Source: Leucoraja ocellata
Taxonomy: Eukaryota
Direction of reading: 5' to 3'
Assembly: GCA_036785375.1 (NCBI GenBank)
Contig: JAWMAR010000167.1
Location: forward strand, 3,348,001 to 3,412,000
DNA: 64,000 nt
This document shows positions 1 through 64,000 of this stretch, piece after piece. A program made the translations under genes and the position numbers. The notes under the pieces are model-generated. The model was not told the DNA's origin. It searched no databases and saw nothing but the letters and a program-made list of their open reading frames with translations. Position 1 is the stretch's first letter, and each line of letters starts with the position of its first letter.

Positions 1-848
1 GAAAAAGTAATGGTCCTGTTCCTTCAATTATCTCAAAATTAGTGGTATTTAGCAGGCATGCTAATTAGTTGATAGGGTTCTGATAAATATCCATGTGAGG
101 GTTGTGATAAATATCCATGTGGACTTGTTTGAGAATGCTTTTATGTATGCAGTTTTCCCCCTGTTTTATTTTCCTAATGACGCAAGCTTCGGCCAATCTC
201 TTAAAAACAAAGTTAATTTCCAGCTTTCACCAATCACTGCCAAAAACTATTACGAGGCACTTCCTAGATTATGATGAACTGTTTCCCCTATTTGGAAACA
301 ACAGATCTGCAGACAGATATTGGCTGTTTTCCTCTCATTAGCACAGCCCTACCTGCTGGGCATGTCTGACAGCCTTGCACTGTGCACCTTTTCAGAGTTC
401 CTTTGTTTGAATTTTCACTCTATAACTAATCTCATCTCAGAGCTTTTGTTCTATGTTTTCTCTCTGTCTACCTGTTCCTTTAATTCAATGATTGGATGAC
501 TTTGCAATTTATCCCCATGGCAACCGTGGTCACCATATCAAAGACTGTCCTACCCCTTACCCCCTGTATTTTCTCCGCAATTTATAATGACCTTATTTTC
601 TCTCTTTTACTGTTCTGATAAATGGTCTTAAATCTGAAACATTGACCCTGTTTTTCTTTCCATTGATTCCTTCTGTTGAACGTCTCTAGCATTTTCTGTA
701 CAGTTGCAGTGTTTTTTTATTATCATTTAAGTTAATCTAGAATGTAGAATATTACATCAGGTGACAGGGTCTTTGGCCCTCAATGTATGTGCCAAATTAC
801 TTAATTTAATGATTCATCCAGAGTTTAGCTTTACCATCAAGGTTTTCA

Positions 849-1146
849 GGTTAGTTTAGTTTAAAGATACAGCGTGGAAACAGGCCCTTCGACCTAGCGA
901 GTCAGCGCTGACCAGCAATCCCTGCACACTAGTTCTATCCTGCACACAGGGGACAACTTATAGAATCCAATTAACTTACAAACCTAACTTGCATGTCTTT
1001 GGAATGTGGGAGGAAACCGGAGCACCCAGAGAAAGCCCATGCGGTCAAGGAGAAAGTACAATCTCCGTACAGACAGCACCCATAATTAGAATTGAACGCG
1101 GGTCTATTTTGCTGTAAGGCTGAAACTCCACCCCTGCAACACTGTC
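849..1146 (-). mobile_element. tRNA-derived V-SINE (HE1-like)
   Basis: (tttag)n tail, gaaacaggcccttc tail, tgtgggaggaaaccggag V-domain, tRNA-like head; many copies in the window. Confidence 0.85.
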
Positions 1147-1432
1147 ACAGCTTTGCAACCTTGTCAAGCAGCACTGGATTTAAAGAGGTGCATTTCCAAA
1201 CATGTATTGCTATCCTGAACAGCTGAATATAAATTTTAGTTCAGGTATATTTGAATTGTGAATCAAAGATAGAAAGCTTTTTTTAGCAGAATCTATTAAG
1301 CTTTTGTATGCATATGTTCTCAAACAAAATGGGGGGAGAAATCAGTTAAAATGGACTAAATCAATATATATATATATATATCATGGCTGAAAATGCAGCT
1401 AATTCCAGAGGTTTAAATACCAATTATTCAAC

Positions 1433-1596
1433 TTTAGTTTAGTTTAGATATACAGTATCGAAATGGGCCCTTCGACCCTCCGAGTCAACGCCGACTAGTG
1501 ATCCCCACACGCTTACACTATCCTACACACACTAGGGACAATTTATATCAAATTATACCAAACCAATTGACTGACAAACCTGTACGTCTTTGGAGT
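1433..1596 (-). mobile_element. 5'-truncated V-SINE
   Basis: Same tail and partial V-domain as the other copies. Confidence 0.8.
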
Positions 1597-1689
1597 AGAT
1601 TATCAGCATTACCTTTTTTTAATAGGAACATTCATTTGCCATTTGATTACCGTATTTCTCAGCGTCCAAGATGCTACTTTGTACTCTAA

Positions 1690-2250
1690 AATAACGCCCA
1701 AAAAATTTACATGCGTCTTGGAGGCTGAAGGTTAGGCCGAGCAACGTCCCTCTCGTAGCGACTGCTCCGCGGAACCTGTCAAGCCTTCGACCCTGGAACT
1801 GGTTGAAGTGGGAAGCGGCTGTAAAAGGACAGTGCCACTGGGGGGGAGGGGGGTAGAGTTCCTTTCCACAGCTGGCTCGGGTCAGCACGGCCTGGGCTGC
1901 ACAACGTTGGAAACTTACCTGGGCTGCCAGGGGTAAAGTTGCGAGGAGGGCAGGAGCGTTGAGAAGGAGGGGGTCGGAGAACATGCCAGCAATTCACTCA
2001 CTCACTCACCGCTGCCGCAGCGCTCCGGGCGCGGTGCCACCGCATTGTGACCGGGGAGGGAAGTAGCACGGGTGGCTGCGAGCGGCCGCCGGGACTGGAC
2101 CGCGGAACCGACCGTCACCTCAGTGCCTTCTGCCGGCCCGCCCACCATTCAGTAAGCCGCGGTGCCCTTCGGCACAGGCGCAACGGTGGAGGTGATGGGG
2201 TGCGTCTTCGACGCAGGTGCGTCTTCATTGCCGGGAAATACGGTAGGTTA
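1690..2250 (+). promoter_or_regulatory. GC/CpG-rich island, candidate internal DLG5 promoter
   Basis: Abrupt GC and CpG enrichment in AT-rich surroundings, G-rich tracts, TCAC repeats resembling Inr at about 1994-2009, strong splice donors at its 3' edge; no recognisable repeat ends. Confidence 0.65.
2195..2216 (+). CDS. DLG5: Candidate alternative first coding exon of DLG5 (MGCVFDA-G)
   Basis: ATG in strong Kozak context (gtgATGG), CAG|gtgcgt donor in phase 1, the phase needed by exon 9578. Confidence 0.45.
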
Positions 2251-2812
2251 TAGGAACTTGAAACTGGGGCATGAAGATCATAAGATCCAAGGTATACTGA
2301 AAACTAAATGGTGGATCTTGCCAACCAACAGCAAGGGATATGACCAAAACAAAATACAATCTCTGCTCTTGAAACAGCTTTTTACATCGTTTTTGATGAA
2401 TAATTGTGTGAAAGATAAATGTTGTTTATATTAGCTCTCAACATTCTATGGAGGTGCAATTAATTTAGAAATCATTATAGTACCAATAAAATAAGGAATT
2501 CTTGTATTTTATCTGCAGTTTTTGTTTAACAGTATGTCAGCCCAGCTCAGAAGTGTTGTGGTATCCTTGTGTGTACAGAACTGTTGTGGTTTCCGCTTGG
2601 CGGAAGCGGACTGCGGTGAGTTCAAGCTCCACCGCAGAACTTCCTGAGGTTAACACCAGCACTACCGCAAGAATCTCTGGGCAGATGCTATCTGAATAGA
2701 TAACATATGATACATAGCATATAACACCTTTGCAGATACGATATGATGAAGTTGAAGAAATATAAAACCTATTTATTCAGCATTTATGGAATAGTAAGTT
2801 TCTAATATGTCA

Positions 2813-2995
2813 GGCAGCACAGTGTCCTGCAGGTCGTGCAGCTGTCTCATAGCTCCACTAACCTGGATGCGATCCTGCCCATCAGTGCTGAGTCTATAGT
2901 GTTTGTATTTTATACCCAGGACCACATGGATTTCGCCCTTGGCCCGAAAGGTGTGCAGTTATTTGTTAGTTTAATAGATTATTGGAAATTACCCT
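2813..2995 (+). mobile_element. Degenerate V-SINE
   Basis: Diverged tRNA-like head and gttagtttaat...aaattaccc segment. Confidence 0.5.
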
Positions 2996-4284
2996 CAATG
3001 ATAAATGAAAGACAGAATTTAGAACTCATCAAAGTAAAGTGGCTGCAGGGGAAATTGTGGACATCGGAGGCTGCAGATGCTTGAATCTAAAGCAGAAAAT
3101 GAACCTGCTGGAATTCTGTGGGTTGAACAGCATTTGTAGAGGGAACATATGGTCACCCATGCCAAAGAAAATAATGAATTTAATGTCATTTCTTTAAAAA
3201 GAAGCCAACGGCACCTAATTTAAATGGCGTTATTTGCTCATGAGTGGTTGTAAATGATGGGGTTTGCACTAAATTGAGCTATTCCTAGTCATTGCTTCAA
3301 ATTTGGCTCAGACTCAGTTTGACATGATATTGTATTAAAACATTTTTTTTTTATGTGTACGTTGTAGCTGTGTTGTGTTCTTCCTGCTGCCGCAGAGTCT
3401 ATAAAAAAGCAGATTATAAGTCGATTTGTATAGCCACAAGCACAGATAAAGAGTTTGCAGCACTGGGCATGTTGCACAGTATTTGGGCTAGTCAAAGCTG
3501 AATTTCTCTGCATTAAAACAAAAAAATAATATTTTTGTTCTTTATTATTCTGCTTTGAGGGGGAATGTAAGGATTAGTAGAGTGTGCATTTAATCATATA
3601 ATTTCCAGTTATTGAATTTGGAGTTTGACTCTTGTCTGATTTATACATAGGTGCAGAAGTAGAATCACCATGAGATAAAATCTTTGCCTAGTCACTTTTG
3701 TTAACAAAGCTGAATGTAGGAATACATGAAAGATCCCATGCTTTATTGATGAATGATATCCAGGTGTTGACAAGAACGACTTCCATTTCTGTTAAATCTT
3801 CCACACTCTGTCAGAATTCCCCAGAGCAATTCACAGCCAATAAAGAACTGTAGACACTGCTGCAATGCAAAGAGTTATGTAGCCAATTTCAACACACACC
3901 CTCCCATAATAGCAGTGGAGTGATAATCATAAGTAAATATTTATAAGGACATTGGGAATAATTTCCATGAACATTGAAGGAATATTACTGTGAGATCTTT
4001 TGCATTAAATTAAGAGAGTAGGCATGCCCTAAAGACAATATTTCTGATACTCCAATGCAGTATGTCTTCATGGAAGTGTCAGCCAGTGTTTTAAGCTTGA
4101 ATTAATAAGCTTGAGTCACTGAGCCACTACTGAGTTGTTGAAATTCAAATTGCTTTTTTATTACGATTACAATTTTGGTTCAATGGGTCATTGGAGCCTT
4201 TCATGTCAGAAAAAAATCACAATGATATTTATTCCATCTTCACTGTCCTTGGTCCTGGTTCTAACTCTTCTTTGGTAGAATTAT

Positions 4285-4730
4285 TATTTTTTATTTCATA
4301 CGAATAGACTTTATTCATAAAAATATGCATTTGAAATACAAAACAGTGCATGGTTTTCTTTACATTCATAGTGTCATCCAGTCCATGTATTCATAATGTT
4401 GCCCAGCCAGTATATTCTTAATGTCATCCGCTTAATACATTTATTTAATACATCCGATGTACAAAGCACTAATACTGCCCGTAGCCTCTTATCAACAATA
4501 TAGACTGAGTTTGTGGAGCTGCTGCACAAGACCCAGTCCTTGGGTGAGTAGTAATTACCAGTGTCTTCAGTTGCAATTCTTCCCCACAAATCCATGACAT
4601 TGGCTGCACTAAACATCGCAGCCTCGCCTTGCAAGGATGTATTCTTGCAGTTGTAATGTGCCAGGCGGCAATATTCACTTTCAGACATCTTGTACTGGAA
4701 AATCAGCATGATTTGAAAAGATCATCTCAC
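4285..4730 (-). mobile_element. Tx1/L1-clade LINE 3' remnant
   Basis: Minus-strand peptide YCRLAHY...FSAANVMDLWG resembling a Tx1 ORF2 C-terminus, followed by AATAAA and an A-rich end. Confidence 0.55.
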
Positions 4731-6952
4731 CAAGTTTTATGATTTCACAGCAACACCTTTGTCAATATGCATCCCGGGTAACATATCATAGATTGCAGTG
4801 TTGCCCGTGATGCAGCTGCTAGTACGAACCGTGACAATGATCGTTTTGCAGTCCTTGATCTGGTGGTTTTCCCGCTTGTAGTTTTTGTAGATGATTGCAT
4901 TGCACTGGGCCGCATGTGCCTAGGTTTGTTGCACTGTTTCAATATTCGCAAGGATGCTTATAATTGCTGTGGGTATTGAGGAGGAAGAAATCATGAGCTA
5001 AGTAGATAGCCAAAAAGAAGTACGGTAAATCATAGTTAGAGTTTAGTTTAGTTATATTAATGAAACAACTTTTTGATACATCCCCATTTATTTAGCTCTT
5101 GCACGATACCCTGAACCAATATTGCAACATCATTCATTGTTTTGTAACTAATTATCTAGAGCTTTTGTGACATTTATTATTTTTCAAGTCATTACCAATT
5201 CTTACACGTTAAATCTTGTAATGAGTCCTGTTCCAACAAATTTCAAACTCCTCCTTTGGTGCCTTATGTCTCGGATTATTTTAAATCATTTGATTAAACT
5301 ATCATTGACAATCGGACTAAAGTAGTTCAATAGTTTAATTTTGTTTGGTTTCATCATATATTGGTTAGAAGTTTTCAGTCACATATTTGTTTGATTCTGT
5401 TACAGGAAGAAGCATGAATAGCACTACTGTTGTATTAAGAAATTCAAAAGTTGCAAGCTGAATCATTCTCGACCAAGCAGAATGTGGTAAAAGAAACATG
5501 GCTGAGGATTGTGTTGGTGAGTACCCTCGTACCAGTTGTTTTGAATATTAATTTTGGCTACAGTAAATTTAAAACATAGAGATTCAAACGTATAAACAAT
5601 CTGTAGTTAATGAAAAATGGCATTTCCATCTTCTGTCAGTATATTTAAATACAAGCAATTTCATTTTTGATTTCAATCCATATTCACTATTCATATCTTT
5701 TTCCCAGAAGGTGGCTAACTTTGGCAATACTGTATTAAAATGAAATCTGCTGAAAATAATTAAACAGCAAATGTGGGGAAGGAAACAATTTACAATTGCA
5801 ACATGCACTGCTTGATATAGAGAAGAGAAAGCTCTTATTTTTCGGCGCCAGGTCTTGTGACAATATTTCATAAACAAAAATTGATATTTGATGAGTTTTT
5901 TGCATCAGGCAAAAAAAGCATTTTTGCATTGTCTATCTTGGCATTAGTGAAATTAATTAAATGTGTAAAATAAGATTTATAACAGGTTAACGATTGCTTT
6001 AAGATTTGTGTTTCTTGTGTTGGGGTAAACAGAATATTTGGAAGATTAGCAGTTTGTTTTTCAGACAGGAGAAATTAGTAAATCTAGTGGAGCTTTCAGT
6101 CTGCTGCAATAAAGAACCAAGTTTGTATATTTACTGTTAATGGTGTGCTATATAGAATTTTAGCTGGCCCATAGCTTTTGATGTATCTGGTGCTCTCAGC
6201 TGTTTCTTGACACTACAAGGTGTGGATTGATTTGGCTGAAGGCAGGCTTCCGAGAACGTAGGGAGCTTGGAAGAAAGCTTTGATGGATCATCTATTCGGC
6301 AGTTCTGACTGTACATGGTTGCAAATGCTTCAGTCTTTTATTTACCAATCAAATGTTGGTTACTTTGTTCATTAAGGATAGGGATGATCTTCAAGCCTTC
6401 ATCTCCCAATAGTTGATTAATTGAATGGTTGGCCCCACCATTCCTATCTACATGCGATAGGGCTGCCAGACCACAAAGTTACAAATAGTGTATGTCATTG
6501 CCAGCTTAATTTGCTAAGGCAGTATCTGTCATTACTGTCAGCTTAAATATCCTAGAACCAAGTGTGGGAAATGTCAACTAGGTACCTCATGATCCCTGCC
6601 CTTAACTTCTCATTTACCTATCCACACACACAGTCATTTAGAAAATGAATTTGTTTGCTCACCTACGTGTGTTGGCCCTGGCTGCAAATAACCTTTTAAA
6701 TAGGATTCAAAGTATATTAAGATGGTCTATGTTGATTTTAAAAGATGATCTATGTTGATTTTAAAAAGTAAGCTTTAAGTTTTGATGGGAAAATGAGCTA
6801 ATTTTATTAAACTAAGCAGCTTGAATACTTCCTGCACCATGACTTTCCATTATGGCATGTTTTCAGTTATCATAATTACACACATGGGCCTGAATGCTCC
6901 AGGGTGTTTAAGATGTTGTGTTACCATTCCTACTTCACTAGCTTAAACTTCT

Positions 6953-7241
6953 GGTTAGTTTAGAGATGTAGCCCGCCGAATCCACGCTGACCACAGATCA
7001 CCCGTTCATAGTAATTCTGTTATCCCACTTTCTTATCCTCTCCCTACATGCTTGGGGCAATTTACACAGGCCAATTAACCAACAAAACCACACATTTTGC
7101 AATGTGGGAGAAAATCTGATCTTCCAGAGGAAATGCCTGCGACCTCACGCAGAATTTGCAAACTAAACACAACTCAATGTCAGAATTGAACCCAGGTCTC
7201 TGTCACTGTGAAGCAACAGCTCTACCTGCTTGCCCACTGCG
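6953..7241 (-). mobile_element. V-SINE (diverged)
   Basis: Tail, V-domain and tRNA-like head similar to the other copies. Confidence 0.8.
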
Positions 7242-8077
7242 CATTGTTATCATATATAAATCTTCAAAATAAACTTGGTGCTTTTCAAGGAGTGTATTTA
7301 AAGGATTTCCTTAGTATATTGTTGGATGCTGTGTTTATTTGCTTAACGTACTTGATACCTGTTTAGTTTAGTGAAACTAAAAAGTTATCAAACATGTTAA
7401 GCAAATAAACATAGCATCCAAGGAAATCCTATCCATACAATACAAAGCATAGAGATTTAAAACAATATTTAAATGACTGCTGCTGTACATGAGATCAATG
7501 TTGTATACAATGGGCCACTGACTGTCAAATTTATAATTAAGCAAGTATTGGAATCTACTAATATTCAATTATATTTTCTTGTTAATCTTGCGCTGCTTAT
7601 ATCTTTCTTCCTTTAAGACTATTAGATCCCATAAAATATCATGTAAAATAGAAATAAAATGATAGACGCATATCCAGTCAGACACATTGATACAAATATA
7701 AAAGATAAGTATAACAAAGTGTTGGCGTCAGAATTAAAATAAAATCAGCTTTAATTTCTTGTGCTCAGCCATTGCCACTGTTATCCAAATTACCCACAAA
7801 CTGGTTTGCAGTCAAAAATAACCATTCTTCACGATCCAGGTTTCTCTTTATATAAACAATGGAGTTCAAATTCTTCTGATGGTAGCACATATGTTAACAT
7901 ATCACTAGATGAGACTGAATCCTTTAAAGCAAATCTTAAATATTGTTGCGGTTATTTAAGTATTTACTTATCGTCCTTGGGGAGTGTGTGAAAATGCCTT
8001 TTGGTAAAGCGCATATGATGTTTTGTACATTATTTTCATGTTTATTTGTGCTGATACATACTTAGTCTGATTAGAAT

Positions 8078-8105
8078 ATTATTATTATTATTATTATTAT
8101 TATTG
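8078..8105. repeat. (TAT)n microsatellite
   Basis: About 9 attatt-type triplets in tandem. Confidence 0.9.
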
Positions 8106-9029
8106 TTACTTCAGGTTGGCTGATATTAGTCTTATTTCTTCAGTATTCTAAAATTCAGCTAATTTAGTCCAGATTTTCAAATCCCTCAACCATTGTCAAT
8201 CCAAATGCTATTCACCAGTCATACTGTGACTGGTTTGCCTCCACTATCCTTCCAAGTTATATTCCATAGCTTCATTATCCTCTGGGTGAAAATATATCTC
8301 TATAATCCAATAAAGTTGCTGTTAGGAAAGACAGTTGGCTGATGAGTTTCAAATATAGATAAATTACGCGGTTGTGCTAATTGAAGCTTTGTTTTTCCAC
8401 CTAAACAAAGAACAAATGAAGTTGAAGTGAGTGTACTTTTCCATGTTGCATCATTGTATTAATGCAGATCTCTCCAGGTATTTGTCTTTGGCCAAGTGTC
8501 CCTGTCATTTGGTTAACTACCTAAAAAATAACGAGCATTTCATGTGCTTTGCCGCTTAAAACAAGACATGCTCTGGAGAGTTCAAGACTTGCTCAGGAGA
8601 GTCCAGGACGTGCTCAGGAGGTTTTACTGTCTGATTTATTTATTTTTGTTTAGATTAAATGTTATTTCCTTAGGAAGCTAAATTGTTGAATCGAATGCTG
8701 TGTGATTTATTCTTGGGAAGCGGTGTTTCAGTGTGCAAGGTTAAAATACTTTGTCAAGTTTCTGGACAATGTGATTAAAAAGTAGCACTGCAGTAGAATG
8801 TTGCATCTGCAAGTGTTCTGTTTCGTAAGCTTCAGCAGCTTTTGTATTTACAGTGTTGGATCACATGACTTACAGGAGTAGTATTTGTGTACACTGCCTT
8901 CTGACAGTTCTTGGCTACGCAGACACATGGGAAAGAACCATCACTGAGTTTCAGTGTGGCATATCCATGTGATGTCTTCACTGTTTAGGCGCATCATTTT
9001 CAACGATGAAATGTGAAAGGACTTTCTAA

Positions 9030-9100
9030 GACTGAAGCGCAGGGGACTACGACCCCCTCTCCCTACCATCCTACTAGCCAATGTACAATCACTGGAAAAA
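9030..9100 (+). mobile_element. Rex1/Babar-like LINE fragment (start of endonuclease region)
   Basis: Reads LKRRGLRPPLPTILLANVQSLE, typical of this ORF region. Confidence 0.55.
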
Positions 9101-9340
9101 TCCTTTCTACTTGACCATCTCAAAATTAACTGTATCTTTATAAACCTCTTTATTTTCTTCTTCTTACCGAGTCCACACACAAGATTAGTTGTTGTTCAAC
9201 TGGAGCTGAACCCACTTCTCGGCATCTGCATACATTGGTGTCTGTCTTGCGCTTCTTCTGCGTGGTGGTGGAAAGATTGGTGAAAACAGGGCCGCGACGT
9301 GAACGCTCTTTCCTTGACCCCAACCTTTTTATTGAAGAGG

Positions 9341-9527
9341 AGGAATGGGTGTCGTTTTGGAACGAGACCTTTCTTCAGACTGAAGTTTGTGCTGAGGCAT
9401 ACGTGCTCAGGGTCTCGACCCATAACGTCACCCATCTCTTTATAGATGCTGCCTGTCCCGTTGAATTACTCCAGCATTTTGTGTCCACCTTTGATTTAAA
9501 CCAGCATCTGCAGTTCTTTCCTACACA
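9341..9527 (+). mobile_element. Short Penelope-like insertion with inverted 5' part
   Basis: 13-bp TSD tttattgaagagg at 9328-9340 and 9528-9540; family end cagcatctgcagttctttcctacac. Confidence 0.8.
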
Positions 9528-9577
9528 TTTATTGAAGAGGTGTTATGTAAATCTTTTGCTTAAAATATATGTTTCAG

Positions 9578-9646
9578 GATCTACCTATAGTGTGCTGTCA
9601 ACAATGCCTTCGGACTCAGAAAGTAGCAGCTCCCTCAGCAGTGTCG
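9578..9646 (+). CDS. DLG5: DLG5 coding exon (equivalent of human exon 2), (G)STYSVLSTMPSDSESSSSLSSV
   Basis: tttcag acceptor, G|gtaagt donor, 69 nt, phase 1-1; peptide matches vertebrate DLG5 just after the CARD (recalled). Confidence 0.95.
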
Positions 9647-10538
9647 GTAAGTTCTCAATTTTCATTCTGATCTCGGGTCCCATTCATTAAGTTGTTGCTT
9701 CTTTGACATGCAAAAATTATAAAATGAAAACGGTATGTGTAGATCCATCAAATCATATCACTGTAATCTCATGCCCAATAATGTAGCTCCCCAGAGAACC
9801 AAACCAACCAAAATAACCTTCCAGCTTTAAACCGACTACAGGTTTGACTGTATGGCAAAGCAAATTCTTTGTATGTTGCTAAACATACTTGGCTAATAAA
9901 GTATGATTATGATTAGGAAACCATGGTTGTTATGATATATCTCAATCTAAACTATCCAGTCACATTATCCCTACATTTATGGATATCCCCTTCTCCATAG
10001 CCCTTTGCTGCAATTGCTCTATATTTAGGAAGCTCATTCAGAAGGGCTATAGTTTAATCAAAAATATACGTCCTGATGCGTGCAACTGTCTCCATATATG
10101 GATTATTCTAGGTATGTTCTTATAAACCATTCTAATTTGTCACCCAAAGAACGACTAAAGGCCTTGGCAAAGATGCAAACGTGAATTACTCAAAGGAAAT
10201 TAGGGATAAGAGATTTCAGACATAACTTGGATTCAATTTAGATAGTAAAGACCAAATACATTTCATGGACTTACATAAAGTGTTTCCAGTGGCAGATGGG
10301 AATTTAAGGGAATTGACAAAAGATAGGAGATGAAAAATGGGTTAGGATTGACAATGCCCTGAGTGGGTGGTGCAGTTTGATTTTGTGAATAGCTTTCAAA
10401 AGGGAAATGGATAATTGTTGGGAGGAAAAATTGCAAGGTTATGAAATGGTGTGATTAAAGATGAAACATGGAGCTGAGTGGCTTCCTCTGGTGCTGTGAG
10501 TTTATGAACTGCATTGTTAGGTTTTAAAAATCTCAGTA

Positions 10539-10740
10539 CAGGTGCACAACCTTTTATCCGAAAGCCTTGGGACCAGACACTTTTCGTAATTCAGAATTTT
10601 TCGGTTTTCGGAATGGAAGATTTTTAGCGTAGATTTTAACGGCTGGCTCAGTGGTAGAGTGCTCGGCTCGTATCCGTAAGGTCGCGAGTTTGCGCCTCGA
10701 TCCCGGCAGTTACTCGATCGCGAGTTTGAGTCTTCAATGC
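10539..10740 (+). mobile_element. Partial DNA-transposon-like element containing a tRNA-like segment
   Basis: TA|CAGGTG start, CpG-rich, ggctcagtggtagagt A-box/D-arm-like sequence at about 10645-10660; no second TIR seen. Confidence 0.45.
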
Positions 10741-12466
10741 ACTTCGGCCTAATTCAACAGTATAGGTCTAGCCCAAAGAGTTTTTGACATCTTTTAGGTA
10801 GCGTATTTTAAAGGATGTCATTCAAGGCTGTAAAGCTGGGGCAAAATAGATTTGTTTATGTTGAACGGCTAAATTTATACTTTAAAATAATGTAGATTCA
10901 GTGTTGGTGACCATGAATTTAATGGACGATTGCAGTAACTCATCTTGTGTATAAAAAAGCTTCAGGAAAGAAATCTGCATCCCTGCCTTCTCTGATCTAT
11001 ATGCAACTCCAGACGTGCCAATGTCATTGACTCGTATCTGGCCTCTTAGTTTAGCATATATGGACAGACAATAACCGCAACATTCACATCCCATGAAGGA
11101 ATAAAGGCATATACCTGTAACTCATTAGGACAAGCAGAAAGGCAGATGTAATAAAGCTGTTCAGAATTAATCCTTTTATCAAATGTTTTAGTGAGTTTAT
11201 ATTATTGGGTTTGTAACCAGAAGACACTGAGTCTTGAGAATGACCAGAAATGAGTCGTTCGGAGAACATGTCTTCAACCCAAGGGATCATGTTTGGTTCC
11301 AACTGCTCTGAGCTATAAAGTTGCAATTTTGTTTTGTGGGAGATGAATGTACCATAATGAGCTTGCCACCGAAATTTTAAGATCATAAGCTGAAAATTAA
11401 CCAAGTCAATGTTTTCGTATTCAATACCCTGTCACTTTGCAATTTTCTCTTGTGGATTAGAATGATTTTCAAAGCAGCTTAACAATATGTACCTCTATAT
11501 TTCATTTTGTACACTTTGACGCTGGAAAACAGTAAAAAATGTTTTCATTTTCTATGGTGACTTAGGTTTCTAATGAACTTAAAACATTAACTTGTAACCA
11601 AGGTTGATTTATGAGGATATTTTATTCAAACAAATGCTTGTGATTGAAGGAGACGGTTGAACTGATTTAGAAATAGTGCAGGCAATATGCAAATCAAGTG
11701 GAAAATCTGCACAGGTTTTATAGGCCGTCAAATGTTTATGTTGTAAATTGATTTATTGAGATGTGAAGAGTTAATGTTAAATTATTTAACGGTACCTATT
11801 TGGTTTTTTCACTTTTTAAAAATCTTTGAAACTGACAAATCCTTTGTAAAGTATTCAGGGATTAACATGCGATAGGACAACTGTATTGTAAGGCTTCTGC
11901 TTTTAACATTAATAAACTTTACAACACTGTGATAGTCTATTTTAATATCTTATTTCCACAAATGCAAATACAAAAAATCTGTATGCATAGAGATGCTAGT
12001 AAATTGTGAAATAAAAAGGATAGCTTTACTTTGCATTTAAATAGTTCTGATATTTCTGCAGTGCCATATCATGTCTCACACTGTAAGTAAATAAAACTTT
12101 GCGTGCAGAAACTGTTGCTCTGGCAACTATGGGATCCCTTTTGTGCCAACAAGTTCCCAGAAACAGCAATAAGATTAATCACCAATTAATTTGTTGTCTG
12201 AGAAGGGTTGCTCACATTGATTATATGCTGAAGTCTTGACATTGGGATTCAGCTCCAAGCCATGCAGCAAAGATTTTAAAATATTTTTTTCTCAGCATCA
12301 CCAAATTGATAATAATTCAATTAAAATTCAAACCCTTGTTAGTTCAAAATATATGAACAATTTGTTTTTCTTTTTCAAAAGTGCTTAGATTGTAAAGTGT
12401 TAATTACTAAAAGATTAAACGTGATTTATTTACTTAGAAAGTATTGTCCAGACTGATCATGCTTTA

Positions 12467-12562
12467 CTGAAGAAGGATCTCGACCCAAAACGTCACCTAT
12501 TCCTTTTCTCCTGAGATGCTGCCTGTGGCGCTGAGCTACTCCAGCTTTTTTTTTGTCTCTCT
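12467..12562 (+). mobile_element. Penelope-like fragment with decayed hammerhead-like core
   Basis: ctgaagaaggatctcgacccaaaacgtcacc followed by the family body. Confidence 0.75.
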
Positions 12563-12706
12563 ATGATTTTCTTTTACTTGGTTTAGATAATTTATTTATC
12601 TCATCAATATCCAACATTTAAAATTCCACCTGATAGACAACTTAGTAATCTTGATGAGCAACAATTGTACATCTATTTATTCCACATATTCCATATTTCC
12701 TTACCA

Positions 12707-12993
12707 CATAGAAACAGGCCATTTGGCCCACTGAGTCTCTGCCAGCTCACAGAGCCATCCTATTCTTTCACTAATTTTCCCTGTAACCTATTCTGCCATA
12801 ATTTCCATCCTACCTGCACTAGGGGGCAACTTAATGTGGCTAATTAACCCGTACATCTTTGCCATGTGGAAGGAAATAGCAAACCCATACACTTCCAGGG
12901 AGACTTCATGTCAAAGCTTCATGTAAACAGCACCAGAGGTCAAGATTGAACATGGGATAATGGATCTGCGATACAGCAGCTTTATTAGCTGCA
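12707..12993 (-). mobile_element. Old V-SINE
   Basis: catagaaacaggccatttggccc tail and degenerate V-domain and head. Confidence 0.6.
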
Positions 12994-13951
12994 TTCACCC
13001 CACATTTTTGTCAATTAGCTTACTAATGCATGATTTTACATCCTAATATATTGGGAAGTATGCAATTGAATTAGAAATTTTCAAAAATTTCACTAGTAAT
13101 TTCCTTTGCTAGTGAATTTGCATTTAGGCAATGTGAATACTAGAGCATTTGAGAAGGGTAACAGTCCAATTTTAAAGTGGGGCAGGAAAAAGATTGTCTG
13201 AGACCTGGGAATTTTCAACATTGGGGCCTTGGTCCTATGCTAAATATTTTTCTTGTCTAAAATGGACAGCGTTATGCAACTGCACTTCACTGTCAAGTAT
13301 GTAGAAATGTTCAAAGTTTTGGAGGGCTTTAAAGGTACTTAGGGAGTTGGTGGTTGAGCATCAGGAAATTAGCAGGCTTAAATTGGTGGGTACAAAGAAT
13401 CATTTCATCATATCATGGATAAATAAAATGGAGATAATTGGCTTTCAGCCTTGGTTGAAAAGCTTGCTGGACACTTTTGTAAAGTTAAGTGTGCTGTTTT
13501 TGGTTTCTCAATGAATCAGATGAGCCGGTTAAAATTGAAGTGTGGTGGACCTGTACAGGATGTTGGATGGGCAGCATGGTGATACAGCAATCAGCTGTAC
13601 CCGTGTTCATCTCCGACTTTGGGTGTTGGCTCTGCGGAGTTAGTATGTTCTTTCTGTGGCTGCATGGGTTTCCTATAGGCCCTATAATATATCGCTATAT
13701 CCCAAAAGCACACTGATAAACTAATTGTCAACTGTAATTGTAAACGGCTCTTGGTGTAGGTAAGTGGCAAAAAGAATCAAAGGGAGTTATTAAGCATGTG
13801 AGAGACAATGTTGAAGATCTATAGTGAAGTAAGAAGAGGGAAAATGAGGCTTAAGGAAGGGAAAATGAGGCTTAAGGAATGCTCTGCCAGGAGTAAACAT
13901 AGACTTCATGAGTTGAATGGTGACCTGTGTTGTAATAAGTAAATAAGTCTT

Positions 13952-14165
13952 TGTGGAATTCTCTGCCACAGAAGGCAGTGGAGGCCAATTCACTGGATGT
14001 TTTCAAGAGAGAGTTAGATTTAGCTCTTAGGGCTAATGGAATCAAGTGATGTGAGGAAAGCAGGAACGGGATACTGATTTTGGATGATCAGCCATGATCT
14101 TTTTGAATGGCATGCTGGTCCAAAGGGCCGAATGGCCTACTCCTGCACCTATTTTCTATGTTTCT
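13952..14165 (+). mobile_element. CR1-like LINE 3' end
   Basis: WNSLPQKAVEA peptide and gggccgaatggcctactcctgcacctattttctatgtttct terminus. Confidence 0.85.
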
Positions 14166-14295
14166 TGTGGTTGATTTTGTCCAATTCCCACAAGGGCCAG
14201 GTTAACATTTCTCCGAAAATATTTTACGTCATTTGGATTTATGTAAAAAAAAATTCTCACAATAATAAAATGTTTCCCATTGTGTTTCTGACCAG

Positions 14296-14470
14296 GTACG
14301 GGCACGTCTGGGAAGGCAGCTTCTCCTCCACCGACTCTTATGGATACCAGGCAGATGAGTGAGAAGTTAGAAGCCATAGTTTACCAACTTCGGCAGGTCA
14401 CCCGTGAACGGGATGAGTTACGCAAACAGCTGGCACTTTCTTCACCAGGCTCGACATTTGACGATTGCAG
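14296..14470 (+). CDS. DLG5: DLG5 exon, GTGTSGKAASPPPTLMDTRQ...RERDELRKQLALSSPGSTFDDCR
   Basis: accag acceptor, AG|gtacaa donor, 175 nt, phase 1-2; start of coiled coil. Confidence 0.93.
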
Positions 14471-15411
14471 GTACAAAGCATCGACTCGCTGTTCAGCGTT
14501 TTTGATAAAACTGCTCTTAATCTTTTAAGGTGCAATTGTAAAACACCTAACTGTGAAATATGTGTTCAAAACACTCTGACCTCTTCAGTTCCTGACTCTA
14601 TAATTTTCTCCAAATCTGTCATTGCCGCAACAATAATAGATTACATTTGCTTGGTCCTTTTAATGTAAAAACGAATGCCAAGACAATTTTCTGACTATTT
14701 TGCATTTGTCTACTTCTGGTCCTCTGATCACCCTGAATGCTTTTGTCTTTTACCTGGAAACTATGCCCTTTGCCCTTGCTCAGAACGACCCTCCTTGCAT
14801 TTGTCTGCTTTTTCATAGTTCTTTCCCGGCTTCAAACTTATAATAAATCATTTTGTCACCACTCCTAATTCATTTGGCCAATGTTTTCCTCAGCATTGAT
14901 CATTTTTGTGTGCTTTGATGTAATCAGGTGATAAATAACATTGTTCAGTCACCTTAGGAACGAAAGAATCAGGAAACAGGTTAATCACAGGGGAAGCATT
15001 TTGTATTCTGACTCAGCCAATTAAGTCATTTATTAACCCATAAAGTTAAGACATTGCTAGAATTATTCATCAATGGAAAGAGAGAGTTAACAGCTTGGGT
15101 CTCATTTTTCATCAGAAAGTCTATTGCTCTTTCGACAGATGCTGCCTCACATGTGCCTTCAGCACTTTTTTTTCTGGTTGTTTATCTCTAATCAGACACC
15201 ACACCTTTCTGACTTAGGATGGTGACACCGCTTCAAAGGTACTAGCAGACCCCAATGGTAATTAGGATAAAAGTGGACCCAGCTTGTCTTGTGCTATTCA
15301 TCTGTCCCAGAAATTATCAATGCTGGACAAGAACCTGAGGCTGCACTTAGGCGATTTTTCAGCAGACTCGTCTGAAAAACTAGGAACTGGAATGGCGACT
15401 GTCAGAGTGGA

Positions 15412-15456
15412 ACACACGCACACGACGCGCGCACGCACACACACACACGCACACGC
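15412..15456. repeat. Mixed (CA)/(CG) alternating purine-pyrimidine tract
   Basis: acacacgcacacgacgcgcgcacgcacacacacacacgcacacgc. Confidence 0.9.
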
Positions 15457-15987
15457 TTGTTGTTGAAAGGTATTGTTCAATTACTGTAAATATTAAGTTA
15501 CTGTTGTCACCTTTAGATTCCTAATTCTGAAATGAGATGTTATATGTTGGGATCTATTTAATTAAATGGGTACTGTTTTTATCAATCGTATATTGGTGTA
15601 ATAAATTACATATCTATTGATATTTATGTAATGTGTTCTGCTGGGCCGGTTTAGCTATAAGCTTAAAATTAATTAAAAAAAATAAGCATAACATCTCAGT
15701 CAGTTTCCTCTTTTGTACTTTTGGCAATGCTAAAATATTTTGACGAATATTAGTTACCCCAGAAGATACGGAATGTCAGTGTAATTTAAAGCATTTAAAA
15801 TCTGATTCTTCTTGGATATATCCAAGAATATTTGAGCAAAGGCAGGGAAATGGAGTTGAGGTACAATGCAGCCACAATCAAATAGGAGAGGCAGGCTCAA
15901 ATATTGTATGTTCTGTTCATATTTTTAATGCTCTTGCACTCGTATTGAGTATTAACTTTGCTATCGGATTTTTCCTTGCCTCTTCAG

Positions 15988-16131
15988 ACCTAGCCCTAAG
16001 CCCAGCCATGACTATGAGAGACTGAAGATGCAGTGCATGAAAGCCATGTCAGATCTGCAGTCTCTGCAAAACCAACAAACAAAAACGCTGAAGAAATGCG
16101 AGGAGGCAGTAAAGGAAGCAGATTTCTATCA
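15988..16131 (+). CDS. DLG5: DLG5 exon, PSPKPSHDYERLKMQCMKAMSDLQSLQNQQTKTLKKCEEAVKEADFYH
   Basis: cttcag acceptor, CA|gtaagt donor, 144 nt, phase 2-2; not in the ORF track, found by reading. Confidence 0.95.
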
Positions 16132-16501
16132 GTAAGTAGAGTCAGAGTTATAAAACACTGAAGCAGGCTCACTGAATTTACACTGACAATAAATTGGAGT
16201 ATAAATAAGATTGAGGTAGAAGCTAGAATGTCATAAGCTTCCAGACAAATAATATTTTGAAGTCCATTACATGTTCACATATTTGCTTGAAGGAATTATG
16301 TAAAATTAGATTTTTAGCCAGAGGGTTTAGACAGTTACTTTGTCTATGTATATCATTGACAGCTCACTAATGCCTGAGATTGCTTGAAATATCATTGGTG
16401 TCTTTGACCATGCTTGATAAAACTGCAAATGATGCAGCCCATCAGTGAGAGGAAATCAGAATTTTTTGGGTTAAAAAGTGTTTGAGAGAATTCCTTCCTA
16501 T

Positions 16502-16600
16502 GAGGTCTGAAGAAGGGTCTCAACCCAAAATGTCACCTCCTACTTTTCTCCAGAGATGCTGCCTGACTCACTGAGTTACTCCAGCTTTTGTCTATCCTCG
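16502..16600 (+). mobile_element. Penelope-like fragment with hammerhead-like core
   Basis: gaggt-ctgaaga-a-gggt-ctca-accc-aaaa-tg-tc-acctc followed by the family body. Confidence 0.75.
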
Positions 16601-17244
16601 AAGTTATGTCAATTTCTTGGAGTAAAGGTGGGAGCCACTGGCTGCATATTCCATCCAATATATTTTAGGCGAATGTGCACAAATATGTAATTGCCATTCA
16701 TTGATCTGCTTTTGCTGTGCTGCTGCATAATAATAGGAAAGTGACGTTTATGACTTTGTTATAATCGTCTTCTGCCAATCCTGTTGCCTTCAGAAACCAT
16801 TTTGAACATCTGAATGTAAATGTTCGATGTCATGGTAAGACAAAACGTATTAATCATGTCATTTGGGATTTAACATATACTCTGCAATATTATATTTGGA
16901 AAGAAATTGAAATCAATGTGGCATCTTTAAGGAGTTCATCCACACTGGGTGGGGAAATGCAACCAAATGGTAAGTAACCTTGGACTGTAAGCTTTTCACT
17001 GGGATAAAAACAAACTAGTAGATATATATTTACAGATCAGGCAGCATCTACAGAGATACAGTTAACATTTTTGTATGATGATTTTATCAGAACTATAAAA
17101 AGAAAAGTGGTTTAAGTTGTAGAGAAGGGAGAGGGATGGAGAGAATAAAGGAAATGTCTGCATTAAGATGGAGACCAAATTGATTGCAGTGACACATGCT
17201 GTTGTGCCCTCTGAGAAGATCATAAACATTTGTTTATCATAGGT

Positions 17245-17337
17245 AATCTATCCAGAGAAAGTGTATCTGAAGGGAATCTATCCAGAGAAAGTGTATCTGA
17301 AGGGAAACTATCCAGAGAAAGTGTATCTGAAGGGAAA
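17245..17337. repeat. 30-bp tandem repeat, 3 copies
   Basis: aa(t/a)ctatccagagaaagtgtatctgaaggg x3. Confidence 0.95.
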
Positions 17338-19544
17338 ATAGTAAGATTGGAGGGGAGAGGAAAAAATAAACTGATCCTTGCTTCCTCTGAATTAGAAAAT
17401 AAGTTGACTGAGTGTATTGAAGGCAATCTCATTGGTGGAGTGAATGCTTCTTGAGCTGAGTTCCTCTCTTTGACATAATTGCTTCACCTCAGTCACTTGA
17501 TATCTCATTTAAGAAAACTTGCTATTCTAGTTTTAAAGGATGGATGCAACTTGAAGGTAGACAAAAATGCTGGAGAACCTCAGCGGGTGAGGCAGCATCT
17601 ATGGAGCAAAGGGATAGGCGACGTTTTGTGTCGATTTGCTGGCCTTTAGTTATTTCTTGAATTTATGAAATGCATTTACGTGCTGGTAAAAGATTTGAAT
17701 ATTAAGATGTAAAAAAATAGATTTATCTATTAAATGAACAGATTTTAGAATGGTCTGTGAATTATTGCAAAATCTCTGGAAAAACTGCATTTCATCAAAA
17801 ATAAGACTATCCTTGAAATATTGTATTGAGCGCAGAGCATTAAATAAATCTTGGCATGGCTCATTGCTGTAAAATATGAGAAGCAATAAAATACGGCATG
17901 AAGGTTCATTGGAAAATGAGACATATTTCAATGGAAAATCCCTGTTTATAGCATGCTAAAGAGTATGAAACAACCATTAGCGAGGAAAAACCACAAAGAA
18001 GGATATTGTCCCCTTCAGATGGACCCCTGTGTTTAGATTCCAATATTACCCAATTTATTATTGGATGGCAATTTGCTGTATTGGATCTTGGCTTCTTTTA
18101 AAGCTTGAACAATTTTATGCATTCATTTCTGGAAGGCAGCAGAAACACCCACAGTAAAATGAGTGGGTATATGTAAAAAAATAAGATGTAATGTTATCGT
18201 GGCAGAAATCATTCCAAGATTTTTCGAGATGGGGAAGTGAAAGAATTGTATTTTAGATTTGTATTGTCATTGTTGATTGAGAGCAAACTGGCTGGATGTT
18301 CCTTCGCTGAATTAGTTTGTCCTGCTTTTGTGAACAAGACATAACTGGCAATTTTCCAGTCTCAGCTGGATGCAAGTGCTGTAACTGTACTGGAAAAGCA
18401 TGGGCGAGAAGCTAATTTTGGAGCACAGGTCTTCAGTACCGTTGCTAGGATGCTGGCTGGTCCTAAAGTCTTTACTGTATCCAACTCTCTCTTGATGTCA
18501 CTTGGAGGGAACTGAATTGACTGAGGACTAGTTTTTGCTGATGTTGGAGATATTTGACTAAAGCATGTATGGTCATCCGTTTGTGCATTGGAATGAATGT
18601 GGTTGCAAATACTCTAGCCTTGTCATTAGCATTTATATACTGGGCCTCATTGTCGTTAAAATTGGGATATTCTTGAAGCCACCTCATGGTGGCTATTTAA
18701 ATGCCCACATCTATATGGTAGAACTGCAGAGTATTGATCTAGAATTGACAGCACAGATAGGATGTTGTCAATTTATTAAACAATTAACCGGGAGAAAATG
18801 TTACCTTAGTTAAATAATTAAATTGCAGTGTAAGAATGTAAATGTAAGAATGCCTTTGTTTCTTAGTTTATAATCAAAATCCATTTCAGACCTTTGCAAC
18901 ATGTCCCACTTGTCCATTATTTGCTTTAATTGTTATGCCATTGTAACTTTGCAACTCTCTGTTAGCATGTTAATTTGCATATTCTCAGTGTCAGAACATT
19001 AGATCACCCTGTTCCTGACCCATTTCAGCATTAGGTACATTGAAAAATAGTGCCACCAAAATAATTGTTAATCAATCTGACATACAGAAGCTGAATAAAT
19101 GTAGTGCTTTATGGAGTGCTTAATTCAAATTGCTCTTTGGTAGGACAAATCTGGTCTCATTTTCCAGTGTTAGTTGCAGAATAAAAATAAATCTATGTTT
19201 CTTTCAGTCTGCCTTTCTTTCAGTAATCCATGAAGTGGCGTCCTGTAATTAAGTTTTCAATTCCCTGTAGTTATCTATTACATTACAAATTATTCAGCAC
19301 ACAATACGAATGATGTCATTTCCTTAACCCTTTGAAAGCACAGGTACTATACACTTGTCGCATGTTATAAAGGTCATTGTGCCCGAGTGGGATCTTTGAA
19401 AGAACTAACCAATTAATCCTTTTCCCCATGTCTATCCTTTTAATCATATATTCAAAGTCAATTACAGTCCCATAGAGTTTGTTCGCCAAGAGCTTTTGTT
19501 GAACATAACAGAATTGGACTAAATACTTGTAGTTCAGTCTATTT

Positions 19545-19861
19545 GTTTAGATTTAGTTTAGGGATACAGCACGGAAACAGGCCCTTCTGCCCACCAAGTC
19601 CGCACCGACCAGTGATCCCCACACATGAACACAAGCCTACACACACTAGTGACAATTTACACATACCAAGTAAACAAATTCAATCCAATTAACCTCAAAC
19701 CTGTACGTCTTTGGAGCGTGGGAGGAGACTGAAGATATCGGAGAAAATCCACGGGATCAAGGGGAGAACGTCCAAACTCCTTACAGACAGCACCCGTAGT
19801 CTGGATCAAACCCGGGTCTCCGACTCTGTAAGCGCTGTAAGGCAGCAACTCTACCGCCCAC
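19545..19861 (-). mobile_element. V-SINE
   Basis: Near full-length copy. Confidence 0.88.
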
Positions 19862-20600
19862 AATGATCTATGATCCAAGTAAAGGATTTCTTGCCATTGA
19901 TAGTATCTAGTCACCTGACATTGGAGAGTTAGATGACAAGCTACCATTTCACACTTTATAGAAGATTGATGTCAGTGACCTTTGGGTGTAAATATATATA
20001 TGCACAGTTAGTTACCTATACTTGTTTTCAGTAAACAATGTCACGAGGGCTGACACTAATGCTTAGCTTACAGAACTTGTGACCTTGCGGTTCGGGGGCA
20101 GGGGTGGGCTTCAGAGCCAATTTGCATGTGTACAGTGCATATATTAAAGAAATACACCCTGCAGCACTTTAGAAATTAATTCAGGACTGGAGTTGTTCTA
20201 GGCTGCACAGTAAAGCCATCTTGTGTCTCCAATCTGGTATATGTTGTGGATATTTTAATAATCAAACAGGTGGAGATTTTCTAATATCTCAGTCCCAGCT
20301 TCGTTGGAAATATAACCATCTGCCTATCAACAACTCCCTCACTTGTATCCACCTATTACTTGTCATACTTTGTCTGCCCCTTCTCTTCCAGCTTTCTTCC
20401 CTCCTCCCCTCAAACAATCAGTCTGGGGAAGGGGGACATAAAATGCTGCAGTAACTCAGCGGGACAGGCAGCATCTCTGGAGAGAAGGAATGGGTGACAT
20501 TTTGGGTCGAGACCCTTCTTCTGAGATGCTGCCTGACTCACTGAGTTATTCTCGCGCTTTGTATCTTGTCTTGTTTCTGTGAGATTGTTAGTTTGTTGGT

Positions 20601-20701
20601 AGACAAAAGTGCTGGAGAAACTCAGCGGGTGCAGCAGCATCTATGGAGCGAAGAAAATAGGCAACGTTTCGGGCCAAAACCCTTCTTCAGACTGATGACA
20701 A
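20601..20701 (-). mobile_element. Short Penelope-like insertion, intact hammerhead-like core on minus strand
   Basis: 17-bp direct repeat attgttagtttgttggt at 20584-20600 and 20702-20718. Confidence 0.8.
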
Positions 20702-21089
20702 ATTGTTAGTTTGTTGGTTGGCTAAGGAACAAAACTTTACGATCATTAATAATGCTGAAATCTAATATTTGGAAAACTGCAACTTGCACAACTGTTGAAA
20801 TACATATGTTGAAATATAAATCCTATTATCTTGTATTTTGTTCTTATCAGTCTCTGGCAAAGTTTTGTATACATATGATTCACCTCTGTTGAGGCAGGAA
20901 GAGATCAGAGGTCAACTCATCTGAAATAAACAAGAACACGTTGCAAAATGGAGGCAGTGCTTTTAATTAATTGTAAATTGTTACAGAAATATTCTAAATT
21001 TGTTCACCATTATTCAATGTGTTCAACCGGGGATCCTGCGGTTCAGTTATCAATTCCTAACACGCAAAACCTTTTTTTAATTCCGTCAG

Positions 21090-21273
21090 CACGTTACACA
21101 ATCGCCTGCGAATGGATCAGTCACAACTCAAGGAAGATATGGAGGTCATCAAGAGGGAGAACTCCCAGTTGTTACGGGAACACAATCATGCACAGCAGAC
21201 CTGTGAGGAACTGAAGAGACTCCATGAGGAGGATCTGAAAGAGATCACTGACCTGCGTTGTCAGCAGCAACAA
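21090..21273 (+). CDS. DLG5: DLG5 exon, TLHNRLRMDQSQLKEDMEVIKRENSQLL...EITDLRCQQQQ
   Basis: gtcag acceptor, CAA|gtgagt donor, 184 nt, phase 2-0; coiled-coil peptide in ORF 21112..21435. Confidence 0.95.
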
Positions 21274-21956
21274 GTGAGTGTGGAGTACATGCTATCAGCT
21301 TTTCATTACCAAGCAGCTGATTTTTTTTCACAATTGTATGCAAGAGATTTCTTGCGTTATCTTAGCGACTTGTATTACAGAATCTCCCCCCCCCCCCCCC
21401 TCCCCTCTGGCATGAGTGACAGTAAACTAGAATAGTGTGCATAATTGCATGAGGAGGGGATGCAGCAGCTCTGTTTCCAAGAAATAAGGAAGAGGCAAAA
21501 GGATTATTGTTATTTTGGTTCAGGGTATACAGTTAATTTTGTGTTTTTATTCTGTCCCAGAAAGACAAAGCATTGGCTGAAAAATGAACAATGAAATAGA
21601 AGGGACCAGGGAAGGGTTTGTTGTATTATTGTCGTGTGCACTGAAGTACAATGAAAAGTCTTTTGTTGCGTGCTAACCAGTCAGCAAAAAGACTGTACAG
21701 GATTACAATCAAGCCATCCACAGTGTACAGATACAGGATAAAGGGAATTACATTAAGTGCAAGATAAAGTCTGGTGAAGTCCGATTAAAGATAGGTTGAA
21801 GGTGTCCAATGGGGTAGATGGAGAGATTTGGACTGCTCTCTAGTTGGTGAGAGGATGGTTCAGTTGCCCAATAAAGATAAATGAGGTGCAAAGGACTACT
21901 TAAATAAAATAAATAAAATCAATGAATAAAAGATAAATAGATAAATAAAAGCTTTG

Positions 21957-22043
21957 GTAGACAAAAGTACTGGAGAAACTCAGCGGGTGCGGCAGCATCT
22001 ATGGAGCGACGGGAATAGGCAACGTTTCGGGCTGAAACCCTTC
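21957..22043 (-). mobile_element. Short Penelope-like insertion
   Basis: 11-bp TSD taaaagctttg at 21946-21956 and 22044-22054. Confidence 0.8.
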
Positions 22044-22499
22044 TAAAAGCTTTGCTGCTTTCTTGTCTATGATCTTTAATTTTTAAAAGCATTAAGATAT
22101 GCACTATTCCCATTACAGCTTTCATCCAGTATCCACAAGAGTGTAAATTTAGCTTGGCTGTCCAATTGTCCACAGGGATTGCCTGTTGGAATTGTCCCAA
22201 GTGCATGACATAATATGGTTTATCCAGATTTTGGCTGGATATGATTTCCTATCTGTAGCTGTACATTTAAAACAAGAATGTCTTTAAGTAACTGATGCCT
22301 CAACTCATTATTTGCTGTTTGTAATTACCCACATAATTTGAGCAGAGAAAAAATCGGATTGAGCAGTATTTTTAGTGAACCTCAATGGTATTGGTTCCGC
22401 CTTGTTGTACGTGAATGTCATTGATTCTCCCTGGAGGTTCACTAGCAGGTTGATGCTTCAATGCTGATGCAAACACGCATTCATTAGATCCAAAGCTGG

Positions 22500-23125
22500 A
22501 TTGAGGTGGGAGCAGTCCAAGCAGTCCACAACCATAGACAGTGGTGTCCAGACAACAAAATAAGGCGACGGTCCAGTCACCAGAAAGAGTCAGATATGAT
22601 AGGAACACATCATATGTGAAAAAGTATCACTATTGTGAGAGTCCAGGGACGCTGCAAACTGAAGTTGAGACTGTGGGGGATCAGACCGAAGACTACCAAA
22701 TTGATAATCCATGAATGCAAGAGTCTGAGGAGGAGACGATGCGAAACTAGAACCAAGATGAGGAACTGATGGAACAGGACATGACAGAGCAGAATCCAGT
22801 ACCAGCGCAAACAGATGCAAAGGCCAGACCAAAGCATCAGAGACCACCCAGGCGATACAAGGGCTATGAGATGTATTGACATGAAAATTATGTGTTATCA
22901 ATCTAATGAATGCCATATCCTAAATAGTGTTGGAATGTTCAGTTAACAATATGATGATGCGGAAATCCTTTTTGTTTGATAAGGGACGGATGTCATGGTA
23001 ACTGATGTTGTATTTAAATGTATCACATGTTACTGTGAGTCAAAAAGGTCAGAGGACATATGTTGCTGGGATGTAAAGGAATGGTGGAATAAAACCAGCG
23101 CATTCTGTGTTCAGTGTTTATTATA
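22500..23125 (+). mobile_element. Gypsy-like LTR retrotransposon remnant (pol tail, PPT, probable 3' LTR)
   Basis: VVSRQQNKATVQSPERVRYDRNTSYVKK and RPKHQRPPRRYKGY peptides, purine tract aagggacgga then TGT at 22991, AATAAA near 23089. Confidence 0.5.
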
Positions 23126-23660
23126 TTCGGAATAAGGTGAGGATCTGACATTGACGATGATGACGTTTGCATACCTGTGGCTTTGTGATTGATATACTCC
23201 ACCAATGCAGCTACTTTCCGATGAGAAATGTACTGAGACCCAGTCAATTACTGGCAATAACATACACTCCAGGATGGTATTTCAGAAATGCAGCAGTCTT
23301 GGTACATTTGTTCAGATGGGAAATCAACTGTTTGTCTGGCCTTGTAGATATATAAGTAAGTCTAATGATGTTATTCTTCAGGCTCTATTTGACCAACATG
23401 AACTTGATCATCTTTAGCACCAAACCAGAGATTGTTATGATGCTGCCTGACCTGCTGAGGTACTCCAGCATATTTTTTTGTAAACCAGTATCAGGTGTCA
23501 GCCACCTCGCATTCTTGTCCATTTTTCTTGCAGCAGTAAAATACATTTGAGCTAAAATAAAATGTAAGAAAAATTCATTGGGCCTCATTCTCCTCTCGTT
23601 CTTTACTTAACAAGTAGAAAACTTCAAAAAGATGCCATTAACCAAACACTCCCTTTCTCT

Positions 23661-23770
23661 TGAAGGTAGACACATAATGCTGGAGTAACTCAGCGGGCCA
23701 GGCAGCATCTCTGGTGAGGAATGGGTGACGTTTTGGGTCGAGACCCTTCTTCAGACTGATGTCAGGGGAA
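23661..23770 (-). mobile_element. Penelope-like fragment
   Basis: gaaggtagacac...gggtcgagacccttcttcagact. Confidence 0.8.
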
Positions 23771-24881
23771 TGGGAATCTTTGTCATTACATGACTAAAGG
23801 AAAATTTATAAAGTGACAAGTTAAGGGCCTCCTTTCAATACCAGTGAGAAATGCAATATTTATACCTTTGCCAATTTTGTCATACACGGATAATGGAAGA
23901 GCCCTTGTATTCACAGTCAAATTATGAGAAACTCCAGTTCATAGGGTGCCCGTGCACATTATAACATGCTTGCTTGTTGTTTTCCTAAATCTTCAAACCA
24001 AGGGCACTTTTCAAGCGTTAAATGCCATGATCTACCTATCCTGCACCATGAAAAAGGCTTTACTTTTATAATTGTGTAACCTGATCAATGTGAAATTCAG
24101 TGGTGTTATATATCTGCCTGACACTGCCAAGTTGAGTCACTTTAGGACTTAGTATAATCATGTTCTTTGTGAAGGGAGTTAAATAATTGAATACATCTTT
24201 TTTTGTCAGGGTGAATAATGGTAGAAAGAAGAGATTTGCTTTCTATAAAAGTTTCAGGGAAGATTTAGGCTCAATGAGCAATGCATTAATTATAAATCGT
24301 TCTTTTGTATGCTCTGATCTGCCAAATTATAATCATCCATTAAAAGTTCATTTTAGACTTTTTCTTCTTAAATTGACAATTTATTACAATCCTAAGTGTT
24401 TTTGCACAATAATCTGTGCACATTTACTTTAATCTTTTGTATTATCTTTGTTGCTGAATTCTGTGCTACTCTCTGAAGGACGAGTGCATAACAAGCGGGC
24501 AGTAGTTTTCCAGTAAATGTAGTGGAGACGCCATGTACTGGAGTGGTGAAAAGAGTATTATTTACCATCAAGAAAGAGTTACTGGCATTTCAATGACTAC
24601 TCTAGTGGCATTCGTGCATACTTAACGACTCTTCAGCTCACTGTAACACGCTACGAGTATCCTGGTCATTACATTAGAGTTCACACTTCGACCCGAGAAA
24701 CTATGTGTGAGGCTAATGAGGATTTAAATCTTGAAAAAAAAATGCGGTCCGTCTCCGACAGGTAGATGGACTGATCTCCTGCGAGACCTCAGCCTATGTT
24801 GAAAAAATATACAATCTTCAGGTGTGATTGGCTTGAAAGCGCAACGAAGGCCAACATTTCTGGAGATTATCATCTTTCTAA

Positions 24882-25223
24882 AAGCCCTGTCCCATTGTAC
24901 GAGTTCATTCAAGAGTTCTCCCGAGTTTGCCCTGATTCGAACTCAGAGATTTACAGTAATGGCCGCTCGTAGGTACTTTGGGCTCTCGTGGACATTTTTC
25001 AACATGTTGAAAAACATGTTGAAAAACATGTTGAAAAATCTTCACGAATCTTCCCAAGCTTACTGTGTTTCCAGAGGACCTGCCGTTAGTGTTACGAGCT
25101 GCTAAGTGACATCCCTGATCTCCGACGTACCCGCTACGGGCATTCTACGTGCTTCCACGAGTTTGATTTTTTTTTTAAACTCGGGAGAGCTCTTGAATGA
25201 ACTTGTACAGTGGGACAGGGCTA
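24882..25223. mobile_element. MITE, PIF/Harbinger-like
   Basis: 46-bp TIRs (24883-24928, 25177-25222; 3 mismatches), TAA/TTA flanks, no ORF. Confidence 0.85.
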
Positions 25224-25399
25224 TTAATGCCAATATCTTGTTTCAACAGAGGTGAGTGCAAGACCTCTTGGCAGCACCTGCTGCAATCCTTGTTGCCATT
25301 CTTCAACTCTCCAGGCTGACCTGTTAATAAATTATACCAAGATTCTTCAGCACAGGTTGATAAGGATGAACAGGATATTCAGGGACAAATTAACTGTGA

Positions 25400-26035
25400 A
25401 CACGAGACATCTACAGTTTGGAAGCCTCGCCTTGCTTCAAAGGAAAAGTTGCTCTACAGGCACCTTGAGGTCAAAGTCAGCAGAGATCCTATGTCCAGAA
25501 GAACAGAAAAGGAAGACCACAAGGTCGACGTGCACAGCATCCTCTGCCAGGTCACCCTTCCCAGCATTGAGACCCTAATTATTTTTAGTTGTCCCTGTTG
25601 GGCTGACCATATTTTTCTCATATCCAGCACCAGCCATGTGAAATGGATGCTCAATTGTAAGCTCAGTACATGGGAAGATGCCATCACGTTGACAGGAGAG
25701 GATTGAGGGAGTTCTCAAATCATCTTTGAGGTGAAAATGTATCACCCCCCCTGAGTCCTGGCAATGTAAGGTCCATGACTGGTCAAAATGGCAAGGTATT
25801 TGGAATGACTTTCAAATCTTGAGTCGACAAGTCAGTAGCATACGGAAGTCCAATCTAAATAGTAGGAGGACTAGGGGATTTCACAAACCACCTACCTACT
25901 TAACGGATAGACATCACCTGCCCTGCCCCATGTGTGGGAGCAACTGCCTTTCCTGCAGTAGCATTGTAAATCACTTCAGAACTCTAGATATTGGCGTGAA
26001 GGCAAGTCATCCTCCATCTCAAGGGACTGCCTGGA
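25400..26035 (+). mobile_element. RTE-like LINE 3' remnant
   Basis: Degenerate CPMCGSNC...NHFRT zinc-finger-like end and caagtcatcctc...agggactgcct terminus. Confidence 0.5.
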
Positions 26036-26170
26036 ATGTTAGCTTGACAGTAACATTTGCATTAAGAGATGATGAATGATCAGACCCCACGTTATCCAAT
26101 ATGGGAAAGCAGAAATACCATTTGAAAATGCTTTTCGAAACAGCGGTGAATCTTATCTATAGGCTAGCTA

Positions 26171-26476
26171 TTTAGTTTAGTTTAGAGATAGAGTGCGTCA
26201 ACAGACCCTTCGGCCCACTGTGCACGCCAACCAGTGATCCCGTAAACACTAGAACTCCTACATACAATGGACAATTTATATATATTTTTAACCAAAGCCA
26301 ATTAACCTACGAACCTGTACGTCTTTGGAGTGTAGGAGGAAACCAGAGCACCCGGAGAAAACCCACGTGGTCACAGGAAGAACGTACAAACTCCGTACAG
26401 ACAACATCCGTAGTCAGGATTGAACCTGAGTCTCTGGAGCTTTAAGGCAGCAACTCTCGCTGCTCCACCGTGCCGC
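26171..26476 (-). mobile_element. V-SINE
   Basis: Near full-length copy. Confidence 0.88.
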
Positions 26477-26517
26477 AGTATAGAAGTATTTAAAATGGAG
26501 TTTATAAGTTTTGCAAG

Positions 26518-26593
26518 GATTGGGGGTTTGATAGCTATGGGGATCTGGAAAATGACCATTTTCCAGATTCCCATAGCTATCAAACCCCCAATC
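26518..26593. repeat. 37-bp-arm inverted repeat with 2-nt spacer
   Basis: Arms 26518-26554 and 26557-26593, one mismatch. Confidence 0.95.
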
Positions 26594-28312
26594 AACTCTG
26601 TCCAAACCCCCAATCAACTCTGTCCAGATGCCTGATGTGGATCTGCCATGATTTTATTGAATAGTGGAGTAGGCTCAAGGGACCAGGTGGCCTACTCTTG
26701 CTGGTTTTTGTGTGAGTTCTTGTGTTTGATTTTTCTTGAGAAAGACACTTTGGATTAAAATATACCTGCAAAATATACTTCAGCCCAATTATGTCAGTGT
26801 TTTGATTAATATACCTTGTATTTCATGCTGTTTCAAATCAGGATTTCCTCCATGCCTAGTGCGATCTTTGTTTCTTAGCAATCTTGTTCTCAGTGGATAT
26901 CAAGAATCATTAAATTAAATTCTTCTGCTTATAGGATTCTTTTTATTTTTACCACAAACTAGCAGGGTACAAGTGGAACACTCAGGCTTTCCTTCTCTTC
27001 ACAAATTATGAAAAAACTTTTATTTACTGAAAGGTATCATCATAATCTTTTATAAGTGTTTACCTTATGATAAGGACGTTCTTTGGGTTCTTGATTTAGC
27101 TGGCTAAGGTAGATGCAAAACATTCCTTCTGTGTTATGCATGTATTTGCGTGCTGATCTTTGAGAATGGTTGGGTGATTAAAGCCTATTTTTCGTCCATA
27201 TTTGCGACGATTAAGTAACGAAGGGGAAAACTCTTATTGTTAAGGTGAAATGCTAGTGAATATTGGTGTTTTTATTCTTGATGTGATGCATCAGCTTTGT
27301 TTGTTTTTGCGAGGCGTTGTAATAGATGACTTCTCCCTTTAGGCCTGAGATACTTAAAGGGCAAAGGAATGATTGAATAAAGCCTGTTTATTCTGGTTCA
27401 CAGCATCCATTCACACAGGACAATGCTGCTTGTTTGATGAATGCTTTTTAAGTTCAGATTAGAAACAGAAAGCTGTTGCAAATTGAATGAAGTGAACATT
27501 TTGGAACTATATATAAACATTTAGCTGACACATCTCCAAGGGGGAGATTTTATAGAAAAGTTCATGGTTTACAAAGAAAGAACTGAAGCAGTGATGCAAA
27601 GGTTCTTGGAAATGTTAAGTCCGTGCTTCATTTGATGTAGGAAAAGAACTTAGTGTGTAAAACCAACCCCTGTGCATTCAAATAAGCACAAATGTGAGTG
27701 GAGCTGATGTTATTTGACTAGAAAAACAACCCCTGAATGCCAAGTTAAAACTAAACTTTAGGAATCAAAATGAAAGTTTGCACAGAGTAAACCACGTAAC
27801 AGTCATGCAAGTCAAAGGTCACTGTGAATGCACAAGCAAAGAGGTTGTTTTTTTCACTTTTTGGAAAGTTTCTGAGTCAAAAGACAACTTGGATGTTTGA
27901 ATGCTGATTTTTGTACATAAATCAAGTCTTTAAATTGTGGCAACTTTGTGTAATGCTTGGAATTTAACTTGCCTTTTACAAGTATGAACTTATTTTGCAC
28001 CACAGGTAATGTACTGTCATTGATTAGTTTTTGTGGATTATTTGACAATGTTGCTCACTTCTCTGAAACCAGGCGTAGCATTTTATTGAATGGTTTATTA
28101 TATATTTCATTATTCGTCTTGGAATTATTTAATTTTTCAAAATGTTATTTTTTTGGCTTATGTTTGTTAACTCATTACATTGCACATCAAATAACAAGCT
28201 GTTAAACTCCTGCAGCGGCATGTGATATTTTCACGCCTTACATTTATTTCTTGTTGAAAATAACCATTATTCTGTACTGGAAGGCTTCCTATCAAAACAT
28301 CCCACATTAGTA

Positions 28313-28580
28313 TTGTTCCCAGGATGGAAAGATCTAATACTAGAGGGCATAGCTTCAAGGTGAGCGGCAAATAAAAGGAGATGTACAGGGAATGTTTTTT
28401 TTTTACACAGAGAGAGGTGAGTGCGTGGAATTCGCTGCCAGGGGGTGGTGTTGAAGGCAGATATGATTGTGGCATTTAAGAGACTTTTGGATATATACAT
28501 ATGGATGTGCGGGGAATGGAGGGATTTGGATTATGTGCTGGCATCATGTGATAGTTTTGGCATCATGTTCAGCATAGACA
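28313..28580 (+). mobile_element. CR1-like LINE 3' end
   Basis: TRGHSFKV...FFTQRE...WNSLP-type sequence. Confidence 0.8.
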
Positions 28581-28624
28581 TTGTGTACCATGTCAGACGC
28601 CTTGCCTTGGCTTGCCATGTCAGC

Positions 28625-28730
28625 TGTACCATGTCTGCCACTTTGCCTTCATTCATTTTCTTAGTGACCTCCCATAAAATAACTTCAATCAGATTTGTTA
28701 GGCAAGATTTCACATGCACCAAACCATGTT
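28625..28730 (-). mobile_element. CR1-like reverse transcriptase fragment
   Basis: KSCLTNLIEV...VTKKMNEGKVAD peptide (ORF 28531..28722). Confidence 0.7.
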
Positions 28731-30654
28731 GACTTCACCTTTGCAGCCCCTGCCTTTCCATTTGATCATAAATCCTATTCATATGAATGTTTCCCTTCTG
28801 CTGGCATAAGGCTCACTGATCTGCAGTTTCCCACTGCTCTTCTTCAATATGGAAACAATGTTAGCTTTCCTCTAGTCTTCCAATACCTCACCCATGGCTC
28901 ACGTTGATGCGACAATCTCCCTGCCCTTGCAATCTCTTTCCTTGCTTCTACCTTTACATGCATCAATATCTGTAACATTTCCTCTTTCCTGATAGACACA
29001 TTTCCAGACAATTATCATTCTCCATTAACTCTCCATTCTCTCCGGTGAATACTGCTACAAACTATTAATTCAGGACGCTGCACATATCCCTTGGCTCCTC
29101 ATTAGATTTGCCTTTTGGTTCCTGAAGGAACCTACTCTTTCCCTGCCTACCTCGCTTGTAATATATTTGAGAAGTTTTAGAATTCTCTTTTATTCTGTTG
29201 ACTAGGGCTATTTCACATCCCCTATATGTCCTGATCACATTTGATTGTTGCCTTCACAATTGTTGCCTGTTATCTATGCTAAGTATTTCCACCATTTTCT
29301 GATTTTGAAGCCAAAGGTTTTATTAGACTGCTTCTGCTTTCCTTTGAGTGCTCATCTTTTTCAATCTAATTTGAGGTTAATCGTGTTGTCATTGAAAGGG
29401 CCAAATGAGTCTCCTGTTTTTAAGCTGCCAGATCCTGTTTTTTTTGTTGTAGTTGGTCCCAAGCCTATTAGAGCTACTAAACCCATCGTGCAAAGGTTTT
29501 GTTACTTGGGTGTGAAACAGTTGTTGAACGTCCTCTTATAAAACTTTAAGGCAGGGAAGTATAAGTGATGATTACAAAATTTTCCCTCAAGAAATGTTTG
29601 TTGTTTCCTAATTATGTTAATTTATTTCTGCAATGGAACCTTTCTTTATTGCAATCATATTTAAAACATATTTTAAACAAATTTAAAATGTTTTCAACTG
29701 TGGTAATTTATTAACTATTTCAATGTAAAGAAGCATTTCCAAGCTAATTTGCATGCTGTAGCATAACGCGGTGCTCTAAAGCTAGATTTGGTGTTTAAAG
29801 TTTAAACATTTCCCTTTTCAACTCTGAGACTGAAATTGTGTGTTTAGAATTTCCTTGCTTTTCAATTGCAGTAGGATGTATGGTTTATTTACAGTTTTTT
29901 CTTAATAATTCTAACTCATTTGAGACAGAGTGTAAATTGATTTTATTTGGTAAATGGATTTTACTAAACATTATGATGGCAGGTGAATTGTAAGATTCAA
30001 GTAAATGTGGTTTTAAGAAAGGCAAATCAACCAACCTATATTTATGATGATCCTAAATTGAATCACAAGAGATGTTTCAAAGCACTTTTCATCAATCCTT
30101 TTGAATGGTATAATTTGGTCACTCCAATGTTGTAGCCTGAACAGAAGGTCAGTGGAATACATCACATAACTTATCCAGCTGATGTTGAACTGAAATGGAG
30201 GGAGTGAGGGCTTACCAAATTGTGTTTGGCTTGTTACAGTTATTGCAAGAGATTCTCACATTTTGGGGACAGATATTTTGAGTAACGTATGGAGTGAACA
30301 ATGTATTTCCAGAAAAATAAAGAATTCTGACATTATCCAGTAGCTCTGACAGCGTTGCGCTGAACAGGATGATTACATGTAATGTCAAACAATATCTGGT
30401 ATATATTAATTGCAAAATAACATTATTACAAGAGTTGCAACTGTTGTGATTTATCTTATTGTGACCCATTTATTTCCTTTCATTCATGACATGACTAAAA
30501 AAAAAAGCTCAAAGTGCATATGCATTCTTCATAATCAAGCATCTATACAGATAAGTTCAGATAGTGGAAAATGATGGGGAAAAGGGGGTCCTGTGTTCTG
30601 AAATGAGCCTGGCCAAGCTTCAGTGAATATATATATTCCACTGAAGCTTGGGTT

Positions 30655-30845
30655 GGTTAGTAGGTTTGCAAATAGTACCAAAATTACTGGAATCGTGGAC
30701 AATGAGAAAGCCTATCAAAGTATACAGCAGGCTATAGATAAACTACAGCAATGGGCAGGTGGATAGAGGTTAATCCGAGCAAGTGTGAGGTGTTGCACTT
30801 TGGGAGGCCGAATGAAAGGGGAAAATATATAATTAACGGCAAGAG
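30655..30845 (+). mobile_element. CR1-like RT fragment
   Basis: Degenerate FADDTK region and KCEVLHFG motif (aagtgtgaggtgttgcactttggg). Confidence 0.7.
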
Positions 30846-32614
30846 ACAGTTCTTATGCTGTACTGTTCAATCTTAAAAGCTTTTGAGCTTTGGTGGTTAT
30901 GGTAGTATAGTTTTGAGGATTCCCCCGTGATTAGGGCACCCAAACAGTACAGTTACATCTTTAAGAGTCTGTATTTGAACTAACTCAACAACTACACTTA
31001 TGATTAAAACTGTTGTTTAATGAAATGCTCAGATAGACTCAATAAAGTTGTCATTTAGGTGCTTCAGTTGCATGTCCTTTCTGATGTTTGCTGCACACTG
31101 GTTTCCAATAACTGAAGGTTGGCAGCTCCACTCATTTCTAGATGTGTAGCACCATCTAATGCAAATTGTGAAAACTGCTGATTCTCCAAACGGTTTTGGA
31201 GATGGATCTGGTTTTTATACAAATTGATTTTTGTTCTGCAGCCCAATTTGTTTTAGCCCAGTGCTAAATTATCAACTCAGATGTTGTATATGAGTCTTTA
31301 TGAGTCCGTAGCAGCAGCAAAACCTATTAGGCTGAATCATTTGCCCTAAAAACATCATCATGCATTATTATGGAAACAACATAATTCAAACATATGATAT
31401 GGTCATTATTACTTTACTGCTTTTGGGACTTTCATCTGTGTAGAATTGGTCACTACTACATTTGTGACACTTTAATAAAATCTGCATTTCAAAAATACTT
31501 TGAATGCAAGCAAAGCACTTTGATCCTGTGATTCTGAAAAGCATTAAGTAAATGCAAATCTTTCATTAATTTTCAAGTAACTACAACAAAAATCAAATGT
31601 TGTCTACTTTATATTGCACTGGCTTTCTTAGATTTAAACTCGCTAAGTTGGTGTGCACCTCATTGAATGTCGAATGTAGCTTATTCAGTGCAAAAGAAAA
31701 AAAAAACACCCATTTTAAAGTGATTTTTAAAATTGAAGCATCTTTTAAACAGTGTTGTACTGTACCAGTGCATGCTGATGGAAGCTGATATGCCAGTTGG
31801 CTTTCTGTGAATGCCTCTATTTGCAAATGTTCGCTTTAAATAGTCAGATAGGGAGATCGGAATTGCAAGACATCTCATGAACAGAAGAGACCAGGTAGGC
31901 GAGTCTTGAGACAGTAGCAACAAACTAAAGTTTGAAAATTATTACATCGAGGTAGTTTTTTTAAAGTTTTTTTTGAGTGACTTGCATAAAGTCATAGTGT
32001 GTATGACACAGAAACAAGTACTTTAGCCCTCTTCATCTATGCTGATCTTTTTGCTCATCAACATTCACCCCATTTTCCAACAGTTCATTTGATTGTGAGC
32101 TTTGCCTTATTCTCAACAAGTACTGAACAGTGATCACTCTGATTTATTTATATGTAACAAACCATACTATGCAGAGATTTCCTCATTAGTTTAAGAGTGA
32201 TATCTCTGCTATTTTCATGACTTCAGGTGTTGGAATTTGATGCTTTATTCTATAATTTTCATATGTGTTCACACTTTGGGTGAGGTTTTCACTGCTCAGA
32301 GCTAAAACAGGATGAAAGACTCCTTTCATTTGCAGCAGAAAAACTTTGCAGGATGTGGATTATTATTCTAAACAATGCAGTAAATTATTTTTGTGTAGAT
32401 ATTCCATTATAAGATCATCATAAAGCTTTATCCTTTCATCATTAATTGCAGCGAGCATAGCTTCATTTTTCCCTTATTTCAGTGGGTTTGAGCAGTAAAA
32501 TGCATCTGGTGTGCAGGGTCTATTCTACAACAAGGAGTGGATAACTGCTTTTGAGCTGAGCGGCATTGCCAGATAAAGGAGAGAGTCGGTAGGATTGGCC
32601 TTTTTTTATCTGAA

Positions 32615-32714
32615 AATAAACACAAAATGTTGATGTAACAGCGGTAACTGAGTTACTCCATCATTTGGTGTCTATCTTTGTAAACTAGCATCTGCAGTTC
32701 TTTCCTACGCGATA
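32615..32714 (+). mobile_element. Short Penelope-like insertion with fold-back
   Basis: 9-bp TSD ttatctgaa at 32606-32614 and 32715-32723. Confidence 0.7.
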
Positions 32715-32828
32715 TTATCTGAAGTTTGGAAGTATGGCAAGTGATGTCATTGAATCAAAGGAGTCTGGGAGGGATTGTCAAGCTGTTTCACCTGGATGGA
32801 GAGTCTCAAGGTCAAAGGCTAGCCATCC

Positions 32829-32950
32829 AGAAACATAGAAAATAGGTGCAGGAGTAGGCCATTCGGCCCTTCGAGCCTGCACCGCCATTCAATATGATCA
32901 TGGCTGATCATCCAACTCAGTATCCTGTACCTGCCTTCTCTCCATACCTC
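32829..32950 (-). mobile_element. CR1-like LINE 3' end
   Basis: agaaacatagaaaataggtgcaggagtaggccattcggccc terminus, reverse complement of the ends at 14165 and 58702. Confidence 0.85.
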
Positions 32951-33319
32951 CTAACTAAAATATGAATTGTGATTCTTTGTTATCTTTGGAAATATCTTTC
33001 TAAAATGGCTGCAAATGCTCAGTTATCAATTAAACACAAGATTGTGCTCGGCAAATTTACTTTTGCTTTGCAAGGAATTGAAAGGCAAAGGAATCAATCA
33101 AAAGTAGAATTAAAATTGAAGTTCAAATATGATTGTGTAGAAATTTCTACTATAACTTGTGTTCCTAAGAAACCTCGCATTATAAGAAATGCACGTAACG
33201 GCTGGCAGAGCTACACATGGGCAGATTTAACCTCTCCCTACTCATTGTGAGGTTCCAACCTACCCGACGAAGATTGCTATCATCCTAATGCCAAAGAAGA
33301 GGTAGCATGCCCTACTGAC

Positions 33320-33500
33320 GATCGTCCGATGGCTCCAATATCCACCATCATGAAATGCTTCGCGAGACTAATCATGGTGAACATGCAGTCTCCCTGACAG
33401 CTATGACCCATTGCAATTCATCTACTGCAGCCACAGATGCCACCTCACGGCCCATTCACTTATCCCTGGAACAACTGGATATTAAGGACACCTATGACAG
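33320..33500 (+). mobile_element. Rex1/Babar-like RT fragment
   Basis: DDRPMAPISTIMKCFARLIM resembles the DYRPVALT..MKCFERL motif. Confidence 0.6.
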
Positions 33501-33764
33501 ACTGCTGAGACCAAAAGGAATAGTTTGCATTAAAAGTTGGGTTTTAAGGAGGATTTAGTTTTATTTTAGTGTATCATTTTACCGTTCCAATAAATTATTT
33601 TATATAGGTGTGGAGCTGCAAGAAATGTACTTAATTTCCATTATATGATATTTCATTATATAATCTCCCATTGCACAATTAAGATCTGACATCAATGTGT
33701 TAATTTTTATGAAGAATATATTCTGTTTCTTGTAATATAGGAAATAACTAACAGGAACTTTTTG

Positions 33765-33952
33765 AAGGTAGACAAAAGTGCTGGAGAAACTCAGTGGGTG
33801 CAGCAGCATCTATGGAGCGAAGGAAATAGGCAACGTTTCAGCCCGAAACGTTGCTTATTTCCTTTGCTTCATAGATGCAGCTGTACCCGCTGAGTTTCTC
33901 CAGCACTTTTGTCTACCTTTGATTTTCCAGCATCTGCAGTTCCTTCTTAAAC
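33765..33952 (+). mobile_element. Penelope-like fold-back insertion
   Basis: About 75-bp inverted arms 33765-33839 and 33845-33919 plus family 3' end. Confidence 0.85.
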
Positions 33953-34096
33953 TCTTAGAAACTCTTTGAAGTTCAGCAAATCAGGAGCAATAAGGAGTAA
34001 AATGTGATTATGTAAACAATTCAAAATCATTCAAATGTTATCTCAAGATTTAAACCAGAGTAGATTCATTTACATTTTTTTTTTTTTGCTTTGCAG

Positions 34097-34368
34097 GTTA
34101 TGAGGGAAAATGGCTCATCTGAGATTCTAAATAAACTATATGATACTGCCATGGATAAATTAGAAGGCTTAAAGAAAGACTATGATGCACTGAGAAAGCG
34201 GTACAATGAGAAGGTTGCCAACCACAACACTGACCTCAGCCGCTTGGAGCGGATCGACGAGGATAATCGACGATTTCAGAAACAGAATGAGATGCTCATG
34301 AAGCAAACAGATGCTGCTGTTGTGGAGAAAACATCTGTCCAGCAACAATATTTATCTACACTGAAAAG
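34097..34368 (+). CDS. DLG5: DLG5 exon, VMRENGSSEILNKLYDTAMDKLE...QQYLSTLKR
   Basis: poly-T plus ttgcag acceptor, AG|gtgaag donor, 272 nt, phase 0-2; conserved GSSEILNKLYDTAMDKLE motif. Confidence 0.96.
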
Positions 34369-34615
34369 GTGAAGGGCTACCCTGACACACGGGTTATAAT
34401 ACGAATCTGGGATTGAATCCAATCGGATTGTTGAGAAGTCAGAGTTGTAGAACCGTTTTCTTTTAGTCACTTTCATAGAGTTACGTAACACAGAAATGGA
34501 CCCATCACACCCAAGCCATGCTGACCATTGTACCTCTTAATACTAATCCCGTTTGCCCACATTGAGTCCAATACTTTTATGTCTTGGCTATTAATTCCTC
34601 TTAAATGTTATCTCA

Positions 34616-34843
34616 AGGGCCTGTCCCACTTTCACAACCTAATTCGCGACCTCCGCCGAGTTTGCCCTTGACTCGTACTCGCAGCATGGTCGTCACGAGG
34701 TCGTAGGTTGGTCGTAGCAGGTCGTGATGCTAGTCGTTAGTACTTGTGGCATCAAGTAGGTCGGGGCGTTTTTTCAACATGATGAAAAATGTCCACGAGT
34801 AAAAAAAGGTCATGAATTAGGTCGTGAATGTGGGACAGGCCCT
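34616..34843. mobile_element. MITE, PIF/Harbinger-like
   Basis: TIRs agggcctgtcccac...gtgggacaggccct, related to the MITE at 24882. Confidence 0.85.
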
Positions 34844-34930
34844 TTATCTATCCCTTTGGCAATGCAGTCCACACATCAGCCACTCTTTATGGGGGATTGT
34901 TCTTGGCTAAATACTTTATTTAGTATTAAT

Positions 34931-35226
34931 AACCATATAACCATATAACAATTACAGCACGGAAACAGGCCATCTCGACCCTTCTAGTCCGTGCCGAACA
35001 CATAATCTCCCCTAGTCCCATATACCTGCGCTCAGACCATAACCCTCCATTCCCTTCCCATCCATATAACTATCCAATTTATTTTTAAATGATAAAAACG
35101 AACCTGCCTCCACCACCTTCACTGGAAGCTCATTCCACACAGCTACCACTCTCTGAGTAAAGAAGTTCCCCCTCATGTTACCCCTAAACTTCAGTCCCTT
35201 AATTCTCAAGTCATGTCCCCTTGTTT
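34931..35226 (-). mobile_element. CR1-like LINE 3' end
   Basis: TRGHDLRIKG...FFTQRVVAVWNELP...KLDSYM (ORF 35012..35269) and an 8-bp tandem tail. Confidence 0.9.
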
Positions 35227-36081
35227 GATGTTGAATGTTGAACTTAATGTTGAACTTAACACAAAACAAGTCCTTTTGCTCGTCATGTCTATCCCAAGAG
35301 ACATCTCTGTAATGTTTTATGCAACTTATTAAACGTTAGCCTTTTAAGCTTTTGAAATATCTTCCACTTTATCTCTTATTCTATTACATTTAGAATAGTC
35401 TGGCATTTCTAATAAATCTGCCAAAAGTTTTATGCCTCAGCCACCATCCCATTAATTTGCTAACATAATGCAAATCTCCAAAAGTGAAAATTAAACTATG
35501 TAACTGGGAAATGCAACACTATAGATTTTACACCAAATTTAACATTTGATATTTAATGTGTGGCAAGTGCTAAAGTGGGACTGATGTGTTCCAATCTTGT
35601 CCGCTGCTGCCTTTTCTATGCAGGTTTATTAAATGTTAGACTTTTAGTGAGGGAGAGAAATTTCCAGATAAGGCTAAAGCTGATTAGGCATCCATTAACC
35701 TTCTATATTGCAATTCAAATGTTGTTTGGAAAGACATAATTTAAGCAGTTTTTAAAACTCCCCCATTTTCCCCTACCCCCAGTTTAAATCTGATTATTTT
35801 TCTTTGAATTCGAGAAACATAGCTTGAAAGCTATTCGCCATAACGACTATGTGTCATACCAAGTATATGAATGAGAATTGATTTTTGTTCAGGCAGTATA
35901 TTGACTTATACTTTAAAACTGTCCAACATTAAATGTCTTCACATAGTAATAATACTGTCAAGTTGGCTTTTGCAGAGTAATTGTAAAGAAGTATTTAAGT
36001 TTAAATAGCTAAATTACTCGGATTTTTGCTGAATCAACGTTAATTGCAATTAATTTATAGATTTTTATATTGTTTCTAAAG

Positions 36082-36394
36082 ATATGATTCAATACAGCAT
36101 GAATTAAGTAAAGCAACAGTACAGAACAAAGAGCTCCAGAGGGAAATGGAACGATTGCAAACGGAGGTGACTAGATACAAGACGTTGCAGCTGAAAGCAA
36201 TGAAGGATGCAGAGAAATACAAGGAAGAAAGGGATACAGTACTGAATGAATATCGACTGGTCATGAGCGAAAGAGACCAGGTGCATAAAGAGATTGATAA
36301 ACTGCAGACGGAACTGGAGTTGGCACAGGGTCATCTGAAAAACACCTCTTCAGAGAGAAAAGTGGCCGGTGAAGAACTTGAAGCCCTTAGACAG
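36082..36394 (+). CDS. DLG5: DLG5 exon, YDSIQHELSKATVQNKELQREMERLQ...EELEALRQ
   Basis: tttctaaag acceptor, CAG|gtgaga donor, 313 nt, phase 2-0. Confidence 0.95.
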
Positions 36395-36921
36395 GTGAGA
36401 CCCAATAGTGCCTTTTACTGCTTTTCTAGTATTTTAGCACTGTGGAATCCCTTATCTCTGATCTCTCCGTTTTCCCATTGCCTACAAATTATTCACACGA
36501 CTTTCTCTGAAAATTGTATTATGAACTTCAAAAGGGGACATGAGGTTCTGATAGGATTGGGTCCTCGCTGGTGTCACTATTGCCAGCTAATTTACTATCA
36601 CTAATAAATCTGCATCATTAGGACCAAACAAAATAGATCTCACAATGGAAGAGTTGAGTAACTAATGTCATTACTTGCTGGCAAGGGAGCACTAATACCT
36701 TTGTGATGTGTGCTCCTTGTAAAATGGAGAAAAGGGCATAATATAAGGTCTTCCCAACAGTTTATATAAATGCAATGTTTAAAATTAAAACATTCTGTTA
36801 CATATTTGTTGCAGCCCTTATTTTCCAGAATTAAAATTGCTCCTGGGAGCAGAATGTGAGAGAGTGCTTTTCTCATGTTGATGAAAATGGTGACATCACT
36901 TGTGTTGCAACTAAATTTCAG

Positions 36922-37152
36922 GAGCTTCATTCTGCGTTGGTAGAGCGAGATCATGCTATCTGTGAGAGGAATGAACTGCTGGAGAAATACTGCCATGAAG
37001 TGAAGGACAAAGCAGAAGCTCAAAAGGAGCTTGATCAGGCTTGTAAAGATATTGAGACTGTGAAAGAAGAGAGAGATGTTGCTAGGAAAGAAAGAACAGA
37101 AGCTATCATCCAGAGAGATCAGTTGCTGCGGGAGTACTACCAGGCTCGACAG
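36922..37152 (+). CDS. DLG5: DLG5 extra coiled-coil exon, ELHSALVERDHAICERNELLEKYCHEVKDK...QLLREYYQARQ
   Basis: tttcag acceptor, CAG|gtgaat donor, 231 nt, phase 0-0, open frame with coiled-coil composition. Confidence 0.92.
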
Positions 37153-39547
37153 GTGAATTTTGCCCTTGTACAGAGTTGTTTTATGCACTGCCATGTATTG
37201 CAAATATCTCTTAATCCTGTGAGTGCTCCATTACATTTTGTACGATTTTTAAATGATAGGTTATTTGACATTTTCCTTTTTTCCCCACCATTGGAAAATT
37301 ATTGATTCTGGATATGTTACGAGGTGATTAAAATTGGATTATTCCTTAAAGTAAAATTAACATTCTGATCCAGACCTGGAATGTTGGCTGTATCGCTCTC
37401 CACATCCTGGCCTAGGTAATGATATTTACTATCAACAGAACTCTGGAGATGTTGCTCAGTTTGGTCACCAGATACTAAATCTTCAAAAGGTGCTGTCCTC
37501 TCTGTACTAAATCTGAATTGTTGATGATTTAGATGTTTGTCCTCGGTACTTGAAATGATGAAAGTGCAATATCAACAAAAACACATCACACCTCCTGCCT
37601 TGGGTTTGGGAATACGAGTATCATTAATTGCTATGAAATGAAAAATAACTTTGTTGTGCTGTGGAAGTACAAACGTGCACCATAAAAGCAAAAATGGTGA
37701 AATTTAGATTCCAAAAGCCGTAACAATTCTTACATTTCCAATTCTCAGTTTCCAGCACGGACTTAAATTGTTTTTACAACCAATGGTGTAATTTTTGGTT
37801 CTATGTTAGGACTTGACCCTTTTATTGAAAAGTTGTTGGTTCAGATTCAACATCAGAGATTTGAGCTCAAACTATCTCAGTTGAGATTCTAGTGCAGTAC
37901 TGTGGGAATGGTACACCTATAAATACATTACCTAAGCATCAACACCTGGTTGCTTTTGGGACCTTGATGTGCAAAAGAAACAAACTAATTTGACAGATTA
38001 TAGTGACTACTTGGGTGATTACTGAAATTGTGAGTGGCACTGTTGATGTGGAGGTTTTCCTTGACTAGAAAACAAGTCAAATACAATGGGCACCAGGGTG
38101 GGCATCTCAAGTTGGAAGCTCTTAAGGCAGCTTATTAGCTCTTAAGGGAGATTTAGATTTCAAATGTTTGCTTCATAACTTTTTTGCAAGTGGGAATGCC
38201 AAACTTTGTAGAATTGACCATTTGCTTCTTCACTACAAAATATATGATGCACAGCAGAATCATTTCAAATCTTACACAAAATACCAGAAGGTATGCTGAA
38301 ATGTAAAGCTCTCTACCTCCCTGTCACATATTGCCATTGCATTTGTCAATTTGGATTTGTTTTGTTCGTGTGTGTATTGTGATGTCCTACTCCTTTATTG
38401 TGGAATTCCAGCTCGTTCCTAAGTAACTTTCACTGGGATTTCATACTTCACCCTGTCTTTACAGAACTTGTTTTCACTTCTTCCTTACATGAATCCAGAT
38501 CTGTTTCCAGTAGCCTATTGGGCTTTATATTCAAAATCATTGCATAGAAATGTTTTTCCTGGTGATTTTGGTGATGCAGTTACCAATCATTTTAAATCTG
38601 GTGCAAAAGCAGAAAATGTCAGAAACGCTCAACAATCCAGGCGGCATTTGTGAACAGAGGTAAAGAGTTAACTTTTCAGATTGAAAACCCTTCATCAGAT
38701 CTGAGCAAATGAGAAGACTAGTTGGTTATAAGTTGCAGAGAAAGTGGGAAAGTGATGGCTTTGATAAAAAGGAAAAATTCTTATGAGAAAGTCGAAGTTG
38801 CTGACATTTATGGTGCTATTTCCTTCACTCCATACATGCTGTCTCACCCACTGAGTTTCTCCAGCATTTTTTCTTTCTGCAGATGTTGCCTGAGTGCAGT
38901 ATTTTCTGCTATTTCGGAAATTTTGATTTTGCATCTAATATTGAGCTTTTATCCATCAGGAAACGTTTTCTTAGTATTTAAATCCTTGATAATTATGAAT
39001 TTGTGCTTATTTTTAAATCAGCTCAAAAATTAACATTCCCAGCCCCTCCACTTTGTCATGCATTGTCATTCTTCATCCCTGGCTTTACACATTCCAGTGC
39101 CCTTACAATACAATACCGTTTATTGTCATTTGAACTTCAAATGAAGTTCAAATGAAATTTGGTGTCTGCAGTCATACAACTAGAAAAAAAAAACAAGACA
39201 CACAATTAATGCATTTTACACAAACACAGTGAATCTCCTCCTCACTGCGATGGAAGGCAAAGTCATTGCCTCTCCCCTGTTTTCCATTCTTCTCCCGATG
39301 TTAAAGCCCCCGGTGGGCGATGGCAAGTCTCGCGGCCGTTAAGACCCCGCTCCGGGACATTTTCAACCCCGCAATTCGGGCGGGAGAAGTTGCCGTTGCG
39401 GGAGCTCTGAAAAGCGCTCTCCCACCAGATGTTCTTCCCAGAACAGTACAGGATATGAGGGCTTGGCCTTTATTTCATCCGGGATTTCAACATCTAAGGT
39501 CAATAGCTGAGGAGGACAACTATTGAGGACAGGTATCATCTTTCTAA

Positions 39548-39705
39548 TGAAGATAGACACAAAATGCTGGAGTAACTCAGCAGGACAGGCAGCATCTCTG
39601 GAGAGAAGGAATGGGTGACGTTTCGGGTCGAGACCCTTCTTCATACTGCTGTGTCCAGTATTTTGTGTCTTTCTTTGGTTTAAACCAGCACCTGCGGTTC
39701 CTTCC
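39548..39705. mobile_element. Penelope-like fold-back insertion
   Basis: gaagatagacacaaaatgctggagtaactc...gggtcgagacccttcttcatac plus inverted 3' end. Confidence 0.8.
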
Positions 39706-41241
39706 AATGTTGTTTTCCCATATGTCAAATCCTGTCACTTGTGTAATGCACTGGTTGAAAATAACAGCATCTTTTTTTTAGTTTTCAACTTTGCCTCTGT
39801 CTAGACAAGTGAATGTTTTTTTTTTCCCTGGCACTAAGCGTTTTTTAAGTGTGTCTTGCTCGATCTCTGATGAGCGATGATAGCAAGTACTTTTATATCT
39901 TGGAATCCTTTCAAGAATGGTGATGTTAGGAAGAAGTTGTTGCGTCTGAACCTCCTTCATCTTCGTGGTGGGCTAAAAGAAATGCTAAAGTAAAAACAAC
40001 TTTTTTTCAGCCGCTGCTTGCTTAAGTAACGCCTCAACTGTTGCAGGCATTCAGGTTTAAATAATTGTAAGCAAAAACCAATATTGTTGTGCAAGGCATG
40101 TTGGAATTTTACAAATGTACAACTATTAATTTACAATTCGGTCTTCATTAACACTAACCTGTATGCTCTATTTGATCCTCCTTGGATTATCAGGTCACTT
40201 GTCGAAACAAGGAGCTGCAGATGCTGGTTTACAAAAAAAAGACACAGTGCTGGAGTAATTCAGCGCATCAGGCAGCATCACTGGGAAACGTTGATGGGTG
40301 ACATTTCGGGTCGGGACCTCTTTTTCAGTCAGTCTGAAATAGGGTCTCAACAAGAAACATAATTGATCCTAGTTCTGTAGGGATGCTGCCTGACAGAACA
40401 TGAGCAAGGGATGCTGCCTGACCCACTGAATTACTCCCTGCATTTTTGTTTATTTTTTAATGAGAGCTCTTATTTTGCTTGTATCGTGAAGTGGCGCAGT
40501 TTGCAAGTGCAACATGTATTTAGACAGAAGCATTTTGCAGAGTTCTGTCATTACAGTTGTACAGCAATAGGCTTTTTTTTCGCTCGTCTCCAAGGTTATT
40601 CAGTGAGTTGGAAAATTTTCCCACGGAATGACATATGATTTATATCAATATTCTTCAATTTATCTTATCTTTTTCAGCAGCATTTTACTTCTGAAAAATG
40701 AGACATCTAAAGAGTACTAACTACATGTGGAGAACAAAATTATTAACTATATGATATTTCTATAAATTTAGAAATATAAGCTAGAAATCTAACTATAAAC
40801 ATTGTGGGTCTGGTTATTTTTCATAATAAATACAAATTCTAATTGACATCTTTGTTCCTTTTTTTATTACACCATGTACACATAAAGTTGTTTCTGTGCT
40901 GGAGCACTTAACACCCGTTTCCAAACAAAAATATGAATCCCTGTTAGATCCCTGAAGTTGTGACAGACATCTGTTTAAATGTCAATCTGTTATTTTCTGT
41001 TTCTTGAGATAATTCCAAATAAGTTACAACATTAACCTCTGAAAAGCAGTCACTCCAGTTTTGCAAATCATTTAAATCAGCAATTTTTATTATAAAACAA
41101 AACCTTTGTTACTTCTAAATATTGTTTTGTGCAGAAATTGTCTTTTTCAGTGCATTTGTGTAATGATTTGTTTATGATAGAATTTAAATCACCAGTAAAA
41201 TTTGCAAAGCAACACAAATTGTTTAGTGTTTGAATTTACAG

Positions 41242-41426
41242 AAACAAGACTCGGCGACATTGGACATGGAAAGGGCCGGTAAGGAAATCGAGATGCTACG
41301 GAAGCAGTGTGAGGCCATGTCCCAGGAACTAAAGGAAGGCATACAGGAGGCAGAAGTGGCTAAACGCAGGCGGGACTGGGCATTCCAAGAACGAGATAAA
41401 ATAGTTGCAGAAAGAGAAAGCATACG
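41242..41426 (+). CDS. DLG5: DLG5 exon, KQDSATLDMERAGKEIEML...RRDWAFQERDKIVAERESIR
   Basis: ttacag acceptor, CG|gtaaga donor, 185 nt, phase 0-2; hallmark RRDWAFQERDKIVAER. Confidence 0.97.
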
Positions 41427-41974
41427 GTAAGATGCTCACATAGTCCTTCAATGTCACAAATTTATGCTGATTAAGTCTCAGTACTCAGTTCACGCCTTCC
41501 TTTCATTCTAATGATAATAATACATCCTTGGCATAGTTTCCAGTGGCAATAGAAATAGAGAAGGTTGGAATTACTGAGTAGGTCAGGCATCAGCTTTGGA
41601 GAGGGGCACAGTCAATGTTTTAGGTCAATGACCCTTCTTGAAAATTGGGAAAGCAAATGTGCTTTAACCTACAGAGAGCGAAAGGGTGAAAGGTAGAGAC
41701 ACGCCTGTCCTGGTGATAAAATTATTGTTACCGTCCGTCCATGCAAGTTGCAACTGTTGAAATCCAATATTAATTTCAAACATTAAAAAAAACAAGCCTT
41801 TCCTCTATGTATCAGAACTGAATATTTCTTAGCCAAGGTCACAGACCTGTGACAATAAACTCTGTTTTTCTCTCATCATGGATGCTAGCCGTTCAGTTGA
41901 TTTTCACATGCATCTTTTATTTCAGTTCAGAGTTCAAACATATTATTTTTCTCTGCAACTGTTCTAAGTTCATA

Positions 41975-42230
41975 ATTTATAGCAGCAGAATTTGGCCATT
42001 CGGTTCAGCGAGTCTACTCCGCCATTCAATCATGTCTAATCTATCTTCCCCTCTCAACCAAGTTCTCCTGCCTTCTCCCCATAACCCCTGACCCACACTA
42101 ATCAAGAATCTGTCAATCTCTGCCTGAAAAATAACCATTGACTTGGCCATCACAGCTGTCTGTGGCAATGAATTCCACAAATTCACCACCCTCTGACTAA
42201 AGAAATTCTTCCTCATCTCCTTTCTAAAGG
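41975..42230 (-). mobile_element. CR1-like LINE 3' end
   Basis: FRKEMRKNFFSQRVVNLWNSLPQ (ORF 41977..42255). Confidence 0.88.
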
Positions 42231-42503
42231 TCATCATCTTCTTCCATTTACACATTACTTGACAGGTCAGCTACACTAATTAGATGACATCAAAAGTCTA
42301 TATGGAAGCAGGGTTTTTGGCCCCGCCATTTAAAAAAATCCAAGATAGTGTTTATTTTCTGCTTGTAAGTTTCCAAAGTAAATTTTCCCGATCTAAATCA
42401 TGTTACATTATGTTGGTCTGCATAATGCTAATGATGTTCCTCAATTCATCACCTGTTATATTCAATTTGTGTTATGGAAACGCGTGTTAGAGTAAAACTA
42501 AGA

Positions 42504-42720
42504 ATAGACACAAAAAGCTGGAGTAACTCAGCGGGACAGGCAGCATCTCTGGAGAGAAGGAATGGGTGACATTTCGGGTCGAGACGGGTCGGGTCTAAAG
42601 GTCTCGACCGGAAACGTCACCCATTCCTTCTCTCCAGAGTTGCTGCCTGTCCCGCTGAGTTACTCCAGCTTTTTGTGTCTATCTTCGGTTTAAACCAGCA
42701 TCTGCAGTTCCTTCCTACAC
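42504..42720 (+). mobile_element. Penelope-like fold-back insertion
   Basis: 82-bp inverted arms 42504-42585 and 42601-42682 with 3 mismatches, then the family 3' end. Confidence 0.88.
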
Positions 42721-43180
42721 TTTAACATTTTAAGTCTTGTTTTACCGAAGTTTCTCGAGGGTTGTTTCCCTAAACTCACTTCCTTTTCTGTTCCTGCAAC
42801 ATGCTGTATCAGAGCTGTAATATTTGGATGATTTTGTAATTGCTTATTGATTGTGCCACCATCCAGATTTTGCTATCTTCAGATGCTTCATCATAGTGGC
42901 ATTGACTCACAATAATGCCTCTGGTCCTGCAGATCCTTAATTGCGCTTATAAGTACTATCCCAAAATATTATCGAAAAAATAATAGAATGATATTAAAAT
43001 TAGTTACTGCACCAGTCTTTGACACCAGCCAGTTAAAAAAAAAAAAGTGTTATTCACAAGACATGCAAGTGAATCCTCCACTCCAAGGGTTGCTTGTTCC
43101 TGTGTTATGGAAAATGTTTTGTATTCTTCAGCTTTGGTTTTGTTCAATCAGAATGAGTATATATTTTTGTATTGTTGTAG

Positions 43181-43306
43181 AACATTATGTGATAATTTGC
43201 GACGGGAAAGAGATAGAGCTGTGAGTGATCTGGCCGAAGCTCTTCGCGATCTCGATGACATGATGAAACAAAAGAATGATGCTGTTCGTGAACTTAAGGA
43301 ACTGAA
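43181..43306 (+). CDS. DLG5: DLG5 exon, TLCDNLRRERDRAVSDLAEALRDLDDMMKQKNDAVRELKELK
   Basis: ttgtag acceptor, AA|gtaagt donor, 126 nt, phase 2-2. Confidence 0.97.
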
Positions 43307-44953
43307 GTAAGTAGTAACGTCTGCACCTTGAAATGTGGTTTGATCGCTGCAAATCTATTCCATTGAAGCACATTTCTCAAATTAACTTTTTTGATGGAGA
43401 AGGGAAAACATGGAAGATGGCATTTTCTAAAGCTGACCTTAAATGTTTATTTTCTTGCCTTCTAGAGGTGGGGAAGTAGATACAATAATTGCATTTAAGA
43501 GGCTTCTAGGGAGGTACATAGGTGTGCGGGGAATGTAGAGATATGGATTATGTGTAGACAGAACTTGGGATCATGTACAGCATGGATATTGTGGGCTGAA
43601 GGCTGGTTTCTGTGCTCCATTCTTAAAGTGATATTCTGTAAAATGCACCAGCTTCCTCTCAGCTATTTTGTAGTTACTTTCGTATTCATATAACCATAAT
43701 CTGAGAGTTATGAAGTATGCATTTGTTTGCTTGTCCAGTAGAGATAATGTACTGATGGACCAGTTTTGCAAATCGATAATGAAAACTTTAACACTTGACA
43801 TGTTGGGTGCACAGCTGTGGGCAAATGATTGTTGGACACGCTGCTACTTTCGTAGTTAATGCACAAATATATGTATCTGCTGTTTCAAATAAAGTATACC
43901 ATAATTTAAATTGGAACTGCTCTTTGTCTCAACTTGGGAGCATTGCCTTTTAATATTACTATTTTTTGAGAAATGCCCAATGTTTTCAGAAAATCTTTTC
44001 TGGTTAATTTCAGAAAAGTTTATATTCTGTATAATTTATTTTTTGCCGATAGTAATCTTTTAAAGGAATCTAGCATTGTAAAATAAATAACTTCAAGGTA
44101 TAGTGCATGTCAGTTTTAAAAGTGTTGCAGATTAGCAGCTTCCATTAGCGCGGAACTGTTAGAGTTGTGATTTATTGAAATAAATCATTTAAAACTACCT
44201 CAAAGTAGCAGCTATTCCTAATGGATGAAGATCATTATTTTAAGCCTTCAAGCTTTCTGTGCAACTGTTAATAACATATAGTCGGATTTCAACATCAGTT
44301 ATGCTCATTGTCATTTATTTGAATCGGTGGCAATTTATACTAATCGTTTAGTTAAATCCATATTTAATTCAGCTTTAACTTGAAATTGCTGCTACCATTA
44401 TCAGTTTGAATAGAAGCAATTCTGGGTTTTTTACACACAGTCAAACATGGAAGTCCCGAACTTATAAGCTCATATATCCTAGGAGCAGAATTAGGCCATT
44501 CAGCCCATTAGGCCGTTCTATCTTTTCCTCTCAACTCCATTCGCCTGCTTTCTCCCCATAACCCTTGGCACCCTTAATAATCAATAACCTAGAATAATGG
44601 GAGCTACGAATCAACAAGATCATTTGATAAATGTTACGTTTTTCTGTCATTAATATTACTGAGCCCTAATCATTCTTGCCATGTAATTTATGCATTGCCA
44701 AGCAATATTTTTTTAAGTACTGTTTTGACCAGTTCTAAGTGGGAGAAATTATAATAATTTCACATACTTCAAATGAAGAATCCTGCAATCCATAAACATA
44801 GAAGCACACAAACAGAAATTGCATGTTTTTGGCCAGTCTGGGGTCAGTGGCAGATATTTGAGTGATGAGGGGAGCTAATTTATTGGATTTAATTTGATAC
44901 AGAATTAATCTGAATCTTAAAGTAGATTTTCTAAATGTTCTCGCTCGTTCAAG

Positions 44954-45086
44954 GGAAAAGATGGAAACCCAGTTGGAGAAAGAGGCACGGATTCGACAAC
45001 TGATGGCTCACAACTCCCACGATTCAGCTATTGACACGGATTCCCTCGAATGGGAGACCGAAGTGGTCGAATTTCCAAAAGATAGG
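44954..45086 (+). CDS. DLG5: DLG5 exon, EKMETQLEKEARIRQLMAHNSHDSAIDTDSLEWETEVVEFPKDR
   Basis: ttcaag acceptor, AGG|gtacgt donor, 133 nt, phase 2-0; conserved SHDSAIDTDS-EWETE motif; not in the ORF track. Confidence 0.96.
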
Positions 45087-45613
45087 GTACGTTTCTAAAC
45101 GTTTCTAAACGTTTCTTGCATTGATGCTTTTTCAATTTTATATGTTTTCCTGTTTTTCTGTGCAGAAGTATTTTTATTTTACATAAGCTCTGCTTTTGTT
45201 AAGGGTTGCTCTGTAAAATTACATCATTAGGGAATAGTAAGTAAGGTGTTAATTTAATTAATTTGACTTTTTCTTAAGGCTTTTTGTTAATGTGTCCCTC
45301 GTGTTGAACACTAGTGAATCACAGGCTGAGACAGATAACTGAAATGCAGTCTGCTGACACTAAAGCTACAGTGAGCCAGTGGTGAAGGCAGTGAATATGT
45401 AGAGTGATGCATAGGGCACTACTAATCAAGCAAGTTGCTTTGAGGAGAATGGTGTCCTTCTGAGCAGATGTCATTGGAGCTCCACTAATTCAGACAAGAG
45501 GAGGTTGTTTCATCTCACTCTTTGCATTCCTTGCAGAAGAATGAAAACAATTGTGGAAATTGATCATTAGCCACTTGCCCCATATCTCTTCCAAACTCAG
45601 TGTTTATGCATCT

Positions 45614-45914
45614 GGTTTGGTTTGGTTTAGCAATACAGCAAGGAACCAGACCCTTCGGCCCACCGACTCATGCTGATCATCGATCGCCCATTCATACTAG
45701 TTCTACGTTATTCCACTTTCTCATCCTCTCCCTACAAATTAGGGTGATTTTGTAGAAGCCGATTAACCTACAAACCCGTAAGTCTTTGTGATCTGGGAGG
45801 AAACTGGAGCGCCAGGAGGTCACGGAGAACGTGCAAACTCCACACAGACAGCACCCGGTCAGGATCATACCCGCTTCTCTGGCACCATGAGACAGCAGCT
45901 CTACCAGTTGCACC
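45614..45914 (-). mobile_element. V-SINE
   Basis: Tail, partial V-domain and head. Confidence 0.85.
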
Positions 45915-46044
45915 ATTAGGTTTCTGGGATGTGCACTGCATTATAAATAAGGGATGTTTTGTGTGCCATGGTGAGGCTTTTTGTCCTAAAATGTATACTG
46001 CTGTAAAAATATCAATGTGTGGAATACTTTTTTTTCTAACGTAG

Positions 46045-46172
46045 GATGACATGGATTTGAACGCACTGGGCTTCGATGTAGCAGGAGGAGCTGATGAACC
46101 TTATCTACCTGGAGACTCTGGCATATTTGTTATTAAGGTTGATAAAGGAAGTATTGCAGATGGAAGGTTAAG
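46045..46172 (+). CDS. DLG5: DLG5 exon, PDZ1 N-half, DDMDLNALGFDVAGGADEPYLPGDSGIFVIKVDKGSIADGRLR
   Basis: cgtag acceptor, AG|gtacag donor, 128 nt, phase 0-2; LGF carboxylate-binding loop. Confidence 0.97.
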
Positions 46173-46316
46173 GTACAGCCAGCTAATTTTTTCGATCAAT
46201 TCCTTCAAAAATAAAATACAATTTTGAGTAAAAATGTTATTTCTTTTTTCATGACGGAAAGTGGTGTAATATACTTTTATGACTTTGTTAAGTATATATT
46301 TTTATTTCTGTTTTAG

Positions 46317-46492
46317 GGTGAATGATTGCTTGCTCAGAATAAATGATGTAGATCTTACCAACAAAGACAGAAAACATGTAATTAAAGCAGTACTGAATGG
46401 TGGAGGGGTCATTAATGTGCTTGTTCGAAGAAGAAAGTCCTTGGGAGGTAGAGCTATCACTCCAGTTCATATCAGCCTTGTGGGTCACAAAG
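46317..46492 (+). CDS. DLG5: DLG5 exon, PDZ1 C-half, VNDCLLRINDVDLTNKD...VRRRKSLGGRAITPVHISLVGHK
   Basis: ttttag acceptor, G|gtaatt donor, 176 nt, phase 2-1. Confidence 0.97.
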
Positions 46493-46611
46493 GTAATTTA
46501 ACTTTTCCTTTGTCCAAAGCAGTTTTGTCCTTTAGGAAATGCAGATTTGACACCACAACACGTGTTCACGTTCATAATAAATAAAGCCGATGAAATTATT
46601 TTTTTTAATAC

Positions 46612-46921
46612 TAGTTTAGTTTAGAGATACAGCTCGGAAATAGGCCCTTCGGCCCTCCGAGTCCATGCCGACCAGCGATCCCCGCACATTAACACTCATC
46701 CTACGCACACCGGGGGCAATCTACATTTGCACCAAACAAATTAACCTACAAACCTGTACGTCTTTGGAGTGTGGGAAGAAACCGAAGATCTCAGAGAAAA
46801 CCCATGCTGGTCACAGGGAGAACATACAAACTCCATACTGATAAGCACCCGCAGTCAGGATCAAACCCGGGTGTCTGGTGCTGTAAGGCAGCAACTCTAC
46901 CTCTGTGTCACTGTGCTGCCC
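46612..46921 (-). mobile_element. V-SINE
   Basis: Near full-length copy. Confidence 0.88.
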
Positions 46922-47375
46922 CTAGTTAAGAAAGACTACTAGACTTGTAGGCAGTGCTCCTTTTCTGCAATTGTCTGATTTTTGAATCCCTGATGACTCT
47001 TATTCACACTTTGTTTCATGCTGCTGCTTTCTTCCATTTGAAGTATTACTAGGCAATTTGGGAAGGGCTCTTTTGAGTGCTGGATATTTCTGGTCAGTGT
47101 ACCTGTAACCTTGCCTAGAACATGTGTAGGAATGTAATTCCAATTAAGGAATTGAAGGGAACATTGACATATTCTGAGCTCTAAAAGGTACCATATAAAT
47201 CTACCGACTGGCCCTCAAAAGCTAAAGCTTGAGATGTTTGAAATATATAAGCACTTAGCTGCCTTAATAAGTGTAACGTGCATGTTGTCATGTTTAATGT
47301 GTAAAAGTTTATTTTGATGTTTGAATGAAAGATGTTTAACCAGCCCATGCTAATCATATGTATTTTTCTTTGCAG

Positions 47376-47479
47376 ACATTGGAATCAGTTTGGAGACAGG
47401 AGTATATGTAGCTACCGTTTCCCCTGGCAGCTCTGCTGCTCGAGAAGGATCGCTAACAGTGGGAGACAGACTCATTACA
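47376..47479 (+). CDS. DLG5: DLG5 exon, PDZ2, DIGISLETGVYVATVSPGSSAAREGSLTVGDRLIT
   Basis: ttgcag acceptor, ACA|gtcagt donor, 104 nt, phase 1-0. Confidence 0.95.
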
Positions 47480-47996
47480 GTCAGTAATCTGAATTTACAA
47501 ACTTTGAATGTCAGAACTGCAGTGCACTATGGCAGAAGTAGGGGCATGTTCACTTCCCTTATTTCACACAATTTCCAATCTCAGTAACGCTGCTATGAAG
47601 GTTAGACGTACCTCTAAATTAGGGTAAGGCAGGTTGACACATTGAGCAATTGTTTGGGGGCAGAATTAGGCCATTTGGCTGCTTAAGCCACCAGTACCTG
47701 CACAGATTCTTAGAGTTGTACAGCATGCAAACTGGCCCTTTGGCCCAACTTGTCCATGCCACACAAGATGCTATCCTATTTGCCCATGGCCCATGTGTTT
47801 GGATATCATTTATGTTCTGAAAGCATTAGGTCAGAATAGAGGCAGACAGTAAATTGATAATGTTAAGATCAGTGTTAGAGCTGTATAGTTGTAAGGCCTT
47901 TTGGGGATTGCAGCATATAAGTATGTAAAAATTATGGAAAAGTCTTTGGAAAGGCACTCTCATCTTGAGGAAATTCAACCAATTAAAGGTAAAGAT

Positions 47997-48517
47997 TCAG
48001 ATTCAGATTCAGATTCAATTTTAATTGTCATTGTCAGTGTACAGTACAGAGACAACGAAATGCATTTAGCATCTCCCTTGAAGAGCGACATAGCAAACGA
48101 TTTGAATTAAAAAAAATAAATAATAAGTGTCCGGGGGGGGGGTTGATTGGCAGTCACCGAGGTACGTTGTTTAGTAGAGTGACAGCGGCCGGAAAGAAGC
48201 TGTTCCTCGACCTGCTGGTTCGGCAACGGAGAGACCTGTAGCGCCTCCCGGATGGTAGGAGGGTAAACAGTCCATGGTTGGGGTGAGAGCAGTCCTTGGC
48301 GATGCTGAGCGCCCTCCGCAGACAGCGCTTGCTTTGGACAGACTCAATGGAGGGGAGCGTGGAACCGGTGATGCGTTGGGCAATTTTCACCACCCTCTGC
48401 AATGCCTTCCGGTCGGAGACAGAGCAGTTGCCATACCATACTGTGATGCAGTTGGTAAGGATGCTCTCGATGGTGCAGCGGTAGAAGTTCACCAGGATCT
48501 GAGGAGACAGATGGACC
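47997..48517 (-). mobile_element. Rex1/Babar LINE, 5'-truncated, young
   Basis: Uninterrupted C-terminal ORF FYRCTIESILT...HPNHGLFTLLPSGRRYRS...SFFPAAV; (tgaatc)n tail; possible 7-bp TSD taaagat. Confidence 0.9.
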
Positions 48518-48677
48518 TAAAGATGGGTTTGATGTACATAAGATCACCATCGTGTACAATGCAGTAATTAAATTCTCAATATTTTAGTGTACCAAGTGAG
48601 ATTTTGGATACTGTGCAAAGGTTGTCTTTTGTACGTAATAGTTGCTGTTTTCATAAACTAGATTTTCTCTTTCACAG

Positions 48678-48770
48678 ATAAATGGTATTGCACTAGAAAA
48701 CAAATCACTGACAGAATGTGAAGCTTTGTTACGAAACTGCAGGGATTCTGTCAGTCTTTCACTAATGAAG
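48678..48770 (+). CDS. DLG5: DLG5 exon, PDZ2 C-end, INGIALENKSLTECEALLRNCRDSVSLSLMK
   Basis: ttcacag acceptor, AAG|gtatgg donor, 93 nt, phase 0-0. Confidence 0.96.
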
Positions 48771-50289
48771 GTATGGTTCACACAAAATGGTTCAGTTCCA
48801 CAAAAATATATCAGACTGGTCCAAAAAGCACTTTGAAATAGTTGTTTTCTTTGAAAGTTTCTCCTTAAAAATGGTCTTGCATTGCATAGGTTTCCTATCT
48901 ATCTCTCCCCTTCCTATCCCCTTCATTCTCCTACCTCTATCTGTCCCTCTTTTACACTTGATTCCTGCAGTCTTCTTCTTCATTCCTGCCCCTATCTCCT
49001 CCAGGCTGTTCTCATTCTCCCAGTGAGGTCAACTCCCTGTGATCATATTCATCATCTTTATTAAAAAATGGTGAGTATACTTCCCCCTGCACTCCAGCTA
49101 AGATACTCTAGTGTTCCCGTGTATTCTTTAAAGCGATGGGCCATTGTTAAAGCAATAGGCCAGCATTGGCCTTTGAGACTGTGCGGACTCAAGCACCCAA
49201 AGACACAAGAGGATGGTCCTACAGCATCATGTAAGTGGAAGAGGGAACATGCATATCTGTTTATAATGTGACTTCCTGGGAGGGTAATTCTGTCAAATAC
49301 TGTTAGTTTAGTTAGGTTTAGTTTAGAGAATATGTGGGGAATTTGATAAAATAATAAATCGATCCTTGGCAGATTTTTCATTGTAATATATGGAACGCAT
49401 TGTTGATTGACATAATATAATTTTAGGCAAACCCTTACGATTTGGAATATCCAAGCTGGCAGGAGATGCTTGATGGGATGGGAGGTGGGGAACTACTGGT
49501 GATGTTGGTCGTCAATGATCTCCCATTATATAGGTTCTTGGTGCCATCCCATCCAATTCTTCTCTTCTATTTTGAGCTGATATGGGCTAGGATTTCTCAG
49601 GAGTTAGTAGCGTCCTGTTGACAAGAGGACATTGCTGTTCAATCGGGCAGGTTGTGGAAGATTTCCAGGCATAAGATGCAAGGCCCATTCTCTCATGCGC
49701 TTCACTGACAGCATAATTTTCTGGATAGTTGATGTCCTTGTAGCCATGCACAGGCATAGAATGATTGCATGAAAGTAGAATAATGTCCATTGGTGACTTT
49801 TTCATTAAATTGGAAGAAATTCTGTAACATTGCATCTTTGTTGAATTGTTTATATATTGTGACTGAAGTGTACTCCCTCACCACTGTTTCTGCCTTTGCT
49901 CCAGCTTGTAATTGTTTAATGTAGAATAATGAAAGATTATCTAGAATTCCCGCAAGTCAACTGCAAATACACTATGTATTTGTGTGAAGACTACTTTGGG
50001 TGCCCCAGCTGTTCGGTTCTTTGTTTGGAGCCCGTTAAAGTAATTAACTTAATTCTCTGTGATTCCAGTTTTAAAACCTTTCAAACTGCCTTGGGGAGAT
50101 ATTGCAAGTCAAAGACAGATGTCTGAAAAGTGGATCTCTTGGCATTCCTACAGAATCATTTTTTAAATCTGAACCCTTTTCAAATAAATTATTTTTTTAA
50201 TACCGTTATATCTCTTTTACAGCTTATCTACAATCCATTGCCTAATTTTAAGACCTAGCCATCTTGTTGAGCTTCATTCTCTAACTCGT

Positions 50290-50500
50290 TTTCACCTTTG
50301 CCACAGCTAACAATGGCCTTCTTACTTTATCATTGTTACTTTTTTACATATCTTTCATTCATTTGTTCTCTTTCTCTCTATATCTCCATCTATATCTCTT
50401 ATTTCTCTTTCCCCTGACAGTCTAAAGAAGGGTCTCGCCCCGAAATGTCACCTATTCGTCTTCTCCAGGGATGCTGTCTGACCCAAGAGTCACTCCAGCC
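50290..50500 (+). mobile_element. Penelope-like 3' segment with decayed hammerhead-like core
   Basis: Pyrimidine-rich leader shared with 59490-59846, then ctaaagaagggtctcgccccgaaatgtcacc. Confidence 0.7.
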
Positions 50501-51057
50501 TTTTACCTAATGTCAACCTAATTTTAGAATGTTGTTTAGTCTGGGGAAGGGTCCTGACACAAATTATTGACTGCCCTTTATTTGCACAAATGCTGCCTGA
50601 CCCGCTGAGATCTTCCAGCACTTAGCAGTTTCTTGTGTCAACATTTTTAAATGTTATTCACCAGTTATAGCAGGTCGCATTGGTTTGTGGATTGTGGATG
50701 GTCACCCAATGATCACATTGAATGGTGGTGCTGGCTCGAAGGGCCGAATGGCCTATTCCTGCACCTATTGTCTATTGTCTATCTATTGTAAATTGTGCTA
50801 ACACCAATATGCCCACAGCAGTGATGTTGGATTTTGAAGGTGGATGGGATTGGGGTTTGTACCAAAAATTAAGAAAAGTAGGTATCTGTATCCTCACTAA
50901 ACTAATGTTTTACATGTACAAATATCTTGGTTAAATTTGGTAGAAATTGGATTCATAGCACCAGTTTCCATAATTTTTCTGAAGATAGGTAAATAGATAC
51001 TTAAAACAGGTCTTGGTTGAGCAAATTAAGCACTAATATTTTGTCATTCCTTTGAAG

Positions 51058-52080
51058 GTGGTTCCTCAGAGTTCATCTTGGAGTGGGCAGAATATACTTG
51101 AAACACTAAAGGAGTCTGAGAAATCTGGTAACTGTCGGGTTCAAGAGTCGGACGTACAGGTTCCTAATGCGCGAAACTTGAAACACAATAGCTCAACACA
51201 GACTGACATTTTCATTACAGATTCGAACATTCTTGATGACAAAAGCGATAGAGCTGATCACAAAGATGGCTGTTATTATGATCGCAAACAGCTGTCCAGC
51301 CGTTCTTTGCAGCCTAATACATACAGGACAGCTGAGCATAGTTGCTGCAACTATCCAGACCTTAAAGTTAATCCTCTCAGCTCAGAGATTTTTCCTGATA
51401 GAGGCTACGGGATTGCGGAGCATGAGAAAAGGTGCTTCACTTTTGACTCAACAGTGGCAGATTGTGGTGTGGGAGAGACTGAAGTTGAAAAGGGGCATAG
51501 TCCCAAGCACAATGGTGGCACCTGGCCAAAAACAATGGTGGATGTTTCACCTGAACCTGGGAAACTCTCCATATTCAAAATGCCAAAACAGAGGAAGCCA
51601 GTCTTTGATCCAGATACTTTCAAAAGGCCACAGACTCCTCCAAAGATGGATTATCTCTCCCCAATGCAAAAGCAGACACATTCTTCACAGTCCTCGAAGA
51701 GTGAATCTGGTTCAACGCCTCCCACACCTCCAAAGAGGAGTGATTCATTTAAATTTAAACACAAGCAGCAAACCAGCTCGGCTTCAGATTCTGCAACAAC
51801 TAGTGGGTCGCCTCCGACCAGTCCCGCTGCCCCTCAGTCACCTGCTGCCCTTGGAGTAAAACAGGACACCACGCATGAAATCCATGATAGAAATGTGGGC
51901 CATTATCACCCAACAACATACTTAGAAGGAAGTGCTTTACTATTAAGGACTTCCTCCGAGGAGGAAGGTCATCAACGCGTTGAGGAGGTACAACCTGTCA
52001 GCAGACGTCGTCCAAAATCTGCTCCTGCTTTAAGACCCAGCAAACTTGCTCCTTTAACCGTTTCCGGACTGTCCCCTCAG
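51058..52080 (+). CDS. DLG5: DLG5 large exon, Ser/Pro-rich linker (VVPQSSSWSGQNILE...GGTWPK...PPTPPKRSDSFKFKH...RRRPKSAPALRP...GLSPQ)
   Basis: ttgaag acceptor, CAG|gtaatt donor, 1023 nt, phase 0-0; the longest ORF in the window (51052..52113) with DLG5 motifs. Confidence 0.96.
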
Positions 52081-53380
52081 GTAATTTGTAAATTACATCA
52101 ATTATTATTGTAGTGTCATTATGTTGGTATAAATCTTATAAACATGGGAGCAATTACAGATAATTACGTGATCTTCGCTTCAATGCTTATCTGAGTCGAT
52201 TGCACATTGACGTTTGATGGTGGGGAGGCGATGGGGTATGGAGATCGTGCTTCGGAAGTAGCATTTCTGTATATTTACAGCTGCTTGTAACTAGCCCTCA
52301 CTTTTTGAGAGAATGTGCTGTTCATCAAAAAACAGAAAAATGCCAACTAGAATGACTGACATACTTTTTGAAATGAATTGGATGGAGCACAGTCAGTGGA
52401 CATGAGACTCTTTAGGTCTTACGGTATGTTGATTGGTAACATTCATCAGATGAGTTAATGTTAACACCCACGAATTGGTGAAACAGACTCATCTCCAATT
52501 AAAACAGTAACTTATCTTGTCCTGATGGGGTGGGGGTGCATTTGACCCTAAAGTCTGATTACTTGAAGGGTCTCAGTCCTCTCTGTAAAGACCATGACCA
52601 CCGGTGTTGCTTTCTTAAGGCTGCTACCAGTTGCCTTGTGAAAATAGACCGAAGGTAACGGATTTCATGCATCATAGAGTTATACAGCGTTTGGCCTAAC
52701 TTGCCCATGCCGGTCAACACACCCCATCTACATTAATCTTCACTATCTACGCCTGTCTGTCCAAATGTATATATATATATATCTTATTGCTCAGAATATT
52801 GGCCAGTAACTTGGCTCCCACAGATGTTAGGCTCACTTGTCTGCAGTTCCCAGGCTTGTCCTTGTGTGTGGAAAATAATGAATGGCATTGTGATAATTAG
52901 TTCTTGGCTTTCAAATTGGATTAGTTAATTTGATTCTCTCTAGTGTTATGAGAGAGGGAATTTGTGTCTCTAACTAATTGGAGGGTATAAAAAAATGTTT
53001 ACCTGGAGTGAAAAAATAAATAAATAGACTCACCCATTTGGATTTGTGGCAAGACTGCAAGGTCTACTGAAGAGTTGGAAATGGTTCTATTATTGTATAT
53101 TCCAAGATGGGCAGTTCTTTATATACAAACAAAATTGCATGAGAAGGATATTGAGAAGTTATAATGGAAATGATGTAAGGAGTGCAATCGATTTTCATTA
53201 TCCCAACCTCTAGTGTATTGGGAACTTAAGGGGCCTGGGAAACAGGAAGAAATTCCATGCACAATTACCCTAGACTCTTCTTGCATGGTTGTTGAGAAGC
53301 AAATTAATCCAGACATGTAGGTTTCTTTATTAACAACATAAAAGTGATGTGTCAGTCTGAAATGCAACACAGAAAAGAGT

Positions 53381-53734
53381 CGGCGCAGCGGTAGAGTTGC
53401 TGCCTGACAGCGCCAGAGACCCAGGTTCGATCTTGACTACGGGTGCTTGTCTGTACAGAGTTTGTATGTTCTCCCCGTGACCTGCGTGGGTTTACTCCGA
53501 GATTTTCAGTTTCCTCCCACATTCCAAAGACGTACATGTTTGTCGGTTAATTGGCATGGTATAAATGTTAATTGCCTCCAGAGATGTTGCCTGTCCCGCT
53601 GAGTTACTCCAGATTTTTGTGTCTATCTTAAATTGTCCCTGGTGGGTGTAGGATAGTGTTGGTGTGCGGGGATCGCTGGTCGGCGCGGACTCTGTGGGCG
53701 AAGGGCCTGTTTCTGTACCTGCAAACTAAACTAA
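53381..53734 (+). mobile_element. V-SINE with nested Penelope-like fragment (53577-53627)
   Basis: A box ggcgcagcgg, B box ggttcgatc at 53424, V-domain, (ctaaa)n tail. Confidence 0.9.
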
Positions 53735-53868
53735 AAACTAATAACTAATTACAGGTACATAAAGGGTATGAAAGGCATGTTCAGAAAATAATTTGGAAAT
53801 GCTTTATTTTTTTATGAGTGACAGATGACTATTAATGATTTGAAGGCAAATATTTATTATATTCACAG

Positions 53869-54046
53869 GAGAGTGTTGACCCTCATTTGCTGTATGAGAG
53901 TCGTACATCTAGCTCCCCAGTTCCCAGGTACAATTCAAGTGAAGAACGTCTATCTGCGGAGCCACAGGAATGGCACCGTTACGCACCAAAACGCGCACAC
54001 AGGCAGAGTGCTGGCTACACATCATCAACATATAATTCAGGTTCAG
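53869..54046 (+). CDS. DLG5: DLG5 exon, ESVDPHLLYESRTSSSPVP...EPQEWHRYAPKRAHRQSAGYTSSTYNSGS
   Basis: ttcacag acceptor, CAG|gttagt donor (alternative at 54040), 178 nt, phase 0-1 fits both neighbours; peptide poorly conserved. Confidence 0.8.
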
Positions 54047-55295
54047 GTTAGTTCACAAAAATACATAATCTTGAAATATCTGTTGCTTTAGTAAGAAACA
54101 CATTTGCAATCCTTTTACCATTTTGAAGCAGTGATCGGATGCATTTCTTTCTTGAAGCATTATTAGAAAAGTGTAGTTTAACTTTTTGGAAAAAGACTCA
54201 AGTACACAGGCATAAGAGTTAACCCTGTTCCTATGAATCATTGGTTAAGTGTCAGTTGAACTATTGCCTGGGATTTTGCAGTCAGTGTGAGCTTCCATAC
54301 TCGACTCATATCTATGATATGATGTTGGCATGAATCCATGTTGATCTCCTGAGGCTATCATGTTGCTCAAGGCAACATCCTTTCCTACATTGTGAGGCCC
54401 TGGGTGATGAAAGGACCTTCCAGGAATGAATGATGTGGATCGAGAGGGAAGAGATTGAGGGAATTAGCCCTGCCTGCAAACGATGAGTTGAGTAGCATCG
54501 TTGATAACTAGCTGGGCTTAACTAACATTTTCTGAATGTTCGAACATGCAAACATTTATTTTCAGTTAAGTGATTTTTAAAACACATTAGGCTTGTTTAA
54601 ATGAAACCCAAACTAAAGCGGTCGTGTTGCTTTAAATAAAAATGGAAAGAAAATTAGATGCATTTTCCTTGCTTTATAGCAGTTCTTCGCCACTCAAATG
54701 AATGGAATTATGAGGAGCGTAGATAAGGTGAATGGTCACAGAGGTCTGGGGAGAGATGGGTCAGGTGCAGGCAAGTGGGACTAGCTGTGTGAAGCAACTT
54801 CATCAACATTGTTGGGTTGGGGGAAGGATCTGTTTCTGAGCTGAATAGCTCAATAACTTTGTGACAGGTTCCATGCAGAATTGCTGGGGACTTGTTGTGC
54901 TCTTCCGCAGGAGTCTGGGGTTGTGGGGAGAAGGCAGGAGAATGGGGTTGACAGACAGATAGATAGATAGGTCATGATTGAATGGCGGAGTAGACGATGG
55001 GCCAAATGGCCTAACTCTGCTCTTATCACTTATGAACTATGAACTTATAAGCCAATGGGTAGCATGACCTCAGGGGACCGTCTGGAATAAGCTAGTGACC
55101 ATGCCAACAATTTCAGAACCTCTCTTCGATGAAAGAATTGCAAACAGTGGCATTTGTGCAGGGAAATGCTGGCATTTAAGTGAAGGATAGATACCAGAAT
55201 GTTACAGAAGATGAGTTTCTGATATAGAGAGGCTATTATTGTTCTCCTTTAGTATGTGTGACCATTTAAATTAATTTTCCCTCTTTTAAACGCAG

Positions 55296-55449
55296 GCAGT
55301 GCACAGAGGAGCTTTGTACCTTGTCCAGCAGTGACAGCCGTTCTGCGAAATCCAAATGTTCCTTTCTTCACTGTGCGCAGTCGCATGGTCCACAGCACCA
55401 ACTACCCCTCCATGGCGAGTCAGATGTGCTATCCACATCCACAACATAG
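55296..55449 (+). CDS. DLG5: DLG5 exon, GSAQRSFVPCPAVTAVLRNPNVPFFTVRSRMVHSTNYPSMASQMCYPHPQH
   Basis: cgcag acceptor, AG|gtatta donor, 154 nt, phase 1-2; LRNP..TVRS motif. Confidence 0.88.
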
Positions 55450-56821
55450 GTATTAATCAACCAACACACTTGGTTAGCTAATTCCAATTTCAAATTCCAG
55501 TCCAAATTCCCTTCCTCTGCTGAGCCAACTAGTGGTCTATGACAACTTACAAAATATAAATGAATAAAATGCTGTCATGGTCTACTTGCTGCACCTAATG
55601 TGTATACATATATGCTTGCAATATGTCCAGATAGACCTGTTACTAGGCCTATGCACATAACAGTGCTAAACCAGATAATCATTTGTGAATTTGAGTTTGA
55701 TTTGATGTAATTGGCTGGAAACCGATATTAATCATTGTATTCGGACCCTGTTGAGAAGCTTATGCAGTTTTTTCTGCACATCTGTTGCAGTGAAAACAAC
55801 AAAGTCAATTATATTTCTATTATATTTTTATATAATTCTATTATATTTCTTTTTTTTAATTACATTTATGAAATTATGTTTATGTCACTTAAATTACTTA
55901 CACGTTGTTATTGTTCCGGGCAATACATAACAATTTCTATTTTGTTTTAAATACAAAATTATAGATTCCTTCATATGAAAATTCTGATTTTGGTATTGTT
56001 CATTGGGCCAGAAACATCCTTCGATTATTTATGGTTTGTTTTTGTTCGGTTTAATGTAGAACAAGGAACCATTCACCAACTGAAAGCTTTCCTAGTTCTC
56101 CACGGACTCGGCATAGACCTCAGAGTGCAATTTGCTTTCCAGAATCCATGCATACCTTTGAAGGTTTTAGGTAAGATTACATCCTTCTGAAAGACATCAA
56201 TTTTACACCTGTACCCGACATTGAAAAATTCAAATACATGATGTATGTTATGGAACTGCTTTAAACTGATGCCATGGTAACAAGCATTGAAAATGGTTCT
56301 CCTGTAAAGCAGGGCTTTTCATATCCTGCAGTGACAAAGAGCTAATTAAGTATCTTAAGAATTCTTGTCATTGTGCCTTTAGTGGCTTTTTTTCCAGGAG
56401 GTATGGGGAAGGCAGATCCAAAGAGTACATTTTTGAAAGTAGATAATTGCAGCTTTGAAGGGACATTACTTGAAGGAAGATGTTTTTTGCAATATATACT
56501 ACAATGGAGGCTCTGAAGGAAGATTGCCTGGCCAGTGATATATTGAGGATGCCTGCAAGAGCTTTTTTATGGACTAGATATGCTTGTCAATGGAACTGAA
56601 AGTAGCAGATTGTGTCAACTTTGAAGAAATATAATGAACTGTGAAGGAATAGAATAAATGAAGAAATAGAATAATGGTTGTTTAATTTCAACAGGGCAGT
56701 TTAATGCATTTATTGTTAATTATTATTTCTGCATTTCTTTAAGAGCTCTCCTTTAATGCACTATTTTATTCAATATATTTTTTTTTAAATTGAGTATGAC
56801 AGTCTAAAATGTTTTGTGTAG

Positions 56822-56952
56822 CCCACAGCATCATGCACATCACAGCCTGGATCTGACCGGCCCAGACCACAACCATTCAAGTGATTTGTCCAAGTCTTCC
56901 AGAAGCACAACACCACACGGAACACAATCTCTGCCAGCCAGTGCACGTATAG
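56822..56952 (+). CDS. DLG5: DLG5 exon, SPQHHAHHSLDLTGPDHNHSSD...HGTQSLPASARI
   Basis: tgtgtag acceptor, G|gtaatt donor, 131 nt, phase 2-1; SLDL and SLP.SAR motifs. Confidence 0.9.
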
Positions 56953-57041
56953 GTAATTCCTCACCTGCACTTTTGATCTTGTTTTTAGATCTGCCTCATT
57001 TCTTTGCAAAGGAATGTTCACTGTACCTTTTGTTTTTTCAG

Positions 57042-57143
57042 CTGGTTCGTCAAGCAGCCTGGCTTTTGCTCCCAGTAAAAGTGGAAGAATTCGAATCCCT
57101 TCCAACACAAGGTATCCCCGATTGACTACAGGCTCTGACAGAG
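57042..57143 (+). CDS. DLG5: DLG5 exon, AGSSSSLAFAPSKSGRIRIPSNTRYPRLTTGSDR
   Basis: ttttttcag acceptor, G|gtaata donor, 102 nt, phase 1-1; RI.IPS..RYPR motif. Confidence 0.9.
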
Positions 57144-57706
57144 GTAATATTCTGCACTACTCATTAGAGGATCACAAATTGTTATTCTTCCTGCATTTTT
57201 CCCTATATCCCCACAGCACAGAAAGGAGGCATTTAGAAATAAGGTGCATGTGTTACCTTGAGCACGTCGTAAGCATCATCAGTTGAAGGGTTTGTAGTGG
57301 AAAAATATAATAATAATAATAATAATATACTTTATTGTCATTGCACATAAGCACAATGAGATTTGGTATGCAGCTTCCATCCGATGTCATAACTTAAATA
57401 ACTAATAAAATTTAGATTTAGATTTCGATACCCCGAGAACATGGTTTGTAAAAACAACAGTAAAATAGTCAAAACAGTTCAAACAGACTAAAGTGCAGAT
57501 GTGTCTGTGTGACGTGACCATCCAAGGGAGACAGTCCTTGGGGGGTGGGGGCACTCTGCAGGGCCGGCATATTGCAGTGACAATTTATAATAATCCACTT
57601 TTTGTTTCTTGGGAAATTTGCTATTTCAATTATTTGCTACTTGAATTATATGTCAGCAGTTCTCAATGTGTGTAAACTCTCGTAACGGCTGAGAAGTTAC
57701 TTTAAT

Positions 57707-57874
57707 GGTAGACAAAAATGCTGGAGAAACTCAGCGGGTGCGAGTCTGAAGAAGGGTTTCGGCCCGAAACGTTGCCTATTTCCTTCGCTTCATAGATGCT
57801 GCCGCACCCGCTGAGTTTCTCCAGCATTTTTGTCTACCTTCGATTTTCCAGCATCTGCAGTTCCTTCTTGAACG
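57707..57874 (+). mobile_element. Penelope-like fold-back insertion with intact hammerhead-like core
   Basis: 11-bp TSD gttactttaat (57696-57706, 57875-57885); perfect 36-bp inverted arms. Confidence 0.88.
57744..57775 (+). ncRNA. Minimal type I hammerhead-ribozyme-like motif
   Basis: CTGAAGA 57746-57752, extra A, stem II gggt-ttcg-gccc, GAAA 57766-57769, CG, TT cleavage site; helix I only about 2 bp, so activity is uncertain. Confidence 0.55.
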
Positions 57875-58334
57875 GTTACTTTAATAATAGTTCACATATA
57901 ACTGGTATCTTGCTCATATTTTTACAGCATCCCAGGAGATGGATTCCAGTTGAGATTCTGTTAGCCAAATTCCATTTGATTTTTAATAGTTTTATTTATA
58001 TCTGTACCAGAATAATTAATATCGGCTGCTTTTTATTAGTATGACTATGGCAAATCAAATTCCTCGTATGTTGCAAAACATACTTGGCTAATAAAGTATG
58101 ATTATGATTATGAGAAGTAAGAGACAAATTTTCTTGCACACTGCATAAAAAAGTTGAGCTATTGTGGGTAGATTATTTTAGGTATTTGTAGTATGTTTTT
58201 GTTGTCAACTGTAAAAACAGTTATTTTTGAGAGGATATATTTCTAGACAAGGAACCGTAAATGCTGATTTTCCACAAAGGACAGAAAGTGCTTGAGTAAC
58301 ATAGCTGGTCGGGCAGCATATCTGGAGGACATGG

Positions 58335-58702
58335 TGCCTAGATGCAGGAAGATTATGCTAGATGCAGGAAGATTATTGCCAATGTTGGGGAAGTCCAGAA
58401 CAAGGGGTCACAGTTTAAGGTTAAGGGGGAAATCTTTTAGGACCGAGATGAGAAAATCATTTTTTACACAGAGAGTGGTGAATCTGTGGAATTCTCTGTA
58501 AGAGAAGGTAGTTGAGACCAGTTCATTGGCTATATTTAAGAGGGAGTTAGATGTGGCCCTTGTGGCTAAAGGGATCAGGGGGTATGGAGAGAAGGCAGGT
58601 ACAGGATACCGAGTTGGATGATCAGCCATAATCATATTGAATGGCGGTGCAGGCTCGAAGGGCCGAATGGCCTATTCCTGCACCTATTTTCTATGTTTCT
58701 AT
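58335..58702 (+). mobile_element. CR1-like LINE 3' end
   Basis: SRTRGHSLRLRGKSFRTEMRKSFFTQRVVNLWNSL and ttctatgtttctatg terminus. Confidence 0.9.
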
Positions 58703-58749
58703 GGATAAGCGAGGTTTCAGGTCGGGACACTTCTTCAGACAAATTGTAG

Positions 58750-58771
58750 TGGGGGGGGGGGGGGGGGGGGG
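58750..58771. repeat. Poly-G tract of about 20 nt
   Basis: Seen directly; lies inside a Penelope-like fragment. Confidence 0.9.
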
Positions 58772-59489
58772 AGAGAGTAAAAGCTGGAAGGGAGCTGGGG
58801 GTAAAGTTTGATACATTGCCAGACTTTGTCCTATCTCTCCTAGCTTTCTCTGTCTTCCTCCCTCCCTGACTACAATCAGTCTGAAGAAATCCTGACCTAA
58901 AAGGTCGCCTATCCATGTTCTCTTGAGTTGCCACCTGACCTACTGGGTGAGGTCAGCACTATCCACTTAGTTACTCATTTGGTTCCTTGTTTGGTTTTGG
59001 TCTGGGCATGAAAACTGAACCAAGTCGCTAGTCAGGCTTTTTAGTGGCGAATAAATTTGCCCCTCTGACAGGAGAACAATGCACCTTGTACTGTCTGTCA
59101 GTGAGTAAATTTAGAAATCTTATTCACTTAAATCACATATTTGAACTCTACAAGTTGTAAATGGTTGTAAATGCCAGTGTGTAAAAGGAATGAGACAATT
59201 TTGCGAGTATTTTATAATCGTTTTGGTTTCCAATTAAATGCAAAGCTCCACTTGCCCTTTCTTTTTATGTACATTATGATGTTGCTGTGGTAACTGTCTG
59301 GTTAGCTGGCTGTTTGCACACTGAAAACCTCGCCCATTGACTTGCAGGTTGCAGGTCGGGCTGTGATTTCAATTGGCATTTTGCTGGTTGTTTGGTGCTT
59401 TCTAGACTTCGTTTTTGAAGACGTGTGTGTTATGGTAGATGATGACGGGGTATTGTCATGGTTTGAAGATAAGGCACTCTAGGGTAACC

Positions 59490-59846
59490 CTTGCACCCCC
59501 TCTCTCTGTCCCTCCCCCATCCTAGTCGTTGTATTAGTTTCACTGTCGTCCAGGTGAGTTTCATAGTCTGTATAACTCGTTAACACCTAACCACACACAG
59601 CTAACAATGGACATTTTTCTTGGTCTTTACCTTTTTGCATATTTTTAATTAATTTGTTCTATATCTCTCTACATCAACATCCATATCTCTCGTTTCTCTT
59701 TCCTCCAACTCTCAATCTGAAGAAGGGTCACGACCCAAAACATCACCTATTCCTTCTCTCCAGAGAAGCTGCCTGACCTGCTGAGTTACTCTAGCTTTTT
59801 GTGTCTACCTTTGGTGTAAACCAGCACCTGCAGTTCCTTCCTACAC
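59490..59846 (+). mobile_element. Longest Penelope-like 3' segment in the window
   Basis: Pyrimidine-rich leader, ctgaagaagggtcacgacccaaaacatcacc at 59717, family body and ttccttcctacac end. Confidence 0.75.
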
Positions 59847-60351
59847 TCTATAATTGGTGCAGTGGTAGTTATTCTCCATGAAACACTGTATGACTGGCAG
59901 AATTAGCGGAGGGCATGCAAAATAGGGTGGTTTCGAGAAAGAGTGAGCGAGGAGGGCAGAGGAATCTCAACAGAAGGCTATATTCATGTATAGCAAATCT
60001 CCTGTATCTGTCTCAACTAGAAATAAACTAGGGGACTACACTGCATTAAGATTTTGGCATACTGAAACAGTTTCTGTTGTATGAGCTTCTCTGGAGCAGA
60101 GCTGTAAAATTTGACAGGATGCCTGTCAACATTCATGGAGGTTTGTTGCATGCTGTCATGAACAGTCTGGGCAAGCTGGCTGATTGATGGCAGTGATATT
60201 TTTTTCAAAAATTCCCATCAATGACTTGATACTGGAGACGCATTTCAGATTAAATCAAATACTCCTCAAAAGAAAATGCAATTGGGCGCGTCAGTTTTAC
60301 AGAGGAGTTTTTCTGCATTACCCTCTTTCACTTTGATATGTTTTCAATCAG

Positions 60352-60508
60352 GTTCTGAGAGAAGCAGTCCGAGTTTGATTACACCTCCGCAGTCACCCAT
60401 GAATCTAGAAACTTCTTCATTCGGCAGCAGCCAATCACAGAGTTCAATTTCTTCTCTCACTAAGATCTCCATCAGCCCTGTGTCAACTGGAGATTACAGG
60501 AAGGACAG
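60352..60508 (+). CDS. DLG5: DLG5 exon, GSERSSPSLITPPQSPMNLETSSFGSSQSQSSISSLTKISISPVSTGDYRKDR
   Basis: aatcag acceptor, AG|gtatgg donor, 157 nt, phase 1-2; TPPQSP and RKDR motifs that precede PDZ3. Confidence 0.93.
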
Positions 60509-60600
60509 GTATGGGCAGCATGTCATATTTGTATAGAATCTCTTTAGTTCTGTCGCTTTCCTTCTGTTGTATTATTTATAATTGGTCAGTTGTCTTAATA

Positions 60601-60900
60601 TTAGTTTAGTTTAGAGATACAGCATGGAAACAGGCCCTTCAGCTCACCTGGCCCACACCGACCAGCGATACCCGCACACTAACCCTATGCTACACACAAT
60701 GGACAATTTACAATTTTACCAAAGCCAATTAACTTACAAACCTGTACGTCTATGGAGTGTGGGTGGAAACTGAAGTACCCGTAGAAACCCCACGAGGGTC
60801 ACGGGGAGAATGTGCAAACTCCTTGCAGACATCACCCCTTGTCAGGATCAAACCTGCATCTCTGCCACTGTACGGCAGCAATCCTACCGCTGCACCCCTG
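60601..60900 (-). mobile_element. V-SINE
   Basis: Near full-length copy 90 nt after the exon 60352-60508 donor. Confidence 0.88.
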
Positions 60901-62190
60901 TCAATGGTGAGATGGTATGTGCCTCGTGGTGAGGGCCAAGCTTTCTGATGGTATTCCATTAAAACAAATAGATTAATAATGGAATTGGTGATTACTGGTC
61001 AGTGTCCATTTAGGAATTTAGATTAAGCAATCCAGTCCTAAAACATTTCTTATTAACATTTAAAAGTGAAAGTAGAAATAATTCAAATTAAGGCATATTT
61101 AAATATTTACAATTTACATTATATTAAAAATGGTATTGTCCCGCTTGCCATGATGCCTTTAGAAAGATCAGAATTCATAACTTGTTCAATTTTTCAAAAA
61201 AAGTAAATGAAAAGTAGTTATTCATAGCTGACAATATAACATTTAAGAGAAATAACAAGATCTGCCCGAAAAGCACAAATTTTCCATAAATCTGACGAGA
61301 TGAATATCCTTCCTCCCTTTCAGAAAATCCTTCCCCTCACCTTTAAACCTATGCCCTTTTGTTTTTATTATCTACTATGGGGAGCAAAGTTCTGACTATC
61401 CAAGACTCAATCTTATATACTTTTATGAGGTTATCCCAGGCCTTCTTTGCTCCAGGAAAAACAAAGTATATGTGACATTGAAAGATCAAACTACAGTGAA
61501 GCAATGTCATTTGAGAACAAATGTGTGGCTTTATGGTTGTAGTAATTCTACATTGACTGAACTATCTTCTTCAATTGCAGCTGATGGGTCAAAATACTTG
61601 TAAGCGTTGTAAATTGTTAAAAACGCAGCACTGTTAATATTGGGTTTGTTACTTATTATTGAAATATATTAATCTAGGCTAACAGAATATTTGGAACCTT
61701 AACATTATTTCTAAATTGCAGAAAATGATTGAATCATAGATATGACCATTTTGATAGCATAGATACAGAATGTAAAGTAATGGTTGCAATATGCTAATAA
61801 TTCAAATAATGCAAATTTAAATGAAACCAGACTAATTAAGAATGTTGTTACAAATATCATCTAATTTTTAAAGCTTACATTTATATTCCTGCCTCAATTC
61901 CATGGTAACATTGTCAGTTGAGTTCTGATTCGGAAAAGCAGAGTTAATAGAGATAGTCATTTGTATTTAAACTTTGAGTTTTATTATTCCTAAGGAGGCT
62001 TGGAGCATAACTTCACAATTATGTTGGTACTAATTGATTTTATTGAACAACTTCGAAACTTTGAAAAGTTTTTAACTTTGAAGTGTTTTCACTGTTTTGT
62101 ACTCTAGTACCTTACTTTAAAAGAGGACATTTTCAAACTTCCTGATAACTTTCTCTTCGAATCTTTTTGTCTAATTCTGACCCTTTTTAG

Positions 62191-62268
62191 ATACCTTTTC
62201 CGTAATAGGTCCTTTCTGAGAATTCCTCTCACTGCTAGGCCTCGATTCTCATCACTTCGGAGTCTGAG
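62191..62268 (+). CDS. DLG5: Probable DLG5 cassette exon, (R)YLFRNRSFLRIPLTARPRFSSLRSL(R)
   Basis: ctaat/ctgac branch-like motifs, ccctttttag acceptor, AG|gttggc donor, 78 nt, phase 2-2 matching the upstream exon, stop-free. Confidence 0.72.
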
Positions 62269-62904
62269 GTTGGCCTGTTAAAAATTAGCTTGCTTTCTGC
62301 TTTCCTGTTTGTAATTCTTGATTTCCTTATGTGTGTCACTTCCTATTTTATAATTATTGCTTTTTGTGTCTGGGAGCTCTTGCATGGCAGCTTTAATCTC
62401 TCCAAGGCTGAGAAGTGTTTAAGTTACCCTAGTATGCCTGGCAGCAGCTAATTAAATATCTCAGTGGCAAAAAATGAAAAGTAACTTCTGCCATGTTATG
62501 TCAAGTGGCGTCTGACTTTAGAAATCACAGTATTTCTCCAATTGCAACAATGATTAGAGTTTGTCGTATAAGTAGTGAATGGAAATATATTGTAGAGAAG
62601 AACAAGTTAGAATGGTCAATAAAACACCGGTGCGTTGTACTGCTAAAACAATATTGTTTATGACTGTGTTTAACCCAATTATTCTGACCCCTAACGTTAG
62701 CAATGCATGGAGCACTTGAGCAAGATTTTATTTGTGATTACATGTGGAAGAATTGTCAGGTTAGCAAAGTATGAGATAAGAAGCCACCATTATAGGAGTT
62801 ACACCATTATAGAAGCCACCATTATAGGAGTCTACCAGTATGTTTATGGAAATAAAAAAATGGAATCAACAATGGAAACACGTATTTTCATATATTTCAT
62901 GTAA

Positions 62905-63200
62905 TTGGAGCAGTATTAAGCCAATCTTGCCCATCAAGTCTATTCCGCGATGGATCATGGCTGATCTATCTTTCCCTCTCAACCCCATTCTCCCTATAAC
63001 TCTTGACACCCAAATGAATCTGGCAATCTCCGCTGTTAAAATGCCCTATGATTAAGCCTCCACAGCTGTCTGTTGCAACGAATTTCACAGATATATCACC
63101 CTCCTCATCTCCTTTTTTAAAGTTAGGTCCTTTTATTCTAAGGTTGTGCCCTCTGATCCTAGACCTTCCCACTTTTCCCTCAAATTTCTCAGAATTTTGT
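62905..63200 (-). mobile_element. CR1-like LINE 3' remnant
   Basis: SRIRGHNLRIKG peptide and CR1 3' UTR similarity. Confidence 0.75.
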
Positions 63201-64000
63201 AACAATGGGATTCCACCGTTAATAATTTGCACTATATTAGTTAGCTCAGGTATTGATCCTCCAGGAGGAATTTGAGAATGCAATATTAGTGGAAAAGCAA
63301 AGTGTTTGCAATGCTTAGCTAGTTATGCAATGTTGATTTAGATGTACATATCACAAATAAAATTAATTGCACTGGAAAATTGTGCAATGCAAATTTCTTG
63401 TATACCTTTTTGGTTGCTGGCAGGATAGATACCAACATCGTGAGACATTTATAGTCCTATCTTCCTTGAATTATGATGCTAGTGTACTTTGCAGTATGCA
63501 TTCTGTTCACTTTGCCTTGTGCTCAAACTGTAAGAAACCTGGCCAAATACAAAATATATTCCAGGGTCTATGCATTAACAATGAATATTTGCATGTGTGC
63601 TTAATAAAATGTAGGAATGATCACTGGAAAAATGTCAAGAAAATCACTTCTTGTTGGTATTGCGTGACATATTAAATAATTGGTCGCGGTGATCCATTTG
63701 CTTCAGTGAAATAAAATTTGGAGGCAGAATCCAACTTGCTGACAATTCTATCACGAGTAGAGACTGGAGATGGTGAAATCTTGAAAAGTGCTGGAGGAAC
63801 TCAGCAGATCATACAATTGCCACTGAATGCCTCCAGACCTTTGTGTGTTTTTCTGTCATTAGTGTTCAATGCTAGTGACAAAAGGATAAACTCTGGGCAG
63901 TACAGGTCTCCACTTGGATCCAACGCGGTCACAGTGACAGAACTGTTAACCACTTGCCCTTCTGCGTCCGATTCACTTGCATACACAAATGTCTGCTTGG

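Follow-up and report, generated by a model that had tools for sequence, protein, structure and literature searches.

Hammerhead-bearing short repeats of Leucoraja ocellata as probable terminal-repeat stubs of Penelope-like elements

The short repeats found in a 64,000-nt stretch of Leucoraja ocellata DNA (GCA_036785375.1, contig JAWMAR010000167.1, positions 3,348,001-3,412,000, forward strand; hereafter the window) are almost certainly terminal-repeat (pLTR) stubs of Neptune/Nematis-type Penelope-like elements (PLEs) that reside in the same genome. Taken as a whole, the account that very probably explains the data best joins these pLTR stubs with a mostly mutated hammerhead that likely does not cut host RNA and with a start-site model of copying. 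From the translations of its exons, we take the host gene to be DLG5-like; Pfam recognises a PDZ domain in one exon and coiled coils in others, and the Atlas gives nothing clear.

Abundance and parent element of the repeats

Family matches were called with a profile built from the 133-nt terminal unit, and the reversed sequence served as control. The window contains 33 matches, 18 on the plus and 15 on the minus strand, with no strand bias seen among them, and its reversed control contains none. The repeat family reported in a first-pass annotation of this DNA is clearly real, and all eight coordinates cited there are members. Its description as very abundant is borne out by an unbiased genome-wide sample of 80 x 10 kb (800 kb), which holds 365 matches, 353 of them with mapped ends, and scales to approximately 1.5 million in the assembly. 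About 4% of the sampled DNA is this 133-nt Penelope end, and the copy density in the window equals the genome-wide background. The five target site duplications (TSDs) reported earlier are all exact (Table 1), and no convincing flanking TSD is present at the other 12 window intervals examined. The inverted 5' copies are present as claimed, and one adjoins 140 of the 353 sampled copies. The hairpins of the window, with a predicted fold-back energy of -83.6 kcal/mol at 57700-57850, are real but by-products of insertion. The two subfamilies, A and B, do differ at stem II (T-A/T-G) and at helix I (T-A/T-G). Nonetheless, the claim that pairing is kept does not amount to covariation, since the changes are one-sided wobbles and both-sided changes occur in 1-5 of 230-244 per stem II pair.

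Table 1. Copies of the family in the window (TSD positions in brackets).
Copy	Positions	Strand	Details
A fold-back stub	9341..9526	+	inverted arm 9341-9382 (mutated hammerhead part), spacer, direct arm 9409-9526 with tail; 13-bp TSD (9328/9528)
A stub, starts at C3	12467..12560	+	G12>A, stem II mismatch; core end
A stub, starts at hammerhead edge	16505..16600	+	G12>A, C15.2>T
B stub	17546..17634	-	without CUGANGA
A head-to-head pair	20428..20566	-	20428-20523 minus, 20518-20566 plus; broken core
B stub, intact core	20601..20697	-	C3 at 20690; antisense to host gene; 17-bp TSD (20584/20702)
B stub	21957..22044	-	truncated within CUGANGA; 11-bp TSD (21946/22044)
Short internal fragment	23439..23484	+	without hammerhead
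A stub	23655..23774	-	~20 nt upstream UTR; G12>A
Short stub with tail	32615..32710	+	without hammerhead; 9-bp TSD (32606/32715)
B fold-back	33758..33952	.	joint at stem II/GAAA near-palindrome; neither arm has CUGANGA
Old diverged stub	38607..38699	-	broken palindrome
B-like fragment	38820..38895	+	without hammerhead
A head-to-head pair	39540..39706	.	39540-39648 minus, C3>A; 39653-39706 plus, tail
Old composite	40207..40457	.	minus arm with tail, plus arm, tandem fragment; broken cores
Old diverged stub	41555..41639	-	
A fold-back	42491..42720	.	inverted arm core end, direct arm tail; CUGANGA missing
A copy	50300..50504	+	~119 nt into PLE 3' UTR, start approximate; G5>A, C15.2>T
Old diverged stub	50538..50644	+	tandem behind 50300..50504 copy
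A fragment	53575..53642	+	without hammerhead
Young B fold-back	57707..57872	+	sole intact host-sense core; C3 at 57746, predicted cut after 57773; 11-bp TSD (57696/57875)
Old fragment with tail	58248..58327	-	without hammerhead
Old head-to-head pair	58703..58966	.	UTR sequence between two broken cores
Longest window copy	59474..59846	+	~242 nt 3' UTR to ORF stop region, hammerhead (G12>A, G16.2>A), tail

When A copies are followed in the 5' direction, the C-terminus of a GIY-YIG domain is found directly upstream of the terminal unit, and the same holds for B copies. The parent layout is pLTR - ORF - pyrimidine-rich UTR - pLTR. A complete pLTR-ORF-pLTR copy is present in L125/L127, with hammerheads ~3.6 kb apart, and direct pLTRs each carrying a hammerhead are seen there and in young B elements, where 30 loci include 15 partial tandems. 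One locus (L287) carries a 1,163-aa open frame with RT motifs, a CX4CXXC linker and GIY-YIG, followed by a B unit; of the 12 loci with such a long frame, 11 have a B unit immediately 3' of it. The first ATG of this frame is ~164 nt after C3. Pfam matches on the element ORF (RVT_1, E 2.9e-6; GIY-YIG, E 0.01) are both below curated cut-offs, Atlas matches to HTH_animal/GIY-YIG clusters reach 0.96-0.97, and a solved-structure search with two RT stretches gave no relevant match. The CX4CXXC linker was read directly in the frames of both A and B elements. The class of the element is set by its architecture (ORF domains, linker, pLTRs and ends), with Neptune and Nematis left undivided. A young subfamily with near-intact ORFs is present in the genome.

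Published endonuclease-containing (EN+) PLEs share with these elements the single ORF with RT, CX2-5CXXC linker and C-terminal GIY-YIG, pLTRs from partial tandems, heavy 5' truncation, an adjoining inverted copy and a 30-40 bp tail at one end, while their TSDs are given as 8-10 bp against 9-18 bp here (PMC8557442, PMC3846280). Both the additional A that follows A9 and the inverted copy at the 5' end are published PLE hallmarks (PMC4209133, PMC8557442).

The earlier view of self-contained short retroposons does not hold, given that copies run 5' into the PLE ORF; the linked GIY-YIG and RT ORFs whose search it had proposed lie 5' of both subfamilies. The Penelope-type minimal hammerhead that it recognised stands. 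On the present evidence, the distinct non-autonomous, retrozyme-like family does not, because both subfamilies are ends of RT + GIY-YIG elements, most haplotypes are shared by short and ORF-linked copies and inversion junctions are nearly all unique. A self-propagating SINE- or retrozyme-like family, with solo copies as its source of transcripts and moved in trans by PLE protein and possibly via hammerhead-made circles, would account for stubs far outnumbering ORF-linked copies (22 of 353 sampled copies reach the ORF stop) while carrying cis ends. PLE-derived tandem retrozymes are reported from vertebrates, including one cartilaginous fish (10.64898/2026.07.22.740005), and animal non-LTR retrozymes share with these repeats the pLTR origin, the type I hammerhead and the non-coding nature. 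Retrozymes are defined by a tandem arrangement in which every unit has its own hammerhead; no array of intact units occurs in the window, and tandem arrays are rare in the 800-kb sample, where L245 holds the one head-to-tail array, of three 130-nt B units. In a small comparison of 100 short and ORF-linked B copies, two haplotypes occur in short copies only (0 long/6 short and 0/3). Such a family is nevertheless improbable, since in that comparison most haplotypes are common to both classes and inversion junctions rarely recur, copies do not begin at the cleavage site, and one intact same-strand pair less than 400 nt apart was found in 800 kb.

State of the hammerhead core

In both subfamilies, the majority state is the core CUGANGA/GAAA/UH with an extra base after A9 and G10.1-C11.1. 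The minimal hammerheads of metazoan PLEs (PMC4209133) have in common with it CUGANGA, an extra base between 9 and 10.1, G10.1-C11.1, GAAA, a palindromic 15.2-16.2 and no loop 3, as well as their location in pLTRs, mostly as single motifs from truncated elements, and their opposite-strand pairs. Stem II has 4 bp here versus 6-8 in the PLE examples of that study, and helix I has 2 bp here and in the D. virilis variant versus 4-5 in Schistosoma. This 2-bp helix I is seen in 33 of 42 intact ORF-linked copies, with the third pair paired in 5% and one-sided changes between subfamilies. A longer helix I was rejected, given that the 5-bp pairing at 16507 uses flank letters in a copy with G12>A. The palindrome at 15.1-16.1 (ACGU), with no loop 3, implies a dimer, and CpG decay has broken it in about one third of copies.

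Intact cores are present in two of the 33 window matches (57746 on the plus and 20690 on the minus strand), in 27 of the 365 sampled matches and in none of the reversed control. Of the other copies cited in the first-pass annotation, those at 12467, 16507, 23754 and 59717 have G12>A, that at 50422 has G5>A and a broken palindrome, and that at 42601 is without CUGANGA. CpG core positions are mutated in 14-34% of copies, with G12 and the ACGT palindrome decaying like other CpGs. In A, non-CpG core positions look slightly better kept than the flanks (5% mutated versus a median of 10%); alignment-edge bias or subfamily mixing may explain this difference. By scaling, the genome holds ~116,000 intact cores (95% range 77,000-169,000), compared with ~4,000 in coelacanth and ~9,000 in Xenopus (PMC4209133), counts obtained by different search methods. 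Rfam gave no hammerhead match at E<=1 in the window, nor at E<=10 in three loci; its miRNA-family matches are fold-back artefacts far under the gathering scores.

The number of intact cores, the strong predicted fold-backs and the finding of the unit in 0.12% of the poly(A) reads of a related organism might be read as signs of an active load, or of co-option for regulation, in which the copies cleave or fold host pre-mRNA. This is highly implausible, given that the 64 kb contain one intact sense copy, monomeric, with a 2-bp helix I and a helix III that is impossible without a partner. The statement that the family loads host pre-mRNAs with ribozyme cores is an overstatement for the same reason, and because there is no strand bias, the density is that of the background and catalytic positions such as G12 undergo CpG decay. 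Single minimal hammerheads did not cleave in vitro (PMC4209133), and that of the anole requires protein (PMC11167929). Judged from sequence, the hammerheads in the window introns are very probably inert. Any activity of the hammerhead would be in the RNA of the parent element, as a dimer aided by protein.

Copy ends and the copying mechanism

Copy starts were counted relative to the hammerhead 5' edge, with negative values upstream. Of the 353 copies, 148 start at -8..+3, 156 further inside and 49 upstream. The edge is a true boundary, with 52% pyrimidine in the flank versus 80% in the UTR, and TSDs of at least 8 nt are found in 13 of 62 cases versus 0.5% of shuffled pairs. The TSD-defined 5' ends (22 cases) spread from about -7 to +5 without a consistent extra G, indicating that there is no single start nucleotide; a single-nucleotide start with a cap-derived G was discarded. 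Cleavage-defined 5' ends were also rejected, given that the cleavage site shows no peak (10 starts in +26..+30 versus 8-18 in neighbouring bins). This distribution argues that hammerhead-cut linear RNA is not the usual template.

The 3' ends fall at two fixed sites ~35 nt apart, 162 at the core and 112 at the tail, with 79 at neither. Of 46 head-to-head pairs, 34 are core/tail, 11 core/core and one tail/tail (p 2e-4). Together with the 5' pile-up and with the passage of the edge by nearly all long young B copies (below), this pairing is what would be expected if priming were internal and the template RNA had its 5' end at the edge; the start-site model for the pile-up is, in our judgement, evenly poised.

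The pile-up could otherwise reflect RT arrest, where an RT that has only just started, with low processivity, halts at the border of the C-rich pyrimidine tract (through a bound protein, structure in the RNA or a G-rich cDNA) and one that has travelled kilobases passes. The cliff at -7/-8 matches the 3' edge of this tract in all subfamilies, and ends spread over ~12 nt with no cap-derived G are in line with it. Arrest is nonetheless less likely, since the ends precede the tract, with 19 starts in -59..-10 versus 148 in -8..+3, and 15 of 16 long young B copies, picked by N-terminal similarity without de-duplication, pass the same sequence, whereas in the sample 8 of 26 young B copies do so (p 8e-5). 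The contrast is weaker for old A long copies, of which two start at the edge (L126, L152) and three pass.

The pyrimidine tract, the CTRAC-like motif in A subfamilies and the CAG directly before the core resemble a 3' splice site, in which case the stubs would come from spliced or mis-spliced RNA, as the layout of D. virilis, with an intron ending at helix I (PMC4209133), might suggest. This is very improbable, given that the edge is joined to internal ORF positions at scattered sites that no GT follows, the subfamilies do not share the GT found at the ORF stop, the best-supported RNA-read joints include no ORF-to-edge GT..AG joint, and TSDs abut the hammerhead edge. A spliced-retrocopy origin was discarded, as there is no recurrent donor. 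In the RNA reads of the related organism no start pile-up is seen at the edge, and such libraries show starts poorly. Most of these reads stem from copies embedded in other genomic sequence, so that their limits follow the borders of those copies and reveal no starts or cut ends; for this reason, they are not used as support.

In the start-site model, the element protein would nick both target strands and prime internally at the core or tail site; internal priming and cutting of both strands have been shown in vitro for the anole PLE (PAc, Poseidon of Anolis carolinensis, PMC11167929). The template would be uncleaved RNA with its 5' end at the hammerhead edge, likely a cluster of start sites, and the cDNA would run off after 95-135 nt and integrate as a stub. 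Priming at both nicks, one per site, would give the head-to-head fold-back, while on read-through or multimeric RNA the enzyme would pass the edge, giving long copies and partial tandems. It is put forward rather tentatively that the approximately one million stubs are strong-stop-like cDNAs, primed internally on an uncleaved transcript whose 5' end is right at the first helix of the hammerhead, ~95 or 130 nt away, with twin priming taking one site each and long partial tandems coming from read-through or hammerhead-circularised RNA.

PAc likewise has two 3' ends that define the tail, cuts and extends both strands, does not need the hammerhead for insertion and has no RNA ends at the cut site. 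PAc belongs to the Poseidon clade and its ORF begins in stem II, unlike the ORF here. Against the start-site model, the Penelope start site of D. virilis is not at the hammerhead edge, lying 46 nt upstream of the 75-nt intron mentioned above (PMC2377424). In the literature searched, no description was found of the 5' pile-up, nor of this PLE family in cartilaginous fish; the supplementary lists of PMC4209133 may include shark motifs.

Significance

As a ribozyme discovery the finding is ordinary, given that the minimal hammerheads of PLEs and their insertion architecture are already published. Its added value lies in the scale, with ~4% of sampled DNA and perhaps 100,000 intact cores, and in the junction statistics. 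The distribution of ends makes the start-site or strong-stop model directly testable and bears on the copying cycle of PLEs and on the role of the hammerhead. If the strong-stop reading is true, the genome would hold a record of a million events that separates two classes of PLE template, with the start site on the ribozyme.

Short repeats and their parent elements

A search of the window with a profile of the 133-nt end, built on 90 ORF-linked genomic copies, gave 33 matches, 18 on the plus strand and 15 on the minus strand, while the same profile gave 0 matches in the reversed sequence. All of the coordinates cited in the first-pass annotation proved in this search to be family members; the five target-site duplications (TSDs) that it claimed are exact (13, 17, 11, 9, and 11 bp), and fold-backs are plain at 9341, 33758, 39540, 42491, and 57707. 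The whole hammerhead core is found in only two of the 33 matches, at 57746 (+) and 20690 (-). The host gene, which we take to be 'DLG5-like', lies on the plus strand and carries a PDZ exon.

These repeats had been proposed to form a distinct non-autonomous or retrozyme-like family, a reading that was not borne out. Among genomic copies (20 loci) the 3' end is fixed and the 5' end variable, and walking upstream along the copies reached the C-terminus of a GIY-YIG domain, then reverse transcriptase (RT) motifs, and then a complete element with the order pLTR, ORF, UTR, and pLTR (L125/L127, one insertion assembled twice), in which the hammerheads are ~3.6 kb apart. Given that the walks reach an ORF with GIY-YIG and RT, we identify the short repeats as the terminal repeat (pLTR) of protein-coding Penelope-like elements (PLEs). 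Linked GIY-YIG and RT ORFs, which the annotation had suggested looking for, were found upstream of both subfamilies. Copies of subfamily A on this walk resemble one another at ~80-88% and contain frameshifts. Subfamily B, the younger of the two, has copies 95-99% alike, and at least several B copies among the 30 best matches listed extend into the ORF end. Long open frames of B, up to 1,163 aa, contain RT, a CX4CXXC linker, and GIY-YIG, and 11 of the 12 loci with such frames have a B unit 3' of the frame. A linker of this type has been described as a mark of Neptune or Nematis (PMC8557442), and its sequence would mark the parent PLE as being of one of these types.

Young B elements (L287 1666-5154, L288, L289, and L300-L328) are 97-99% alike; their open frames exceed 1,000 aa, partial tandems are numerous, and their N-terminal stretch has 771 candidates. 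In the L287 ORF the N-terminal third, before RT, is low-complexity and Pro/Gly/Ala-rich over several hundred residues, and contains repeats whose number differs between copies. The PLE family may have been active recently.

In a set of 100 B copies, short and ORF-linked ones share the majority of haplotypes, two haplotypes (with 6 and 3 copies) are restricted to short ones, and inversion junctions seldom recur. At one genomic locus (L245, ~8965-9355, G000:C61), three 130-nt B units lie head-to-tail, with the tail joined to the 5' edge of the hammerhead and with intact cores that have a G-U at the stem II base. This locus is an obvious candidate for cleavage as a dimer and may be a nascent retrozyme-like array, like the PLE-derived tandem retrozymes described elsewhere (10.64898/2026.07.22.740005). 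No tandem array of this type was found in the window, and such arrays are the exception.

The abundance of the family was estimated from a sample of the 80 longest contigs only, comprising 80 segments of 10 kb placed at a fixed offset. The 365 matches obtained occupy 4.3% of bases and scale to ~1.57 million in the 3.44-Gb assembly, a number inflated by loci present twice. Many loci occur twice with flanks 95-99% identical, and the assembly seems in part to hold both haplotypes; haploid copy numbers are therefore lower than the scaled counts. The density in the window is at background (0.52 versus 0.46 per kb). Intact cores are present in 27 of the 365 matches, 21 of them with a 2-bp helix I; the 27 scale to 77,000-169,000 intact cores in the assembly.

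The hammerhead core

In both subfamilies the majority sequence comprises CUGANGA, an additional A, a stem II of 4 bp, GAAA, the palindrome ACGU, and a triplet that is either GUC or GUU. Of 42 intact ORF-linked copies, 33 have a helix I of 2 bp. This kind of element and hammerhead is already known. Minimal hammerheads of PLEs are typified by the extra base, G10.1-C11.1, and the palindrome; they are reported to be mostly single motifs from truncated elements, and a monomer did not cleave (PMC4209133). In the anole PLE, the hammerhead depends on the protein, and insertion can proceed without the hammerhead (PMC11167929).

The differences between subfamilies that the annotation noted in stem II and helix I are one-sided wobbles; both-sided changes number 1-5 per stem II pair among 230-244 copies. 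At G12, C11.1, C15.2, and G16.2, all of them CpG positions, 14-34% of copies carry mutations, as at other CpGs, a decay as expected for dead copies. Core positions outside CpGs are slightly more conserved than the flanks, to a degree inseparable from alignment-edge bias.

Other repeats in the window

Among the other repeats, the ~165-bp one carries at its head a compact fold resembling the HDV/CPEB3 ribozymes (Rfam RF00622, scoring 29.9 bits against a gathering score of 35), with the HDV-like motif at 9270-9321, and looks like a ribozyme-headed SINE. It has 2,331 candidates in the genome, and the 39 best other copies are 91-93% alike; no obvious description of it was found in the portions of the literature covered by the search. 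The dispersed ~300-bp repeat, probably a SINE family, is abundant and covers repeat groups D4, D6, D9-D13, and D16.

Repeats of the window outside the PLE family
Feature	Coordinates	Strand	Remarks
Second repeat, ~165 bp	9157-9321	-	Unrelated to PLE stubs; AAG-repeat tail, apparent TSDs
Dispersed ~300-bp repeats	842-1145, 19539-19842, 26175-26473, 45620-45856		
Dispersed ~300-bp repeats, further copies	46602-46914, 53386-53571, 60592-60901		Same family
LINE-type 3' ends	14093-14159, 26648-26714, 32829-32952, 50709-50775, 58577-58700		
LINE-type ORF remnants	35012-35335, 48154-48516		
Inverted repeat, 70 nt, near-perfect	26520-26591		Weak miRNA-model match

Ends of the copies

Ends could be mapped for 353 of the 365 sampled matches. 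The 3' end falls at the core end in 162, at the tail end ~35 nt beyond in 112, and elsewhere in 79. The extra ~35 nt is the known PLE 'tail' (PMC8557442; PMC3846280), and initiation of RT at either of two internal sites has been put forward as its cause (PMC11167929). An inverted copy lies ≤40 nt away in 140 of the 353. Of 63 head-to-head pairs, 46 have both ends classifiable, being core/tail in 34, core/core in 11, and tail/tail in 1 (expected 22, 17, and 7; p = 2e-4), with the core-end counts possibly including degraded tails misread as core ends.

With C3 as position 0, 148 of the 5' ends lie at -8 to +3, 156 further inside, and 49 upstream, 22 of them as far as the ORF stop. This cliff at the hammerhead edge is real, given that in 82 clean edge copies pyrimidines make up 52% of the sequence upstream versus 80% in the UTR, and that a TSD of ≥8 nt is present in 13 of 62 edge copies versus 0.5% in shuffles. 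Neither the family nor its 5' pile-up was found described in the literature searched. No peak of 5' ends occurs at the predicted cut (+28) among the mapped sample copies, in contrast with the unrelated HDV-headed repeat, whose copies begin at or adjoining the predicted cut (12 loci, L275-L286).

RT halting at the edge is a less probable explanation of the pile-up than a start site there. A direct 5' pLTR is retained in 19 of the 30 young B loci selected by N-terminus; of these 19, 3 begin inside it, 1 begins at the edge, and 15, not de-duplicated, pass the edge. Passage of the edge is rarer among sampled young B copies, at 8 of 26 (p = 8e-5). The fact that most long young B copies pass the edge means that it is not an obligatory stop, which favors a template 5' end, and we give an even chance to a start site at the hammerhead edge. 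Judged by the fly and human consensus, the sequence there resembles an initiator. The human initiator consensus is given as BBCABW (PMC5287114). Counting against a start site are the TSD-defined 5' ends, which range from ~-7 to +5 without an extra G (22 cases), the old long A copies, of which 2 are at the edge and 3 pass it, and the start site reported for D. virilis, well upstream of its hammerhead (PMC2377424). A splice-site origin of the edge was rejected, with no recurrent donor found. RNA reads of a related organism mirror the genomic boundaries (-3, core end, and tail end) and do not discriminate between the models. With a start site at this position, the template RNA of the PLE would begin at the hammerhead edge.
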